Program-made: the position numbers and the translations under genes
Shown here: positions 1 to 64,000 of the stretch, one piece after another
How the letters are laid out: each line of letters starts with the position of its first letter
Numbering within the stretch: the stretch's first letter is position 1
Source of the DNA: Lytechinus pictus
Lineage: Eukaryota
Direction: 5' to 3'
Length of the DNA: 64,000 bases
Assembly: GCF_037042905.1 (NCBI RefSeq)
Contig: NC_087248.1
Coordinates: 9,672,001-9,736,000 of the forward strand
The notes under the pieces: generated by a model
The model's database searches: none
Seen by the model: the letters and a program-made list of their open reading frames with translations, nothing else
What the model was told of the DNA's origin: nothing

Positions 1-124
1 TGTTGTCCTTTCGGGTCATCATACCGGCTCCATCCAGGTAGCAATTATTCGCGAAGTCGTTTGGCGTGAGGCGCTGGAATCCGGCTTCGAGTTGGGGCAG
101 CTTAATAGCAAAGGCTACATCGAC
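1..124 (-). CDS. SBP-like gene exon (VDVAF...GAGMMTRKDN), continues beyond window
   Basis: Acceptor ttttcaataccatcaag; open frame to window edge; completes the NGQVDVAF motif. Confidence 0.82.
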
Positions 125-3100
125 CTTGATGGTATTGAAAAGCGAAAATGAAAAGTTGTTAAGATCATTTGTGGTGTGTGAGTGTGTGCCCCGGCGTGTG
201 TGTGTATGTTCTAGTCAAGGTATCGGTTGTATTAGAGTGATTCACTCTGATTCTTTTATAAGCGGCAATCAAAACTATCGGGGAAATGTGACTGCAGCAT
301 TGGGGAGTACTGTTTGTACTAATAATTTGTTGTCCTTACCTGGCCATTCGTTAATGCTTGAATCAGTTCGAGTCCAGTAGAAAAATGATGAATGCGATCA
401 GATGGGACACTAGCACCCTATGATACGAGAAAAAAAGAAAGAAGGTAACAGTTACCATCCAAACAACCAAACGTAACTTAAAGTGTAAAATATTTGATAT
501 TGTCAACTGAATTTATCAGGCTTAAATGAAAGAAAAATCCAATGAGAGGATCGATCTGGGTGGAAAGAGTAAAATGAGGGGTTCAATATACAAATAGTTT
601 CATCAAAACCAGTTATAAAATAAGAGAGGATCCTTAACTTGGCAAACCTGCTTAAAAACGGCTGATTATGTGAAAGACTCTCCTTTTGTTTTGTACACAA
701 ATCAGGGGTGGCGGAAGGGGGAGGGCAGGGGCCACTCGCCCCTCCCAAAAAAAATCCCCATAGGAAAATGCTCTTCTTTCAAAATGGAAAGTGTCTTCTT
801 TAAAAAAGAATTGTACCCCTTTTAAAAATGAATTGCCCTTTTTAAGTTAAACATAATACATTTTAGGTTAGAAAATCGCAAATACTTTTGCCTTGCGCTT
901 CGCGCTCGCATCAATTATTGTTTAGTAAGGTACTCGTTGACTTCCTGGTTACGAAAAATGCTTAGAATATCTAGTTTTCAGTTTGAAATATCACAAACTT
1001 TGAGCCCGCGCTTGCACCTGCATTATTCGATTGGTGAGATGTGTATCCTTCGCATGAGTCACTAAAATAATGCAGTCCTTACCAAGTTCCTTTTCTGGTC
1101 AGTATATGCAGATATGAAATCATATCTAGGGTTCATAATCAATCTAACCATGAAAAAAAATAGGGATCCCCGTTCTTTCTGATGAGCTACAGTGAATTTT
1201 ATGTAAGCATATTTTTGCCATTTATGACCTATTGTGAGAGATTGCACGCGCGCGTGTTGCAAACTGTATGGACGCGCATTCTCTTATTGTCGATTGTAAA
1301 AGGTTGAACCAGGTATCAAATTGCTCAAAATTTAATGGGCATTGATATACTGACATAACAAATACGACTTTATGCTGCATTATGATGTTACGCGAAAACT
1401 TAATAATAATAATAATGATAATAAAGAAAATTCTGACGAAATTAAGGATTGAAGAAAATCCATCATAGATAAAGACCGACTGAAGATACAGTAAAATTCA
1501 CTTTCAATTATTAAGAAAAAAAGAAATTTCACTGATTTTTTAAATTCATAAAATTCTAATAATTTTTCTAAATACCTTTGATGAATTTTCTTCAAACCTT
1601 CACCGATATTTTTTCTTTATTCTGCTATTTTTACAATTAACTTTTTGTCAGGGTAAACTTCCCCTTTTAGATGTCGACTGTGCATCCAATACGCTATAAC
1701 CTCAATGCACGCGCGTCAATACAGTGCAATTACTCTCGTATTAATACAATACATCACCATGTATATACAAGGAAATCAAAAGCAGATACCTCTTCTCCCA
1801 CGGAACTCTCGGACGATAATAGACCTTTACGAGTACCTTTACGAGTACCTTTTTACGAATACCTACCATTCTAAGGATCCGCATTGGACCATATTGCCAA
1901 CTAAGTAGCTTTGACGAATTTGATTACAATGGTATGCTTTACTATTCTTGAATAAGTTTTAATTTTTTTTTACTTTTAATTCATATGGACTCTATTACAC
2001 ATTTGATAAAAATGCTTCATGAGGGTAATTATTTGTCCAACTAACATTGGGCATTTCTTTTGGCATTTTTATTTATCCAGTGTGATGAAAATTTTGCCCA
2101 TTCTAAAGTAATTGCTGCGTATTTTTTAACCTTGCTTGACAATTTGCTTCCCGCATTGGGTAAAATACTGCCCCAACTTGGTTGGACACCTATAATTAAT
2201 CTCGTGCTGGTTAAATTTTACTCAATATTTTTTTTTTACAGTGATGGGTGCGAACTGAAGTCCGGGGTATGTTTTTCATTAAATTGTCCTCTTTTCAAGA
2301 GATGACATTGGTACTGCCAATCGTTCAGACATACATGTTTTATCACAACATGGCAAATTTACTATGAAGATCCGAATTTACGTCGATTCAATCATTATTC
2401 AATTATCACTATCATCAATCTAAAATAATAATGTGAAAAGTGATCCCTTTTCATTCAGTTCTGTTTATTTAATCAATATCAAATAAATTTTACTGCAGAT
2501 TTGAAATAAAAATGGTAAACTTATTAAGGACAAACCTATCAACTTTACAAGGCTCACTCATCACATCAGGATTTCGTACATTAGTCTCAAATTTAGTTTT
2601 AGGGTCTTTAAGGTCACATTCTTAAGACCCTTTTAATTTACGTTATACAGTAATTTCAATGTCATATACTTCTTTACTCGCTTCGCTTGCACTTATATCA
2701 AGGGGAATCCAACCTTGGTAGAGAAGAAACCAACAAAATGTTGAAAGTTCAAACGAAATTGGACAAGAAATAAGAATAATAGTCGACTGGATGTACATGT
2801 AAGATATTAGATTACCATGTAAACTTCAAAATGGCAATTTGGTGGTAAATTTTAACAAGAGGTAGGAATAACGTTCCCATAGCCTGTGTACTTCAGGGAC
2901 TTTTCGTTTTCTCATAAGCAAACATCCCGATGGGGGTCTTGATCAAACAGTATCACAGACATCATTTTATCTAAATCATCATGGAAGATAGATGTTTTAT
3001 GGCGTAAACCTTTTGAAAAAAAATATTGTCATTATTTTCTTTAGCAATTTTTTGTATTGGAACAAAAGAAATTAAGAGTAGTCCTTATCCCATTTCACCA

Positions 3101-6100
3101 TGACATCACCAATGTGGCCAATTTGAAGTCTCCAGATATATAGGGACTTAAAATTTGTACAACTTTTATAAATTCACACTTTCACTTACCGCTTTGTCTT
3201 ATTGTTCTTAATCTTCTAAATACATCTTTCCATTTCCCTTTAATATCCGAGCTACTCAGTGGTCATCATACTCAAAATTTAAATAAGAATTTTTTTTATT
3301 AATTAGTAGGCCTAATCTATGTAATATTCATTATCATTATTGTTGATTATACTTGCTTATAGCGCTCATTACTTACTTTTTAGGAAGTTTCTAAGGGCTC
3401 TAAAATAAATAATGCAGCAGAATCACAAAGGCCTTTGCAAAGCAGAGCGTTTGAAAATATTAATTCATGTCACCAACGTCCCAATGTATCTCACCTGACA
3501 TTGAGTAAAGCAAATTGGATATATCTTTTGCTGAAGGAACTTTATGTGGTGTGTACTTTTGAAGCGTTATTTTACCCTGAGGTTAAGTTTATTTTGATGA
3601 ATGTAAAAAAAAAGATGTGGAAAAATATTAGAGAAAGTTCGATGAAAATTCGTCGAAGAATGAAATAATTACGACTTTTTAGGTTTTTTAATTTGTGACG
3701 TCATATGCGAGCAGCTCCTCCGTTGTCATGTAATAAACTTCCTTAAATTCGTTTTTTTTTGTTTAAAGAACATGATGAATGTGAATATTCTGATCATCAC
3801 TTGACCAAAATTATCCATTGTGAAAATAACGAATTTTTCTCGCTCGGACTCGCTCCTCGCATACAAATAATCTATACTCATTTTTCAGAACTGATGTCGC
3901 AGTCCCGAAACCACTTTCAATTTTTCGGAACAGGCGAAATTTCTCCCCCCCCCCCCCCCCCCCATTCGCATTACCATCCGATTGCATCAATCCACCCCAA
4001 TGCAATATCTTTGTTAACAAGAAGTTTGAAAATTCATTGGTATATCGACCAATTACTGATTTTCTACTAAAATTTCATATTAGGTTTTTTCTATTTTCTA
4101 CTCGAAGTGTGTCGACATTTTAAAGGTACAAACTGGATTCTTCCTCCTCTGGTGGTTGCTTCACGGTGAGTATACTTCTTTTTTTAATCTGCCATCCTCA
4201 TAATCATAATCACAAGGAAGACGGTTGTATTATTGTATGTGGATTTTGAAAGATACTTTTTTATATATTTCTTTTACATATTAATATTTTTCATGACAAA
4301 CTGATTTTTGGATGAATATATCTTCACGAAAAAAGTAGAAATTTGTGAAATGAAAAAAAAAAAAAAACAATAGGTGGGGTTTAAGAAGGGATTTCATACA
4401 TCAGTATAGATACTATCCCAAAGCCTGGGGGCTATAACTGAGGATTCTGTCACCGTAGTTTTTAGTTCGGAGTCCCGGTGGCAGTTGGAGATGGGCAATA
4501 GTGTAATAATAATACCAACACATTTTATAATCCTCTGAATGCTATGAATTATAACCTGTCTACACACGAAATTTGTATCTACTGTCGCAATATCATATAG
4601 GCTTTCTGGCCTAATAAATGTATTTATTAGAATATCTTCGATAATTATGATTTCCATGGCAGCAGTGAAACCATTTAACTAATTCACGCTTGGATGATGC
4701 TATGCTTTTATCAAATACAGTTAAAGGGGAAGTTCACCCTGAAAAAAAGCTTATCATATATAAAAGTAGTAGAAAAAAATAATAACAAATATTGACGATG
4801 GTTTGAGAAAAATCCATCAAAGAATAAAAAAATATCAAAATTTCAATTATTTGATTAGTGCCGTCATATGCGAGTAGGTTTCTTACACATCGTATGGTGA
4901 AAAATCAATGAAATGTCATTTTCTCCGAAAGTTGAAAATGATTTATACGCTACCTTCAGTATATCAATAGACAAATCATTTCACACCTGTCCCTAAAAAG
5001 AAAACAAACGCTGCTCAAAATGTTGAATTCTTTGATCTAAATATATATAAAAAAAAAATTGAGCTCGCGCTTCGCACTCGCATGGTATTTGATATTCTGG
5101 CCACACGAAATACCTTTTCTTGTTTCTAAGATGAGAATTTAGTTAAAAGGACCCTAACATTTAAACAAGTGGAACGCCTCTGGCAGTCTCGCCTGCATTA
5201 CGCGATTTAATATAAAATAATCATTCACAAAAATACCATTCATATAATGACATAATATCACGTTCATTGACCATAAATGGCATTTGAACGGTGACTTAAG
5301 ACTTGTCAACTACACCCATGTCCACATTTCATTCACTCTATCCATAAACTTTCAAAGTTATGATGGCAATTCAACACTTACCCCAACATGGCCTAAGTTT
5401 GACCTGAACTGACCTTTGACCTCGGTTTTGTGACCTGAAACTCACAGGGGATGTTCAGTGATACTTGATTAATCTTATATCCCAAGTTTTATGAACTAGA
5501 TCCATAAACTTTCAGAGTTAGGATGGTAATTCAACAAATACCCCCAACACGGCCAAAGTTCATTGGCCTTAAATGACCTTTGACCATGGTTATGTGACCT
5601 GAAACTCGTACAGGATGTTTAGTGATACTTGATTACTCTTATGTCCAATTATGAACTAGATCCATCAATTTTCAAAGTTATGATGGTAATTTAACAAATA
5701 CCCCCAACACGGCCCTAGTTCATTGACCTAAAATGACCATTGACCATGGTCCTGAAACTCGCACAGGATATTCAGTGATACTCGATTAACCTAATGTCCA
5801 AAATTCATGAACTAGATCCATAAATTTTCAAAGTTATGATAGTAATTCAACAAATACCCCCAACTTGGCCAAAGTTCATTGACCCTAAATGACCTTTGAC
5901 CTTGGTCATGTGAACTGAAACCCAGACAGGATGTTCACTAATACATTAACCTTATGTCCAAGTTTCATGAACTAGTTCCTTAATTTTTCAAAGTTATGAT
6001 AGTAATTCAACAAATACCCCCAACTTGGCCAAAGTTCATCGACCCTAAGTGACCTTTGACCTTGATCATGTGACCTGAAACTCAAGCAGGATCTTTACTA

Positions 6101-9100
6101 ATACCTGCTCAACCTTATGTCGAAGTTTCATGAACTAGGTCCATATACTTTTTAAGTTATGATGTCATTTCAAAAACTTAACCTTCGGTTAAGATTTTGA
6201 AAATAATTCTCCCAATATGGTCTACGTTCATTAACCCTAAATTACATTTGACCTTGGTCATGTGACCTGAAACTCAGGCAGGATGGTCAGTAATACTTGA
6301 TTAACTTTATGGCTAAATTTCATGAACTAGGTTCATATACTTTTTAAGTTATGATGTCATTTCAAATACTTAACCTTAGGTTAAGATTTGATGTTGACGC
6401 CGCCGCCGCCGTCGCCGTCGGAAAAGCAGCGCCTATAGTCTCGCTCTGCTATGCAGGCGAGACAAAAACCAAGCGGAACGCCTCTGGTAGTCTCGCCTGC
6501 ATTATGCAATTCGATATAGCAGCAGTGCTGCAATTGAAAAGAGATTATGATAATAAAATATGTCCATTGACCCAAAATGACCTTTGGTCATGATCATGTG
6601 ACCTAAGACATGCGCAAACAATTATTCATACTTGATTACCCTAATATCGATGTTTCATGAGCTAGATCCCTAAACTGTCTAAGTTATGATGCCGATTCAA
6701 CACATCCTCCCAACACGGCCTGGGTTCATTGACCTCTAAATGACCTTTGATTTTGGCCATGTTCCTGAAACGCGCACAGGGTATTCAGGGATACATTGCT
6801 GCTCTTATATCCAAGTTAAATGAACTAGATCCATAAACTTTTAAAGTTATGATGACGTTTCCACAAATACCCCAAACATTACCAAAGGTTGTTGACCTTA
6901 AATGACCTTTGGCTTTAATCATGTGACCTGAAACTAGCAAAGGATGTTGAAGGATAGTTGAAGCTCATATGTCCAAGTTTGATGAACTAGACCCATAAAA
7001 TTTCAAAGTTATGATAATTCCTCAAATACCCTCAACATGGCCAAAGTTCGTTGACCATAAGTGACCTTTGACCTTGGTCATGTGACCTGAAACTCGCGCA
7101 TGATATTCAGGGATACATGGTTGCTCTTATGTCCGAGTTTCATGCACTAGATTCATAAACTTTTAAAGTTATGACAATTCCTCAAATAACCCCAACATGG
7201 CCAAAGTTTGTTTACCCTAAGTGACCTTTGACCTTAATCATGTGACCTGAAACTCAGGCAGGATCTTCAGTGATATACTATTACCCTTATGTCTAAGTAT
7301 AATGAACTAGGTTTATATACTTTTGAAGTCATGACAGCATTTCAAAAACTTAACCTTGGTTAAGCTGGATCTGCCCCTAAAGAAAATGTGACTGAGGAGA
7401 ATCGGTAACTCTACCATGACTGATGGTCGTCGGATGTCGGTAATCGGTACCGACATTTGTCGGTATTCAAGGCCTTTACACCCCCCCCCCCTGGAAAAGG
7501 CCTAGCGACGCCCCTGTATGAGATTAGATTACAGAAAATGTAGACATGACTATATCAGTTTAATATGGTTTATTTTACTTTCATGTACAGTACAGGTCAA
7601 AAGTTTGGGGCCACCCTCAAATTTAAAAGATTATCATACATAACACTGCATTCTGCATATAAGCAAATTAATAGGCTATGATAGTTCCATTATATTACAC
7701 AAGCATGTTTCCAACTGATTTCGACTGCACTTATGTGAATCCCAGTTGGTTTTCATATTCAAATTTTATGCAAACCTTTAAAATTGACAGGTATGCATAC
7801 AATTTGAATATATTTAAAACAAAGGTTGTTTTTGATAACCTGAAAGTTTGTCCGAGGCTGGTGGCCCCAAACTCTTGGTCTGTATGCCTACTGTAGAGTT
7901 TGTTTGAATTGAAACAGTATTCGTGACGATGTATTTAGTCAACTCCATTGGCACCCGGTCCAATACCCATATTCAATTCTCTATTTTTTCGCCTGGTATG
8001 ATCAACATAAAAGTTAAATCCTGATTCTCCAATGTCATATACAATTATGATGTCAATTGTATACAATAATGCAGTATATTTTTATGAATCTATGTCGGTC
8101 AATGTAAACACCCTTTGAGTTTATTAAATTTGTTACATCTTGTATTAAATGTCATTGTGTGATGAACTGAATGAATACATTGAGTACCCAATACTAATAT
8201 GGTCCACGGACAATTGAACAATATCGGCTACTAATCATTTCTGTTAAAGGCCATTCTTGGTCACGTGTGCGACCGAAACTATGACAAATCTTGACTTTAA
8301 TTAGTTGCAAATCAAAAATATTAAGGATTTAGTAATTCAACAGTTATAAAACATTATCATGTTTAGTCAGCTATCATTTGGAAATATTTTTTGCTGTCTC
8401 TAATTTGCAGGTTCAAAGTCAGAGGTAAAAAGAAATGGATAACGTGTTTGACTTCACACAGAAGCATGACTTTGAAACTTTAATTTCATTTTGAAATTCA
8501 TGTGAATTTCAAAACTGAATTTAACTTTCAAAGACATCCTAATTAGTTATACATCTCTAACATTTTTAGATTTATAACTAATTAAAGTAATGATTTATCA
8601 TAATTTCTATCAAACACGTGACCAAGAATGGCGCTAAAAACCAGTAAAGGTCCGTGGTATTTTGGTCTAAATGTCATTCAGTCTAATCAGAGAACAATCA
8701 TTGCTGTTTTACAGAATCCCATGGTTAACTGTAGTTTATATACTGTATATTAATCAAAATACAAATTTATGCATTGTGCACCTTGTTTATTCTAAGTTAT
8801 GACATTGCAAGGAATGTTTGTTACATTTATTTTGAATTATTTCTTGTGGATATGAATAAAAATGAATCATGATCATGAATCTGTTTGTAACAGGTACTGA
8901 CGGAGTGGGATCATGTCCCTCCGTTCAACCCGATGCCCCCTGTCCTTATGGTATCTCTGAACAAACAGGAGAAACTCTGAAACTGGTTCCCAAGTATCTA
9001 CCACGTGATCATCTTGAATATGACGTCAGAACTCCAAAAGAACTGAGAGACAAAGTCAACCTGTACTGCACGCAGCCAGGTAATCGACAACTCAACGGTG

Positions 9101-12100
9101 TAACTCATCAATCTTTTTAATTAAAGAAGGGGGTGATTCGCCCACATTCAGACATCTTCATTATCGTATATATCGTATATCATCGTATATATTTCTATAT
9201 AATATATCCCTCTTTAACTTGTAGACCTAGTCCTTGCTGAGGTTTTACTAATCTAGATCAATTCTAACGCTGCCGAACCTAGTTCAACGTTCATGACGTT
9301 TGGGAACATATCGAGCATGAGCATTCGCAGTTCTCCCCATGAAAGTATATCGAAAAATATACGGAGATAGAAGAAAACTATATGGAGCTATTTGCAGCGA
9401 TTACAGTTTGTCACATGATCACGAATAGACAAATCGTCACTTTTCTTGAATACTCATGAAAATTCATAAGACGGATATATATATATATATATGTGTGTGT
9501 GGGGGGGTGTGCGTGTGTGTGTGTGAGGGTGCGTGTGTGTGCATTTTAGGAGGGGTGGGGATCTTAACCAAGATCACAATAGCAGAATCTGTTGACAATG
9601 GACCCTGCCAATGATGATAATAAAAAGAATAATAATGACAATAATAAGAATAATGATACTAAAATGATAATAATAGTAATGATAAGGATCATCTGAAAAG
9701 GAATTATGGAAGTTGTCATCTTCATTATCATTATAAGATTGCTATTATCATCATCGCCGATTCATTATTATTTCTCTTGTTATCAATAATTTGTCTTCCT
9801 AATACTACTACTGTCATGACTGTGGGCATATTTTATCAGATATGGGAACAACAATCCGCTTGGTTCACACTTGGAGAGGTAAGCCCACATTTAAATGAAC
9901 CAGACTGCCCACAATCCCTCGACAATTGTCATGATAATAATAAATTTATGTCATTATCTTTCAGCTTGCCACTCGCATACATGTCTCAATGGAGGTACCT
10001 GTGTGGAAGAGCTTGATGGATATAGCTGCGTGTGTGTGGCAGCCTACGAAGGAGTACACTGCGGGAGATGTATGTTCCCAATTTCCAAATCAATTCTCTG
10101 GCACTATCTAGTTAATATAAATAAAATAATGTTAATTTATTTCTTTATTTACTTATTTCATCAGTATATCTGAGTGGTCTCATCGCATTTGATTCAGACC
10201 CGCAGTACAATCTAATAGTGGGGCATCTTCCCAAGTGTGATTTTTTTATTCAAACGAATTAGGGAATAATGGGACCTCACACGCCGTAGAAATGAAAATC
10301 GAACGGGGTCCGTATGTGTGCCTCCAAACTTAGCGTGGCGGTACAAATTGCTCGGTGCCTGGTGCATTCGCAAAATGAAAAAAAAAAGAGTCATCTGAAA
10401 GAATATAATTAAATCTTAAAAAGAAATCTATTCCTAGCTGCATAAAGGGCTGTTTGACTCTGGTAGTATAAAGCAGAGAAAATTTTCCCGCTGGTGCTAC
10501 TAACCGGGCTATGTGTGGCATGATAGAACACTGTGCTACAAAGGTTTCCCCACAATCAAAATATGTTAATGCATGCCGATTGTGTTTCCATGTACTGACA
10601 CCTCTAACACCCCTATTCGTCACCCCTTTTCCCCATTCACTTTTGTACACGTAAAGAAGCAGGGGAGGGCGGGGTAAGTTGAACAGAGGGGCAAGATGAT
10701 CCACCAGCCCCAGGCCAACAATGAATGAGTCTGACATTGTGGTGCTGTCATGTATTGATGACCCATAGCATAACCCCTTACCCCATCACATTGCTTTCAA
10801 CTTTGAAACAAAAAGTACTTTTTAGAGGGAAAATACAAATTTCAGTCAAGAAAGTAAAAAAGAGTGTGAAATAGATAATACACACAAACACACGTCTTTA
10901 AATTAAATAAAGACATAAGAACAACATTGTTAGTCCAGGTATGGATCTTCATTCTTGTCATAGTCTGTTTGATGGATGCATAAGAAATGTAAGGATACGA
11001 AATTATCGCATTAGGTTCGGACTGGGGTAAGTTGAGACCGACAACATGGGGCAAGTTGAGCCATGGTAATTCTTATGGTAATGTATTTATTTAAAAAAAA
11101 ACCTATAAAATCCATTGATATGCAGGCTGAAAGGAGCAAATTTACATGACTGTCCTTTTCCTTTTAGAGGATGTTAGTATTTATAGAGAATGAGCAAGTG
11201 AAAAGACTTTAAATGAAAAAATTAGCATGCTGGTTCTTCCCCCATACATTTTGTACAAGTTTTTGTGGCTCAACTTACCCCAGAAGGTGGCTCAAACTTA
11301 TTCCGCAGATGGGGCAAGTTGAGCCATTTGACATCTCTTTTTGCAAAGGTGACAATGACTTTCAGTGTGGGGGTAGGAAGTTATATATAGGTGAAAAATA
11401 TTTCAAAAGAATTTAATTTTAAGGCAAGGTACTTATTTCTACAAGATTATAAATCATATAAATTCTAACATGCAAAAACTGTCACAACTTACCCCGCCTT
11501 CCCCTATTCATTAGTGCATCATGTATTTTCATAAAAAAGAGGCGTGTTATTGAACATGTTCCATTGGCCATCAACGATGTTCGTTTCGCTGATTGGTCCC
11601 TTTTCATCATGTTCATTACGCGAAGAAAACGATAAACTTTTTTCTAAAAATAATAATGCTCGTTAAACTTTTAGCGAGAATTTTAGAAATGAGTAATTAA
11701 TGATCTCTGAGGTATGGTTTTCGATCCTGGGATGTTTAAATGTATGAATCTGACAAATATTTGTTCTCAGTCATAACCAAGTTTGTGGCAGTAACAGGGT
11801 CGAACTTATTCGTTTTCAAGTCATCGTGGTTCGTCGTCGCTTGCTATATGGGCATAAACCGCCCGTTAACCGTAACCAGCCAGGCGGCTGGGCGGCCAGC
11901 CTTGCCCTTGGCATGCGCATCCCGCGCGCGCGGCCAGGCAAGGTCGGTAGATCGCTGGGCAAGACCCTGTTTAGTTTCCCATTCTTGCCCTCACACGAAG
12001 AAGCGTTGATGGCTAATAATGGATATTCAATAGCAATAAATATCATAAAAGCCGAAGTTTGCCACGCCTCTTTTTGGTGCAAAATACATGAGACACTAAT

Positions 12101-15100
12101 GAATATTCACTACTTTTTCAAAAGTGAATGGGGAAAAGGTGTGTCAGACATCGGGGTGTTAGTAAATGGAAACACCCATACCGATTCAAGCACAAGGCTC
12201 ACAAAAGATTAGAAACCCAAATAGCTACTTATTATGTATCCGGCCCTTACCTATAGGTTTGTAATGCATACCTTTTTAAAATGGCATCCGAATAAATTAA
12301 CATCTGATTCCGTTACTTAAAAGGGCCTATATATGTGTTTTATCGTCTGGAATCTAACCTGATATTTAATTCGTGGGTTTCATTATTTGTTACAATGGTT
12401 GATGCATTCTTTTTTGTTTGAATCCTTCCATGGTTTAAAAGTATACAAGACCGAAAATCTTGGAATCATCATTGAAAATCATCATTGAAATATCAATACC
12501 TGTTTTTCTGTTTATTTTTTTAATATCAAATCAGATAATTTAGGTATATGTCCAGATGGATGGGTTTACGGGATAACCAAATGCTTTCTAATCGCTCAAG
12601 ACATATCGAACTGGCAGAGTGCTAGACTCTTCTGTTCAAATTTACCCGAGGTATCACTCGATAACGGGGAAAGGATTAAACCATCCCTGTTGTTCATAGA
12701 GAGCGATGAAGAGTTTGATCTTCTGGAACGCCATGTATCCGGCGGTTCACCTTGGATGAATTGTAACGACATTGACGTCGAGGGGACATGGGTGTGCATC
12801 AGGGACGGTCTGGGTACAACCAGTTCATATAGAAGTAAGTACTTTGGACATGTTAGAAGGGTTTTTCACTTGACCTACAATCGGTTGGTTAAATTCCGAG
12901 ATAGTCCAATGGTCTCCTATCAACTGCCGTTTGGTATGCAGTGCACATCACTTCTTCTAATACACAATTTGTAAATCTCATAATCTTATATAGTCGAATG
13001 CCCATGCAGTTCTTTTGTATGTGTGATTGATATTTTACAGACGTATAACAGATACGATTTATCTGGTGCCGGCCATTAACGTCACCATCCGAAAGACGTG
13101 ACAAAGGCTCGGACCTCGAACCTCCGCATCAATTTGTAACTTCCCCACGTAGCTTGGATTACAGGCGCACGTCACAACTCCCAGTTTAGTTTCCACGTCG
13201 TTTACTTACATTATTTTTTCTTGTTTTTACTTTGTCAAAATTAAAATTTGGTTTGTACAAAGTTCATCTAACCATGTATACCAAGTGGTGTAAATCAAGT
13301 AGATATTATCCTTTCTCGTATTCATTTTTACAATATTTTTTCTTCAGTATCAGCTAGCAGCCCAATTAGATGGTCTCCAGCCAGCGCCCACAGAATGCGC
13401 TAGCGGACTTCTAAAACAAGACGGGCGGCATTCTGAACCCCTGCTACATAACTGCACTGGCTCCCTATTAGACACCGGATTACTTTTAAGCTACTTCTTT
13501 CGGTATACAAATCTCTTAATAACCCAGCCTTCACTGTTGCATCCTCGATGGACTAGAACAAACTCCATCTCACATTAAAACAATCCCCAACAACTGATTC
13601 ATTCAAGAAGTCCAATAAAACTTTTTTTTCGTTTCAGGCAGCTGAGTTCGTAAATGATTCTGGTTTAACTCGGAAAGTGGACGACGCTTCACAATGTCAT
13701 AACGCCCGGAGAGGGAGGTGGGGGGGGGGGGGTTGTCACTAAACTTAATTCGCATTCAACAGTACGTATATCGTGGCTGAGATTCAGGAAGAAAAACAAA
13801 CCAACATCAAAGTCAGAAAAAAGGGGCAGTTTCTGGAGTTAGAAATTTAAAAATGAGAAAAGGGGCATATTTCTAGGCTTATCATCACCCTTATCCTTGG
13901 TGGGGGTAAATTATCATTCCTTATTCTAACTGTCGTGCGATCCATTGCGAACGCGACGATTGGCCTTTCGTAACTATAATCGCAATTTTTTTTGGACCAT
14001 TTAAAAATTTTCTACGATCAATACGATTGCCACAACCGATCTGATATGATCTGATACGATCTGATATGACCTGATACGATCCACGATTAAAAGCACAGTT
14101 TTAATCATGTTAATCGTGAAAGTGGGAGCTAGGTATTCTCGTTTCAACTGTCCTGCGATCCAACACGAACGCCACCTGATCATGAGAATTTTTGAACCAT
14201 TCAGTTTTTTTTCAGCGATCATTACGATTGCCACAACTAAAAAGATCTACGATGTAATAGGATCTGATACGATCACTACGATCTACAAAATCTAAGATCA
14301 CCGTTTTAATCGTGGGGCAAATCGTGAAAATGGGAAACAGGTATAATACCTACAGGCGAAAAATACCTGAGTACCAATATTTTTGTCAATGCTCCCACCC
14401 CTCCCACGTCCGTCTTTGTACCCCCTTTTTTTTTGGGGGGGTGGAGCCTGATAACATAGTGAGTCTAGATTTGTATTATTTCATGAATATCCGTGACGAT
14501 TCGGGGAACGGTTAGGGTCTGGTATTCCTAAGCAGATCCTGCTACGTTCTATAACCTATCTTCATTGAAACCCATGTCAGGGACGTAAAGAGACGAAGAT
14601 TTTGAGGGGACAGAATATGGCATATTGGGCAAAACTTCTAAACAGTAGCAAGGGACCGAAAATATTGTTTTTAATTGAAAATCTATAATTTTGGGACAGA
14701 GTTTGACATAATATTTAGGAAATATCATATTTCTTCTTTCCTTTTCTTTCTTCCCCTTCCCCTTCTTTATTTCTTGGTCGTGGACGTTTTTTTTTTTTTT
14801 GGGGGGGGGGGATGGCAAGCGCCCCAACCCCCTTCCCCATCGATACGCCAGTGACGCATGGGATGACTGGGATCACGACTGTCTAAGCCGACACACACCA
14901 GCCGCAAGGGAATTATATGCACTTTATTTCTCATTATTTTCCAAGTAGCTTATTTGGAATTTGGTGTCCCCCAGCAATGAATTTCGGGATCCGCCGCTGG
15001 AGTTTATCATATCACCAGCTTTACGTCATCCAAAAATTTGTCACAAAATTTTTGCAATTATTTCTATAGTTTGTAATTACAAATGGGTACCAACTTCATA

Positions 15101-18100
15101 TTGCCTGTGTAAAAGGTAGTGTTCTCCATGGAGAGTCAGGCAATCACTGTAAAATAATGATGACTTCGTGAAAGCAGGCAAACTTGGTGTCGTATAGGGA
15201 TCACGCGCGTTAAAATAGTAACTAGTGTGTTAAAAATTGTACTGTTAAAAAGAAATGAAATTGAAGGGTTAAATGTTTACTACCAGTGCATAGGATATAT
15301 CAGACATTCCATATCTGACCAGAATAGGGTAACTTTGCCAGCTCATTTTGAAAAAAAATCGGCATTTATGAAGATCAAATTCATACCCAAAACAACTGTA
15401 AAGTACCCATAATTCTTCCGCCAGTCAAAGAATAGTTCCAAAGTCATCAATATTTCGTCCTAATTTGGGCAAAGGAAGTTCAGTAGTTGCCCTCCCTATT
15501 ATCAGTGTTAGATGATCAATCATATACTAGTACATACACTTTTGTCAATTAGCAATATCAAATTTTTAAAAATTTGAATGGGTTGTGTCGAATTAATATC
15601 TTTTGCCTTCTGTTGTAATTAGGCCTGTGGCACCTTCACACATTGACACATTTAAACGTTACATTAAAGCAGATACGAACCAATAGCACCATCTCGTTTC
15701 CTCAACTATTCATACCTGGCCAGTTTCCTGATCCATAATGCTAGTGTATTCTAGTAATATAGACACACTTGAATAACATGCTAATTAAGTACTCAATACA
15801 TTAAATTCCGCAATAATTGTGTTACCAAGTAGCAAAACAATTACTTGTCCTCTCAAAACAGTTAAGTTTCTCTATACATATACAATTATAGGTCAATTTA
15901 CTATCTGTAGTATTAGTAGATATCTGAAAACGTATATTTTAAGACTATGTTTTTATAACACACAGTCAAAGAGAGACCACACACAGTTCACTCTTCCTTT
16001 AAGACACCTTTATTCAATTCTTCCTACTGTTAATTGTTCCTAAATCTATTATCAATATATTTGTACTTTTCTTTCTTTCTTTCACTCCACCTTTATTATT
16101 ATTTACCTGTCGGCGTCATCCAACGCAAGAGGGCGCCGCGCACTTAGCCTCTGTGATACTAGTATTTCATCCCGAGAAAGTTGTTGTTGTTGTTATTTTG
16201 AATAGGCAAACTAGTCAGTTTTGACTATTCTTGCCTTGTAAATTTGCTTTCCTTTTTTTTTCAAAGCAGAATAATTTCTTTGTTGAATCTATATCAGTTA
16301 GGAAATAAAGGAGAGAGGAAAGAAAAGTTCTTAGGAAATCGTGCAAGACCACCTCTCCTGCCCTGTATAGCACGTTATCCTGACAAGCCCGCTCGATGTG
16401 CATTTCGAGGGCGTCTCAGGAGTAAGAAAGAATCGTTTATGTTCTTTTCTCTATTTTTTCAGATTGGAACAAAAATCAGCCTGACAACCCCCGCTCAGAT
16501 TGTGGATTTCTGTACATAGTAACCGGCGGAATGGACGATGGTGGATGCTCTTCTCCTAAGCCTACAGTTTGTCAAATCAACATTCCTTCATAAAATAAAT
16601 CGACATTCTCTGATAGATCACGGGATATAATTTAGGACATACCGATTTGATCTTATTTAACATGTTATATCTGGACGTAATAAAGCGAAAGAGAGACTAA
16701 AAAGATTCGAGGGCCTTAAAGGGGTACTCCAGGCTGAAATAATATGATTTATGCATATCAAGAAAAATCAGACAAACAAAGCACTGAAAATTTGATCAAA
16801 ATCGGACAAGAAATAACAAAGCTACATTTGTATTTTATGATATGAAATTAGGTTTATTCAATTTTTTCTACCAAGAACTAAAAAGATGGATTTACAACTG
16901 ATTTGGGGCATTGTGTATATATTGCTGCAATTTATTTCATTATAAGGGAGACATATCATTCACACAAGTGTGAACAAATGGAGCAATTGTGATTTCGTGT
17001 TGTAACGTAAGAAAAAGGAAAGTGGGGATGTGACATCAGCCCACCTAATGAATATTCCTGACGACGTGCATATAACCGTTTTCACAAAATATTGATAAAC
17101 TTTAGAATTTAATAACTTTGTTATTTATCATTCGATTTTTATGAAAATGTTCAGCATTTTGCTTTGTGAATTTTACTCTATTTATTTAGATCTAAATATT
17201 TTCAGCCCGGAGTACCCCTTTAACAGGTTCCTTGTAAGACCAAGAACGGTTCTAGATAATCGTTAAAAATTTCTTCTGCTTGTTTGAAGTTCCAAATACA
17301 GGACAAAGGTTCCAATTTGTTTAGAATAGAGGAAATTCCTTCCTTCCTATTTCTCCTATCTTCCATTACCAATTATACGGCACAATCCTTTTTATTGCAA
17401 CACAGGGATATTTTGATAGTGGGAAACATAAAATTAATTTGCAGCCTGCAAAATTGATGAAAATAATTATTGTTATGCAGCATAATGATTTGATTTTGAT
17501 TTGATTTATTAATTACACGGTAAATAGCCCTCGATCAGCCAATGGCTGGTTTTCAAATGAGGCCGTGCAATATACAACCAATAGAAAGAATAACAAATCA
17601 TAATAAAGTAAATTAAGTAAAACAAAAACCTATATACAAAACAAAAGAGGGAGGATGAAACCAAACAGAAACAAATTCAAAACAGAAAACAAAAACACAA
17701 TTGTAACAAAATAAAAAAGTTGGGTAAATAGGGATAACCAAGATTTTAGGACTTTTTCAATTTCAGATTCAAATGAATTAAGATTTGGTAAAGTGCGAAT
17801 ACGTTCTGCAAATGAATTAAAATCAAGTATGGCAAGATATAGGCTGCTATTTCGTGCAAAGTCTCTATTGGGTGTTTTCAAGTTTATTATATTGTTTGAG
17901 TTACGGAGTGTGTGGGTAGAATGTTGCTTAAGACTAATCATATTACATATAAAATGCGGTAAGAGCTTATTGAGTAACATAAATATTAAAACAAGTGCTT
18001 GTTTTTTCATCTAAGGACAATGATATTTTGTGAATTTCGTGACACACTGATGGGAGTAACGTAATACATAGAAAATCTAAATAATACTAAGCCCTAACTC

Positions 18101-21100
18101 TCAGCATTTGGTTATTTTTTGCCAGGCCAACCAAGATTTCGAATTTGCTTTTTACTCGTAATTGTATGAGATTTTTTTTTCTTGTGTGTGCATTAATCCA
18201 TCACGCCTAGAACACACCACTGACAGCGCTATGCGCATCCACTTTGAATATATTAAATTATTCTCTTAGAAAATTGATATGACCTTGCATTAAAAACATT
18301 ACCATAACTGTATTTCAGGGCGGAAGAGGTGTCAGTCTCCAATTATTTTTTTTATTTGTGAAAATGGAGGAGAGAATGAAGAAGATCATAAAAAGAGGGG
18401 TTATGTGTTCTATCTGTGTAAAACCATATTTTGAACGATAAAAATGACGTCATCTAAATATTATATTGCACTCCCAAGTCCGAACCGCTATACACCACGA
18501 TGTCAGAATAAATTCATCAATTTTCAATTGTCTTTTATCATTCGGCACAAGAAGAAAGTTAGCTGGAAAAAAATGAAACATTCTTTTTCTCTTAATGAGT
18601 GTTAAACATATCTAAACAATATGATTTGGATCAAAATCTTCCTACGTTTATATTTATTTTCTTATACATTCTATTCATTTTCTTTTTGTTTTAGATTTCA
18701 TTCATTCTCCGCAAAGCTGATTTGCGAAAATTGATTGAATCGTTTGAATTTGAATAGAAATTAAGAAGTTTGTACTTGATTTTGATTCCTATTGGTTTGA
18801 TTAGGCCTATTTTAATTACGTATTTTTAGTGAAGGCAAACATTGTAAAGCCGAAGAGTCTCTGTAAGTTAGGAGAAATTTAACAAATGTGATCTGGTAAT
18901 ACAGCTAAAGCAGTCTTCTATGTAAGTTGTTATTGTTTGTAAGTATCTAATACTCAGGAATGAATAGTAAAAAAAAATCACGGTCATTAACAAGTCTAAT
19001 GGTTAATTCCGAGTGATAAAAACTCAGACGACCCACAAATATCCCTAGTTACAATTCGTTATTTCGTTATTCTAAAATGTTCAACAGTCCAAAAATTCAT
19101 TATTTCACACGTTAGTCAGTCTAAGGATTATACAGGAGGTTCGTCCGAAATTAAATAAGGTTCAATATTCGGGAAGATTCTGAAGGTTTGACAGCCCCAA
19201 AATGAAGTAATGTTCCTATAGTCTATTTGTTATTGTTTTTTGTTGTTGTACTGAAAACCTTATTACATTTTCGAACTCTTTATCGAAATTTTGGAATAAT
19301 GAACCTTGTTACAATTCAAGAATAAGGAACTGTAGGAGCAGTGTTTACCTTATCTTATACTCGGATTTACGAACCTACGAAATAACAATCCGAAAAAAAT
19401 CAGTAGCGTAATGAGTTAATGGCGTATGGGGTAACAATTTCTTTATAGAAAAATGCATGTACACAAGAGTCAAATTCTGTGATAGATTTGACATAATATT
19501 TGGAAAATAATACCACATTTCACACTTTTCCTTTCCTTTTCTTCATTTTCTGATGTTTTTCTTGGTCGGAAAAATTGGGGCTCCATGGCCCCCAAAGTCC
19601 CCCCCCCCCCCCGAAAAAAACCCTGTACACCCGTGACCTGCTTAATAACAGATTAGTTGATTTATTGGGTTGATTTGATATGATAAAATGATTTCCGTTT
19701 CACATTTGTACATAATATGATGAACATATTACAATTAATTAAAACAAATATTACAAAACACAATATGACAGGTACAGATTAATGATTACGTTTAAGTTTG
19801 CCAGATATATAGTTGCACAACATACAATACCGTGCGAGAAAAAAAAACTTGACACCTCACAAATCCCCAAATATTTCATGAACACATATATATATTATAT
19901 ATGGCCTGAAAGAGTATCTTATCCCGAATAATTTTAGACCATATTTACGTGGTATGTCTTCACGCTTGGATGATCAAGGGGTATTCTTTGCAGTAATGCA
20001 AATTTTTATTTGAGCCAAAGAAAGGCGTGACTGCAATAAATGAATCAAGAGGCCAATTATGTCATAATCACACATGATCATGAGTTATAGTAAACACATT
20101 TGCAAATCCCTTTTCAATGAAATTAGCTTGAGAATTGATACTAAAAACTGTTTATTAAACAATGATAATGTAAATTATTGAGAAGGTGTTTTGAAATGGT
20201 TTTTAATGCAACCCTTGTAGGATTATGACACCATTGACATCTGGATTCATTTATTGCAGTCATGCCTTATATTGGCGCAAATCCAAATTAACATCACTGC
20301 AAAGAATACCTCTTGATCATCCAAGCGTTAACACATACCGCATAAAAAAATTGGAGAACATACTTTTTCAGGCCATATATAATTATGGGTTAAAGACATA
20401 TTTTTCCTTATTTTAATTGGGGATTTGTGAGGTGTCAAGTTTTTTTTACTCACACGGTAGACATGGAAGAGAAATGTATTAAAGTGTAATTACCAAAATG
20501 TTTTCAGCCTCATATCTAGCTAAGCAATGTTCATCCGAGGCCCATCCGTCGATGAAGCCGACGTTGAGTCCAGTTAGATTACGAAAGTTGATGGTCGATG
20601 ATCTCGGAGCGTAGAGGGCTACGTCCTTTCTTTTCACAAAGGCTCGGGTGAAGTCAAAACTTAAACTTCTCGGGTAGGTTTTAACCCAACCTGGAATGAA
20701 AGAGAGTCAGAGTGAGGCTAGAAAAGAAGAAGGCCGGGTTGAAGTATCATTATCATCGTCGTTATCATCGTCATCATCACCCTCGTTATCTTTAATACCA
20801 TTGTCATCATCATTACCACCACCTTCATCACTATCATATCATCATCGTCATCCTCCATCGTCGTCATCATCATCATCATTGTCATCATCATCATCATCCT
20901 CCATCGTCGTCATCATCATCACCATCATCATTTTCCTATTTACCATAATTCTTTATCACCATTTTCATCATTATCGTCATTATCATTATAATCACCACCA
21001 TCATCACACATCAAAATGTTCTTAGCCATCTTGACCGTCGACATCACACCAACTTCCAAATTCATTTTCCCATCCACCTCACCTGTGCACGCATCGTACC

Positions 21101-23601
21101 AACCGGACAGCAATCCCTCTCCTCCCCGTGCCTGCTGGCCTGGTTCCGAATCCCAACACCGTTGGTTGACGTCCTTCATTAGAACGCAAGTCTTATTAGC
21201 GAGCCGACAGACTGAAAAAAATGATCAAAATAAATCCCTTGAAAACATTAATATTGATTACAAAATGCTGAATACATAACAGAACGACAGAGAGGGTGAG
21301 AAAGTAGGTAGGTAGGAGAAAGTGAAAAGGCATATAGGCAGGCTGGATAGGAGGGAATAGGCATTCAAGATCCACTTAAAACAGCCGAAAAAGAGTGACT
21401 ACATAAAATATCTTCAGAATTATTAAGGCGTTTATCCACAAATCATTCATATTCATTAAGGGGGAAATTACCGAATTTACCGGATATACAGACTGCGCAA
21501 ACTCCTGTATTTGTGTTGCGAATGGTACATTATACATTACACACACTTATTATATCCCCTTGGCAGAGAAGGGCTTGAACAACAACTAAAAATCGACAAA
21601 TAAAAATACATTTTACCGTTGCCCCAAGATGAGTGTTGATTAAGCGGAATAAATGCATTATTGGAAATTGCATGTCATCATTAAAATGCAGCGAGTGAGC
21701 TGATGATGTAATCTACCTACTTTTCTTATGTATTCCATATCATAGTATAAAATGAAATTGTAATGATTTCAATTTTCTGCTCCAAGAATGTACAAATATG
21801 ACCGACTACTGATTGAATGTACCTCTGCTGAAACTTGTTATGTGTGATAAGAAACATAAACTAATTAAATAGAATGAAATAAGGTAAAAAGAACGAGAGG
21901 TCATGACATCATTTACTCGCTCATTGCGTATTCATGCCAAAATGTGCGAGAACCATTTCGGATAACAAATAACGAAGTTATTGAATTTTAAAGATTTGCA
22001 TTATTCTGGTGAAACAGTTCTAGGCATGTCTTTATGAATATTAATTAGGTGGGCTGATGATGTCATATCCACAATTGTTCTTTTGTACACTCTAAATTAC
22101 AGGGATTTAAAATAAATCCTGATCGGCTGTGAATAGGGGCCAGTCGATTTTGGATTTAGATTTAAATCTTAAAGATTTAGATTTAAATCTTAAAGATTTA
22201 GATTTAAATCTTAGAGATTTAAATTTTAAGCATTTGTGGATTGAATATAAATCCTTAATATTCAAATCTAAATCCAAAATCGACTGGTCCCTATTCACAG
22301 CCGATCAGGATTTATTTTAAATCCCTGTAATTTAGAGTGTATTTTATCGTATGACATTAGGTTTATTAAAAAAAAATTCTACCAAGAACTAAAGTAATTG
22401 GATCGACAACTGATTAGTTATTTATTGCCGCAACTTATTTCATCATAATGGAGACACATCATTTACACATGTATGAAAAAATGAAACATTTATGATTTCA
22501 TGTAATAACAAAAGAAAAAGAAAAAGTGGGATGTGACATCATCATCAGCCCACCTAATGAACATTCATGATAATGTGCATATAACTGTTTTCACAAAATA
22601 TTGTTAAACTTTAAGATTCAATAACTTCGTTCCGATATTGATGAAATTTTCAGCATTTTGCTTTATGAACTTTACTCTGTTTATTTAGATATATTTTCAG
22701 CCCGGACCATCCCTTTAAAACCCAAAGACTATCTATTATTTATTCAATGATTATGAAATGTTCACCATTTTGCTCCTGTACTTTAATCAAATTATATCAT
22801 TTGGGGAAAGGCGTTCCCCTTCGACAGTTTTGCCACCCAATATAGGCACATGTGCTAGACTTCTCCCGAGACCAGAAGAATTTATTCAAATCCTTAATAG
22901 GTTAGCGTGCTTGCAGTTTCGAAGGTAAGGGGTGGAAGAGGGGGGGGGTCATATGTCATATCCTACCTGCTTCGACCACATCAATGTTGTATCCTTTGAT
23001 CTGATAAGACGCCTCGTCCCTGAGAAGGGGATAGAAACCAATCAACAACAGGTGTAATCAAACTGAAAGGATTAACACTTACTGGTACACCTTTCTGGTG
23101 CTATAACCATGCAGCATCTCCGCGTCTTATGGTAGTGCATTTCTTCTATACTTTCTAACCGTTATCTGTGTTTGAAAACATTTAATTCATCATTCACATG
23201 CCTTTTGGAATTAATAATTTAATAAATCTACTTTCAACTTTAGCTGGTAGGCATATAGGTATCGAAACGACTTACAATCAGGGTGAAACAGCTATACGAG
23301 ACACCATCCGGGAAAAGTGTAATCAGAACATGCACGTTCAGAGGTGATGCACGCCAATGGCCCTGGGAAGCGGGTGTGCTGAGGGTGCTAAAGCACCCCC
23401 AAATTTTAACTTTGGGGGTGCTGCGTATGTTATTTACTATAGGCAGCACCCCTTGATATCTGGTATGCTATATAACATAAATGTAACCAAAATGATCTTC
23501 ATTTTTAGTGAGAACCTGTTTTAGCTTATCTAATTTTTCTCGCACCAAAATCACCTTCATTTTGTAGTTAAATACATTTTTATTTTGTCTTTTATTTATT
23601 A

Positions 23602-23632
<31 letters not shown>

Positions 23633-24675
23633 TGCTTTTCAAATTTAAGCCAGCCCCCTGTTAAAAGACAAAACCGTTCCTAGGCCCATGTGCAAGCCCC
23701 TGGTTTGTCTGCATATCAATAGGAAATACTATTTCTTCAATTAAAGGAGAATGAAACTCTTGGAGCAAGTTAGCTTTTGTGAAAGCAGAAAAATCAAAGA
23801 ATAAGATCAACAAAAGTTTGAGTAAAATAGGACTAGCAATAGAAGAGTTATGAGCATTTGAATGTCGAGATCACTAATGCTATGGAGATCCTCCCATTGG
23901 CAATGCGACCAAGATCTATGATGTCACAGATGAACAACTCTCCCCTTTTGGACACTGAAAATATACCCCAAAACATCTATTTTTGCTCATTCTAATCATA
24001 TGACAAACGATTCATCAATGATATAATGTTGTGAAACCTCTGTACTTGTCCTCTTATAAAGAGAACAACTCACCTTGTGATAGACTCTATAAAAGTGAGA
24101 ATATAAGTGAAATAAGTACTAAAGTAATGAGGGAGTTGTACGTGTGTGACATCACAGATCTTGGTCGCATTGCCAATTGGAGGATCTACATGGCATTAGT
24201 GATCTCAATATTCAAATGCTCATAACTTTCTTATTATTCATTCAATCTTCCTCAAACTTTCAACAATATGTTTCTTTGATTTTTCTCTTTGATATGGATT
24301 CGGCTGGTTTCAAGGGTTTCATTCTCCTTTAACGTGTGGATTTACATCGGAGCAGTTGTCGCCGGGTTAAAGTCATAAGACCGCCGCGATTGGCCTTTCG
24401 TAGATGATCGTGGAAATTTTTAACCATTCATTTTTTTTCTCTCTACGATCAATACGATTGCCACGGCTAATCTAAACTGATACGATCTGATCAAATCACT
24501 ACGATCACTCCACGATTAGGTACGCAGTGTAAATCGTGACAGTGAGGTACTAGGTATATAACAAATCAGCAGTTTGCTCTTTATTAATTTTGAAATTGAA
24601 CTTTCATTGATGATAATACTTACAGATACTCAAGGTTGACACCAAAATCTCCGATTGCTAGGGTCCACACCTTCT
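1..24675 (-). CDS. Spliced gene (5' and 3' incomplete) for a stand-alone type-2 periplasmic/solute-binding protein (SBP_bac_3, HisJ/ArgT-like): complement(join(<1..124,340..417,20494..20690,21083..21211,22967..23019,24624..24675))
   Basis: Six GT-AG exons with compatible phases splice into one stop-free frame: (E)KVWTLAIGDFGVNLEYLDEASYQIKGYNIDVVEAVCRLANKTCVLMKDVNQRCWDSEPGQQARGGEGLLSGWYDACTGWVKTYPRSLSFDFTRAFVKRKDVALYAPRSSTINFRNLTGLNVGFIDGWASDEHCLARYEAENILGASVPSDRIHHFSTGLELIQALTNGQVDVAFAIKLPQLEAGFQRLTPNDFANNCYLDGAGMMTRKDN. Motif order matches SBP_bac_3 as I recall it (GFDIDL..C-x6-C, GL.SG..D, T..R...DF, L.G..VG, AL.NG.VD, RKD). Confidence 0.8.
340..417 (-). CDS. SBP-like gene exon (GASVPSDRIHHFSTGLELIQALTNGQ)
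   Basis: Acceptor ttctcgtatcatag, donor gtaagg; 78 nt, phase 0 to 0. Confidence 0.85.
1929..1931 (+). CDS. Putative ATG-only first coding exon of the lectin gene
   Basis: acaATG|gtatgc: A at -3 and a donor immediately after ATG, giving the phase 0 needed by exon 4108. Confidence 0.45.
1929..16593 (+). CDS. Secreted EGF-like + C-type lectin domain protein, ~260 aa: join(1929..1931,4108..4165,8894..9079,9965..10069,12535..12834,16463..16593)
   Basis: Exons total 783 nt with no internal stop: hydrophobic signal-like segment (GFFLLWWLLHG), Cys-containing N-terminal region, 6-Cys EGF module, then CTLD (CPDGW...KCF...NWQSARLFC...WMNCND.DVEGTWVC...NW..NQPDN...DC...MDDGGC...TVCQ). TAA is followed directly by AATAAA. 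The first two exons are less certain. Confidence 0.8.
4108..4165 (+). CDS. Lectin gene signal-peptide exon (CVDILKVQTGFFLLWWLLH)
   Basis: Polypyrimidine tract + aag acceptor, strong donor G|gtgagt, ends in phase 1, hydrophobic core. Confidence 0.65.
4370..4660 (-). mobile_element. Degenerate LINE (L2/CR1-group) 3' ORF2 remnant
   Basis: Minus-strand SVIAPRLWDSI resembles the FS..APRLWN.LP C-terminal tail of L2-group ORF2. Confidence 0.45.
5163..6468. mobile_element. Non-autonomous Helentron/HINE-like element with internal ~160-bp tandem repeats
   Basis: Subterminal inverted repeat GTCTCGCCTGCAT (5186-5198) / ATGCAGGCGAGAC (6451-6463), terminal hairpin GTCTCGC..GCGAGAC (6438-6463), A-tract flanks; ATGAACTAG recurs at ~5491, 5651, 5807, 5967, 6130, 6322. 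Confidence 0.65.
6469..7364. mobile_element. Second head-to-tail, end-truncated copy of the Helentron-like element
   Basis: Same start motif (aagcggaacgcctctggtagtctcgcctgcat) followed by ~160-bp repeats (6657, 6820, 6982, 7142, 7302); terminal hairpin absent. Confidence 0.6.
7588..7893. mobile_element. MITE, Tc1/mariner-like
   Basis: TA|CAGTA...TACTG|TA ends; imperfect TIR agtttggggccacc / ggtggccccaaact. Confidence 0.6.
8248..8635. mobile_element. MITE
   Basis: TIR gccattcttggtcacgtgt / acacgtgaccaagaatggc. Confidence 0.6.
8894..9079 (+). CDS. Lectin gene exon, N-terminal Cys-containing region
   Basis: cag acceptor, cag|gtaatc donor; 186 nt, phase 1-1; within ORF 8869..9120. Confidence 0.8.
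9474..9541. repeat. (TA)n(TG)n microsatellite
   Basis: Direct reading. Confidence 0.85.
9965..10069 (+). CDS. EGF-like domain exon (CHSHTCLNGGTCVEELDGYSCVCVAAYEGVHC)
   Basis: Canonical EGF Cys spacing; tttcag acceptor, gtatgt donor; 105 nt, phase 1-1. Confidence 0.92.
10582..12176. mobile_element. TIR element containing a nested MITE
   Basis: Outer IR gtgtttcca...ttttccccattcacttttg / caaaagtgaatggggaaaa...tggaaacac. Confidence 0.55.
10661..11505. mobile_element. Nested MITE with GGGGTAAGTTG motifs
   Basis: TIR aggggagggcggggtaagttg / caacttaccccgccttcccct; internal ggggcaagttgag repeats. Confidence 0.6.
12535..12834 (+). CDS. C-type lectin domain, first exon
   Basis: CPDGW...C...W..A...C...W.NCND..VEG.W.C; cag acceptor (alternative in-frame tag at 12543), gtaagt donor; 300 nt. 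Confidence 0.92.
13345..13650 (+). mobile_element. L2-clade LINE 3' ORF2 remnant (frameshifted, internally deleted)
   Basis: LHWLPIRHRITFKLLLSVYKSLNN from 13452, then degraded AFTVA..NKL.SHIKTI..TDSFKKS motifs typical of the L2 ORF2 C-terminus. Confidence 0.75.
16463..16593 (+). CDS. C-type lectin domain, terminal exon with QPD motif and stop
   Basis: ttttttcag acceptor; NWNKNQPDNPRSDCGFLYIVTGGMDDGGCSSPKPTVCQINIPS*. Confidence 0.9.
16594..16684 (+). terminator. Candidate polyadenylation signals of the lectin gene
   Basis: AATAAA at 16594-16599 and 16679-16684, just after the stop. Confidence 0.5.
16720..17219. mobile_element. MITE with TTAA TSD (Kolobok-like)
   Basis: TTAA|AGGGGTACTCCAGGCTGAAA ... 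TTTCAGCCCGGAGTACCCCT|TTAA. Confidence 0.75.
17487..18010 (-). mobile_element. LINE (L2/CR1-group) 3' end: ORF2 tail, 3'UTR stem-loop and (AAATC)n tail
   Basis: ORF 17630..18010 contains FNSFAERIRTLPNLNSF; minus strand ends cagccattggctg...aataaatcaaatcaaaatcaaatc. Confidence 0.7.
19830..20457. mobile_element. MITE with TA TSD (Tc1/mariner-like)
   Basis: TA|ccgtgcgagaaaaaaaaacttgacacctcacaaatcccc ... ggggatttgtgaggtgtcaagttttttttactcacacgg|TA. Confidence 0.75.
20494..20690 (-). CDS. SBP-like gene exon (GWVKTYPRSLSFDF...EAENIL)
   Basis: Acceptor ctttcattccag, donor gtaatt; 197 nt, phase 1 to 0. Confidence 0.88.
20746..21003. repeat. Degenerate (TCA)n microsatellite in SBP-gene intron
   Basis: Direct reading. 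Confidence 0.85.
21083..21211 (-). CDS. SBP-like gene exon (VCRLANKTC...GLLSGWYDACT)
   Basis: Acceptor tttttttcag, donor gtgagg; 129 nt, phase 1 to 1; overlaps ORF 20940..21179. Confidence 0.88.
22088..22339. mobile_element. Young foldback MITE with TA TSD inserted in an older Kolobok-like MITE
   Basis: Near-perfect ~75-bp TIRs (cactctaaattacagggatttaaaataaatcctgatcggctgtgaatagg...), internal 21-bp tandem repeats; host resembles 16720-17219 and ends tttcagcccggaccatccctttaa near 22718. Confidence 0.8.
22967..23019 (-). CDS. SBP-like gene exon (DEASYQIKGYNIDVVEA)
   Basis: Acceptor ccccttctcag, donor gtagga; 53 nt, phase 2 to 1. Confidence 0.85.
23745..24328. mobile_element. MITE with TTAA TSD (Kolobok-like) and long internal inverted repeats
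   Basis: TTAA|AGGAGAATGAAAC ... GTTTCATTCTCCT|TTAA; IR ttggcaatgcgaccaagatct / agatcttggtcgcattgccaa. Confidence 0.75.
24624..24675 (-). CDS. SBP-like gene exon (KVWTLAIGDFGVNLEYL)
   Basis: Acceptor ttcattacag, donor gtaagt; 52 nt, phase 1 to 2. Confidence 0.8.
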
Positions 24676-25172
24676 CTGTAATGAATAATCAAACGACAAC
24701 CATGAATGTCAAGAACATTGAAAAAAAAATTAGATGCGACATATTAAGGCTCGTAATGTAAAGGCTTGGTCCCACTTCACTTACGGATGCAGAGAGGATG
24801 TAAAACGGACAAGAATATTGCCATCCGTTGGGAAACGTTATGTATCCGTTGTGTACTCTTTACGCTCTATATCCATCGAGCATCCGTCCACTCTGATTTC
24901 ATTGTTCGCCCATTTTGTCCATTGTCTGGGAGCGGATGAAAACCGATGGAGCCAACCCGAAATTTTGCTTGTCCACTGTACCCGTTATGAATACGTTTTG
25001 TGTCCGTCGGCCAGTGGGACCAGACCTTTATTGAATAATCAAAGAAGAATTGAAATCCAAGGAACGCTATATAACAAAGAGATTCCTCTGTCATTAAACC
25101 TACAGAAGAATTTGAATTTAAAGCATTGTAGTACGCAGGGGCGGAAATCTTTCACAAAAGGTAGGGGGGACA

Positions 25173-27369
25173 CAGGGGCGGATCCAGCCTTCGCCAATAG
25201 GAGGGGGGCGGAAATTTGTTTCAGCCATATTTTCCCCAATCGGCAGCTCGAAGATGATTTGTTTGTTTCTTTGAAGGGGTAGTCCTCATTAGTCACTTCT
25301 TAGCTTTATTCTTATGAATTCATATATAATATCATAATCCTTATTTATATGATGCGAGCGCGAGCTAATTTTTTGGAAATGTTATGTATTTTTTCCTAAA
25401 ATTTGAACATTGTGGGCAATGTTTGTTATCCTGAAAAAAATACTACGAACGCAAAGCGCGAGCAGAAATGAACTGATGGAAAAGATACCTGTTAAAGACT
25501 GCGTGCAGTTAGCATTTAATAATCAAATAATGCGAGCGCGAAGCGCGAGCTGATTTTTTTTTACATTTTCACCTAAAGAATATAAATTCTAAGCGCTTTT
25601 TGTAACTCAAGCAGAATAGGTATATAAGTAGACAATTGATGCGAGCGCGAAGAGCGAGCGGAAAATTTCGAGATTTAGTCCTATAATATATACTGAACGA
25701 GACACTCTATTCATGTTTTGTAAATCATGAAAAGGATGAGTATTAATAATGCGAGCGCAAAGCGCGAGCAGAAAATTTGTATATACGATTTGAACTGGTA
25801 CCTGTTGAAAAGGTACCTGTTAAGGACTGCTTGCACTTAGCCATGAAGGCGTTACATATTTCAACAATAAAAAAAACGCGAGCGCGAAGCGCGAGCTGAA
25901 AATTTTTGAAAATTTCTAAAGAAAGAATGGAAAATTTTAATCAAATTTTGTAATCGTGAACAGGGTAGCTATATAATTCAACAATTGATGCGAGCGCGAA
26001 GCGCGAGCAGAAAAAAAATCGAGATTTAGACCTAAAAATGGGCCACTCTGTTCATGTTTTGTAAACAGCCATAGGCTGATCGAGGGCTTTTTACCGTGTT
26101 TAAATAAAATAAATCAATCAAAATCAATGTTTTGTAAATCATGAAAAGGATGAGTTATAGGGGGTCTTCCTACATTAATAATGCGACCACAAAGCGCTAG
26201 CAGAAAATTTTGAATATTGTGATCTGAAACTGGATAATGATTTAAATAGAGAACAAGTTGAGTATTTGAATAAACATGCGCGCGCGTGTTTCATATTTAG
26301 ACCTAGAATCTAGGCAGTCTAAATACATCTTTAATCATGAAAATCATGAAACTTTGATATTCCGATCTGAAAAAAGAGTCAATTACAGCTTTATATTTCA
26401 AGCATTTTGTAGAAAAATTGTAAGATGGATATGGATCGCACTTTAAAAAAAGAGCTAAAATTTTCATTATTATTACTTTGAGTTTTGACATAGGACAGGG
26501 ACATCCTTATGACATGTAATGAAAATGATGACTATCTTCCTATTCCTCTTGCTAAGCGCGAGATGAAACAAAAGGGACAATTTAACTATTAAATCAATAT
26601 CATATTTATTAATGCCTAATGAGGGCGCGAAATCTGATGATATTATGGCATAAGAACTGGACATTTCACTTTTGTAATTATGAATAGGATGCATCAGTTA
26701 ATATATTTTTAACCATTAATGCGAGCGCAAATCGCGAGCTAAAACTTTTGATAAACTGTCATGTAAAGGGGATTTTAAGTAGTTTGTTGCATAATCAATA
26801 TTGAAACATACTTAACTCGCCAATCAAAATGCCAGCCTGCAGCGCTAGCTGATACGTCTTGACAATCAGACCTGAAAAGGGATATTTTGAAAACTTTATG
26901 GAATACACGAAAATAATAGGTACCTGATAAATCAAAATTTGCGAGTGCGCAGCGCAAGCAGCAAATGTTGATAAAAATATTTAAACCATTAAACTGACAT
27001 TTTTACAGAGCACTTTTTAAAAATCAATTTGTTAATCACACAAAATAATGAAAGTTCGATTTCCGAGGTGAAATATGTTTTGTATATTGACTTACAAACT
27101 TGATATTTGAGCTCCATATTGAACAAGATATGTAAATCACCTAACAGGCAATGCGAGCGTGAAGCGCGAGCGAAAATTTTATATAGTGGCACGAAAGATT
27201 CTTTTTATTTTCCAAGTCTTCCCCTCATCTTATTTTATGCACTCGTCGTCCTTCTTTTCTTTTCCTCCTCTCTTTTCCATCTTTTTTCCTTCCTTCTTTC
27301 TTTCCCTTTTTTCTTTTTTGCTCCGCCAATAGGGGGGGGGGGCCCTAGGTCCCCCTAGATCCGCCTATG
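25173..27369. mobile_element. Nested TIR element with internal ATGCGAGCGCGAAGCGCGAGC repeats
   Basis: TIR caggggcggatc / gatccgcctatg; GGGACA duplicated on both sides. Confidence 0.65.
26066..26126 (+). mobile_element. Extremely 5'-truncated LINE 3' tail insertion
   Basis: Resembles the reverse complement of 17487-17548; 12-bp TSD ATGTTTTGTAAA (26054-26065, 26127-26138). Confidence 0.75.
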
Positions 27370-28710
27370 GGGACAAGGGCGGGAAAATTTGACAAGCAAA
27401 AAAAAGGTTATCATCCCAAAAGTACGGTCATCTCGTCCCAACTCGTCCCAAAATACATGTTTTATTTCGATTCAGAATAATGCATTTCTTACCATCATAA
27501 AAGACAAAAAATATTAGGGGGGACAATTGATATTGTGTCCCCCCCTACTATTTTGAGTAGGGGGGACACGTCCCCCCTGGGATTTCCGCCCATGGTAGTA
27601 CGGCGGTCATAAAGGCCGTAACAACAGCAAAAACACATTCAACAGGTTATATAAAAACGAGGGTCGTTGCTATGTCAGTAAATATGTTGCCGTTTTAGGC
27701 ATCATTGAGCCCCTCCACCTGCTCGATATAAATTACCACGTGTATTAGGATAGTCTTTATACAAATACCCTTTCATAAAACAAGATGAAATAAACTGAGA
27801 ATTTTTCATAAAGATTTTTTTGGGGGTCAATCAATTTTAATAAAAAAAAAAAAACTTGGAAGCAAAATATAATCATTTGATTCCTTTGCAAGTGTTAATT
27901 TGTACGATGAATGGGGGAAGAGAAGCGGAAAATTGGTTATCATCCTCGAGTGTAATGGTCAGACTACATGATCAGAATGTTGTATCATGGGAACCACAGG
28001 AACTACATCAGTTTAGGTCATGGGCTGGCGCTGTTCAATTTTAATTTCGTACATTGGGTTTAAATGGTATAAGAAACTCCATGGGTATGATATAATCATT
28101 CCATACATCGTATATCGGTTAACAGATGGCATTGGTCCTTATGAAGTCTCAATGTTAATTGTGTTACAATTATAATCAACCATCTTTACCTTGCTTGATA
28201 CTTTCACAATTCATTCATTCAACCTAATTCATATTGATTATATGATTGAAGTTGGTTAAAATATGTACTTAATAACTACTGGTAAAAAAAAAAACATGTA
28301 TGCAAAATGAACTGGGAGTATAGGGTCATTATTTTATAACAAATTCAAGAATACTTTGTATTTTTTCTTTTATTGTTATTTAGTAATGTATACATTTCAT
28401 ATTTTACAAGGATATTTATTTATGCTTATCTACGGAAATCTGTATCATTTATTATTGTTTGTATTGGGTTGTTGATATTTGAAAATGTAGAATGTTGACA
28501 TGAATAAACCTTGAAATTTGAAGCTTCTATATTAATTGTCTTAACCACCGGTCAGGAAGTTTTTAATGAACCTTTGAGATGGTACGAACATATTATGAGA
28601 GTGTACAATGAGATTCCATAATGATGATGATTTCAACTAGAAATCATTATAAATTATTCATTATAAATATGCTTTCAAATCTTTAAACAATTTTTTAATG
28701 AGCCGTCAAA

Positions 28711-28783
28711 GCCCGGTTAGCTCAGTCGGTATAGCATCAGACTTTTAATCTGAGGGTCGCGGGTTCGAGTCCCTCATCGGGCG
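28711..28783 (+). tRNA. trnK: tRNA-Lys(TTT), G22>T
   Basis: Array copy; D-stem mismatch. Confidence 0.75.
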
Positions 28784-29185
28784 ATGGTAACCATTTTCAT
28801 GAAAGTTATGATATAAGCCCTTTACGTTTTTGACATATAAATGTAATCTACATTTTATTTACACAATGCAAAACTTCCAAATGCCTTATCTTTTTCGATA
28901 TCGAATCTTGATAAATGTTTGTATATTTCATTCTAAAAATTCGGCTCAACTCATTATTCAAAATATAATAATTATTACTGGAGATTTAATAATTGAGAGG
29001 CTCTGTATTTAATATTCCATGAACGAAATTTGTTTTTAAATGAAACAATCTATCTCTATCTTAGATTTAGAGGTTAATTTTGCGATGAAATATAAAAAAA
29101 ACTAAGAAAATGTGAACTAATTAATCAAGGACATCATTAGATCACTTATTAGATTTTAATTCATGTTGATACACAACAAACTCAA

Positions 29186-29258
29186 GCCCGGTTAGCTCAG
29201 TCGGTAGAGCATCAGACTTTTAAGCTGAGGGTCGCAGGTTCGAGTCCCTCATCGGGCG
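29186..29258 (+). tRNA. trnK: tRNA-Lys(TTT), T39>G G51>A (possible pseudogene)
   Basis: Array copy; stem mismatches. Confidence 0.65.
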
Positions 29259-29652
29259 ATGGTAAGTATTTTTTTCTTTACGAAGAGCATGCTAGAACTT
29301 TGAAAGCCTTTTGAGTTTTTGACATCTAAACATAGTCATTATAAATTTTGAGCTTTCTTATTGCAAAAACTCTAATAATTAGCCTCAACTTTTGTATACG
29401 AAATGTTTAAAACATTATAAAAATGAAATACCAAATAATTAACATTAATGTATATAGAATTGTTGAATGACAAGTCTAAATAAATACATGCAATTTCTAT
29501 TGTTCATAGAAGAGTTAAAACATGTTTTGATTATCGATAGTATTTGAGATGAAATGTTTCAAAACATTAAGAGTTTGTGAACTAATATCTTAATGACATA
29601 ATCGGCTCTATTATCTGAATTGGATCCAGTTAAAATGTATACATATCTACAA

Positions 29653-29725
29653 GCCCGGTTAGCTCAGTCGGTAGAGCATCAGACTTTTAATCTGAGGGTC
29701 GCGGGTTCGAGTCCCTCGTCGGGCG
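29653..29725 (+). tRNA. trnK: tRNA-Lys(TTT), A66>G
   Basis: Array copy. Confidence 0.85.
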
Positions 29726-30109
29726 ATGGTTACCATTTTCATGATAGTTATGATACAAGCCTTTTACGTTTTTGACATCTAAATATAATCTTCATTTTAT
29801 TTATACAAAGTAAAACTTTCAAATGCCTTATCTTTTTCGATATCAAATCTTGATGAAAATAATGTTCATATATTTCATTCTAAGAATTCGCCTCAACTCA
29901 TTATTTGAATTATGAAAGTTATTGTTTGAGATTTAATGACTGAGAGGCTCTTTATTTAATGTTCCATGAACAAATGTTATTTTCATGAAACATCCGATCG
30001 CTATTTTATATTTCATAGGTAAGTTTTGCGATTAAATAAAAAAAAGGAAGTGTCAACTTATTAGCTCACTAATTAGAATTTGAGTCATGTTAATACACAA
30101 CTATCTCAA

Positions 30110-30182
30110 GCCCGGTTAGTTCAGTCGGTAGAGCATCAGACTTTTAAGCTGAGGGTCGCAGGTTCGAGTCCCTCATCGGGCG
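30110..30182 (+). tRNA. trnK: tRNA-Lys(TTT), C11>T T39>G G51>A (possible pseudogene)
   Basis: Array copy; stem mismatches. Confidence 0.6.
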
Positions 30183-30597
30183 ATGGTTAGTATTTTTTCT
30201 TTACGAAGATCATGCTAGAACTTTGAAAGCCTTTTGAGTTTTTGACATCTAAACATAGTCATTATAAATTTTGAGCTTTCTTATTGCAAAAACTCTAATA
30301 ATTAGCCTCAACTTTTGTATACGAAATGTTTAAAACATTATAAAAATGACATACCAAATAATTAACATTAATGTATATAGAATTTATAATTGAGAAGATC
30401 TTTGTTGAATGACAAGTCTAAATAAATACATGCAATTACTATTGTTCATAGAAGAGTTAAAACATGTTTTGATTATCGATAGTATTTGAGATGAAATGTT
30501 TCAAAACATTAAGAGTTTGTGAACGAATTTATTAATGACATAATCGGCTCACTTATCTGAATTCGATCCAGTTAAAATGTATAAATATCTACAACAA

Positions 30598-30670
30598 GCC
30601 CGGTTAGCTCAGTCGGTAGAGCATCAGACTTTTAATCTGAGGGTCGCGGGTTCGAGTCCCTCATCGGGCG
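30598..30670 (+). tRNA. trnK: tRNA-Lys(TTT)
   Basis: Array consensus. Confidence 0.92.
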
Positions 30671-31052
30671 ATGGTTACCATTTTCATGAAAGTTATGATA
30701 CAAGCCTTTTACGTTTTTGACATCTAAATCTAATCTTCATTTCATTTATAAAATGTAAAACTTTCAAATGCCTTATCTTTTTCGATATCAAATCTTGATG
30801 AAAATAATGTTCATATATTTCATTCTAAGAATTCGCCTTAACTCATTATTTGAATTATGATAGTTATTGTTTGAGATTTAATGACTGAGAGGCTCTTTAT
30901 TTAATGTTCCATGAACAAATTTCATTTTTATGAATCAATCGATCGCTATTTTAGATTTCATATGTAAGTTTTGCGATTAAATTTTAAAAAAGGTGAGAAC
31001 TCATTAGCTCACTAATTAGAATTTGAGTCATGTTAATACACAACTAACTCAA

Positions 31053-31125
31053 GCCCGGTTAGCTCAGTCGGTAGAGCATCAGACTCTTAATCTGAGGGTC
31101 GCGGGTTCGAGTCCCTCATCGGGTG
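31053..31125 (+). tRNA. trnK: tRNA-Lys(CTT), C72>T
   Basis: Loop CTCTTAA. Confidence 0.85.
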
Positions 31126-31527
31126 ATGTTTACCATTTTCATGAAAGTCATGATACAAGCCTTTTAAGTTTTTGACATCTAAATGTAATCTACATTTTAT
31201 TTACGCAATGCAAAACTTTAAAATGCCTTATCTTTTTCGATATCGAATCTTGATAAATGTTTGTATATTTCATTCTAAAAATTCGGCTCAACTCATTATT
31301 TAAAACATAATAATTATTACTGGAGATTTAATAATTGAGAGGCTCTGTATTTAATGTTCTATGAACAAAATTTGTTCTTTCATGAAACAATCTATCTCTA
31401 TCTTAGATTTGTAGGTAAATTTTGCGATGAAAAATAAAAAAAACTAAGAAAATGTGAACTAAATAATCAAGGACATCCTTAGATCACTTATTAGAATTTG
31501 AGTCATGTTGATACACAACTATCTCAA

Positions 31528-31600
31528 GCCCGGTTAGTTCAGTCGGTAGAGCATCAGACTTTTAATCTGAGGGTCGCAGGTTCGAGTCCCTCATCGGGCG
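31528..31600 (+). tRNA. trnK: tRNA-Lys(TTT), C11>T G51>A
   Basis: Array copy. Confidence 0.7.
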
Positions 31601-32015
31601 ATGGTTAGTATTTTTTCTTTACGAAGATCATGCTAGAACTTTGAAAGCCTTTTGAGTTTTTGACATCTAAACATAGTCATTATAAATTTTGAGCTTTCTT
31701 ATTGCAAAAACTCTAATAATTAGCCTCAACTTTTGTATACGAAATGTTTAAAACATTATAAAAATGACACACCAAATAATTAACATTAATGTATATAGAA
31801 TTTATAATTGAGAAGATCTTTGTTGAATGACAAGTCAAAATAAATACATGCAATTACTATTGTTCATAGAAGAGTTAAAACATGTTTTGATTATCGATAG
31901 TATTTGAGATGAAATGTTTCAAAACATTAAGAGTTTGTGAACGAATTTATTAATGACATAATCGGCTCACTTATCTGAATTCGATCCAGTTAAAATGTAT
32001 AAATATCTACAACAA

Positions 32016-32088
32016 GCCCGGTTAGCTCAGTCGGTAGAGCATCAGACTTTTAATCTGAGGGCCGCGGGTTCGAGTCCCTCATCGGGCG
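32016..32088 (+). tRNA. trnK: tRNA-Lys(TTT), T47>C
   Basis: Array copy. Confidence 0.88.
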
Positions 32089-32470
32089 ATGGTTACCATT
32101 TTCATGAAAGTTATGATACAAGCCTTTTACGTTTTTGACATCTAAATCTAATCTTCATTTCATTTATAAAATGTAAAACTTTCAAATGCCTTATCTTTTT
32201 CGATATCAAATCTTGATGAAAATAATGTTCATATATTTCATTCTAAGAATTCGCCTTAACTCATTATTTGAATTATGATAGTTATTGTTTGAGATTTAAT
32301 GACTGAGAGGCTCTTTATTTAATGTTCCATGAACAAATTTCATTTTTATGAATCAATCGATCGCTATTTTAGATTTCATATGTAAGTTTTGCGATTAAAT
32401 TTTAAAAAAGGTGAGAACTCATTAGCTCACTAATTAGAATTTGAGTCATGTTAATACACAACTAACTCAA

Positions 32471-32543
32471 GCCCGGTTAGCTCAGTCGGTAGAGCATCAG
32501 ACTCTTAATCTGAGGGTCGCGGGTTCGAGTCCCTCATCGGGTG
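32471..32543 (+). tRNA. trnK: tRNA-Lys(CTT), C72>T
   Basis: Loop CTCTTAA. Confidence 0.85.
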
Positions 32544-32945
32544 ATGTTTACCATTTTCATGAAAGTCATGATACAAGCCTTTTAAGTTTTTGACATCTAA
32601 ATGTAATCTACATTTTATTTACGCAATGCAAAACTTTAAAATGCCTTATCTTTTTCGATATCGAATCTTGATAAATGTTTGTATATTTCATTCTAAAAAT
32701 TCGGCTCAACTTATTATTTAAAACATAATAATTATTACTGGAGATTTAATAATTGAGAGGCTCTGTATTTAATGTTCCATGAACAAAATTTGTTCTTTCA
32801 TGAAACAATCTATCTCTATCTTAGATTTGTAGGTAAATTTTGCGATGAAAAATAAAAAAAACTAAGAAAATGTGCACTAAATAATCAAGGACATCCTTAG
32901 ATCACTTATTAGAATTTGAGTCATGTTGATACACAACTATCTCAA

Positions 32946-33018
32946 GCCCGGTTAGTTCAGTCGGTAGAGCATCAGACTTTTAATCTGAGGGTCGCAGGTT
33001 CGAGTCCCTCATCGGGCG
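32946..33018 (+). tRNA. trnK: tRNA-Lys(TTT), C11>T G51>A
   Basis: Array copy. Confidence 0.7.
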
Positions 33019-33433
33019 ATGGTTAGTATTTTTTCTTTACGAAGATCATGCTAGAACTTTGAAAGCCTTTTGAGTTTTTGACATCTAAACATAGTCATTA
33101 TAAATTTTGAGCTTTCTTATTGCAAAAACTCTAATAATTAGCCTCAACTTTTGTATACGAAATGTTTAAAACATTATAAAAATGACACACCAAATAATTA
33201 ACATTAATGTATATAGAATTTATAATTGAGAAGATCTTTGTTGAATGACAAGTCTAAATAAATACATGCAATTACTATTGTTCATAGAAGAGTTAAAACA
33301 TGTTTTGATTATCGATAGTATTTGAGATGAAATGTTTCAAAACATTAAGAGTTTGTGAACGAATTTATTAATGACATAATCGGCTCACTTATCTGAATTC
33401 GATCCAGTTAAAATGTATAAATATCTACAACAA

Positions 33434-33506
33434 GCCCGGTTAGCTCAGTCGGTAGAGCATCAGACTTTTAATCTGAGGGTCGCGGGTTCGAGTCCCTCAT
33501 CGGGCG
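33434..33506 (+). tRNA. trnK: tRNA-Lys(TTT)
   Basis: Array consensus. Confidence 0.92.
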
Positions 33507-33892
33507 ATGGTTACCATTTTCATGAAAGTTATGATACAAGCCTTTTACGTTTTTGACATCTAAATCTAATCTTCATTTCATTTATAAAATGTAAAACTTT
33601 CAAATGCCTTATCTTTTTCGATATCAAATCTTGATGAAAATAATGTTCATATATTTCATTCTAAGAATTCGCCTTAACTCATTATTTGAATTATGATAGT
33701 TATTGTTTGAGATTTAATGACTGAGAGGCTCTTTATTTAATGTTCCATGAACAAATTTCATTTTTATGAATCAATCGATCGCTATTTTAGATTTCATAGG
33801 TAAGTTTTGCGATTAAATAAAAAAAAAAGGAAGTGTCAACTTATTAGCTCACTAATTAGAATTTGAGTCATGTTAATACACAACTAACGCAA

Positions 33893-33965
33893 GCCCGGTT
33901 AGCTCAGTCGGTAGAGCATCAGACTCTTAATCTGAGGGTCGCGGGTTCGAGTCCCTCATCGGGCG
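33893..33965 (+). tRNA. trnK: tRNA-Lys(CTT)
   Basis: Consensus body, CTT anticodon. Confidence 0.9.
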
Positions 33966-34347
33966 ATGGTTACCATTTTCATGAAAGTTATGATACAAGC
34001 CTTTTACGTTTTTGACATCTAAATCTAATCTTCATTTCATTTATAAAATGTAAAACTTTCAAATGCCTTATCTTTTTCGATATCAAATCTTGATGAAAAT
34101 AATGTTCATATAATTCATTCTAAGAATTCGCCTTAACTCATTATTTGAATTATGAAAGTTATTGTTTGAGATTTAATGACTGAGAGGCTCTTTATTTAAT
34201 ATTCCATGAACAAATTTCATTTTTATGAATCAATCGATCGCTATTTTAGATTTCATATGTAAGTTTTGCGATTAAATTTAAAAAAAGGTGAGAACTCATT
34301 AGCTCACTAATTAGAATTTGAGTCATGTTAATACACAACTAACTCAA

Positions 34348-34414
34348 GCCCGGTTAGCTCAGTCGGTAGAGCATCAGACTCTTAATCTGAGGGTCGCGGG
34401 TTCGAGTCCCTCAT
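34348..34414 (+). pseudogene. tRNA-Lys(CTT) pseudogene, 3' CGGGCG deleted
   Basis: ccctcat|atgttt; acceptor stem lost. Confidence 0.85.
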
Positions 34415-34816
34415 ATGTTTACCATTTTCATGAAAGTCATGATACAAGCCTTTTACGTTTTTGACATCTAAATGTAATCTACATTTTATTTACGCAATGC
34501 AAAACTTTAAAATGCCTTATCTTTTTCGATATCGAATCTTGATAAATGTTTGTATATTTCATTCTAAAAATTCGGCTCAACTCATTATTTAAAACATAAT
34601 AATTATTACTGGAGATTTAATAATTGAGAGGCTCTGTATTTAATGTTCCATGAACAAAATTTGTTCTTTCATGAAACAATCTATCTCTATCTTAGATTTG
34701 TAGGTAAATTTTGCGATGAAATATAAAAAAAACTAAGAAAATGTGAACTAATTAATCAAGGACATCCTTAGATCACTTATTAGAATTTGAGTCATGTTGA
34801 TACATAATTATCTCAA

Positions 34817-34889
34817 GCCCGGTTAGCTCAGTCGGTAGAGCCTCAGAATTTTAAACTGAGGGTCGCGGGTTCGAGTCCCTCATCGGGCG
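34817..34889 (+). tRNA. trnK: tRNA-Lys(TTT) variant A26>C C32>A T39>A (possible pseudogene)
   Basis: gagcctcagaattttaaactga. Confidence 0.6.
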
Positions 34890-35306
34890 ATGGTTAGAAT
34901 TTTTTTTCTTTACGAAGAGCATGCTAGAACTTTGAAAGCCTTTTGAGTTTTTGACATCTAAACAAGTCATTATAAATTTTGAGCTTTCTTATTGCAAAAA
35001 CTCTAATAATTAGCCTCAACTTTTGTATACGAAATGTTTAAAGCATTATAAAAATGAGATACCAAAATAATTACCATTAATGTATATAGAATTTATAATT
35101 AAGAAGATCTTTGTTGAATGACAAGTCTAAATAAATACATGCAATTTCTATTGTTCATAGAAGAGTTAAAACATGTTTTGATTATCGATAGTATTTGAGA
35201 TGAAATGTTTCAAAACGTTAAGAGTTTGTGAACTAATTACTTAATGACATAATCGGCTCTATTATCTAAATAAGATCCAGTTAAAATGTATACATATCTA
35301 CAACAA

Positions 35307-35379
35307 GCCCGGTTAGCTCAGTCGGTAGAGCATCAGACTTTTAATCTGAGGGTCGCGGGTTCGAGTCCTTCATCGGGCG
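35307..35379 (+). tRNA. trnK: tRNA-Lys(TTT), C63>T
   Basis: Array copy. Confidence 0.82.
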
Positions 35380-35781
35380 ATGGTTACCATTTTCATGAAA
35401 GTCATGATACAAGCCTCTTATGTTTTTGACATCTAAAGGTAATCTACATTTTATTTACGCAATGCAAAATTTTCAAATGCCTTATCTTTTTCGATATCGA
35501 ATCTTCATAAATGTTTGTATATTTTATTCTCAAAATTCGGCTCAACTCATTATTTAAAACATAATAATTATTACTGGAGATCTAATAATTGAGAGGCTCT
35601 GTATTTAATGCTCCATGAACAAAATTTGTTCTTTTATGAATTAATCGATCGCTATTGTAGATTTCATAGGTAAATTTTGCGATGAAATTTAAAAAAACTA
35701 AGAAAATTTGAACTAATTAATCAAGGACATCATTAGATCACTTATTAGAATTTGAGTCATGTTGATACACAACTATCTCAA

Positions 35782-35848
35782 GACCGGTTAGCTCAGTCGG
35801 TAGAGCATCAGACTTTTAATCTGAGGGTCGCGGGTTCGAGTCCCTCAT
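35782..35848 (+). pseudogene. tRNA-Lys(TTT) pseudogene, C2>A, 3' CGGGCG deleted
   Basis: gaccgg...ccctcat|atg. Confidence 0.85.
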
Positions 35849-36233
35849 ATGTTTACCATTTTCATGAAAGTCATGATACAAGCCTTTTACGTTTTTGACA
35901 TCTAAATCTAATCTACATTTCATTTATACAATGCAAAACTTTCAAATGCCTTATATTTTTCGATATCAAATCTTGATGAAAATAATGTTCATATATTTCA
36001 TTCTAGGAATTCGCCTCAACTCATTATTTGAATTATGATAGTTATTGTTTGAGATTTCATGACTGAGAGGCTCTTTATTTAATGTTCCATGAACAAATGT
36101 TATTTTTCATAAATCAATCGATCGCTATTTTAGATTTTGTAGGTAAGTTTTGCGATTAAATATAAAAAAGGAAGTGTGAACTTATTAGCTCACTAATTAG
36201 AATTTGAGTCATGTTAATACACAACTAACATAA

Positions 36234-36306
36234 GCCCGGTTAGCTCAGTCGGTAGAGCATCAGACTTTTAATCTGAGGGTCGCGGGTTCGAGTCCCTCAT
36301 CGGGCG
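36234..36306 (+). tRNA. trnK: tRNA-Lys(TTT)
   Basis: Array consensus. Confidence 0.92.
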
Positions 36307-36724
36307 ATGTTTACCATTTTCATGACAGTTATGAAACAATGCAAAATTTTCAAAGGCCTTTTACTTATTTGACGTCTAAGTCTTATCTTCATAAATTTTG
36401 AACTTTATTGTAAAAACCTTGTTAATCAGCCTCAACTTATTTGTAATACGAATTGTTTAAAGTATTATAAATAATGAAATACCAAATAATTAACATTAAT
36501 GTATAAATTTTATAATTAAGAAGCTCTTCATTGAATGACATGTCTTAACAAATACATGCAATTTCTATTGTTCATAGAAGAGTTAAACCATGTCTTAGAT
36601 TATCGATAGTATTTGAGATGAAATGTTTCAAAACGTTAAGAGTTTGTGAACTAATTACTTAATGACATAATCGGCTCACTTATCTAAATTAGATCCAGTT
36701 AAAATGTATACATATCTACAACAA

Positions 36725-36797
36725 GCCCGGTTAGCTCAGTCGGTAGAGCATCAGACTTTTAATCTGAGGGTCGCGTGTTCGAGTCCCTCATCGGGCG
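36725..36797 (+). tRNA. trnK: tRNA-Lys(TTT), G52>T
   Basis: Array copy; T-stem mismatch. Confidence 0.7.
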
Positions 36798-37189
36798 ATG
36801 TTTACCATTTTCATGAAAGTCATGATACAAGTCTTTTACGTTTTGGACATCTAAATCTAATTTTAATCTAATCTACATTTTATTTATACAATGCAACATT
36901 TTCAAATGCCTTATCTTTTTCGATATAAAATCATGATGAAAATAATGTTCATATAATTCATTCTAAGAATTCGCCTCAACTCATTATTTGAATTATGATA
37001 GCTATTATATTAGATTTAATTACTGAGAGGCTCTTTATTTAATATTCCATGAACAAATTTTATGTTTTATGAATCAATCGATCGCTATTTTAGATTTCAT
37101 ATGTAAGTTTTGCGATTAAATATAAAAAAGTGAGAACTCATTACCTCACTAATTAGAATTTGAGTCATGTTAATACACTACTAACTCAA

Positions 37190-37262
37190 GCCCGGTTAGC
37201 TCAGTCGGTAGATCATCAGACTTTTAATCTGAGGGTCGCGGGTTCGAGTCCCTCATCGGGCG
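37190..37262 (+). tRNA. trnK: tRNA-Lys(TTT), G24>T
   Basis: Array copy; D-stem mismatch. Confidence 0.75.
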
Positions 37263-37376
37263 ATGTTTACCATTTTCATGAAACTAAAATAACTAAGAAA
37301 ATGTGAACAAATCAATCAAGGACATCCTTTGATCACTTATTAGAATTTGAGTCATGTTGATACACAACTATCTCAA

Positions 37377-37449
37377 GCCCGGTTAGCTCAGTCGGTAGAG
37401 CATCAGACTTTTAATCTGAGGGTCGCGGGTTCGAGTCCCTCATCGGGCG
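37377..37449 (+). tRNA. trnK: tRNA-Lys(TTT)
   Basis: Array consensus. Confidence 0.92.
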
Positions 37450-37866
37450 ATGGTTAGTATTTTTTTTCATTACGAAGAGCATGCTAGAACTTTGAAAGCC
37501 TTTTGAGTTTTTGACATCTAAACATAGTCATTATAAATTTTGAGCTTTCTAATTGCAAAAACTTTATTAATTAGCCTCAACTTTTGTATTTGAAATGTTT
37601 AAAGCATTATAAAAATGAAATACCAAATAATTCACATTAATGTATATAGAATTTATAATTAAGAAGATCTTTGTTGAATGAATAGTCTAAACGAATACAT
37701 GCAATTTTTATTGTTCATAGAAGAGTTAAAACATGTTTTGATTATCGATAGTATTTCAGATGAAATATTTCAAAACATTAAGAGTTTGTGAACAAATTTC
37801 TTAATGACATAATCGGCTCACTTATCTGAATTTGATCCAGTTAAAATGTATACATATCTACAACAA

Positions 37867-37939
37867 GCCCGGTTAGCTCAGTAGGTAGAGCATCAGACTT
37901 TTAATCTGAGGGTCGCGGGTTCAAGTCCCTCATCGGGCG
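37867..37939 (+). tRNA. trnK: tRNA-Lys(TTT), C17>A G57>A
   Basis: Array copy. Confidence 0.85.
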
Positions 37940-38334
37940 ATGGTTACCATTTTCATGAAAGTTATGATACAAGCCTCTTACGTTTTTGACATCTAAATCT
38001 AATCTAAATCTAATCTACATTTCATTTATACAATGTAAAATTTTCAAATGCCTTTTCTTTTTCGATATCTAATCATGATGAAAATAATGTTCATATAATT
38101 CATTCTAAGAATTCGCCTCTGCTCATTATTGGAATTATGATATTTATTATTTGAGATTTAATGACTGAGAGGCTCTTTATTTAATATTCCATGAACAAAT
38201 TTCATTTTTTATGAATCAATCGATCGCTATTTTAGATTTCATATGTAAGTTTTGCGATTAAATTTAAAAAAAGGGTGAGAACTCATTAGCTCACTAATTA
38301 GAATTTGAGTCATGTTAATACACAACTAACTCAA

Positions 38335-38407
38335 GCCCGGTTAGCTCAGTCGGTAGAGCATCAGACTCTTAATCTGAGGGTCGCGGGTTCGAGTCCCTCG
38401 TCGGGTG
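38335..38407 (+). tRNA. trnK: tRNA-Lys(CTT), A66>G C72>T
   Basis: Loop CTCTTAA. Confidence 0.8.
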
Positions 38408-38809
38408 ATGTTTACCATGTTCATGAAAGTCATGATACAAGCCTTTTACGTTTTTGACATCTAAATGTAATCTACATTTTATTTACGCAATGCAAAACTT
38501 TAAAATGCCTTATCTTTTTCGATATCGAATCTTGATAAATGTTTGTATATTTCATTCTAAAAATTCGGCTCAACTCATTATTTAAAACATAATAATTATT
38601 ACTGGAGATTTAATAATTGAGAGGCTCTGTATTTAATGTTCCATGAACAAAATTTGTTTTTTCATAAAACACTCTATCTCTATCTTAGATTTGTAGGTAA
38701 ATTTTGCGATGAAATATAAAAAAAACTAAGAAAATGTGAACTAATTAATCAAGGACATCCTTAGATCACTTATTAGAATTTGAGTCATGTTGATACATAA
38801 CTATCTCAA

Positions 38810-38882
38810 GCCCGGTTAGCTCAGTCGGTAGAGCCTCAGAATTTTAAACTGAGGGTCGCGGGTTCGAGTCCCTCATCGGGCG
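38810..38882 (+). tRNA. trnK: tRNA-Lys(TTT) variant A26>C C32>A T39>A (possible pseudogene)
   Basis: 3993-bp HOR copy. Confidence 0.6.
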
Positions 38883-39299
38883 ATGGTTAGAATTTTTTTT
38901 CTTTACGAAGAGCATGCTAGAACTTTGAAAGCCTTTTGAGTTTTTGACATCTAAACAAGTCATTATAAATTTTGAGCTTTCTTATTGCAAAAACTCTAAT
39001 AATTAGCCTCAACTTTTGTATACGAAATGTTTAAAGCATTATAAAAATGAGATACCAAAATAATTACCATTAATGTATATAGAATTTATAATTAAGAAGA
39101 TCTTTGTTGAATGACAAGTCTAAATAAATACATGCAATTTCTATTGTTCATAGAAGAGTTAAAACATGTTTTGATTATCGATAGTATTTGAGATGAAATG
39201 TTTCAAAACGTTAAGAGTTTGTGAACTAATTACTTAATGACATAATCGGCTCTATTATCTAAATAAGATCCAGTTAAAATGTATACATATCTACAACAA

Positions 39300-39372
39300 G
39301 CCCGGTTAGCTCAGTCGGTAGAGCATCAGACTTTTAATCTGAGGGTCGCGGGTTCGAGTCCTTCATCGGGCG
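39300..39372 (+). tRNA. trnK: tRNA-Lys(TTT), C63>T
   Basis: HOR copy. Confidence 0.82.
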
Positions 39373-39774
39373 ATGGTTACCATTTTCATGAAAGTCATGA
39401 TACAAGCCTCTTATGTTTTTGACATCTAAAGGTAATCTACATTTTATTTACGCAATGCAAAATTTTCAAATGCCTTATCTTTTTCGATATCGAATCTTCA
39501 TAAATGTTTGTATATTTTATTCTCAAAATTCGGCTCAACTCATTATTTAAAACATAATAATTATTACTGGAGATCTAATAATTGAGAGGCTCTGTATTTA
39601 ATGCTCCATGAACAAAATTTGTTCTTTTATGAATTAATCGATCGCTATTGTAGATTTCATAGGTAAATTTTGCGATGAAATTTAAAAAAACTAAGAAAAT
39701 TTGAACTAATTAATCAAGGACATCATTAGATCACTTATTAGAATTTGAGTCATGTTGATACACAACTATCTCAA

Positions 39775-39841
39775 GACCGGTTAGCTCAGTCGGTAGAGCA
39801 TCAGACTTTTAATCTGAGGGTCGCGGGTTCGAGTCCCTCAT
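39775..39841 (+). pseudogene. tRNA-Lys(TTT) pseudogene, 3' deletion
   Basis: HOR copy of 35782. Confidence 0.85.
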
Positions 39842-40226
39842 ATGTTTACCATTTTCATGAAAGTCATGATACAAGCCTTTTACGTTTTTGACATCTAAAT
39901 CTAATCTACATTTCATTTATACAATGCAAAACTTTCAAATGCCTTATATTTTTCGATATCAAATCTTGATGAAAATAATGTTCATATATTTCATTCTAGG
40001 AATTCGCCTCAACTCATTATTTGAATTATGATAGTTATTGTTTGAGATTTCATGACTGAGAGGCTCTTTATTTAATGTTCCATGAACAAATGTTATTTTT
40101 CATAAATCAATCGATCGCTATTTTAGATTTTGTAGGTAAGTTTTGCGATTAAATATAAAAAAGGAAGTGTGAACTTATTAGCTCACTAATTAGAATTTGA
40201 GTCATGTTAATACACAACTAACATAA

Positions 40227-40299
40227 GCCCGGTTAGCTCAGTCGGTAGAGCATCAGACTTTTAATCTGAGGGTCGCGGGTTCGAGTCCCTCATCGGGCG
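40227..40299 (+). tRNA. trnK: tRNA-Lys(TTT)
   Basis: Array consensus. Confidence 0.92.
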
Positions 40300-40717
40300 A
40301 TGTTTACCATTTTCATGACAGTTATGAAACAATGCAAAATTTTCAAAGGCCTTTTACTTATTTGACGTCTAAGTCTTATCTTCATAAATTTTGAACTTTA
40401 TTGTAAAAACCTTGTTAATCAGCCTCAACTTATTTGTAATACGAATTGTTTAAAGTATTATAAATAATGAAATACCAAATAATTAACATTAATGTATAAA
40501 TTTTATAATTAAGAAGCTCTTCATTGAATGACATGTCTTAACAAATACATGCAATTTCTATTGTTCATAGAAGAGTTAAACCATGTCTTAGATTATCGAT
40601 AGTATTTGAGATGAAATGTTTCAAAACGTTAAGAGTTTGTGAACTAATTACTTAATGACATAATCGGCTCACTTATCTAAATTAGATCCAGTTAAAATGT
40701 ATACATATCTACAACAA

Positions 40718-40790
40718 GCCCGGTTAGCTCAGTCGGTAGAGCATCAGACTTTTAATCTGAGGGTCGCGGGTTCGAGTCCCTCATCGGGCG
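40718..40790 (+). tRNA. trnK: tRNA-Lys(TTT)
   Basis: Array consensus. Confidence 0.92.
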
Positions 40791-41182
40791 ATGTTTACCA
40801 TTTTCATGAAAGTCATGATACAAGTCTTTTACGTTTTGGACATCTAAATCTAATTTTAATCTAATCTACATTTTATTTATACAATGCAACATTTTCAAAT
40901 GCCTTATCTTTTTCGATATAAAATCATGATGAAAATAATGTTCATATAATTCATTCTAAGAATTCGCCTCAACTCATTATTTGAATTATGATAGCTATTA
41001 TATTAGATTTAATTACTGAGAGGCTCTTTATTTAATATTCCATGAACAAATTTTATGTTTTATGAATCAATCGATCGCTATTTTAGATTTCATATGTAAG
41101 TTTTGCGATTAAATATAAAAAAGTGAGAACTCATTACCTCACTAATTAGAATTTGAGTCATGTTAATACACTACTAACTCAA

Positions 41183-41255
41183 GCCCGGTTAGCTCAGTCG
41201 GTAGATCATCAGACTTTTAATCTGAGGGTCGCGGGTTCGAGTCCCTCATCGGGCG
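41183..41255 (+). tRNA. trnK: tRNA-Lys(TTT), G24>T
   Basis: HOR copy. Confidence 0.75.
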
Positions 41256-41369
41256 ATGTTTACCATTTTCATGAAACTAAAATAACTAAGAAAATGTGAA
41301 CAAATCAATCAAGGACATCCTTTGATCACTTATTAGAATTTGAGTCATGTTGATACACAACTATCTCAA

Positions 41370-41442
41370 GCCCGGTTAGCTCAGTCGGTAGAGCATCAGA
41401 CTTTTAATCTGAGGGTCGCGGGTTCGAGTCCCTCATCGGGCG
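41370..41442 (+). tRNA. trnK: tRNA-Lys(TTT)
   Basis: Array consensus. Confidence 0.92.
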
Positions 41443-41859
41443 ATGGTTAGTATTTTTTTTCATTACGAAGAGCATGCTAGAACTTTGAAAGCCTTTTGAG
41501 TTTTTGACATCTAAACATAGTCATTATAAATTTTGAGCTTTCTAATTGCAAAAACTTTATTAATTAGCCTCAACTTTTGTATTTGAAATGTTTAAAGCAT
41601 TATAAAAATGAAATACCAAATAATTCACATTAATGTATATAGAATTTATAATTAAGAAGATCTTTGTTGAATGAATAGTCTAAACGAATACATGCAATTT
41701 TTATTGTTCATAGAAGAGTTAAAACATGTTTTGATTATCGATAGTATTTCAGATGAAATATTTCAAAACATTAAGAGTTTGTGAACAAATTTCTTAATGA
41801 CATAATCGGCTCACTTATCTGAATTTGATCCAGTTAAAATGTATACATATCTACAACAA

Positions 41860-41932
41860 GCCCGGTTAGCTCAGTAGGTAGAGCATCAGACTTTTAATCT
41901 GAGGGTCGCGGGTTCAAGTCCCTCATCGGGCG
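41860..41932 (+). tRNA. trnK: tRNA-Lys(TTT), C17>A G57>A
   Basis: HOR copy. Confidence 0.85.
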
Positions 41933-42327
41933 ATGGTTACCATTTTCATGAAAGTTATGATACAAGCCTCTTACGTTTTTGACATCTAAATCTAATCTAA
42001 ATCTAATCTACATTTCATTTATACAATGTAAAATTTTCAAATGCCTTTTCTTTTTCGATATCTAATCATGATGAAAATAATGTTCATATAATTCATTCTA
42101 AGAATTCGCCTCTGCTCATTATTGGAATTATGATATTTATTATTTGAGATTTAATGACTGAGAGGCTCTTTATTTAATATTCCATGAACAAATTTCATTT
42201 TTTATGAATCAATCGATCGCTATTTTAGATTTCATATGTAAGTTTTGCGATTAAATTTAAAAAAAGGGTGAGAACTCATTAGCTCACTAATTAGAATTTG
42301 AGTCATGTTAATACACAACTAACTCAA

Positions 42328-42400
42328 GCCCGGTTAGCTCAGTCGGTAGAGCATCAGACTCTTAATCTGAGGGTCGCGGGTTCGAGTCCCTCGTCGGGTG
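42328..42400 (+). tRNA. trnK: tRNA-Lys(CTT), A66>G C72>T
   Basis: HOR copy. Confidence 0.8.
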
Positions 42401-42802
42401 ATGTTTACCATGTTCATGAAAGTCATGATACAAGCCTTTTACGTTTTTGACATCTAAATGTAATCTACATTTTATTTACGCAATGCAAAACTTTAAAATG
42501 CCTTATCTTTTTCGATATCGAATCTTGATAAATGTTTGTATATTTCATTCTAAAAATTCGGCTCAACTCATTATTTAAAACATAATAATTATTACTGGAG
42601 ATTTAATAATTGAGAGGCTCTGTATTTAATGTTCCATGAACAAAATTTGTTTTTTCATAAAACACTCTATCTCTATCTTAGATTTGTAGGTAAATTTTGC
42701 GATGAAATATAAAAAAAACTAAGAAAATGTGAACTAATTAATCAAGGACATCCTTAGATCACTTATTAGAATTTGAGTCATGTTGATACATAACTATCTC
42801 AA

Positions 42803-42875
42803 GCCCGGTTAGCTCAGTCGGTAGAGCCTCAGAATTTTAAACTGAGGGTCGCGGGTTCGAGTCCCTCATCGGGCG
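42803..42875 (+). tRNA. trnK: tRNA-Lys(TTT) variant A26>C C32>A T39>A (possible pseudogene)
   Basis: HOR copy. Confidence 0.6.
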
Positions 42876-43292
42876 ATGGTTAGAATTTTTTTTCTTTACG
42901 AAGAGCATGCTAGAACTTTGAAAGCCTTTTGAGTTTTTGACATCTAAACAAGTCATTATAAATTTTGAGCTTTCTTATTGCAAAAACTCTAATAATTAGC
43001 CTCAACTTTTGTATACGAAATGTTTAAAGCATTATAAAAATGAGATACCAAAATAATTACCATTAATGTATATAGAATTTATAATTAAGAAGATCTTTGT
43101 TGAATGACAAGTCTAAATAAATACATGCAATTTCTATTGTTCATAGAAGAGTTAAAACATGTTTTGATTATCGATAGTATTTGAGATGAAATGTTTCAAA
43201 ACGTTAAGAGTTTGTGAACTAATTACTTAATGACATAATCGGCTCTATTATCTAAATAAGATCCAGTTAAAATGTATACATATCTACAACAA

Positions 43293-43365
43293 GCCCGGTT
43301 AGCTCAGTCGGTAGAGCATCAGACTTTTAATCTGAGGGTCGCGGGTTCGAGTCCTTCATCGGGCG
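43293..43365 (+). tRNA. trnK: tRNA-Lys(TTT), C63>T
   Basis: HOR copy. Confidence 0.82.
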
Positions 43366-43767
43366 ATGGTTACCATTTTCATGAAAGTCATGATACAAGC
43401 CTCTTATGTTTTTGACATCTAAAGGTAATCTACATTTTATTTACGCAATGCAAAATTTTCAAATGCCTTATCTTTTTCGATATCGAATCTTCATAAATGT
43501 TTGTATATTTTATTCTCAAAATTCGGCTCAACTCATTATTTAAAACATAATAATTATTACTGGAGATCTAATAATTGAGAGGCTCTGTATTTAATGCTCC
43601 ATGAACAAAATTTGTTCTTTTATGAATTAATCGATCGCTATTGTAGATTTCATAGGTAAATTTTGCGATGAAATTTAAAAAAACTAAGAAAATTTGAACT
43701 AATTAATCAAGGACATCATTAGATCACTTATTAGAATTTGAGTCATGTTGATACACAACTATCTCAA

Positions 43768-43834
43768 GACCGGTTAGCTCAGTCGGTAGAGCATCAGACT
43801 TTTAATCTGAGGGTCGCGGGTTCGAGTCCCTCAT
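43768..43834 (+). pseudogene. tRNA-Lys(TTT) pseudogene, 3' deletion
   Basis: HOR copy of 35782. Confidence 0.85.
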
Positions 43835-44219
43835 ATGTTTACCATTTTCATGAAAGTCATGATACAAGCCTTTTACGTTTTTGACATCTAAATCTAATCT
43901 ACATTTCATTTATACAATGCAAAACTTTCAAATGCCTTATATTTTTCGATATCAAATCTTGATGAAAATAATGTTCATATATTTCATTCTAGGAATTCGC
44001 CTCAACTCATTATTTGAATTATGATAGTTATTGTTTGAGATTTCATGACTGAGAGGCTCTTTATTTAATGTTCCATGAACAAATGTTATTTTTCATAAAT
44101 CAATCGATCGCTATTTTAGATTTTGTAGGTAAGTTTTGCGATTAAATATAAAAAAGGAAGTGTGAACTTATTAGCTCACTAATTAGAATTTGAGTCATGT
44201 TAATACACAACTAACATAA

Positions 44220-44292
44220 GCCCGGTTAGCTCAGTCGGTAGAGCATCAGACTTTTAATCTGAGGGTCGCGGGTTCGAGTCCCTCATCGGGCG
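44220..44292 (+). tRNA. trnK: tRNA-Lys(TTT)
   Basis: Array consensus. Confidence 0.92.
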
Positions 44293-44710
44293 ATGTTTAC
44301 CATTTTCATGACAGTTATGAAACAATGCAAAATTTTCAAAGGCCTTTTACTTATTTGACGTCTAAGTCTTATCTTCATAAATTTTGAACTTTATTGTAAA
44401 AACCTTGTTAATCAGCCTCAACTTATTTGTAATACGAATTGTTTAAAGTATTATAAATAATGAAATACCAAATAATTAACATTAATGTATAAATTTTATA
44501 ATTAAGAAGCTCTTCATTGAATGACATGTCTTAACAAATACATGCAATTTCTATTGTTCATAGAAGAGTTAAACCATGTCTTAGATTATCGATAGTATTT
44601 GAGATGAAATGTTTCAAAACGTTAAGAGTTTGTGAACTAATTACTTAATGACATAATCGGCTCACTTATCTAAATTAGATCCAGTTAAAATGTATACATA
44701 TCTACAACAA

Positions 44711-44783
44711 GCCCGGTTAGCTCAGTCGGTAGAGCATCAGACTTTTAATCTGAGGGTCGCGGGTTCGAGTCCCTCATCGGGCG
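44711..44783 (+). tRNA. trnK: tRNA-Lys(TTT)
   Basis: Array consensus. Confidence 0.92.
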
Positions 44784-45175
44784 ATGTTTACCATTTTCAT
44801 GAAAGTCATGATACAAGTCTTTTACGTTTTGGACATCTAAATCTAATTTTAATCTAATCTACATTTTATTTATACAATGCAACATTTTCAAATGCCTTAT
44901 CTTTTTCGATATAAAATCATGATGAAAATAATGTTCATATAATTCATTCTAAGAATTCGCCTCAACTCATTATTTGAATTATGATAGCTATTATATTAGA
45001 TTTAATTACTGAGAGGCTCTTTATTTAATATTCCATGAACAAATTTTATGTTTTATGAATCAATCGATCGCTATTTTAGATTTCATATGTAAGTTTTGCG
45101 ATTAAATATAAAAAAGTGAGAACTCATTACCTCACTAATTAGAATTTGAGTCATGTTAATACACTACTAACTCAA

Positions 45176-45248
45176 GCCCGGTTAGCTCAGTCGGTAGATC
45201 ATCAGACTTTTAATCTGAGGGTCGCGGGTTCGAGTCCCTCATCGGGCG
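45176..45248 (+). tRNA. trnK: tRNA-Lys(TTT), G24>T
   Basis: HOR copy. Confidence 0.75.
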
Positions 45249-45362
45249 ATGTTTACCATTTTCATGAAACTAAAATAACTAAGAAAATGTGAACAAATCA
45301 ATCAAGGACATCCTTTGATCACTTATTAGAATTTGAGTCATGTTGATACACAACTATCTCAA

Positions 45363-45435
45363 GCCCGGTTAGCTCAGTCGGTAGAGCATCAGACTTTTAA
45401 TCTGAGGGTCGCGGGTTCGAGTCCCTCATCGGGCG
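45363..45435 (+). tRNA. trnK: tRNA-Lys(TTT)
   Basis: Array consensus. Confidence 0.92.
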
Positions 45436-45852
45436 ATGGTTAGTATTTTTTTTCATTACGAAGAGCATGCTAGAACTTTGAAAGCCTTTTGAGTTTTTGA
45501 CATCTAAACATAGTCATTATAAATTTTGAGCTTTCTAATTGCAAAAACTTTATTAATTAGCCTCAACTTTTGTATTTGAAATGTTTAAAGCATTATAAAA
45601 ATGAAATACCAAATAATTCACATTAATGTATATAGAATTTATAATTAAGAAGATCTTTGTTGAATGAATAGTCTAAACGAATACATGCAATTTTTATTGT
45701 TCATAGAAGAGTTAAAACATGTTTTGATTATCGATAGTATTTCAGATGAAATATTTCAAAACATTAAGAGTTTGTGAACAAATTTCTTAATGACATAATC
45801 GGCTCACTTATCTGAATTTGATCCAGTTAAAATGTATACATATCTACAACAA

Positions 45853-45925
45853 GCCCGGTTAGCTCAGTAGGTAGAGCATCAGACTTTTAATCTGAGGGTC
45901 GCGGGTTCAAGTCCCTCATCGGGCG
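45853..45925 (+). tRNA. trnK: tRNA-Lys(TTT), C17>A G57>A
   Basis: HOR copy. Confidence 0.85.
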
Positions 45926-46319
45926 ATGGTTACCATTTTCATGAAAGTTATGATACAAGCCTCTTACGTTTTTGACATCTAAATCTAATCTAAATCTAAT
46001 CTACATTTCATTTATACAATGTAAAATTTTCAAATGCCTTTTCTTTTTCGATATCTAATCATGATGAAAATAATGTTCATATAATTCATTCTAAGAATTC
46101 GCCTCAACTCATTATTTGAATTATGATAGCTATTATATTAGATTTAATTACTGAGAGGCTCTTTATTTAATATTCCATGAACAAATTTTATGTTTTATGA
46201 ATCAATCGATCGCTATTTTAGATTTCATATGTAAGTTTTGCGATTAAATTTAAAAAAAGGTGAGAACTCATTAGCTCACTAATTAGAATTTGAGTCATGT
46301 TAATACACTTCTAACTCAT

Positions 46320-46392
46320 ACCCGGTAAGCTCAGTCGGTAGAGCATCAGACTTTTAATCTGAGGGTCGCGGGTTCGAGTCCCTCATCGGGCG
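46320..46392 (+). tRNA. trnK: tRNA-Lys(TTT), G1>A T8>A (possible pseudogene)
   Basis: acccggtaagc start. Confidence 0.6.
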
Positions 46393-46773
46393 ATGTTTAC
46401 CATTTTCATGAAAGTCATGATACAAGTCTTTTACGTTTTGGACATCTAAATGTAATCTACATTTTATTTACGCAATGTATAACTTTCAAATGCCTTATCT
46501 TTTTCGATATCGAATCTTGATAAATGTTTGTATATTTTATTCTAAAAATTCGGCTCAACTCATTATTTAAAACATAATAATTATTACTGGAGATTTAATA
46601 ATTGATAGGCTCTGTATTTAATGTTCCATGAACAAAATTTGTTCTTTTATGAAACAATCTATCTCTACCTTAGATTTGTAGGTAAATTTTGCGATGAAAT
46701 ATAAGAAAAGAAAGTGAAAACTCATTAGCTCACTAATTAGAAGTTGAGTCATGTTAATACACTTCTAACTCAT

Positions 46774-46846
46774 ACCCGGTAAGCTCAGTCGGTAGAGCAT
46801 CAGACTTTTAATCTGAGGGTCGCGGGTTCGAGTCCCTCATCGGGCG
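46774..46846 (+). tRNA. trnK: tRNA-Lys(TTT), G1>A T8>A (possible pseudogene)
   Basis: acccggtaagc start. Confidence 0.6.
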
Positions 46847-47231
46847 ATGTTTACCATTTTCATGAAAGTCATGATACAAGTCTTTTACGTTTTGGACATC
46901 TAAATGTAATCTACATTTTATTTACGCAATGTATAACTTTCAAATGCCTTATCTTTTTCGATATCAAATCTTGATGAAAATAATGTTCATATATTTCATT
47001 CTAGGAATTCGCCTCAACTCATTATTTGAATTATGATAGTTATTGTTTGAGATTTCATGACTGAGAGGCTCTTTATTTAATGTTCCATGAACAAATGTTA
47101 TTTTTCATAAATCAATCGATCGCTATTTTAGATTTTGTAGGTAAGTTTTGCGATTAAATATAAAAAAGGAAGTGTGAACTTATTAGCTCACTAATTAGAA
47201 TTTGAGTCATGTTAATACACAACTAACATAA

Positions 47232-47304
47232 GCCCGGTTAGCTCAGTCGGTAGAGCATCAGACTTTTAATCTGAGGGTCGCGGGTTCGAGTCCCTCATCG
47301 GGCG
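47232..47304 (+). tRNA. trnK: tRNA-Lys(TTT)
   Basis: Array consensus. Confidence 0.92.
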
Positions 47305-47722
47305 ATGTTTACCATTTTCATGACAGTTATGAAACAATGCAAAATTTTCAAAGGCCTTTTACTTATTTGACGTCTAAGTCTTATCTTCATAAATTTTGAA
47401 CTTTATTGTAAAAACCTTGTTAATCAGCCTCAACTTATTTGTAATACGAATTGTTTAAAGTATTATAAATAATGAAATACCAAATAATTAACATTAATGT
47501 ATAAATTTTATAATTAAGAAGCTCTTCATTGAATGACATGTCTTAACAAATACATGCAATTTCTATTGTTCATAGAAGAGTTAAACCATGTCTTAGATTA
47601 TCGATAGTATTTGAGATGAAATGTTTCAAAACGTTAAGAGTTTGTGAACTAATTACTTAATGACATAATCGGCTCACTTATCTAAATTAGATCCAGTTAA
47701 AATGTATACATATCTACAACAA

Positions 47723-47795
47723 GCCCGGTTAGCTCAGTCGGTAGAGCATCAGACTTTTAATCTGAGGGTCGCGGGTTCGAGTCCCTCATCGGGCG
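47723..47795 (+). tRNA. trnK: tRNA-Lys(TTT)
   Basis: Array consensus. Confidence 0.92.
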
Positions 47796-48187
47796 ATGTT
47801 TACCATTTTCATGAAAGTCATGATACAAGTCTTTTACGTTTTGGACATCTAAATCTAATTTTAATCTAATCTACATTTTATTTATACAATGCAACATTTT
47901 CAAATGCCTTATCTTTTTCGATATAAAATCATGATGAAAATAATGTTCATATAATTCATTCTAAGAATTCGCCTCAACTCATTATTTGAATTATGATAGC
48001 TATTATATTAGATTTAATTACTGAGAGGCTCTTTATTTAATATTCCATGAACAAATTTTATGTTTTATGAATCAATCGATCGCTATTTTAGATTTCATAT
48101 GTAAGTTTTGCGATTAAATATAAAAAAGTGAGAACTCATTACCTCACTAATTAGAATTTGAGTCATGTTAATACACTACTAACTCAA

Positions 48188-48260
48188 GCCCGGTTAGCTC
48201 AGTCGGTAGATCATCAGACTTTTAATCTGAGGGTCGCGGGTTCGAGTCCCTCATCGGGCG
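48188..48260 (+). tRNA. trnK: tRNA-Lys(TTT), G24>T
   Basis: HOR copy. Confidence 0.75.
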
Positions 48261-48374
48261 ATGTTTACCATTTTCATGAAACTAAAATAACTAAGAAAAT
48301 GTGAACAAATCAATCAAGGACATCCTTTGATCACTTATTAGAATTTGAGTCATGTTGATACACAACTATCTCAA

Positions 48375-48447
48375 GCCCGGTTAGCTCAGTCGGTAGAGCA
48401 TCAGACTTTTAATCTGAGGGTCGCGGGTTCGAGTCCCTCATCGGGCG
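48375..48447 (+). tRNA. trnK: tRNA-Lys(TTT)
   Basis: Array consensus. Confidence 0.92.
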
Positions 48448-48864
48448 ATGGTTAGTATTTTTTTTCATTACGAAGAGCATGCTAGAACTTTGAAAGCCTT
48501 TTGAGTTTTTGACATCTAAACATAGTCATTATAAATTTTGAGCTTTCTAATTGCAAAAACTTTATTAATTAGCCTCAACTTTTGTATTTGAAATGTTTAA
48601 AGCATTATAAAAATGAAATACCAAATAATTCACATTAATGTATATAGAATTTATAATTAAGAAGATCTTTGTTGAATGAATAGTCTAAACGAATACATGC
48701 AATTTTTATTGTTCATAGAAGAGTTAAAACATGTTTTGATTATCGATAGTATTTCAGATGAAATATTTCAAAACATTAAGAGTTTGTGAACAAATTTCTT
48801 AATGACATAATCGGCTCACTTATCTGAATTTGATCCAGTTAAAATGTATACATATCTACAACAA

Positions 48865-48937
48865 GCCCGGTTAGCTCAGTAGGTAGAGCATCAGACTTTT
48901 AATCTGAGGGTCGCGGGTTCAAGTCCCTCATCGGGCG
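48865..48937 (+). tRNA. trnK: tRNA-Lys(TTT), C17>A G57>A
   Basis: HOR copy. Confidence 0.85.
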
Positions 48938-49331
48938 ATGGTTACCATTTTCATGAAAGTTATGATACAAGCCTCTTACGTTTTTGACATCTAAATCTAA
49001 TCTAAATCTAATCTACATTTCATTTATACAATGTAAAATTTTCAAATGCCTTTTCTTTTTCGATATCTAATCATGATGAAAATAATGTTCATATAATTCA
49101 TTCTAAGAATTCGCCTCAACTCATTATTTGAATTATGATAGCTATTATATTAGATTTAATTACTGAGAGGCTCTTTATTTAATATTCCATGAACAAATTT
49201 TATGTTTTATGAATCAATCGATCGCTATTTTAGATTTCATATGTAAGTTTTGCGATTAAATTTAAAAAAAGGTGAGAACTCATTAGCTCACTAATTAGAA
49301 TTTGAGTCATGTTAATACACTTCTAACTCAT

Positions 49332-49404
49332 ACCCGGTAAGCTCAGTCGGTAGAGCATCAGACTTTTAATCTGAGGGTCGCGGGTTCGAGTCCCTCATCG
49401 GGCG
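49332..49404 (+). tRNA. trnK: tRNA-Lys(TTT), G1>A T8>A (possible pseudogene)
   Basis: 3012-bp HOR copy. Confidence 0.6.
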
Positions 49405-49785
49405 ATGTTTACCATTTTCATGAAAGTCATGATACAAGTCTTTTACGTTTTGGACATCTAAATGTAATCTACATTTTATTTACGCAATGTATAACTTTCA
49501 AATGCCTTATCTTTTTCGATATCGAATCTTGATAAATGTTTGTATATTTTATTCTAAAAATTCGGCTCAACTCATTATTTAAAACATAATAATTATTACT
49601 GGAGATTTAATAATTGATAGGCTCTGTATTTAATGTTCCATGAACAAAATTTGTTCTTTTATGAAACAATCTATCTCTACCTTAGATTTGTAGGTAAATT
49701 TTGCGATGAAATATAAGAAAAGAAAGTGAAAACTCATTAGCTCACTAATTAGAAGTTGAGTCATGTTAATACACTTCTAACTCAT

Positions 49786-49858
49786 ACCCGGTAAGCTCAG
49801 TCGGTAGAGCATCAGACTTTTAATCTGAGGGTCGCGGGTTCGAGTCCCTCATCGGGCG
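49786..49858 (+). tRNA. trnK: tRNA-Lys(TTT), G1>A T8>A (possible pseudogene)
   Basis: 3012-bp HOR copy. Confidence 0.6.
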
Positions 49859-50236
49859 ATGTTTACCATTTTCATGAAAGTCATGATACAAGTCTTTTAC
49901 GTTTTGGACATCTAAATGTAATCTACATTTTATTTACGCAATGTATAACTTTCAAATGCCTTATCTTTTTCGATATCGAATCTTGATAAATGTTTGCATA
50001 TTTTATTCTAAAAATTCGGCTCAACTCATTATTTAAAACATAATAATTATTACTGGAGATTTAATAATTGATAGGCTCTGTATTTAATGTTCCTTGAACA
50101 AAATTTGTTCTTTTATGAATGAATCGATCGCTGTTGTAGATTTCATATGTAAGTTTTGCGATTAATAAAAAAAAAAGTGAGAACTCATTACCTCACTAAT
50201 TAGAATTTGAGTCATGTTAATACACAACTAACTCAA

Positions 50237-50309
50237 GCCCGGTTAGCTCAGTCGGTAGAGCATCAGACTCTTAATCTGAGGGTCGCTGGTTCGAGTCCCT
50301 CATCGGGCG
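50237..50309 (+). tRNA. trnK: tRNA-Lys(CTT), G51>T
   Basis: Loop CTCTTAA; T-stem mismatch. Confidence 0.7.
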
Positions 50310-50708
50310 ATGTTTACCATTTTCATGAAAGTCATCATACAAGCCTTTTTACGATTTTGACATCTAAATGTAATCTACATTTTATTTACGCAATGCAAAA
50401 CTTTCAAATGCCTTATCTTTTTCGATATCGAATCTTGATGAATGTTCGTATATTTCATTCTAAAAATTCGGCTCAACTCATTATTTAAAACATGATAATT
50501 ATTACTGGAGATTTAATAATTGAGATGCTCTGTATTTAATGTTTCATGAACAAAATTTGTTCTTTCATGAAACAATATCTCTATCTTAGATTTGTAGGTA
50601 AATTTTGCGATGAAATATAAAAAAACTAAGAAAATGTGAACTAATAATCAAGGACATCATTAGATCACTTATTAGAATTTGAGTCATGTTGATACACAAC
50701 TATCTCAA

Positions 50709-50781
50709 GCCCGGTTAGTTCAGTCGGTAGAGCATCATACTTTTAATCTGAGGGTCGCGGTTTCGAGTCCCTCATCGGGCG
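50709..50781 (+). pseudogene. Probable tRNA-Lys(TTT) pseudogene, C11>T G30>T G53>T
   Basis: Anticodon-stem and B-box/T-stem lesions. Confidence 0.65.
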
Positions 50782-51198
50782 ATGGTTAGTATTTTTTTCT
50801 TTACGAAGAGCATGCTAGAACTTTGAAAGCCTTTTGAATTTTTTGACATCTAAACATAGTCATTATTAATTTTGAGCTTTCTTATTCCAAAAACTCTATT
50901 AATTAGCCTCAACTTTTGTATACGAAATGTTTAAAGCATTATAAAAATGAAATACCAAATAATTCACATTAATGTATATAGAATTTATAATTGAGAAGAT
51001 CTTTGTTGAATGACAAGTCTAAACGAATACATGCAATTTCTATTGTTTATAGAAGAGTTAAAACATGTTTTGATTATCGATAGTATTTGAGATGAAATGT
51101 TTCAAAACATTAAGAGTTTGTGAACTAATTACTTAATGACACAATCGGCTCACTTATCTGAATTCGATCCAGTTAAAATGTATACATATCTACAACAA

Positions 51199-51271
51199 GC
51201 CCGGTTAGCTCAGTCGGTAGAGCATCAGACTTTTAATCTGAGGGTCGCGGGTTCGAGTCCCTCATCGGGCG
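51199..51271 (+). tRNA. trnK: tRNA-Lys(TTT)
   Basis: Array consensus. Confidence 0.92.
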
Positions 51272-51653
51272 ATGGTTACCATTTTCATGAAAGTCATGAT
51301 ACAAGCCTTTTACGTTTTTGACATCTAAATCTAATCTACATTTTATTTATAAAATGCAAAACTTTCAAATGCCTTATCTTTTTCGATATAAAATCATGAT
51401 GAAAATAATGTTCATATAATTCATTCTAAGAATTCGCCTCAACTCATTATTTGAATTATGATAGTTATTATTTGAGATTTAATGGCTGAGAGGCTCTTTA
51501 TTTAATATTCCATGAGCAAATTTTATTTTTTATGAATCAATCGATCGCTATTTTAGATTTCATATGTAAGTTTTGCGATTAAATAAAAAAAAAGTGAGAA
51601 CTCATTACCTCACTAATTAGAATTTGAGTCATGTTAATACATTACTTACTCAT

Positions 51654-51726
51654 ACCCGGTTAGCTCAGTTCGTAGAGCATCAGACTCTTAATCTGAGGGT
51701 CGCGGGTTCGAGTCCCTCATCGGGCG
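51654..51726 (+). tRNA. trnK: tRNA-Lys(CTT), G1>A C17>T G18>C (possible pseudogene)
   Basis: D-loop GG lost. Confidence 0.55.
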
Positions 51727-52107
51727 ATGTTTACCATTTTCATGAAAGTCATGATACAAGCCTTTTACGTTTTTGACATCTAAATGTAATCTACATTTTT
51801 TTACGCAATGCAAAAATTTTCAAATGCCTTATCTTTTTCGATATCGAATCTTGATAAATGTTTGTATATTTCATTCTCAAAATTCGGCTCAACTCATTAT
51901 TTAAAACATAATAATTATTACTGGAGATTTAATAATTGAGAGGCTCTGTATTTAATGTTCCATGAACAAAATTTGTTCTTTTATGAAACAATCTATCTCT
52001 ACCTTAGATTTGTAGGTAAATTTTGCGATGAAATATAAGACAAGAAAGTGAAAACTCATTAGCTCACTAATTAGAATTTGAGTCATGTTAATACACTACT
52101 AACTCAT

Positions 52108-52180
52108 ACCCGGTTAGCTCAGTTGGTAGAGCATCAGACTCTTAATCTGAGGGTCGCGGGTTCGAGTCCCTCATCGGGTG
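52108..52180 (+). tRNA. trnK: tRNA-Lys(CTT), A1-T72 pair, C17>T
   Basis: Compensated acceptor stem. Confidence 0.82.
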
Positions 52181-52561
52181 ATGTTTACCATTTTTATGAA
52201 AGTCATGATACAAGCCTTTTACGTTTTTGACATCTAAATGTAATCTACATTTTCTTACGCAATGCAAACATTTTCAAATGCCTTATCTTTTTCGATATCG
52301 AATCTTGATAAATGTTTGTATATTTCATTCTCAAAATTCGGCTCAACTCATTATTTAAAACATAATAATTATTACTGGAGATTTAATAATTGAGAGGCTC
52401 TGTATTTAATGTTCCATGAACAAAATTTGTTCTTTTATGAAACAATCTATCTCTACCTTAGATTTGTAGGTAAATTTTGCGATGAAATATAAGAAAAGAA
52501 AGTGAAAACTCATTAGCTCACTAATTAGAATTTGAGTCATGTTAATACACTTCTAACTCAT

Positions 52562-52634
52562 ACCCGGTAAGCTCAGTCGGTAGAGCATCAGACTTTTAAT
52601 CTGAGGGTCGCGGGTTCGAGTCCCTCATCGGGCG
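52562..52634 (+). tRNA. trnK: tRNA-Lys(TTT), G1>A T8>A (possible pseudogene)
   Basis: Array copy. Confidence 0.6.
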
Positions 52635-53051
52635 ATGGTTAGTATTTTTTTTCATTACGAAGAGCATGCTAGAATTTTGAAAGCCTTTTGAGTTTTTGAC
52701 ATCTAAACATAGTCATTATAAATTTTGAGCTTTCTAATTGCAAAAACTTTATTAATTAGCCTCAACTTTTGTATTTGAAATGTTTAAAGCATTATAAAAA
52801 TGAAATACCAAATAATTCACATTAATGTATAAAGAATTTATAATTAAGAAGATCTTTGTTGAATGACAAGTCTAAACGAATACATGCAATTTTTATTGTT
52901 CATAGAAGAGTTAAAACATGTTTTGATTATCGATAGTATTTCAGATGAAATATTTCAAAACATTAAGAGTTTGTGAACAAATTACTTAATGACATAATCG
53001 GCTCACTTATCTGAATTTGATCCAGTTAAAATGTATACATATCTACAACAA

Positions 53052-53124
53052 GCCCGGTTAGCTCAGTCGGTAGAGCATCAGACTTTTAATCTGAGGGTCG
53101 CGGGTTCAAGTCCCTCATCGGGCG
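53052..53124 (+). tRNA. trnK: tRNA-Lys(TTT), G57>A
   Basis: Array copy. Confidence 0.9.
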
Positions 53125-53518
53125 ATGGTTACCATTTTCATGAAAGTTATGATACAGGCCTCTTACGTTTTTGACATCTAAATCTAATCTAAATCTAATC
53201 TACATTTCATTTATACAATGTAAAATTTTCAAATGCCTTTTCTTTTTCGATATCTAATCATGATATAAAAATAATGTTCATATAATTCATTCTAAGAATT
53301 CGCCTCAACTCATTATTTGAATTATGATAGTTATTATTTGAGATTTAATGGCTGAGAGGCTCTTTATTTAATATTCCATGAGCAAATTTTATTTTTTATG
53401 AATCAATCGATCGCTATTTTAGATTTCATATGTAAGTTTTGCGATTAAATAAAAAAAAGTGAGAACTCATTACCTCACTAATTAGAATTTGAGTCATGTT
53501 AATACATTACTTACTCAT

Positions 53519-53591
53519 ACCCGGTTAGCTCAGTTCGTAGAGCATCAGACTCTTAATCTGAGGGTCGCGGGTTCGAGTCCCTCATCGGGCG
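53519..53591 (+). tRNA. trnK: tRNA-Lys(CTT), G1>A C17>T G18>C (possible pseudogene)
   Basis: 1865-bp HOR copy. Confidence 0.55.
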
Positions 53592-53972
53592 ATGTTTACC
53601 ATTTTCATGAAAGTCATGATACAAGCCTTTTACGTTTTTGACATCTAAATGTAATCTACATTTTTTTACGCAATGCAAAAATTTTCAAATGCCTTATCTT
53701 TTTCGATATCGAATCTTGATAAATGTTTGTATATTTCATTCTCAAAATTCGGCTCAACTCATTATTTAAAACATAATAATTATTACTGGAGATTTAATAA
53801 TTGAGAGGCTCTGTATTTAATGTTCCATGAACAAAATTTGTTCTTTTATGAAACAATCTATCTCTACCTTAGATTTGTAGGTAAATTTTGCGATGAAATA
53901 TAAGACAAGAAAGTGAAAACTCATTAGCTCACTAATTAGAATTTGAGTCATGTTAATACACTACTAACTCAT

Positions 53973-54045
53973 ACCCGGTTAGCTCAGTTGGTAGAGCATC
54001 AGACTCTTAATCTGAGGGTCGCGGGTTCGAGTCCCTCATCGGGTG
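53973..54045 (+). tRNA. trnK: tRNA-Lys(CTT), A1-T72 pair, C17>T
   Basis: HOR copy. Confidence 0.82.
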
Positions 54046-54426
54046 ATGTTTACCATTTTTATGAAAGTCATGATACAAGCCTTTTACGTTTTTGACATCT
54101 AAATGTAATCTACATTTTCTTACGCAATGCAAACATTTTCAAATGCCTTATCTTTTTCGATATCGAATCTTGATAAATGTTTGTATATTTCATTCTCAAA
54201 ATTCGGCTCAACTCATTATTTAAAACATAATAATTATTACTGGAGATTTAATAATTGAGAGGCTCTGTATTTAATGTTCCATGAACAAAATTTGTTCTTT
54301 TATGAAACAATCTATCTCTACCTTAGATTTGTAGGTAAATTTTGCGATGAAATATAAGAAAAGAAAGTGAAAACTCATTAGCTCACTAATTAGAATTTGA
54401 GTCATGTTAATACACTTCTAACTCAT

Positions 54427-54499
54427 ACCCGGTAAGCTCAGTCGGTAGAGCATCAGACTTTTAATCTGAGGGTCGCGGGTTCGAGTCCCTCATCGGGCG
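54427..54499 (+). tRNA. trnK: tRNA-Lys(TTT), G1>A T8>A (possible pseudogene)
   Basis: HOR copy. Confidence 0.6.
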
Positions 54500-54916
54500 A
54501 TGGTTAGTATTTTTTTTCATTACGAAGAGCATGCTAGAATTTTGAAAGCCTTTTGAGTTTTTGACATCTAAACATAGTCATTATAAATTTTGAGCTTTCT
54601 AATTGCAAAAACTTTATTAATTAGCCTCAACTTTTGTATTTGAAATGTTTAAAGCATTATAAAAATGAAATACCAAATAATTCACATTAATGTATAAAGA
54701 ATTTATAATTAAGAAGATCTTTGTTGAATGACAAGTCTAAACGAATACATGCAATTTTTATTGTTCATAGAAGAGTTAAAACATGTTTTGATTATCGATA
54801 GTATTTCAGATGAAATATTTCAAAACATTAAGAGTTTGTGAACAAATTTCTTAATGACATAATCGGCTCACTTATCTGAATTTGATCCAGTTAAAATGTA
54901 TACATATCTACAACAA

Positions 54917-54989
54917 GCCCGGTTAGCTCAGTCGGTAGAGCATCAGACTTTTAATCTGAGGGTCGCGGGTTCAAGTCCCTCATCGGGCG
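54917..54989 (+). tRNA. trnK: tRNA-Lys(TTT), G57>A
   Basis: HOR copy. Confidence 0.9.
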
Positions 54990-55383
54990 ATGGTTACCAT
55001 TTTCATGAAAGTTATGATACAGGCCTCTTACGTTTTTGACATCTAAATCTAATCTAAATCTAATCTACATTTCATTTATACAATGTAAAATTTTCAAATG
55101 CCTTTTCTTTTTCGATATCTAATCATGATATAAAAATAATGTTCATATAATTCATTCTAAGAATTCGCCTCAACTCATTATTTGAATTATGATAGTTATT
55201 ATTTGAGATTTAATGGCTGAGAGGCTCTTTATTTAATATTCCATGAGCAAATTTTATTTTTTATGAATCAATCGATCGCTATTTTAGATTTCATATGTAA
55301 GTTTTGCGATTAAATAAAAAAAAGTGAGAACTCATTACCTCACTAATTAGAATTTGAGTCATGTTAATACATTACTTACTCAT

Positions 55384-55456
55384 ACCCGGTTAGCTCAGTT
55401 CGTAGAGCATCAGACTCTTAATCTGAGGGTCGCGGGTTCGAGTCCCTCATCGGGCG
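55384..55456 (+). tRNA. trnK: tRNA-Lys(CTT), G1>A C17>T G18>C (possible pseudogene)
   Basis: HOR copy. Confidence 0.55.
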
Positions 55457-55837
55457 ATGTTTACCATTTTCATGAAAGTCATGATACAAGCCTTTTACGT
55501 TTTTGACATCTAAATGTAATCTACATGTTTTTACGCAATGCAAACATTTTCAAATGCCTTATCTTTTTCGATATCGAATCTTGATAAATGTTTGTATATT
55601 TCATTCTCAAAATTCGGCTCAACTCATTATTTAAAACATAATAATTATTACTGGAGATTTAATAATTGAGAGGCTCTGTATTTAATGTTCCATGAACAAA
55701 ATTTGTTCTTTTATGAAACAATCTATCTCTACCTTAGATTTGTAGGTAAATTTTGCGATGAAATATAAGAAAAGAAAGTGAAAACTCATTAGCTCACTAA
55801 TTAGAATTTGAGTCATGTTAATACACTACTAACTCAT

Positions 55838-55910
55838 ACCCGGTTAGCTCAGTTGGTAGAGCATCAGACTCTTAATCTGAGGGTCGCAGGTTCGAGTCCC
55901 TCATCGGGCG
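55838..55910 (+). tRNA. trnK: tRNA-Lys(CTT), G1>A C17>T G51>A (possible pseudogene)
   Basis: Array copy. Confidence 0.6.
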
Positions 55911-56291
55911 ATGTTTACCATTTTCATGAAAGTCATTCTACAAGCCTTTTACGTTTTTGACATCTAAATGTAATCTACATTTTTTTACGCAATGCAAACA
56001 TTTTCAAATGCCTTATCTTTTTCGATATCGAATCTTGATAAATGTTTGTATATTTCATTCTCAAAATTCGGCTCAACTCATTATTTAAAACATAATAATT
56101 ATTACTGGAGATTTAATAATTGAGAGGCTCTGTATTTAATGTTCCATGAACAAAATTTGTTCTTTTATGAAACAATCTATCTCTACCTTAGATTTGTAGG
56201 TAAATTTTGCGATGAAATATAAGAAAAGAAAGTGAAAACTCATTAGCTCACGAATTAGAATTTGAGTCATGTTAATATACAACTAACGCAT

Positions 56292-56364
56292 GCCCGGTAA
56301 GCTCAGTCGGTAGAGCATCAGACTTTTAATCTGAGGGTCGCGGGTTCGAGTCCCTCATCGGGCG
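56292..56364 (+). tRNA. trnK: tRNA-Lys(TTT), T8>A
   Basis: Array copy. Confidence 0.7.
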
Positions 56365-56742
56365 ATGTTTACCATTTTCATGAAAGTCATGATACAAGTC
56401 TTTTACGTTTTGGACATCTAAATGTAATCTACATTTTATTTACGCAATGTATAACTTTCAAATGCCTTATCTTTTTCGATATCGAATCTTGATAAATGTT
56501 TGTATATTTTATTCTAAAAATTCGGCTCAACTCATTATTTAAAACATAATAATTATTACTGGAGATTTAATAATTGATAGGCTCTGTATTTAATATTCCA
56601 TGAACAAAATTTGTTCTTTTATGAATGAATCGATCGCTGTTGTAGATTTCATATGTAAGTTTTGCGATTAATATAAAAAAAAGTGAGAACTCATTACCTC
56701 ACTAATTAGAATTTGAGTCATGTTAATACACAACTAACTCAA

Positions 56743-56815
56743 GCCCGGTTAGCTCAGTCGGTAGAGCATCAGACTCTTAATCTGAGGGTCGCGGGTTCGA
56801 GTCCCTCATCGGGCG
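56743..56815 (+). tRNA. trnK: tRNA-Lys(CTT)
   Basis: Consensus body, CTT anticodon. Confidence 0.9.
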
Positions 56816-57214
56816 ATGTTTACCATTTTCATGAAAGTCATCATACAAGCCTTTTTACGATTTTGACATCTAAATGTAATCTACATTTTATTTACGCAAT
56901 GCAAAATTTTCAAACGCCTTATCTTTTTCGATATCGAATCTTGATGAATGTTCGTATATTTCATTCTAAAAATTCGGCTCAACTCATTATTTAAAACATG
57001 ATAATTATTACTGGAGATTTAATAATTGAGACGCTCTGTATTTAATGTTTCATGAACAAAATTTGTTCTTTCATGAAACAATATCTCTATCTTAGATTTG
57101 TAGGTAGATTTTGCGATGAAATATAAAAAAAGTAAGAAAATGTGAACTAATAATCAAGGACATCATTAGATCACTTATTAAAATTTGAGTCATGTTGATA
57201 CACAACTATCTCAA

Positions 57215-57287
57215 GCCCGGTTAGCTCAGTCGGTAGAGCATCAGACTTTTAATCTGAGGGTCGCGGTTTCGAGTCCCTCATCGGGCG
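57215..57287 (+). tRNA. trnK: tRNA-Lys(TTT), G53>T (possible pseudogene)
   Basis: B-box/T-stem lesion. Confidence 0.6.
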
Positions 57288-57704
57288 ATGGTTAGTATTT
57301 TTTTCTTTACGAAGAGCATGCTAGAACTTTGAAAGCCTTTTGAATTTGTTGACATCTAAACATAGTCATTATTAATTTTGAGCTTTCTTATTCCAAAAAC
57401 TCTATTAATTAGCCTCAACTTTTGTATACGAAATGTTTAAAGCATTATAAAAATGAAATACCAAATAATTCACATTAATGTATATAGAATTTATAATTGA
57501 GAAGATCTTTGTTGAATGACAAGTCTAAATAAATACATGCAATTTCTATTGTTCATAGAAGAGTTAAAACATGTTTTGATTATCGATAGTATATGAGATG
57601 AAATGTTTCAAAACATTTAGAGTTTGTGAACTAATTTATTAATGACATAATCGGCTCACTTATCTGAATTCGATCCAGTTAAAATGTATAAATATCTCCA
57701 ACAA

Positions 57705-57777
57705 GCCCGGTTAGCTCAGTCGGTAGAGCATCAGACTTTTAATCTGAGGGTCGCGGGTTCGAGTCCCTCATCGGGCA
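57705..57777 (+). tRNA. trnK: tRNA-Lys(TTT), G73>A
   Basis: Discriminator variant. Confidence 0.88.
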
Positions 57778-58164
57778 ATGGTTACCATTTTCATGAAAGT
57801 TATGATACAAGCATTTTACGTTTTTGACATCTAAATCTAATCTTCATTTCATTTATAAAATGTAAAACTTTCAATACCTTATCTTTTTCGATATCAAATC
57901 TTGATGAAAATAATGTTCATATATTTCATTCTAAGAATTCGCCTTAACTCATTATTTGAATTATGATAGTTATTGTTTGAGATTTAATGACTGAGAGGCT
58001 CTTTATTTAATGTTCCATGAACAAATTTCATTTTTTATGAATCAATCGATCGCTATTTTAAATTTCATATGTAAGTTTTGCGATTAAATTAAAAAAAAAG
58101 TGATAATTCATTAGCTCACTTGACTAATTAGAATTTGAGTCATGTTAATACACAACTAACTCAA

Positions 58165-58237
58165 GCCCGGTTAGCTCAGTCGGTAGAGCATCAGACTCTT
58201 AATCTGAGGGTCGCGGGTTCAAGTCCCTCATCGGGCG
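58165..58237 (+). tRNA. trnK: tRNA-Lys(CTT), G57>A
   Basis: Loop CTCTTAA. Confidence 0.88.
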
Positions 58238-58639
58238 ATGGTTACCATTTTCATGAAAGTCATGATTCAAGCCTTTTAAGTTTTTGACATCTAAATGTAA
58301 TCTACATTTTATTTACGCAATGCAAAACTTTCAAATGCCTTATCTTTTTCGATATCGAATCTTGATTAATGTTTGTATATTTCATTCTAAAAATTCGGCT
58401 CAACTCATTATGTAAAACATAATAATTATTACTGGAGATTTAATAATTGAGAGGCTCTGTATTTAATGTTCCATGAACAAAATTTGTTCTTTCATGAAAC
58501 AATCTATCTCTATCTTAGATTTGTAGGTAAATTTTGCGATGAAATATAAAAAAAACTAAGAAAATGTGAACTAAATAATCAAGGACATCCTTAGATCACT
58601 TATTAGAATTTGAGTCATGTTGATACACAACTATCTGAA

Positions 58640-58712
58640 GCCCGGTTAGTTCAGTCGGTAGAGCATCAGACTTTTAAGCTGAGGGTCGCAGGTTCGAGTC
58701 CCTCATCGGGCG
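58640..58712 (+). tRNA. trnK: tRNA-Lys(TTT), C11>T T39>G G51>A (possible pseudogene)
   Basis: Array copy. Confidence 0.6.
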
Positions 58713-59128
58713 ATGGTTAGTATTTTTTCAGTACGAAGAGCATGCTAGAACTTTGAAAGCCTTTTGAATTTGTTGACATCTAAACATAGTCATTATTAAT
58801 TTTGAGCTTTCTTATTCCAAAAACTCTATTAATTAGCCTCAACTTTTGTATACGAAATGTTTAAAGCATTATAAAAATGAAATACCAAATAATTCACATT
58901 AATGTATATAGAATTTATAATTGAGAAGATCTTTGTTGAATGACAAGTCTAAATAAATACATGCAATTTCTATTGTTCATAGAAGAGTTAAAACATGTTT
59001 TGATTATCGATAGTATATGAGATGAAATGTTTCAAAACATTTAGAGTTTGTGAACTAATTTATTAATGACATAATCGGCTCACTTATCTGAATTCGATCC
59101 AGTTAAAATGTATAAATATCTCCAACAA

Positions 59129-59201
59129 GCCCGGTTAGCTCAGTCGGTAGAGCATCAGACTTTTAATCTGAGGGTCGCGGGTTCGAGTCCCTCATCGGGC
59201 A
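59129..59201 (+). tRNA. trnK: tRNA-Lys(TTT), G73>A
   Basis: HOR copy. Confidence 0.88.
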
Positions 59202-59589
59202 ATGGTTACCATTTTCATGAAAGTTATGATACAAGCATTTTACGTTTTTGACATCTAAATCTAATCTTCATTTCATTTATAAAATGTAAAACTTTCAAAT
59301 ACCTTATCTTTTTCGATATCAAATCTTGATGAAAATAATGTTCATATATTTCATTCTAAGAATTCGCCTTAACTCATTATTTGAATTATGATAGTTATTG
59401 TTTGAGATTTAATGACTGAGAGGCTCTTTATTTAATGTTCCATGAACAAATTTCATTTTTTATGAATCAATCGATCGCTATTTTAAATTTCATATGTAAG
59501 TTTTGCGATTAAATTAAAAAAAAAGTGATAATTCATTAGCTCACTTGACTAATTAGAATTTGAGTCATGTTAATACACAACTAACTCAA

Positions 59590-59662
59590 GCCCGGTTAGC
59601 TCAGTCGGTAGAGCATCAGACTCTTAATCTGAGGGTCGCGGGTTCAAGTCCCTCATCGGGCG
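59590..59662 (+). tRNA. trnK: tRNA-Lys(CTT), G57>A
   Basis: HOR copy. Confidence 0.88.
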
Positions 59663-60064
59663 ATGGTTACCATTTTCATGAAAGTCATGATTCAAGCCTT
59701 TTAAGTTTTTGACATCTAAATGTAATCTACATTTTATTTACACAATGCAAAACTTTCAAATGCCTTATCTTTTTCGATATCGAATCTTGATTAATGTTTG
59801 TATATTTCATTCTAAAAATTCGGCTCAACTCATTATGTAAAACATAATAATTATTACTGGAGATTTAATAATTGAGAGGCTCTGTATTTAATGTTCCATG
59901 AACAAAATTTGTTCTTTCATGAAACAATCTATCTCTATCTTAGATTTGTAGGTAAATTTTGCGATGAAATATAAAAAAAACTAAGAAAATGTGAACTAAA
60001 TAATCAAGGACATCCTTAGATCACTTATTAGAATTTGAGTCATGTTGATACACAACTATCTGAA

Positions 60065-60137
60065 GCCCGGTTAGTTCAGTCGGTAGAGCATCAGACTTTT
60101 AAGCTGAGGGTCGCAGGTTCGAGTCCCTCATCGGGCG
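60065..60137 (+). tRNA. trnK: tRNA-Lys(TTT), C11>T T39>G G51>A (possible pseudogene)
   Basis: HOR copy. Confidence 0.6.
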
Positions 60138-60552
60138 ATGGTTAGTATTTTTTCAGTACGAAGAGCATGCTAGAACTTTGAAAGCCTTTTGAGTTTTTGA
60201 CATCTAAACATAGTCATTATAAATGTTGAGCTTTCTTATTGCAAAAACTCTAATAATTAGCCTCAACTTTTGTATACGAAATGTTTAAAACATTATAAAA
60301 ATGAAATACCAAATAATTAACATTAATGTATATAGAATTTATAATTGAGAAGATCTTTGTTGAATGACAAGTCTAAATAAATGCATGCAATTTCTATTGT
60401 TCATAGAAGAGTTAAAACATGTTTTGATTATCGATAGTATTTGAGATGAAATGTTTCAAAACATGAAGAGTTTGTGAACTAATTTATTAATGACATAATC
60501 GGCTCACTTATCTGAATTCGATCCAGTTAAAATGTATAAATATCTCCAACAA

Positions 60553-60625
60553 GCCCGGTTAGCTCAGTCGGTAGAGCATCAGACTTTTAATCTGAGGGTC
60601 GCGGGTTCGAGTCCCTCATCGGGCA
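60553..60625 (+). tRNA. trnK: tRNA-Lys(TTT), G73>A
   Basis: HOR copy. Confidence 0.88.
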
Positions 60626-61011
60626 ATGGTTACCATTTTCATGAAAGTTATGATACAAGCATTTTACGTTTTTGACATCTAAATCTAATCTTCATTTCAT
60701 TTATACAATGCAAAAATTTCAAATGCCTTATCTTTTTCGACATCAAATCTTGATAAAAATAATGTTCATATATTTCATTCTAAGAATTCGCCTCAACTCA
60801 TTATTTGAATTATGATAGTTATTGTTTGAGATTTAATGACTGAGAGGCTCTTTATTTAATGTACCATGAACAAATGTTATTTTTCATGAAACAATCGATC
60901 GCTATTTTAGATTTCATAGGTAAGTTTTGCGATTAAATATAACAAAAGGAAGTGTGAACTTATTAGCTCACTAATTAGAATTTGAGTCATGTTAATACAC
61001 AACTAACGCAA

Positions 61012-61084
61012 GCCCGGTTAGCTCAGTCGGTAGAGCATCAGTCTTTTAGTCTGAGGGTCGCGGGTTCGAGTCCCTCATCGGGCG
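61012..61084 (+). tRNA. trnK: tRNA-Lys(TTT), A31>T A38>G
   Basis: tcagtcttttagtctga. Confidence 0.65.
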
Positions 61085-61503
61085 ATGTTTATCATTTTTC
61101 ATGAGAGTTATGAAACAATGCGAAATTTTCAAAGGCCTTTTACTTATTTGACGTCTAAGTCTTATCTTCATAAATTTTGAACTTTATTGTAAAAACCCTG
61201 TTAATCAGCCTCAACTTATTTGCAATACGAAGTGTTTAAAGTATTATGAATAATGAAATACCAAATAATTAACATTAATGTATAAACTTTATAATTAAGA
61301 AGCTCTTCATTGAATGACATGTCTAAACAAATACATGCAATTTCTATTGTTCATAGAAGAGTTAAACCATGCCTTAGATTATCGATAGTATTTGAGATGA
61401 AATGTTTCGAAACATTAAGAGTTTGTGAACTAATTACTTAATGACATGATCGGCTCACTTATCTGAATTCGATCCAGTTAAAATGTATACATAGCTACAA
61501 CAA

Positions 61504-61576
61504 GCCCGGTTAGCTCAGTCGGTAGAGCATCAGACTTTTAATCTGAGGGTCGCGGGTTCGAGTCCCTCATCGGGCG
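61504..61576 (+). tRNA. trnK: tRNA-Lys(TTT)
   Basis: Array consensus. Confidence 0.92.
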
Positions 61577-61973
61577 ATGGTTACCATTTTCATGAAAGTT
61601 ATGATACATACCTTTTACGTTTTTGACATCTAAATCTAATCTAAATCTAATCTACATTTCATTTATACAATGCAAATATTTCAAATGCCTTATCATTTTC
61701 GACATCAAATCTTGATAAAAATAATGTTCATACATTTCATTCTAAGAATTCGCCTCAACTCATTATTTGAATTATGATAGTTATTGTTTGAGATTTAATG
61801 ACTGAGAGGCTCATTATTTAATGTTCCATGAACAAATGTTATTTTTCATGAAACAATCGATCGCTATTTTAGATTTCATAGGTAAGTTTTGCGATTGAAT
61901 ATAACAAAAGGAAGTGTGAACTTATTAGCTCACTAATTAGAATTTGAGTCATGTTAATACACAACTAACGCAA

Positions 61974-62046
61974 GCCTGGTTAGCTCAGTCGGTAGAGCAT
62001 CAGTCTTTTAATCTGAGGGTCGCGGGTTCGAGTCCCTCATCGGGCG
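61974..62046 (+). tRNA. trnK: tRNA-Lys(TTT), C4>T A31>T
   Basis: Array copy. Confidence 0.68.
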
Positions 62047-62446
62047 ATGTTTACCATTTTTATGAAAGTCATGATACAAGCCTTTTACGTTTTTGACATC
62101 TAAATGTAATCTACATTTTATTTACGCAATGCAAAACTTTCAAATGCCTTATCTTTTTCGATATCGAATCTTGATAAATGTTTGTATATTTCATTCTAAA
62201 AATTCGGCTCAACTCATTATTTAAAACATAATAATTATTACTGGAGATTTAATAATTGAGAGGCTCTGTATTTAATGTTCCATGAACTAAATTTCTTCGT
62301 TCATGAAACAATATATCTCTATCTTAGATTTGTAGGTAAATTTTGCGATGAAATATAAAAAACCTAAGAAAATGTGAACTAATAATCAAGGACATCATTA
62401 GATCACTTATTAGAATTTGAGTCATGTTGATACACAACTATCTCAA

Positions 62447-62519
62447 GCCCGGTTAGCTCAGTCGGTAGAGCATCAGACTTTTAAGCTGAGGGTCGCAGGT
62501 TCGAGTCCCTCATCGGGCG
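62447..62519 (+). tRNA. trnK: tRNA-Lys(TTT), T39>G G51>A (possible pseudogene)
   Basis: Array copy. Confidence 0.65.
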
Positions 62520-62935
62520 ATGGTTAGTACTTTTTTCTTTACGAAGAGCATGCTAGAACTTTGAAAGCATTTTGAATTTTTGACATCTAAACTTAGTCAT
62601 GATACATTTTGAGCTTTCTTATTGCAAAAACTCTATTAATTAGCCTCAACTTTTGTATACGAAATGTTTAAAGCATTATAAAAATGAAATACCAAATAAT
62701 TAACATTTATTTATATAGAATTCATAATTGAGAAGATCTTTGTTGAATGACAAGTCTAAATAAATACTTGCAATTTCTATTGTTCATAGAAGAGTTAAAA
62801 CATGTTTTGATTATCGAAAGTATTTGAGATGAAATGTTTCAAAACATTAAGAGTTTGTGAACTAATTACTTAATGACATAATCGGCTCACTTATCTGAAT
62901 TCGATCCAGTTAAAATGTATACATATCTACAACAA

Positions 62936-63008
62936 GCCCGGTTAGCTCAGTCGGTAGAGCATCAGACTTTTAATCTGAGGGTCGCGGGTTCGAGTCCCTC
63001 ATCGGGCG
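62936..63008 (+). tRNA. trnK: tRNA-Lys(TTT)
   Basis: Array consensus. Confidence 0.92.
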
Positions 63009-63395
63009 ATGGTTGCCATTTTCATGAAAGTTATGATACAAGCCTTTTACGTTTTTGACATCTAAATCTAATCTACATTTCATTTATACAATGCAAAACT
63101 TTCAAATGCCTTATCTTTTTCGATATCAAATCTTGATGAAAATAATGTTCATATATTTCATTCTAAGAATTCGCCTCAACTCATTATTTGAATTATGATA
63201 GTTATTGTTTGAGATTTAATGACTGAGAGGCTCTTTATTTAATGTTCCATGAACAAATTTCATTTTTCATGAAACAAGCGATCGCTATTTTAGATTTCAT
63301 AGGTAAGTTTTGCGATTAAATGATAAAAAAAGGAAGTGTGAACTTATTAGCTCACTAATTAGAATTTGAGTCATGTTAATACACAACTAACGCAA

Positions 63396-63468
63396 GCCCG
63401 GTTAGCTCAGTCGGTAGAGCATCAGACTTTTAATCTGAGGGTCGCGGGTTCGAGTCCCTCATCGGGCG
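63396..63468 (+). tRNA. trnK: tRNA-Lys(TTT)
   Basis: Array consensus. Confidence 0.92.
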
Positions 63469-63884
63469 ATGTTTATCATTTTTCATGAGAGTTATGAAAC
63501 AATGCAAAATTTTCAAAGGCCTTTTACTTATTTGACGTCTAAGTCTTATCTTCATAAATTTTGAACTTTATTGTAAAAACCCTGTTAATCAGCCTCAACT
63601 TATTTGTAATACGAATTGTTTAAAGTATTATAAATAATGAAATACCAAATAATTAACATTAATGTATAGACTTAATAATTAAGAAGCTCTTTATTGAATG
63701 ACATGTCTAAACAAATACATGCAATTTCTATTGTTCATAGAAGAGTTAAACCATGTTTTAGATTATCGATAGTATTTGAGATGAAATGTTTTAAAACATT
63801 AAGAGTTTGTGAAGTAATTACTTAATGACATAATCGGCTCACTTATCTGAATTCGATCCTTTTAAAATCTATATCTATACAACA

Positions 63885-63957
63885 ACCCGGTTAGCTCAGT
63901 CGGTAGAGCATCAGACTTTTAATCTGAGGGTCGCGGGTTCGAGTCCCTCATCGGGTG
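63885..63957 (+). tRNA. trnK: tRNA-Lys(TTT), A1-T72 pair
   Basis: acccgg...tcgggtg. Confidence 0.85.
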
Positions 63958-64000
63958 ATGTTTATCATTTTTCATGAAATTATGAAACAATGCAACATTT

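What the first reader, a model, noticed from the sequence alone, without database searches (positions are those of the whole stretch)
1..24675. Intron-containing animal gene for a stand-alone bacterial-type amino-acid solute-binding protein (HisJ/ArgT-like)
Seen: six short minus-strand exons, almost invisible to the ORF track, splice in phase into one contiguous domain. Known: its motif order matches ABC-transporter periplasmic binding proteins of family SBP_bac_3. GYNIDVVEAVC-x6-C parallels GFDIDLAKELC-x6-C, the disulfide pair of HisJ/LAO-binding protein, and T-x-x-R carries the carboxylate-binding Arg. In animals this fold is best known as the iGluR ligand-binding domain, split by transmembrane segments; here no TM segment interrupts it. 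Inference: a soluble, probably secreted protein (four extra Cys), either ancient or domesticated by horizontal transfer. The amino-binding Asp that follows GR.DA in bacterial proteins appears replaced (GQVDVAFAI), so the ligand may differ.
Basis: partly seen in the sequence, partly recalled or inferred. Interest (0 to 1): 0.8.

Follow-up and report, generated by a model that had tools for sequence, protein, structure and literature searches.

The report
Sea-urchin gene for bacterial-type binding protein
This is a real, spliced sea-urchin gene for a small stand-alone protein with the fold of bacterial amino-acid-binding proteins. It belongs to an old, unstudied animal family found in echinoderms, a brachiopod and an annelid, whose members are normally tethered to the cell surface and whose ligand is unknown.

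Summary
The window is Lytechinus pictus C4:9672001-9736000. Its minus strand carries six in-phase exons with canonical GT..AG sites, and stranded RNA-seq confirms the ex2/3, ex3/4 and ex4/5 junctions.

- **Gene model:** the complete gene has eight coding exons. Exon 1 (a membrane anchor) and exon 8 (the stop) lie just outside the window. They give an intact 314-aa ORF, 306/314 identical to a L. variegatus protein that passes Pfam SBP_bac_3.
- **Closest relatives:** profile and fold searches put bacterial LAO, HisJ, ArtJ and GlnPQ binding proteins nearest. No iGluR appears.
- **Conserved features:** the HisJ Cys-x6-Cys pair and the carboxylate-binding Arg are kept. The amino-binding Asp and the Ser residues are lost. 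Six further Cys are conserved.
- **Topology:** 20 of 21 relatives have an N-terminal hydrophobic anchor, so the canonical protein is a tethered ectodomain, not a soluble one.
- **Age:** four intron positions and phases are shared with Lingula and Owenia, so the gene predates the protostome-deuterostome split. It is not contamination or recent transfer.
- **No transport partner:** the genome has no ABC permease domain.

Two caveats apply. L. pictus RNA joins exon 2 to a repeat-derived 5' exon that lacks the anchor. All reads also carry the variant of a 99.4%-identical copy 80 kb away. I found no paper on the family, though public annotation already flags the domain. Function is inferred only.

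The parts
24785..24824 (-). Coding part of an alternative 5' exon ('1b'). ATG at 24824-24822, donor GTAAGT at 24784. It gives the N-terminus MAIFLSVLHPLCI-Q joined to exon 2. It lies inside a ~270-bp interspersed repeat (window 24760-25030).
   Evidence: Joint 24675/24785 with CT..AC ends: 28+20 stranded reads and the X1 contig, but absent from the sister-species contig X5. Sequence read, in-frame stop at 24869-24867. Repeat: 992 first-look candidates in the genome (40 scored, listed copies 85-91% identical). The 5' end of this exon was not determined.
24624..24675 (-). Coding exon 2 (52 nt): (E/Q)KVWTLAIGDFGVNLEY-L, the start of lobe 1 of the binding domain.
   Evidence: tblastn against P0001. 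Splice joints on both sides in RNA. Borders ttacag|AGAAGG .. GTATCT|gtaagt.
22967..23019 (-). Coding exon 3 (53 nt): DEASYQIKGYNIDVVEA.
   Evidence: Joints 23019/24624 (35+14 reads) and 21211/22967 (19+11 reads).
21083..21211 (-). Coding exon 4 (129 nt): VC-x6-C (the HisJ-type Cys pair C94/C101), then the family-specific Cys-rich insert CWDSEPGQQARGGEGLLSGWYDAC.
   Evidence: Joints. hhalign to HisJ aligns C94/C101 with C38/C45 and shows an 11-residue insert.
20494..20690 (-). Coding exon 5 (197 nt): GWVKTYPR (invariant Arg143, equivalent to HisJ/LAO Arg77), the hinge, and the start of lobe 2. Position 20660 is C here (Ser146) but G (Thr146) in the downstream copy and in all RNA reads.
   Evidence: Joint 20690/21083 with 18+21 reads. 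SNP table 3 (22/22 and 26/26 reads).
340..417 (-). Coding exon 6 (78 nt): GASVPSDRIHHFSTGLELIQALTNGQ.
   Evidence: Exact peptide match with borders tcatag|GGTGCT .. GGCCAG|gtaagg. Present in the NCBI L. pictus partial models P0057/P0059.
1..124 (-). Coding exon 7 (217 nt; runs on to -92 beyond the window start): VDVAFAI... GMMTRKDN ... TVH-G. The HisJ Asp161 position is Ile234.
   Evidence: Weak Pfam SBP_bac_3 hit on this exon alone (E 0.079). hhalign.
418..20493 (-). Intron 5 (20 kb). It holds at least one + strand EGF-like exon.
Evidence: Exon borders. EGF Pfam hit on window:9895-10170:+ (32.7 bits).
24825..64000 (-). The in-window part of the ~45-kb interval between distal exon 1 (window 70009-69838, outside) and exon 2. 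It holds the tRNA-Lys array.
   Evidence: Exon 1 found at C4:9741833-9742009, 97% identical to residues 1-59 of P0001. It is intact, with donor AAAAAG|gtaagt in the right phase. 74 tRNA-Lys genes.

Best explanation
The region is most of a real protein-coding gene of the sea urchin Lytechinus pictus (eight coding exons, about 71 kb). Its canonical product is 314 aa long. It has a short cytoplasmic N-terminus, one hydrophobic signal-anchor helix, a short unstructured stalk, and a roughly 250-residue two-lobed 'Venus flytrap' domain of the bacterial SBP_bac_3 (type-II periplasmic binding protein) family. Eight conserved cysteines probably form four disulfides.

The gene belongs to an uncharacterised bilaterian family seen in echinoderms, a brachiopod and an annelid. 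The family expanded by tandem duplication.

Inferred mechanism: the ectodomain sits on the cell surface and closes around a small carboxylate-bearing ligand held by the invariant Arg143. The ligand is not necessarily a standard alpha-amino acid. The genome has no ABC permease and the tail has no signalling domain, so the loaded domain would have to act through another membrane partner (a transporter or receptor) or simply capture ligand at the surface.

Shown: gene structure, splicing, fold, family membership, conserved and lost pocket residues, antiquity. Inferred: topology, disulfides, ligand binding and any partner.
For: - **Gene and splicing:** searches give an intact 945-nt ORF with all sites GT..AG. 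It is 306/314 identical to P0001.
- **Species:** contig length 32,991,779 equals that of an L. pictus protein's contig.
- **Family:** P0001 scores 32.3 bits on PF00497 against a cut-off of 26.4, and 8 of 9 homologues pass.
- **Sequence relatives:** a profile search of PDB sequences puts bacterial GlnPQ-SBD, STM4351, ArtJ, HisJ and LAO on top (E 7e-28 to 1e-9). No iGluR is among the 60 best of 70 hits at E<=0.01.
- **Fold:** the AF2 model has pLDDT 84.4 and pTM 0.73. Its best Foldseek hits are LAO and HisJ, E 1.7e-15, TM by target 0.71. AFDB cluster hits are all bacterial SBP-type domains.
- **Residue mapping:** hhalign to E. coli HisJ has probability 97.8% and E 1e-12. It gives C94/C101 = C38/C45, R143 = R77 and D161 -> I234. 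The ArgT alignment agrees.
- **Conservation:** eight Cys and R143 are invariant or nearly so across 21 sequences.
- **Anchor:** the 19-residue Kyte-Doolittle hydropathy window reaches 2.7-3.6 in 20 of 21 members, after N-terminal tails of up to ~45 aa. AF2 predicts a helix at residues 8-36.
- **Antiquity:** four introns share position and phase in urchin, Lingula and Owenia. The tree separates echinoderm sequences from a Lingula/Owenia clade.
- **No transport partner:** no BPD_transp_1 in the genome, while all 14 control genomes hit.
- **Paralogues:** at least 10 further loci in the genome, and tandem neighbours in Lingula.
Against: - No ligand, partner, localisation or phenotype is known. I found no paper on the family.
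- Of the LAO pocket residues that could be aligned (D30, F52, S69, S70, S72, R77, Q122, D161), only R77 is kept. F52 is Tyr in most members but Asn in this orthologue. The domain could therefore be non-binding, as in MltF, or catalytic, as in cyclohexadienyl dehydratase.
- In the L. pictus RNA that I laid, exon 2 is joined to a repeat-derived exon, not to the anchor exon. The transcript seen would encode a 270-aa form with only a weak hydrophobic N-terminus (hydropathy 1.56).
- All 48 reads over position 20660 carry the base of the downstream copy, so the window copy itself may be silent or may be a haplotype duplicate.
- Disulfide pairing and pocket geometry could not be checked because model coordinates are not returned.
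Confidence: 0.6

Rival explanations
1. The window copy is not itself a working gene. It may be a very recent tandem duplicate, or a falsely duplicated haplotype in the assembly. In that case the expressed gene is the 99.4%-identical copy 80 kb downstream, which has no anchor exon of its own and uses the repeat-derived 5' exon.
For: - Exons 2-8 occur twice (C4:9670613-9696679 and 9589757-9619216), with a third partial copy of exons 6-8. Exon 1 occurs once.
- The copies are 99.2-99.5% identical and differ by a 585-bp and a 3.1-kb insertion or deletion.
- The only exonic difference in exons 2-5 is at 20660. All 22/22 and 26/26 reads and the X1 contig show the copy-2 base. The intronic site 23427 behaves the same way (19/19 and 7/7 reads).
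- The 1b/exon-2 joint has as many reads as the internal joints.
Against: - The window copy has an intact ORF and intact splice sites, and it lies next to the only exon 1, whose donor is in the right phase.
- At 20270/20271 the reads differ from both copies, so the RNA animals carry alleles that are not in the reference. The 20660 base may likewise be allelic.
- Thr146 is the ancestral state, also found in L. variegatus.
- Exon 1 words are held at 0.82-0.95 by other L. pictus runs, but these are not on record as RNA.
Confidence: 0.35
2. The domain is a ligand-free or catalytic derivative of the SBP fold, for example a structural or adhesive surface protein or an enzyme. It would then not be a small-molecule binder.
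For: Most pocket residues of LAO/HisJ are replaced, including Asp161 and Ser70/72. The SBP_bac_3 fold is known to have been reused for cyclohexadienyl dehydratase and for the MltF N-terminal domain, and both appear among the weaker PDB hits.
Against: - The carboxylate-clamp Arg is invariant across phyla.
- An aromatic residue at the F52 position is kept in most members, and the GMMTRKD lobe-2 motif is kept.
- The best hits are true binding proteins, 6-20 orders of magnitude better than the dehydratase or MltF.
Confidence: 0.15
3. The sequence is bacterial contamination or a recent horizontal transfer into the urchin lineage.
For: The nearest sequence and structure relatives outside the family are all bacterial. 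The family is missing from well-studied animals, as far as these searches show.
Against: - The gene has seven spliceosomal introns confirmed by RNA and sits in a 33-Mb chromosome-scale contig among animal repeats and tRNA genes.
- Orthologues exist in four echinoderm classes, a brachiopod and an annelid.
- Four intron positions and phases are shared across protostomes and deuterostomes.
- A very old transfer into an early animal is not excluded.
Confidence: 0.03
4. The exons are the ligand-binding part of an ordinary ionotropic glutamate receptor or another large receptor whose remaining exons lie outside the window.
For: iGluR ligand-binding domains share this fold.
Against: - Exon 8 ends in a stop 1.3 kb beyond the window.
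- Orthologues are 297-354 aa in three phyla.
- The RNA contigs are 1.1-1.4 kb.
- There is no Lig_chan or Lig_chan-Glu_bd Pfam hit at E<=1.
- No iGluR chain appears among the PDB profile hits.
Confidence: 0.02

Closest known systems
Bacterial polar-amino-acid ABC-transporter binding proteins: LAO/ArgT, HisJ, ArtJ, STM4351 and the GlnPQ SBD1/2 domains (Pfam SBP_bac_3, type-II PBP)
   Same: - Same two-lobed fold (Foldseek E 1.7e-15, TM 0.71).
- Profile match E 7e-28 to 1e-9.
- Same Cys38-Cys45 pair, same carboxylate-binding Arg77, and the same G-x-G-x-R-K-D lobe-2 motif.
   Different: - It is an animal gene with seven introns.
- It has an N-terminal transmembrane anchor and stalk instead of a cleaved signal peptide or lipid anchor.
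- It has an 11-residue Cys-flanked insert and six extra conserved Cys.
- Asp161, Ser70, Ser72, Asp30 and Gln122 are not kept.
- The genome has no ABC permease.
Ligand-binding domain (S1S2) of ionotropic glutamate receptors
   Same: It is an extracellular type-II PBP fold in animals, with an Arg that clamps the ligand carboxylate. The fold similarity and the Arg role are from established knowledge.
   Different: - The domain here is continuous, not split by pore segments.
- There is no Lig_chan-Glu_bd or Lig_chan Pfam hit.
- No iGluR chain is among the PDB profile hits at E<=0.01.
- The acidic residue that binds the alpha-amino group in iGluRs sits at the Asp161-equivalent position, and it is absent here.
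Membrane-tethered substrate-binding proteins of Gram-positive bacteria and archaea, and SBP-type sensor domains of histidine kinases (e.g. PDB 3h7m, BvgS)
   Same: Both are surface-tethered SBP domains that work next to the membrane. 3h7m is among the structural hits (rank 25) and BvgS is among the sequence hits.
   Different: Those proteins are lipid-anchored, or are fused to a permease or kinase that transmits the signal. Here the anchor is a bare type-II helix with a 7-45-residue tail and no known partner.
Public gene models: 'arginine-binding periplasmic protein-like' and 'uncharacterized protein' of L. variegatus, S. purpuratus, Diadema, Anneissia, Amphiura, Holothuria, Lingula and Owenia
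   Same: They belong to the same family. The L. variegatus model P0001 is 97% identical over 314 aa.
   Different: For this L. pictus locus the public models cover only exons 6-8 (119 and 120 aa). The names come from automatic annotation, and I found no experimental or comparative study.

Membership tests
Pfam SBP_bac_3 (PF00497) / type-II periplasmic binding protein fold | Whole-protein HMM score above the curated gathering cut-off (26.4 bits) | tested here: met
   P0001, 306/314 identical to the window's spliced product, scores 32.3 bits. Eight of nine family members pass and the ninth scores 25.8. The window's own spliced peptide could not be submitted because it has no reference. Exon 7 alone gives E 0.079.
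Pfam SBP_bac_3 (PF00497) / type-II periplasmic binding protein fold | Two alpha/beta lobes joined by a hinge, superposable on solved SBPs | tested here: met
   AF2 model pLDDT 84.4, with the domain mostly above 90. Foldseek against PDB: LAO and HisJ at E 1.7e-15 to 2.9e-14, TM by target 0.61-0.71.
HisJ/LAO-type polar amino-acid binding proteins (functional class) | Arg77 that binds the ligand alpha-carboxylate | tested here: met
   R143 aligns with R77 in hhalign to HisJ and ArgT. It is invariant in 21 sequences.
HisJ/LAO-type polar amino-acid binding proteins (functional class) | Asp161 that binds the ligand alpha-ammonium group | tested here: not met
   It aligns with Ile234. The column is variable across the family (I/A/T/R/P/S/G/H), with no conserved acid.
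HisJ/LAO-type polar amino-acid binding proteins (functional class) | Ser69/Ser70/Ser72 loop and Asp30/Gln122 pocket residues | tested here: not met
   - S69 aligns with a gap.
- S70 aligns with the invariant Gly136.
- S72 aligns with Val138.
- D30 aligns with Asn86.
- Q122 aligns with Asp188.

The pocket residue list was taken from the LAO mutant entries and from established knowledge.
HisJ/LAO-type polar amino-acid binding proteins (functional class) | Cys38-Cys45 disulfide pair | tested here: met
   C94 and C101 align with C38 and C45 and are invariant in the family. Actual bond formation was not testable here.
ABC importer system (binding-protein-dependent transport) | A cognate membrane permease (BPD_transp_1, PF00528) encoded in the same genome | tested here: not met
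   A six-frame search of the whole 812-Mb genome found 0 matches at E<=0.001, while all 14 control genomes hit. Exon-by-exon searching is less sensitive, so absence is likely but not proven.
Ionotropic glutamate receptor | Binding domain split by pore-forming transmembrane segments (Lig_chan), with the Lig_chan-Glu_bd signature | tested here: not met
   The domain is continuous and a stop follows it. No PF00060 or PF10613 hit at E<=1 in nine members. No iGluR among the PDB profile hits.
Type-II (signal-anchor) membrane protein | A single N-terminal hydrophobic helix of about 20-25 residues, not cleaved, with the C-terminal domain outside | tested here: inconclusive
   Hydropathy is 2.7-3.6 over 19 residues in 20 of 21 members, preceded by tails of 4-45 aa, and AF2 predicts a helix at 8-36. 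Cleavage and orientation could not be tested. The RNA-supported L. pictus 5' exon lacks the helix.

The most novel reading that the evidence does not exclude
Bilaterian ancestors had a family of cell-surface-tethered, disulfide-braced bacterial-type solute-binding proteins that work without an ABC transporter. Echinoderms, brachiopods and annelids kept and expanded it. It would act as a capture or sensing device for dissolved small carboxylates (amino-acid-like nutrients or microbial cues) in sea water, handing them to a eukaryotic transporter or receptor. That would be a kind of binding-protein-dependent uptake or chemosensing not described in animals.
Probability: 0.3. Interest if true: 0.75.

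Novelty: new variant of a known kind. Interest (0 to 1): 0.52.

Why it matters
In animals the type-II binding-protein fold is known almost only as a module inside large receptors, such as the iGluR ligand-binding domain. This is a free-standing, membrane-tethered version that is closer in sequence to bacterial HisJ/LAO than to any iGluR. The shared introns make it as old as the protostome-deuterostome split, and it was lost from the usual model animals.

If it binds a ligand, it would show how an SBP can work in a eukaryote that has no ABC importer. It could also bear on how soft-bodied marine invertebrates sense or take up dissolved organic compounds. L. pictus is a genetically tractable urchin, so the question can be tested.

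At present the result is a well-supported gene and family annotation with an open function. It also corrects the public L. pictus models, which cover only the last three exons.

Tried and rejected
- **Pfam on single exons.** Only exon 7 gave a weak SBP_bac_3 hit. A whole-genome six-frame PF00497 search did not flag the window itself. Exons are too short, so family membership had to be shown on the full-length orthologue.
- **Spliced peptide of the window.** P0001 (97% identical) stood in for it.
- **The search for homologous proteins with profiles A1 and A2**. These found no new named taxa; word selection limited the search.
- **The search for related loci on bacterial genomes**. No bacterial donor clade could therefore be sought, and the tree has only E. 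coli HisJ and ArgT as outgroup.
- **ESM Atlas**. It returned only generic bacterial SBP_bac_3 clusters.
- **Literature.** Seven searches and one paper look-up found nothing on this family.
- **Unnamed transcript contigs** (P0014, P0024, P0036 and others). They look like eukaryotic mRNAs, with UTRs and one AATAAA signal, but their organisms could not be identified.
- **In-frame inclusion of exon 1b between exons 1 and 2.** No AG acceptor in a compatible phase lies downstream of the in-frame stop at 24869-24867.
- **Which 5' exon is joined to which copy.** This could not be settled. The second run search shows only that exon 1 words occur in other L. pictus runs of unknown type.
- **Disulfide pairing and pocket geometry.** Neither could be computed, because model coordinates are not returned.

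Full report
**Where and what.** The window is contig C4:9672001-9736000 of an 812-Mb animal genome. The contig length, 32,991,779, is the one recorded for Lytechinus pictus proteins. The best relatives are from L. variegatus, S. purpuratus and Diadema. The genome is therefore L. pictus.

**Checking the observation.** Reading the minus strand shows short exons with canonical borders.
- 24675-24624
- 23019-22967
- 21211-21083
- 20690-20494
- 417-340
- 124 to -92

I laid two stranded L. pictus RNA-seq runs and two contig sets on 20000-25500. The minus-strand GT..AG joints are:
- 20690/21083: 18+21 reads
- 21211/22967: 19+11 reads
- 23019/24624: 35+14 reads

First mates lie only on the + strand. 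A 1147-nt same-species contig and a 1438-nt contig from the sister species cover these exons. They rest on orthologue colinearity and on the NCBI models P0057 and P0059, which join exons 6-8.

**The whole gene.**
- A phmmer search of 1.84 billion representatives with exon 5 returned P0001 (314 aa, 97% identical) and 36 other hits.
- Searching the genome with P0001 found exon 1 at C4:9741833-9742009. That is window 70009-69838, about 6 kb past the window end. It is intact and its donor is in the right phase.
- The last exon lies 1.3 kb before the window start and ends in TAG.
- Joined, the eight exons give a 945-nt ORF of 314 codons with no stop. It is 306/314 identical to P0001.
- No further domain follows. 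Orthologues in three phyla are 297-354 aa. The gene is stand-alone.

**What the protein is.**
- P0001 passes Pfam SBP_bac_3 (32.3 bits against a cut-off of 26.4), as do 8 of 9 relatives. None hits the iGluR models.
- A profile of 21 family members matches PDB sequences of bacterial GlnPQ binding domains, STM4351, ArtJ, HisJ and LAO (E 7e-28 to 1e-9). No iGluR is among the 60 best of 70 hits.
- An AF2 model (pLDDT 84.4) is most like LAO and HisJ (E 1.7e-15, TM 0.71). Its AFDB neighbours are bacterial SBP-type domains.

hhalign against E. coli HisJ (probability 97.8%, E 1e-12) and ArgT gives the residue map:

| This protein | HisJ/LAO position | Status |
|---|---|---|
| C94 / C101 | C38 / C45 | kept |
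| R143 | R77 | kept, invariant |
| I234 | D161 | lost, variable column |
| gap | S69 | lost |
| G136 | S70 | lost |
| V138 | S72 | lost |
| N86 | D30 | lost |
| D188 | Q122 | lost |
| N108 (Tyr in most members) | F52 | partly kept |

An 11-residue insert sits between C111 and C134. Eight Cys are conserved in the family: C94, C101, C111, C134, C191, C255, C292 and C311. Amino-acid specificity is not supported beyond the carboxylate clamp.

**Topology.** Exon 1 encodes a 25-residue hydrophobic stretch. The 19-residue Kyte-Doolittle hydropathy window reaches 2.7-3.6 in 20 of 21 members, after N-terminal tails of up to ~45 residues, and a low-complexity Ser/Gly stalk follows. AF2 predicts a helix at 8-36. 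This is the pattern of a type-II signal anchor, so the canonical product should be a tethered ectodomain rather than a soluble protein. That is an inference. The many Cys and the NKT and NLT sequons fit an extracellular location.

**Age and origin.**
- Named family members come from sea urchins, a crinoid, a brittle star, a sea cucumber, the brachiopod Lingula and the annelid Owenia. There are also unnamed mRNA-like contigs.
- I mapped exact exon structures for a Lingula gene and an Owenia gene and projected them onto the alignment.
- Four introns share column and phase with the urchin gene: columns 214 (phase 2), 232 (phase 1), 376 (phase 0) and 458 (phase 1).
- Two further introns are shared by Lingula and Owenia only.
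- A maximum-likelihood tree separates the echinoderm sequences from a Lingula/Owenia/unnamed clade with support 90/97.
- The window's orthologue group spans Lytechinus, Strongylocentrotus and Diadema.

This rules out contamination and recent transfer, and puts an intron-bearing gene in the common ancestor of protostomes and deuterostomes. A still older transfer from bacteria cannot be tested with the outgroups I could obtain.

**How it may work.**
- The genome has no ABC permease domain (0 hits, against 14 of 14 control genomes).
- The cytoplasmic tail is short and carries no domain.
- The family is expanded by tandem duplication, with at least 10 more loci here and neighbouring copies in Lingula. 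Such expansion is typical of environment-facing genes.

My best reading is a surface Venus-flytrap that closes on a small carboxylate-bearing ligand through R143. It would then act through an unknown membrane partner or as a capture protein. I put this at about 40%. The identity and structure of the gene I put above 90%.

**Complications in L. pictus.**
1. *Alternative 5' exon.* RNA joins exon 2 to an exon ending at 24785, with a GTAAGT donor (28+20 reads, as many as the internal joints). The sister-species contig lacks this joint.
   - This exon lies in a ~270-bp interspersed repeat with 992 first-look candidates in the genome (40 scored, listed copies 85-91% identical).
   - It has an in-frame ATG at 24824, giving a 270-aa product whose N-terminus is only weakly hydrophobic.
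   - It cannot be an in-frame insert between exons 1 and 2.
2. *Duplication.* Exons 2-8 are duplicated 80 kb downstream at 99.2-99.5% identity, with a third partial copy. Exon 1 is single.
   - The only exonic difference in exons 2-5 is 20660: C (Ser146) here and G (Thr146) in copy 2. All 48 reads and the contig show G.
   - Reads also differ from both copies at 20270/20271, so allelic variation cannot be excluded.
   - The window copy may be silent, may be a haplotype duplicate, or may simply carry a private allele.
3. *Public models.* The public L. pictus models for this locus cover only exons 6-8 (119 and 120 aa).

**Known or new.** Public annotation already lists relatives as 'uncharacterized' or 'arginine-binding periplasmic protein-like' with PF00497. 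I found no paper on them. I class it as a new variant of a known kind: an SBP_bac_3 domain in a new setting (animal, intron-rich, type-II anchored, four putative disulfides, no ABC partner, remodelled pocket).

**Other features in the window.** Other features seen in the window are listed under Noticed in passing.

Noticed in passing
window 28711-63957, + strand: A tandem array of 74 tRNA-Lys genes (mostly anticodon UUU, some CUU) with a period of about 454-490 bp. It lies antisense inside the ~45-kb interval between the gene's distal exon 1 and exon 2.
   Followed up: partly
window 9895-10170 (+) and 12690-12971 (+), inside intron 5: A + strand ORF with a clear EGF-like domain (Pfam EGF 32.7 bits). 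A second ORF looked C-type-lectin-like by eye but gave no Pfam hit.
   Followed up: partly
G000:C4:9589757-9619216 and 9563787-9565596 (80 kb and 106 kb below the window copy): A second copy of exons 2-8 at 99.2-99.5% identity and a third partial copy of exons 6-8. The copies differ by a 585-bp repeat present only in the window (23744-24329) and a 3.1-kb insertion present only in copy 2. This is either a very recent tandem duplication or haplotype duplication in the assembly.
   Followed up: partly
window 23680-24415: A repeat with very high RNA depth on both strands (about 280-580 reads per base, against 15-20 on the gene's exons). It has sharp loose ends at 23740/23741 and 24332 and is absent from copy 2, so it is an expressed interspersed element inserted in intron 2.
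   Followed up: no
window 24760-25030: A ~270-bp interspersed repeat with 992 first-look candidates in the genome (40 scored, listed copies 85-91% identical). It supplies a splice donor and an ATG for an alternative 5' exon of the gene.
   Followed up: partly
about 9.7 kb before the window start (window coordinates -9663 to -9698; locus L006): A degenerate exon-5-like fragment (HC*ARYDADKIL, with an in-frame stop) next to the same Met/Asp-rich low-complexity run seen after exon 4. It resembles the second L. variegatus paralogue P0058, so it is probably the remnant of a lost paralogue.
   Followed up: no
window 1867-1884 and 2046-2066, minus strand: The NCBI L. pictus models for this locus (119 and 120 aa) begin at short alternative first exons here (MRILRM and MPKEMPN) and contain only exons 6-8. 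The public annotation therefore misses exons 1-5.
   Followed up: partly
window 22107-22320, both strands: Near-palindromic ORFs on both strands (repeats of the ...LDLDLN.KDL... type). RNA shows 'opposite strands' joints in 21990-22640, so this is a hairpin-forming repeat in intron 3.
   Followed up: no
G000:C9:2226947-2279404; C4:12.74 Mb and 13.69 Mb; C3:8.45, 40.50 and 55.38 Mb; C6:22.32 Mb; C21:16.08 Mb; C2:23.05 Mb; C5:43.75 Mb: At least ten further loci of the same family in the L. pictus genome, including a tandem cluster on C9. Some exon matches carry in-frame stops.
   Followed up: no

What the first reader, a model, noticed from the sequence alone, without database searches (positions are those of the whole stretch)
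418..20493. Complete 6-exon EGF/C-type lectin gene nested antisense inside a 20-kb intron of the solute-binding protein gene
Seen: the SBP exon ending EAENIL (20494, phase 0) has its in-phase continuation at 417 (GASVP...ALTNGQ|VDVAF), and I found no suitable exon in between. The whole plus-strand lectin gene (1929-16593) lies in that interval. Other SBP introns are 0.2-1.8 kb, so this one was probably inflated by insertion of an intron-containing gene, i.e. at DNA level rather than by retroposition (inference). Two probably secreted ligand-binding proteins on opposite strands could be mutually exclusive through transcriptional interference, or co-regulated.
Basis: partly seen in the sequence, partly recalled or inferred. 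Interest (0 to 1): 0.7.

Follow-up and report, generated by a model that had tools for sequence, protein, structure and literature searches.

The report
Lectin gene nested in sea-urchin intron
In the painted sea urchin, a six-exon EGF/C-type lectin gene lies backwards inside a 20-kb intron of a membrane-anchored solute-binding-protein gene; the arrangement is real and evolutionarily young, but it is an ordinary kind of gene nesting.

Summary
The exon coordinates are right. The window is Lytechinus pictus (C4:9672001-9736000).

**Host gene.** Minus-strand exon E (20690-20494) ends in phase 0. The next exon of the same gene is F (417-340).
- With an exon 1 outside the window and two 3' exons, these form an intact 8-exon, 314-aa, all GT-AG reading frame.
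- It is 97.5% identical to the L. variegatus ortholog, and one SBP_bac_3 domain spans the E|F junction.

**Nested gene.** The annotated 260-aa lectin (EGF + Lectin_C, six coding exons, 7416-16593, plus strand) lies wholly between E and F. Its coding sequence starts at 7416, not 1929.

**RNA evidence.** F-G is spliced and transcribed from the minus strand. F's upstream partner lies outside window 1-6000. Assembled contigs run 604 and 460 nt past F, and 603 nt is the coding length upstream of F. I did not read the E|F junction letters themselves.

**Other species.** The same intron is 0.77 kb in S. purpuratus and 2.3 or 6.0 kb in L. variegatus, with no lectin inside. In L. variegatus a lectin sits just downstream, tail to tail. 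The nesting therefore arose recently, by DNA-level duplication or rearrangement.

**Not the only large intron.** Intron 1 is about 45 kb and holds at least 76 antisense tRNA-Lys genes.

Transcriptional interference between the two genes is untested. Nested genes are a well-known arrangement, so interest is low to moderate.

The parts
20494..20690 (-). SBP exon E (exon 5 of 8), ends in phase 0 with ...EAENIL; GT donor at 20493-20492
   Evidence: 190/197 nt identical to the L. variegatus exon. 72% of its sampled words are held in RNA-like runs.
418..20493 (-). SBP intron 5 (20,076 nt), the host intron
   Evidence: GT..AG ends. About 100 bp after E and about 460 bp before F are homologous to the L. 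variegatus intron. The orthologous intron is 0.77 kb in S. purpuratus and 2.3 or 6.0 kb in L. variegatus.
340..417 (-). SBP exon F (exon 6), GASVPSDRIHHFSTGLELIQALTNGQ
   Evidence: RNA depth is about 33, from the minus strand.
1..124 (-). SBP exon G (exon 7), continues 93 nt beyond the window start; exon H lies 1.25 kb further
   Evidence: The F-G joint 122->338 (cut +2) is seen in 20 + 18 stranded reads and in 2 contigs.
21083..21211 (-). SBP exon D (exon 4)
22967..23019 (-). SBP exon C (exon 3)
24624..24675 (-). SBP exon B (exon 2); exon 1 is outside the window at 69838-70009
7416..7462 (+). Lectin coding exon 1 (MTDGRRMSVIGTDIC..; no evident signal peptide)
   Evidence: The window encodes P0057 exactly with GT-AG introns.
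8411..8424 (+). Lectin coding exon 2, a 14-nt micro-exon
8894..9079 (+). Lectin coding exon 3 (Cys-containing N-terminal module shared with paralogs P0058-P0060)
9965..10069 (+). Lectin coding exon 4, EGF domain
   Evidence: Pfam EGF 27.9 bits, above the 21.5 cut-off.
12535..12834 (+). Lectin coding exon 5, N-terminal two thirds of the C-type lectin domain
   Evidence: Pfam Lectin_C 38.4 bits, above the 22.6 cut-off.
16463..16593 (+). Lectin coding exon 6, end of the C-type lectin domain (WNKNQPDN...), with stop codon
28711..63957 (+). Array of 74 tRNA-Lys (UUU/CUU) genes inside SBP intron 1, antisense to the SBP gene
   Evidence: Two more copies lie in L028. There are 9 and 16 copies in the L. 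variegatus orthologous introns and none in S. purpuratus.
1867..2066 (-). Two alternative first exons (1867-1884 MRILRM, 2046-2066 MPKEMPN) used by the database's 119/120-aa F-G-H-only models
   Evidence: Depth is zero over 1801-2000. Over 2001-2200 there are only a few reads, on both strands and from diverged copies.

Best explanation
This is a genuine and recently formed nested gene pair in Lytechinus pictus.

**Host.** The host is an 8-exon gene on the minus strand. It encodes a 314-aa protein with an N-terminal membrane anchor and one bacterial-type solute-binding (SBP_bac_3) ectodomain. Its fifth intron (window 20493-418, 20.1 kb) is spliced out to join exon E to exon F.

**Nested gene.** Inside that intron, on the opposite strand and overlapping no host exon, lies an independent six-coding-exon gene (7416-16593). 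It encodes a 260-aa EGF + C-type-lectin protein.

**Origin (inferred).** The lectin arrived at the DNA level, by segmental duplication or rearrangement within a local SBP-lectin cluster. The ancestral state, still seen in L. variegatus, is a short lectin-free intron with a lectin gene tail to tail just downstream of the SBP gene. The exact order of rearrangements is unresolved.

**Shown:** exon structure, intact reading frames, domain content, F-G splicing and strand, comparative intron sizes, local duplications.
**Inferred:** the E|F junction in L. pictus RNA (indirect evidence only), the route of origin, and any regulatory interaction between the two genes.
For: **One gene across the intron**
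- The eight exons give a 945-nt ORF with GT-AG at every intron. It is 306/314 identical to L. variegatus P0001 with no gap.
- Orthologs and paralogs (P0001, P0039, P0044, P0004, P0006) carry the E and F segments side by side.
- Pfam SBP_bac_3 covers residues 72-291 of the ortholog, across the 201|202 junction. F-H alone scores below the cut-off.
- dN/dS against L. variegatus is 0.12 for exons 1-E and 0.08 for exons F-H.
- In the seven other SBP paralogs paired, E and G lie about 1-8 kb apart, in the same order.

**RNA**
- Stranded reads cover F and G at a depth of about 33, from the minus strand only.
- The G-F joint has 20 + 18 reads.
- There is no coverage just beyond 418 and none over 1801-2000.
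- Contig X1 (1339 nt) has 604 nt, and contig X15 has 460 nt, beyond F that lie nowhere in window 1-6000. The coding length upstream of F is 603 nt.
- The same runs hold 72% of the sampled exon-E words.

**Lectin**
- The window encodes the annotated P0057 exactly, with six GT-AG coding exons and EGF and Lectin_C above the Pfam cut-offs.

**Comparative**
- The E-F intron is 0.77 kb in S. purpuratus and 2.3 or 6.0 kb in L. variegatus, with no lectin exon inside.
- L. variegatus has a lectin last exon 6.8 kb downstream of SBP exon H, on the opposite strand. That region is collinear with the region downstream of the L. pictus F-G-H exons.
- A second assembled copy 80 kb away has the same E-lectin-FGH order.
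Against: - I did not read the junction letters E|F in L. pictus RNA.
- The public protein set holds no full-length L. pictus SBP protein. It holds only 119- and 120-aa models made of F-G-H with ad hoc first exons.
- F-G-H occurs three times at 100% identity, so reads cannot be assigned to one copy.
- Lectin transcription was not examined here.
- The two 42-kb copies are 99.2% identical and could be an uncollapsed haplotype rather than a true duplication.
Confidence: 0.85

Rival explanations
1. The gene is split in L. pictus. The rearrangement that brought the lectin in separated exons 1-E from F-H. F-G-H is then transcribed from an internal promoter as a short RNA, as in the 119/120-aa database models, and exons 1-E are a truncated remnant. 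On this reading the lectin lies between two fragments, not inside an intron.
For: - Only 119- and 120-aa F-G-H proteins of L. pictus are in the protein collection. No full-length model was found.
- The F-G-H block is triplicated, and one copy (C4:9565177) has no exon E upstream of it within the unit.
Against: - The proposed alternative first exon at 1867-1884 has zero RNA depth. The one at 2046-2066 has only a few reads, on both strands and with mismatches.
- Contigs continue 460-604 nt beyond F into sequence not present in window 418-6000. 604 nt fits the 603-nt upstream coding sequence.
- Exon-E words are present in the same RNA-like runs.
- Both halves have an intact frame and dN/dS of about 0.1.
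- F-H alone is about a third of a two-lobed binding domain and scores below the Pfam cut-off.
Confidence: 0.08
2. Assembly artefact. The 20-kb spacing, or the placement of the lectin between E and F, comes from mis-joined or uncollapsed haplotype sequence in a repeat-rich, duplicated region.
For: - The region holds a 42-kb duplicate at 99.2% identity, an 11-kb block present three times at about 99%, and many dispersed repeats.
Against: - Two separately assembled copies show the same order and similar spacing: 20.1 kb and about 20.8 kb.
- There are no N runs in the window or in the 184 kb examined.
- Both ends of the intron are homologous to the L. variegatus intron ends.
Confidence: 0.04

Closest known systems
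Nested (intronic) protein-coding genes of animals, e.g. Drosophila 2mit in a timeless2 intron and vertebrate LRRTM genes in alpha-catenin introns
   Same: A complete protein-coding gene with its own exons sits inside one intron of a larger host gene, on the opposite strand. About 63% of human nested genes are on the opposite strand (PMC3192792). Intronic genes are about 6% of D. melanogaster genes (PMC3786989). Gain and loss of nesting between lineages is documented (PMC3933685, PMC2151771).
   Different: - The nesting here is very young: it is absent from the congener L. variegatus and from S. purpuratus.
- The nested gene has multiple exons (41% of human nested genes are single-exon, PMC3192792).
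- It is a paralog of the host's own downstream neighbour.
- The same host gene also carries at least 76 antisense tRNA-Lys genes in another intron.
Sea-urchin SBP_bac_3 proteins annotated as 'Solute-binding protein family 3/N-terminal domain-containing protein' (S. purpuratus LOC100892647; L. variegatus 314-aa orthologs)
   Same: Same 8-exon structure, same length (313-314 aa), 85-97.5% identity, and the same N-terminal hydrophobic anchor and single SBP_bac_3 domain.
   Different: The L. pictus gene spans about 71 kb, against 8.6 kb in S. purpuratus and 24 or 33 kb in L. variegatus. The difference comes from the lectin-bearing intron 5 and the expanded tRNA-Lys array in intron 1.
Sea-urchin EGF + C-type lectin proteins ('aggrecan core protein-like', 'fibropellin-1-like' of L. 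pictus)
   Same: The nested gene is the annotated 260-aa 'aggrecan core protein-like' protein. It has the N-terminal Cys module, one EGF domain and one C-type lectin domain, as do paralogs P0058-P0060.
   Different: - The model has no evident signal peptide.
- This copy has QPD at the sugar-specificity position, where its three neighbouring copies have EPD.

Membership tests
Nested (intronic) gene pair | The exons on either side of the nested gene belong to one host gene (frame, homology, one domain) | tested here: met
   - Intact 314-aa ORF with GT-AG at every intron; 306/314 identical and gap-free against the L. variegatus ortholog.
- The SBP_bac_3 domain spans the junction.
- No other F-like exon lies in the interval.
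Nested (intronic) gene pair | The flanking exons are joined in mature RNA of this species | tested here: inconclusive
   - F-G is spliced on the minus strand, and F's upstream partner lies outside window 1-6000.
- Contigs extend 604 and 460 nt beyond F, against 603 nt of upstream coding sequence.
- Exon-E words are in the same runs.
- The junction letters themselves were not seen.
Nested (intronic) gene pair | The nested gene lies wholly inside one intron and shares no exon with the host | tested here: met
   Lectin coding exons span 7416-16593 (+). The host intron spans 418-20493 (-).
Nested (intronic) gene pair | The nested gene is an independent, intact, transcribed gene | tested here: inconclusive
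   - The ORF is intact, with six GT-AG exons and Pfam EGF and Lectin_C above their cut-offs.
- A 14-nt micro-exon in the public model hints at RNA support.
- No reads were laid on lectin exons here.
SBP_bac_3 (PF00497) solute-binding proteins | Pfam model matched above the gathering score | tested here: met
   Ortholog P0001, 97.5% identical to the L. pictus model, scores 32.3 bits against a cut-off of 26.4 over residues 72-291. Single exons alone give no hit.
C-type lectin domain (PF00059) with EGF (PF00008) | Pfam models matched above the gathering score | tested here: met
   P0057 scores Lectin_C 38.4 bits (cut-off 22.6) and EGF 27.9 bits (cut-off 21.5).
C-type lectin domain (PF00059) with EGF (PF00008) | Ca2+/sugar-binding motifs (EPN or QPD, plus WND) | tested here: inconclusive
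   QPD is present (NQPDN). The WND position reads MDD. Binding activity cannot be tested with these tools.
Retroposed (processed) gene insertion | Intronless copy with a polyA tract and target-site duplications | tested here: not met
   The lectin keeps five introns, and intron-bearing paralogs lie next to it.

The most novel reading that the evidence does not exclude
The locus may be a freshly made natural test case for how nested genes arise and what they cost.
- Since L. pictus split from L. variegatus, a neighbouring lectin paralog has been captured into a host intron by local duplication.
- The same host gene must be transcribed by Pol II through at least 76 antisense Pol III tRNA-Lys genes and through one antisense Pol II gene, and it still yields full-length mRNA.
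- If host and lectin, or host and tRNA array, show reciprocal expression in L. pictus but not in L. variegatus, the two species would allow a clean comparative test of transcriptional interference.
Probability: 0.25. Interest if true: 0.5.

Novelty: new member of a known kind. Interest (0 to 1): 0.3.

Why it matters
- **Annotation.** The public protein set appears to hold only 119/120-aa fragments of this L. pictus gene. The evidence here supports a 314-aa, 8-exon, roughly 71-kb gene with a lectin gene and a tRNA-Lys array inside its introns.
- **Evolution.** It is a dated example of a nested gene arising by duplication or rearrangement of a neighbouring gene rather than by retroposition. It is present in L. 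pictus and absent in L. variegatus and S. purpuratus.
- **Beyond that**, nested antisense genes are common in animals. No special mechanism is implied unless the two genes are shown to interfere with each other.

Tried and rejected
- **Pfam on single SBP exons** gave nothing because they are too short. The full-length ortholog was used instead.
- **Earlier findings of the scan** gave nothing usable.
- **The look-up of encoding contigs for the lectin P0057**: no record.
- **Last protein search with P0057**: it returned paralogs only and no L. variegatus ortholog. I therefore could not fetch the far side of the L. variegatus lectin, and the order of rearrangements stays unresolved.
- **Repeat after exon E as a recombination breakpoint.** I considered that the sequence just after E (window 20130-20483), which matches the L. 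variegatus lectin 3' flank, marks the breakpoint. I rejected it as evidence of orthology because it is a dispersed MITE-like repeat with more than 1000 candidate copies.
- **A signal-peptide exon for the lectin between 418 and 8893**: no convincing candidate.
- **High RNA depth at 5000-6000**: explained by a dispersed repeat with more than 5000 candidate copies, not by a local gene.
- **Rfam on window 1-28000**: no family matched.
- **Exact look-up of the spliced 314-aa L. pictus protein.** I did not hand it in, because it has no reference and would have had to be typed.
Full report
**Where we are.** The window is G000:C4:9672001-9736000 of an 812-Mb, 368-contig genome. The contig length, 32,991,779, is the one recorded for Lytechinus pictus proteins. 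The organism is therefore the painted sea urchin.

**The observation.**
- On the minus strand, exon E runs 20690-20494 and ends ...CLARYEAENIL in phase 0, followed by GTAATT.
- Exon F starts at 417 after a pyrimidine tract and AG, reads GASVPSDRIHHFSTGLELIQALTNGQ, and ends at 340 before GTAAGG.
- Exon G starts at 124 (VDVAFAIKLPQLEAGF...) and runs off the window.
- tblastn of the orthologous protein against the window finds exons at 24676-24623, 23018-22968, 21215-21075, 20691-20494, 417-337 and 127-2. It finds nothing F- or G-like between 418 and 20493.

**Is it one gene?**
- A profile-free search with exon E found a 314-aa protein, P0001, 97% identical over the exon. It reads ...CLARYEADNIL|GASVPSDRIHHF... 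without interruption. It comes from the L. variegatus assembly GCA_018143015.1.
- A second L. variegatus copy (P0039), the S. purpuratus ortholog (P0044, 313 aa, 85%) and more distant urchin paralogs (P0004, P0006) have the same continuity.
- I located exon 1 with a whole-genome search. It occurs once, at C4:9741836-9742009, which is window 69838-70009 and so outside the window. I located exon H 1.25 kb below the window start.
- The eight L. pictus exons give a 945-nt ORF. Every intron is GT-AG. The product is 314 aa and 306/314 identical to P0001 with no gap.
- Pfam places one SBP_bac_3 domain on residues 72-291 of the ortholog (32.3 bits, cut-off 26.4), so it spans the 201|202 E|F junction. 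The F-H part alone reaches only 18.5 bits.
- Against L. variegatus, dS is 0.11. dN/dS is 0.12 for exons 1-E and 0.08 for F-H.
- The N-terminus (…VVLCGILLALTASLVALIIGSVSLA…) looks like a signal-anchor. I infer a membrane-tethered ectodomain rather than a soluble secreted protein.
- In the seven other SBP paralogs of this genome that could be paired between the two searches, E and G lie about 1-8 kb apart, in the same order.

**RNA.**
- Exon-E words (13 of 18 sampled) are held by eight contig sets of 'organism A'. These behave as RNA: each holds 81-159 Mb of contigs. In the two I laid (X1, X15), coverage within window 1-6000 falls mainly on exons and repeats, with gaps over much of the intron.
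- Exons G and F are covered at a depth of about 33, only by pairs whose first mate is on the + strand. In a standard stranded library this means RNA from the minus strand.
- The G-F intron is removed: the joint 122->338 (cut +2, CT..AC) has 20 and 18 reads and one contig in each set.
- Coverage stops at 418, so there is no read-through into the intron.
- Bin 1801-2000 is empty in all four runs. Bin 2001-2200 has a handful of reads on both strands, all carrying mismatches.
- Contig X1 record 1 (1339 nt) aligns 533-654 to window 1-122 and 655-735 to 338-418. It then has 604 more letters that lie nowhere in window 1-6000. Contig X15 record 8 has 460 such letters.
- The coding length upstream of F in my model is 172+52+53+129+197 = 603 nt.
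- The extra base matched at 418 equals the last base of exon E.
- This is strong indirect support for an exon1-B-C-D-E-F-G-H mRNA.

**The public short models.**
- The only L. pictus members of the ortholog's 90% cluster are a 119-aa protein (MRILRM|GASVPS...) and a 120-aa protein (MPKEMPN|GASVPS...).
- Their first exons map to window 1867-1884 and 2046-2066 on the minus strand.
- One search gives them no support, or almost none.
- A search with the full-length ortholog found no longer L. pictus model.
- The public annotation therefore seems to have split the gene. The nesting is not visible in it.

**The lectin.**
- The open frame around the C-type lectin exon retrieved one protein, P0057, 'aggrecan core protein-like [Lytechinus pictus]', 260 aa.
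- The window encodes it exactly in six coding exons, all GT-AG: 7416-7462, 8411-8424 (a 14-nt micro-exon), 8894-9079, 9965-10069, 12535-12834 and 16463-16593.
- Pfam gives Lectin_C at 38.4 bits and EGF at 27.9 bits, both above their cut-offs.
- 'Six exons' is therefore right, and the gene lies wholly within SBP intron 5.
- The model's N-terminus is not signal-peptide-like, and I found no better upstream exon. The true 5' end is uncertain.
- I have no read data on lectin exons.

**Comparative evidence.**

| Species / locus | E-F intron | Lectin exon inside? |
|---|---|---|
| S. purpuratus (L026) | 0.77 kb | no |
| L. variegatus (L027) | 2.3 kb | no |
| L. variegatus (L025) | 6.0 kb | no |
| L. 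pictus (window) | 20.1 kb | yes |

- Only about 100 bp after E and about 460 bp before F align between L. pictus and L. variegatus.
- In L027 a lectin last exon lies 6.8 kb downstream of SBP exon H, on the opposite strand. The stretch from H to that exon is collinear with the stretch downstream of the L. pictus F-G-H exons, which ends at another lectin copy.
- The ancestral layout is therefore SBP followed tail to tail by a lectin. The lectin inside the intron is an extra paralog.

**The neighbourhood**.
- In descending coordinates, which is the SBP sense, the order is: exon 1; a 45-kb intron; B-E; lectin A; F-G-H; a lectin fragment (last exon only); 39 kb of other sequence; B-E (copy 2, with no exon 1); lectin B; F-G-H; lectin C; F-G-H.
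- A 42-kb segment (C4:9661095-9699585) is 99.2% identical to C4:9580252-9622119.
- An 11-kb block holding lectin exons 1-3 and F-G-H is present three times at about 99% identity.
- The 3' parts of lectins A/B and lectin C are only about 78% identical in non-coding sequence. That is less than the 88% seen between L. pictus and L. variegatus flanks. The two lectin lineages therefore predate the species split, and the region has been reshuffled by duplication and probably gene conversion.
- I could not reconstruct a unique path from 'E-FGH-lectin' to 'E-lectin-FGH-lectin-FGH'.
- The repeat just after exon E that also matches the L. variegatus lectin flank is a MITE-like element with more than 1000 candidate copies. 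It is not a breakpoint marker.
- What is clear is that the lectin arrived as genomic DNA with its introns, from next door, and not by retroposition.

**The premise about intron sizes.** Intron 5 is not the only large intron. Intron 1 is about 45 kb. The window part of it (28711-63957) contains 74 tRNA-Lys genes (UUU and CUU) at roughly 455-490-bp spacing on the plus strand, and two more lie beyond the window. The L. variegatus orthologs have 9 and 16 copies in the same intron. S. purpuratus has none.

**Comparison with what is known.**
- Protein-coding genes nested in introns are common in animals, and most lie on the opposite strand. About 63% of human nested genes are antisense and 41% are single-exon (PMC3192792). 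About 6% of D. melanogaster genes are intronic (PMC3786989). Gain and loss between lineages is documented (PMC3933685, PMC2151771).
- Whether nesting causes interference is debated, and PMC3192792 reviews both views.
- This case adds a young, well-bracketed example in a laboratory sea urchin. It does not add a new kind of arrangement.

**Verdict.**
The exon ends, phases and nesting are right. The lectin start and the 'other introns are small' premise are not.
Nesting and a DNA-level origin hold. The regulatory idea is untested.
- My confidence in a true nested pair is 0.85.
- The main rival is a gene split into two transcription units (0.08). After that comes an assembly artefact (0.04).
- Interest is 0.3.

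Noticed in passing
window 28711-63957 (+), continuing to L028:1965: At least 76 tandem tRNA-Lys genes (anticodons UUU and CUU, about 455-490 bp apart) lie antisense inside SBP intron 1. The orthologous introns of L. variegatus hold 9 and 16 copies, and S. purpuratus holds none. The array has therefore expanded several-fold in L. pictus.
   Followed up: partly
window 12535-12834 and 16463-16593 versus C4:9603680-9603976 and C4:9607721-9607855: Lectin A (window) and lectin B sit in 99.1%-identical duplicated DNA. Their C-type-lectin exon nevertheless differs by 6 nonsynonymous and 0 synonymous changes, and the last exon has been replaced. A has QPD at the sugar-specificity motif, where B, C and the fragment D have EPD. 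This may reflect diversifying selection or gene conversion, but the numbers are small.
   Followed up: partly
C4:9661095-9699585 (window -10905 to 27585) versus C4:9580252-9622119: A 42-kb segmental duplicate at 99.2% identity. The lower copy carries SBP exons B-H but no exon 1, which is unique in the genome. It is either a promoterless partial duplicate or an uncollapsed haplotype.
   Followed up: partly
window 1-460 and C4:9591145-9591604, C4:9565177-9565636: SBP exons F-G with their intron occur three times at 100% identity. They sit inside an 11-kb block, about 99% identical between copies, that also holds lectin exons 1-3. The third copy has no exon E upstream of it.
   Followed up: partly
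window 1867-1884 and 2046-2066 (-): Public 119- and 120-aa L. pictus proteins start in these small exons and continue with F-G-H. RNA depth there is zero or near zero in four runs. These are probably truncated models of the 314-aa gene.
   Followed up: yes
window 5200-6390 and 6652-7336: A dispersed repeat (more than 5000 candidate copies at about 93% identity) with internal 160-bp tandem units. It is heavily represented in RNA, mostly with the first mate on the + strand, and this accounts for the very high depth at 5000-6000 in the reads table.
   Followed up: partly
window 20100-20462: A MITE-like dispersed repeat (more than 1000 candidate copies, often in inverted pairs) begins about 30 bp downstream of the exon E donor. 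Part of it is shared with the L. variegatus intron.
   Followed up: partly

What the first reader, a model, noticed from the sequence alone, without database searches (positions are those of the whole stretch)
28711..64000. Satellite-like tandem array of at least 78 tRNA-Lys genes with shifting higher-order repeats
All copies are on the + strand, the left edge is sharp, and the array is open on the right. Offsets between matching copies define successive HORs: 3-mer 1418 bp (30110/31528/32946), 9-mer 3993 bp (34817/38810/42803), 7-mer 3012 bp (44220/47232), 4-mer 1865 bp (51654/53519/55384), 3-mer 1424-1425 bp (57705/59129/60553), plus a 6506-bp offset (50237/56743). The spacers fall into about four mutually homologous types. 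This is a tRNA locus evolving like satellite DNA by unequal crossover. Only ~17 TTT copies equal the consensus, so it may also serve as a TFIIIC/Pol III chromatin domain or a dosage reservoir for AAA codons (inference).
Basis: partly seen in the sequence, partly recalled or inferred. Interest (0 to 1): 0.7.

Follow-up and report, generated by a model that had tools for sequence, protein, structure and literature searches.

The report
Tandem array of 81 lysine tRNA genes
A 37-kb stretch of this animal genome (earlier notes of this scan call it a sea urchin) holds 81 head-to-tail lysine tRNA genes, a well-built but ordinary kind of locally amplified tRNA gene cluster, reshaped by repeated unequal crossing-over, with about half the copies looking intact.

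Summary
Rfam's tRNA model finds exactly 78 genes, all on the + strand, from 28711 to 63957. The array runs only 1.2 kb past the window: two more units, then about 1 kb of foreign DNA and one lone copy, giving 81 genes in 37.3 kb. Exactly 17 copies equal the consensus.

It is a locally amplified tRNA-Lys(UUU) gene array remodelled by in-register unequal crossover. One junction unit is a clean chimera of two neighbour types. Gene bodies are about ten times more conserved than spacers across old unit types, but no better conserved among the youngest duplicates.

Of the 80 arrayed units, 42 keep the cloverleaf, 38 are damaged, and 78 keep a T-run terminator 11-12 nt downstream. The 16 CTT copies are an anticodon shift on the UUU-type body, 15 of them in one spacer lineage. 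The array holds 17 of the genome's 21 exact copies.

This scan has already reported a similar initiator-tRNA array in the same genome. It is a new member of a known kind (Arabidopsis SYY cluster, human 1q23.3 tRNA repeat).

The parts
28711..64000 (+). The part of the tRNA-Lys array inside the window: 78 units of 451-492 bp (four units are 187 bp). Each unit is a 73-nt gene plus an AT-rich spacer (26% GC). The array continues to G000:C4:9736863.
28711..28783 (+). First gene of the array. Its 5' flank is unique DNA, so the left edge is sharp.
   Evidence: BLAST of the spacer types against 1-28710 finds nothing
30072..33818 (+). Three-unit higher-order repeat, period 1418 bp, about 2.6 copies, 99.5% identical.
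34427..46260 (+). Nine-unit higher-order repeat, period 3993 bp, about 2.9 copies. The cores differ at 0-1 base per 3.6 kb.
43835..49977 (+). Seven-unit higher-order repeat, period 3012 bp, 2 copies. The core 43942-46965 is identical to its copy. It overlaps the end of the nine-unit block.
46774..47231 (+). Chimeric unit at the 3012-bp junction. The first ~190 nt equal unit 46320 and the rest equals units 43768/35782.
51586..56367 (+). Four-unit higher-order repeat, period 1865 bp, about 2.6 copies. It contains an internal 454-bp doublet of CTT units.
57308..60938 (+). Three-unit higher-order repeat, period 1424/1425 bp, about 2.5 copies.
49496..51356 (+). Left copy of a 1.86-kb segment repeated 6506 bp downstream (56002-57862), 97.9% identical.
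37190..37376 (+). Short 187-bp unit: a gene with G24T plus a 114-bp spacer. It recurs at 41183, 45176 and 48188 inside the higher-order repeats.
35782..35854 (+). Gene copy that has lost the 3' acceptor strand, so a pseudogene. It recurs at 39775 and 43768. A similar truncated CTT copy lies at 34348-34413.
31053..31125 (+). Example of the 16 copies with anticodon CTT on the UUU-type body. The others start at 32471, 33893, 34348, 38335, 42328, 50237, 51654, 52108, 53519, 53973, 55384, 55838, 56743, 58165 and 59590.
30598..30670 (+). Example of the 17 exact consensus tRNA-Lys(UUU) genes (67.8 bits). It is identical to the dispersed genes on C18, C13 and C8 (two copies).
1..28710 (.). Unique left flank, not part of the array. 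It holds ~160-bp tandem repeats (5318-7336) and an EGF-like exon (9895-10173, +).

Best explanation
This is a real nuclear tRNA-Lys(UUU) gene array. A tRNA-Lys gene and its downstream DNA were amplified head-to-tail to 80 units, with a lone 81st gene beside them.

The array keeps being rebuilt by in-register unequal crossover between misaligned units. Each event copies blocks of 3 to 9 units. That produces the successive higher-order repeats and the hybrid units at their junctions.

New point mutations enter gene bodies about as fast as spacers. Over the long run, damaged genes are lost and the canonical sequence persists. This is array turnover plus purifying selection, that is, concerted and birth-and-death evolution.

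About half of the units (42 of 80) still look like working Pol III genes: cloverleaf intact, A and B boxes present, and a T-run terminator 11-12 nt downstream. Together they are most of the genome's supply of this tRNA-Lys(UUU) variant.

The CTT copies stem from essentially one T34C change that spread with its spacer lineage. They would read AAG as lysine if expressed.

Shown: the structure, the crossover signatures, the conservation pattern and the share of the genome's copies. Inferred: transcription, dosage role and lysine charging of the CTT variants.
For: - Gene calls: 78 Rfam tRNA hits in the window and 3 more just beyond it.
- Repeat structure: higher-order repeat identities of 97.9-100%, against about 24% mean spacer diversity between units.
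- Crossover signature: a clean chimeric unit at the 3012-bp junction. The boundaries of the 3012-bp and 6506-bp duplications fall in the same phase of the unit.
- Diversity: pi is 0.038 in the gene and 0.237 in the spacer. Parsimony gives 0.78 against 2.0 changes per site.
- Age dependence: the ratio of gene to spacer divergence falls from about 1 among young duplicates to 0.10 between old spacer classes.
- Copy quality: 17 exact copies, 25 fold-preserving variants, 33 with stem or invariant-base hits, 5 with indels.
- Compensation: G1A and C72T together restore an A-U pair in three copies.
- Promoter elements: the A box fits in 63 of 80 units, the B box in 77 of 80, both in 61 of 80.
- Terminator: 78 of 80 units have a run of 4-8 T starting 11-12 nt after the gene.
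- Share of the genome: 17 of the 21 exact copies found in the genome lie in the array.
- CTT copies: the canonical Lys-CUU genes of this genome have a different body. Fifteen of the 16 CTT copies sit in one spacer lineage that is at most 7% diverged.
- Local origin: the spacers match no other tRNA-Lys locus fetched and not the 405-bp tRNA-bearing mobile repeat of this genome.
Against: - There is no expression or chromatin evidence of any kind.
- The core higher-order repeat copies are identical over 3-3.7 kb. Their copy number rests on the assembly alone.
- The consensus carries a C50.U64 mismatch in the T stem. Two genes on C9 with a perfect T stem score higher, 74-75 against 67.8 bits. The array type may therefore not be the main working tRNA-Lys(UUU).
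- Among the youngest duplicates the gene body is no better conserved than the spacer (9/1533 against 38/8073 sites, P=0.55). Present-day constraint per copy is undetectable.
- In the best-studied analogue, Arabidopsis, clustered tRNA genes are silenced (PMC7544208) and copy number seems to drift neutrally (PMC2886086).
Confidence: 0.8

Rival explanations
1. Silent, redundant cluster. The array is a largely repressed, heterochromatin-like block whose copy number drifts neutrally. The 4 dispersed copies and the C9 genes supply the cell. Conservation of the gene body reflects recent common descent and occasional use at most.
For: - Arabidopsis clustered tRNA genes are transcriptionally silent and methylated despite intact promoter elements (PMC7544208). 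Copy number there appears neutral (PMC2886086).
- Here 38 of 80 copies are damaged.
- Young duplicates show no constraint.
- Gene-body changes are enriched at CpG sites: 21 of 57 events on 14 of 73 sites, P=0.0014.
Against: - Gene divergence stays near 4% while spacers reach 39% between classes, a ratio of 0.10. That is hard to obtain without selection on the genes.
- The terminator is kept in 78 of 80 units.
- Spacer CpG observed/expected is 0.87, no lower than in the flank at 0.81. There is therefore no footprint of heavy germline methylation.
- Even the Arabidopsis cluster is reactivated in a specific tissue, by the title and abstract of PMC12308677 as listed (paper not read).
Confidence: 0.3
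2. Assembly inflation. The near-identical 3993-, 3012- and 1865-bp blocks are over-counted or mis-joined by the assembler. The true array is shorter or differently ordered.
For: The core copies differ at 0-1 base over 3-3.7 kb. This is the kind of repeat that assemblers resolve only with reads longer than the block. No read evidence could be obtained.
Against: - There are no N runs in the window or in the first 3 kb beyond it.
- The blocks are nested and partial (2.9, 2 and 2.6 copies), with clean hybrid units at their junctions. That looks like biology rather than a simple collapsed or doubled contig.
- The older layers, namely the four spacer classes and the repeats at 97-99.5% identity, cannot be artefacts.
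Confidence: 0.12
3. tRNA-derived mobile element or SINE-like satellite. The units are copies of a transposable repeat that merely carries a tRNA-like head, like the 405-bp repeat reported elsewhere in this genome.
For: The genome is rich in tRNA-like repeats, with about 73,000 rough first-look candidates for the tRNA model.
Against: - The units share nothing but chance AT-rich matches with that repeat.
- An own-genome search with a whole unit matched elsewhere only through the 72-nt gene part. That tool skips very common words.
- The units have no poly-A tail, and the array shows no spacer DNA beyond its edges.
- The gene part is the genome's ordinary tRNA-Lys(UUU) sequence, identical to dispersed single genes with unrelated flanks.
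Confidence: 0.03
4. Chromatin-domain function. The array matters mainly as a dense block of TFIIIC/Pol III binding sites that acts as a boundary or organiser, not as a source of tRNA.
For: The B box is intact in 77 of 80 units, one roughly every 470 bp. A human tRNA tandem repeat has been proposed as a boundary element (PMC4041453).
Against: Nothing here is specific to this idea. Conservation covers the whole gene body and the terminator, not just the B box. The neighbouring genes were not characterised.
Confidence: 0.05

Closest known systems
Arabidopsis thaliana chromosome 1 tRNA-Ser/Tyr (SYY) array: 81 genes in 27 triplet units (Kane, Freeling and Lyons 2010, PMC2886086; Hummel et al. 2020, PMC7544208)
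   Same: - Tens of tRNA genes lie head-to-tail.
- Expansion was by unequal crossover, duplicating one or several units at a time.
- It shows concerted evolution.
- It mixes working and non-working copies.
- The gene count happens to be the same, 81.
   Different: - Here a single amino-acid family fills the array and the base unit holds one gene.
- The multi-unit blocks are longer, up to 9 units, and virtually identical.
- This is an animal genome.
- Silencing, shown for Arabidopsis, is untested here.
Human 1q23.3 tRNA variable-number tandem repeat (PMC4041453)
   Same: It is a tandem repeat carrying tRNA genes and is copy-number variable and unstable. A structural or boundary role has been proposed for it.
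   Different: The human unit is 7.3 kb, GC-rich, holds several different tRNA genes and binds CTCF. Here the unit is about 470 bp, AT-rich, and holds one gene.
Higher-order repeat satellites such as centromeric alpha satellite (from general knowledge)
   Same: Adjacent monomers are 15-40% diverged while multi-monomer blocks are over 99% identical. Hybrid monomers sit at block junctions. Several higher-order repeat domains lie side by side.
   Different: Each monomer contains a Pol III gene under selection. The array is only 37 kb. Nothing suggests a centromere role.
Isoacceptor anticodon shifts in eukaryotic tRNA genes (Rogers and Griffiths-Jones 2014, PMC3923123)
   Same: A single base change at position 34 turns a UUU-type gene into a CUU-type one without other changes. 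Lys is among the families where such shifts were reported. tRNA-Lys identity rests mainly on the anticodon.
   Different: Here one shift has been multiplied to 16 copies by array amplification.
   Same: They are in the same genome and have the same architecture: homogeneous head-to-tail tRNA genes with short spacers.
   Different: They carry different genes and unrelated spacers. This is the largest array seen so far in this genome and the one with the clearest higher-order repeats.

Membership tests
Tandem nuclear tRNA gene array (homogeneous tDNA cluster) | Many co-oriented genes of one tRNA family at regular short spacing | tested here: met
   There are 78 genes in the window, 2 more units and 1 lone copy beyond it. 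All are on the + strand, at 451-492 bp spacing.
Tandem nuclear tRNA gene array (homogeneous tDNA cluster) | Units score as tRNA and fold as a cloverleaf | tested here: met
   All 78 score 46.6-69.1 bits against a cut-off of 29. For the copies folded, the cloverleaf lies within 0.1-1.8 kcal/mol of the minimum-energy fold. The consensus has one C50.U64 mismatch.
Tandem nuclear tRNA gene array (homogeneous tDNA cluster) | Pol III signals: internal A and B boxes and a downstream T-run | tested here: met
   The A box fits in 63 of 80 units and the B box in 77 of 80. A run of at least 4 T starts 11-12 nt downstream in 78 of 80. These are pattern matches only, with no binding data.
Tandem nuclear tRNA gene array (homogeneous tDNA cluster) | Genes are transcribed into mature tRNA | not testable with these tools
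Higher-order-repeat satellite organisation | Multi-unit blocks are much more alike than adjacent units, and several block periods coexist | tested here: met
   Blocks are 97.9-100% identical, against about 76% mean identity between unit spacers.
Higher-order-repeat satellite organisation | Hybrid units and in-register junctions, the signature of unequal crossover | tested here: met
   Unit 46774 is a clean chimera. The 3012-bp and 6506-bp duplications start and end at the same unit phase.
SINE or tRNA-derived mobile repeat | Dispersed copies of the whole unit, an A-rich or repeat tail, and insertion signatures | tested here: not met
   Only the gene part recurs elsewhere (with the caveat that common words are skipped). 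There is no similarity to the 405-bp mobile repeat or to other Lys loci.
Canonical tRNA-Lys(CUU) genes (for the 16 CTT copies) | The body sequence of this genome's Lys-CUU isoacceptor | tested here: not met
   The CTT copies carry the UUU-type anticodon stem, T arm and acceptor stem. The genome's Lys-CUU genes differ at these places.

The most novel reading that the evidence does not exclude
The array may be a stage-specific, for example oocyte or early-embryo, supply of a distinct tRNA-Lys(UUU) variant marked by a conserved C50.U64 T-stem mismatch. That variant would be separate from the perfect-stem genes on C9. The amplified CTT-on-UUU-body copies would be expressed and would add AAG-decoding capacity that does not depend on the U34 modification pathway. 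This would be a tRNA counterpart of the maternal-type and somatic-type RNA gene sets described for fish and frogs.
Probability: 0.1. Interest if true: 0.6.

Novelty: new member of a known kind. Interest (0 to 1): 0.35.

Why it matters
The array is a compact, gap-free example of a gene family evolving like satellite DNA, with selectable genes inside each monomer. Two processes can be read off the same 37 kb. The hybrid units and nested blocks record the order of unequal crossovers. The contrast between young and old duplicates shows how slowly selection cleans a highly redundant array. It also shows how a single anticodon change can be multiplied to a fifth of the copies by array dynamics alone. 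If the array is transcribed, it carries most of this genome's tRNA-Lys(UUU) gene dosage. Its copy number is probably polymorphic, which would make it a natural handle on tRNA dosage in a developmental model animal. None of this is new in kind.

Tried and rejected
   - Later steps used only a family accession, retrieval by coordinates and local scripts on sequences already held.

2. Crossovers inside the tRNA gene. I looked at whether higher-order repeat boundaries cluster in the tRNA gene. Raw run ends looked clustered at phase 68-94. Once the mismatch-rich transition zones were trimmed, the cores begin and end in spacers as often as near genes, so I dropped the claim. Some units do pair a gene of one lineage with a spacer of another (57215/58640, 52562/54427), which places some exchanges near the gene's 3' end.

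3. Transcription-associated mutagenesis. Young duplicates show 2.1 times more variable sites in genes than in spacers (P=0.022). The excess vanishes when the two recombinant groups are removed (ratio 1.25, P=0.55).

4. Conserved upstream element. No spacer block stands out.

5. Ancestral flank. I searched for spacer homology in the left flank, the right flank, the dispersed Lys genes and the Lys-CUU arrays. None was found.

6. Relation to the 405-bp tRNA-bearing mobile repeat. None was found.

7. Genes in the left flank. Pfam on its ORFs gave only one EGF-like exon. I did not determine whether the array lies in an intron.

8. Species. The name 'painted sea urchin' comes from earlier notes. I did not verify it.

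Full report
**What is there**

The window is G000:C4:9672001-9736000. Rfam's tRNA model at its curated threshold finds exactly 78 genes. All are on the + strand, run from 28711 to 63957, and score 46.6-69.1 bits against a cut-off of 29. ARAGORN independently of them tRNA-Lys with anticodon ttt or ctt.

The window has no N. The array does not run on indefinitely. In the next 10 kb (L001) there are two more units, at 375 and 803. The second lacks 12 nt of the anticodon loop. About 1 kb of unrelated DNA follows, then a lone tRNA-Lys(UUU) gene at 1893 with different flanks. The total is 81 genes in 37.3 kb, C4:9,700,711-9,737,965.

Upstream of the first gene there is nothing resembling a spacer, so the left edge is sharp.

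**Unit anatomy**

- Each unit is a 73-nt gene plus an AT-rich spacer (26% GC), 451-492 bp in all. Four units are only 187 bp.
- In 78 of 80 units a run of 4-8 T starts 11-12 nt after the gene. In the other two it starts at 37 nt.
- The B box fits in 77 of 80 units, the A box in 63 of 80, and both in 61 of 80.
- Spacers are homologous along their whole length. They fall into four main classes plus a deletion derivative.
- No spacer block stands out as a conserved upstream element.

**Higher-order repeats**

| Period (bp) | Units per block | Extent in window | Identity |
|---|---|---|---|
| 1418 | 3 | 30072-33818 | 99.5% |
| 3993 | 9 | 34427-46260, about 2.9 copies | cores differ at 0-1 base per 3.6 kb |
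| 3012 | 7 | 43835-49977 | core identical |
| 1865 | 4 | 51586-56367 | first pair of copies differs at 1 base |
| 1424/1425 | 3 | 57308-60938 | 96.8-100% by segment |
| 6506 | 1.86-kb segment | 49496-51356 against 56002-57862 | 97.9% |

Labelling units at 2% distance gives ABC DEF DEF DGEH (IJKLMNOPQ)x2 IJKLMNO RST LMNORSU VWX YYOZ YYOZ ....

**Mechanism of array change**

The unit at 46774-47231 sits at the junction of the 3012-bp duplication and is a clean chimera. Its first ~190 nt are identical to the preceding unit type and the rest is identical to the K-type units, with no mismatch on either side. Units 45853 and 49786 are chimeric in the same way.

The two duplications present as exactly two copies begin and end at the same phase of the unit: 175/192 for 3012 bp and 165/158 for 6506 bp. 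These are the expected marks of homologous, in-register unequal exchange between misaligned units.

I first thought the exchange points clustered in the tRNA gene. After trimming the transition zones, that did not hold. A few units do combine a gene of one lineage with the spacer of another, so some exchanges fall near the gene's 3' end.

**Selection**

- Nucleotide diversity is 0.038 in the gene and 0.237 in the spacer.
- On a tree built from spacers only, genes take 0.78 changes per site and spacers 2.0.
- The contrast depends on age. Between the old spacer classes (39% spacer divergence) genes differ by 4%, a ratio of 0.10. Among the youngest duplicates the ratio is about 1.
- The apparent two-fold excess of gene changes in young duplicates (P=0.022) comes from two recombinant groups. 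It disappears without them (9/1533 against 38/8073 sites, P=0.55).

So mutations enter the genes freely, as expected with 80-fold redundancy. They are removed only over the long term.

The states G1.U72, A1.C72 and A1-U72 all occur, and A1-U72 restores a pair in three copies. Gene-body changes are enriched at CpG sites (21 of 57 events, P=0.0014). Spacer CpG content is not depleted relative to the flank, 0.87 against 0.81.

**Quality of the copies**

| Class | Copies (of 80 arrayed units) |
|---|---|
| Exact consensus | 17 |
| Changes that keep every pair and every invariant base (15 TTT, 10 CTT) | 25 |
| A stem or invariant base hit | 33 |
| Indels | 5 |

The consensus itself has a C50.U64 mismatch in the T stem that no copy has repaired. 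The same 73-nt sequence occurs as single genes with unrelated flanks on C18, C13 and twice on C8. It is therefore an ordinary gene sequence of this genome rather than an array oddity, and the array holds 17 of the 21 exact copies found.

Two further tRNA-Lys(UUU) genes on C9 have a perfect T stem and score higher, at 74-75 bits. Which type supplies the cell is unknown.

**The CTT copies**

Sixteen copies read CTT. This genome's normal tRNA-Lys(CUU) genes have a different anticodon stem, T arm and acceptor stem, and form their own arrays on C2 and C25. The CTT copies here are therefore T34C shifts on the UUU-type body.

Fifteen of them lie in one spacer lineage that is at most 7% diverged. One, at 33893, lies in another class. 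This amounts to essentially one mutation multiplied by array amplification, plus one second event or exchange. Among the CTT copies the gene is only weakly more conserved than the spacer, 0.034 against 0.054.

Isoacceptor shifts of this kind, Lys included, are documented, and tRNA-Lys identity rests mainly on the anticodon (PMC3923123). Charging with lysine is therefore a reasonable inference, not a result.

**What it is not**

- The spacers match no other Lys locus fetched.
- They do not match the 405-bp tRNA-bearing mobile repeat reported 580 kb away.
- A whole-unit search of the genome matched elsewhere only through the gene (with the tool's caveat about common words).
- A SINE-like or mobile origin is therefore unlikely.

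**What could not be done**

Later steps used a family accession, coordinates, or local scripts only.

As a result there is no read support for the copy number of the virtually identical blocks and no expression evidence. Nested, partial blocks with clean hybrid junctions argue for biology, but they do not prove the count.

**Comparison with what is known**

- The closest analogue is the Arabidopsis chromosome 1 Ser/Tyr array. It has 81 genes and expanded by unequal crossover of one or several units. It mixes working and dead copies and evolves in concert (PMC2886086).
- That cluster is silenced by DNA methylation (PMC7544208). By the title and abstract listed, it is reactivated in root tips (PMC12308677, paper not read).
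- A human tRNA tandem repeat at 1q23.3 is copy-number variable and has been proposed as a boundary element (PMC4041453).
- Within this scan, a 48-copy initiator-tRNA array was already reported in the same genome, with a remark that a larger lysine array exists.
- The present locus is thus a new, particularly clear member of a known kind.

**Verdict**

The satellite-like and unequal-crossover reading is supported. The dosage role is plausible but untested. The chromatin-domain role is unsupported. Interest is moderate to low.

Noticed in passing
L011:1-10000 (G000:C2:54117000-54126999, - strand): This is a second tandem array, of canonical tRNA-Lys(CUU) genes at roughly 650-980 bp spacing. One copy has anticodon CTA (87-159), amber-reading by anticodon, and also carries other changes. 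One copy has TTT (8034-8107). Anticodon changes therefore recur in this genome's Lys arrays.
   Followed up: partly
L008:1000-1072 (-) and L009:1001-1073 (+), G000:C9 around 5.88 and 5.98 Mb: Two tRNA-Lys(UUU) genes have a perfect T stem and a TTCAAGT T loop. They score 74-75 bits, higher than the array type with its C50.U64 mismatch. They may be the ancestral or main working form.
   Followed up: partly
G000:C25:772626-794220 and G000:C4:1259108-1275631: Further clusters of tRNA-Lys(CUU)-type genes were seen as about 88-90% matches to the gene part. For C25, only its first 10 kb was fetched (L010).
   Followed up: no
window 5318-7336: Blocks of a tandem repeat of about 160 bp (4-5 copies each, 76-87% matches) lie in the unique left flank.
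   Followed up: no
window 9895-10173 (+): An open frame has an EGF-like domain (Pfam PF00008, E=9e-8). It is probably an exon of a neighbouring gene. Whether the array lies in an intron was not determined.
   Followed up: no
whole genome G000: The first look of the tRNA family search reports about 73,000 rough candidates. This points to very many tRNA-like repeats in this genome.
   Followed up: no
L001:1040-1890 (G000:C4:9737040-9737890): About 0.85 kb of unrelated, partly CT-rich DNA separates the last array unit from a lone tRNA-Lys(UUU) gene. That gene's 3' trailer resembles the trailers of the dispersed genes on C18 and C13.
   Followed up: no
window 36776: The only difference between the first two 3993-bp copies over 3.6 kb lies inside a tRNA gene. 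It is G52T and breaks a T-stem pair.
   Followed up: yes
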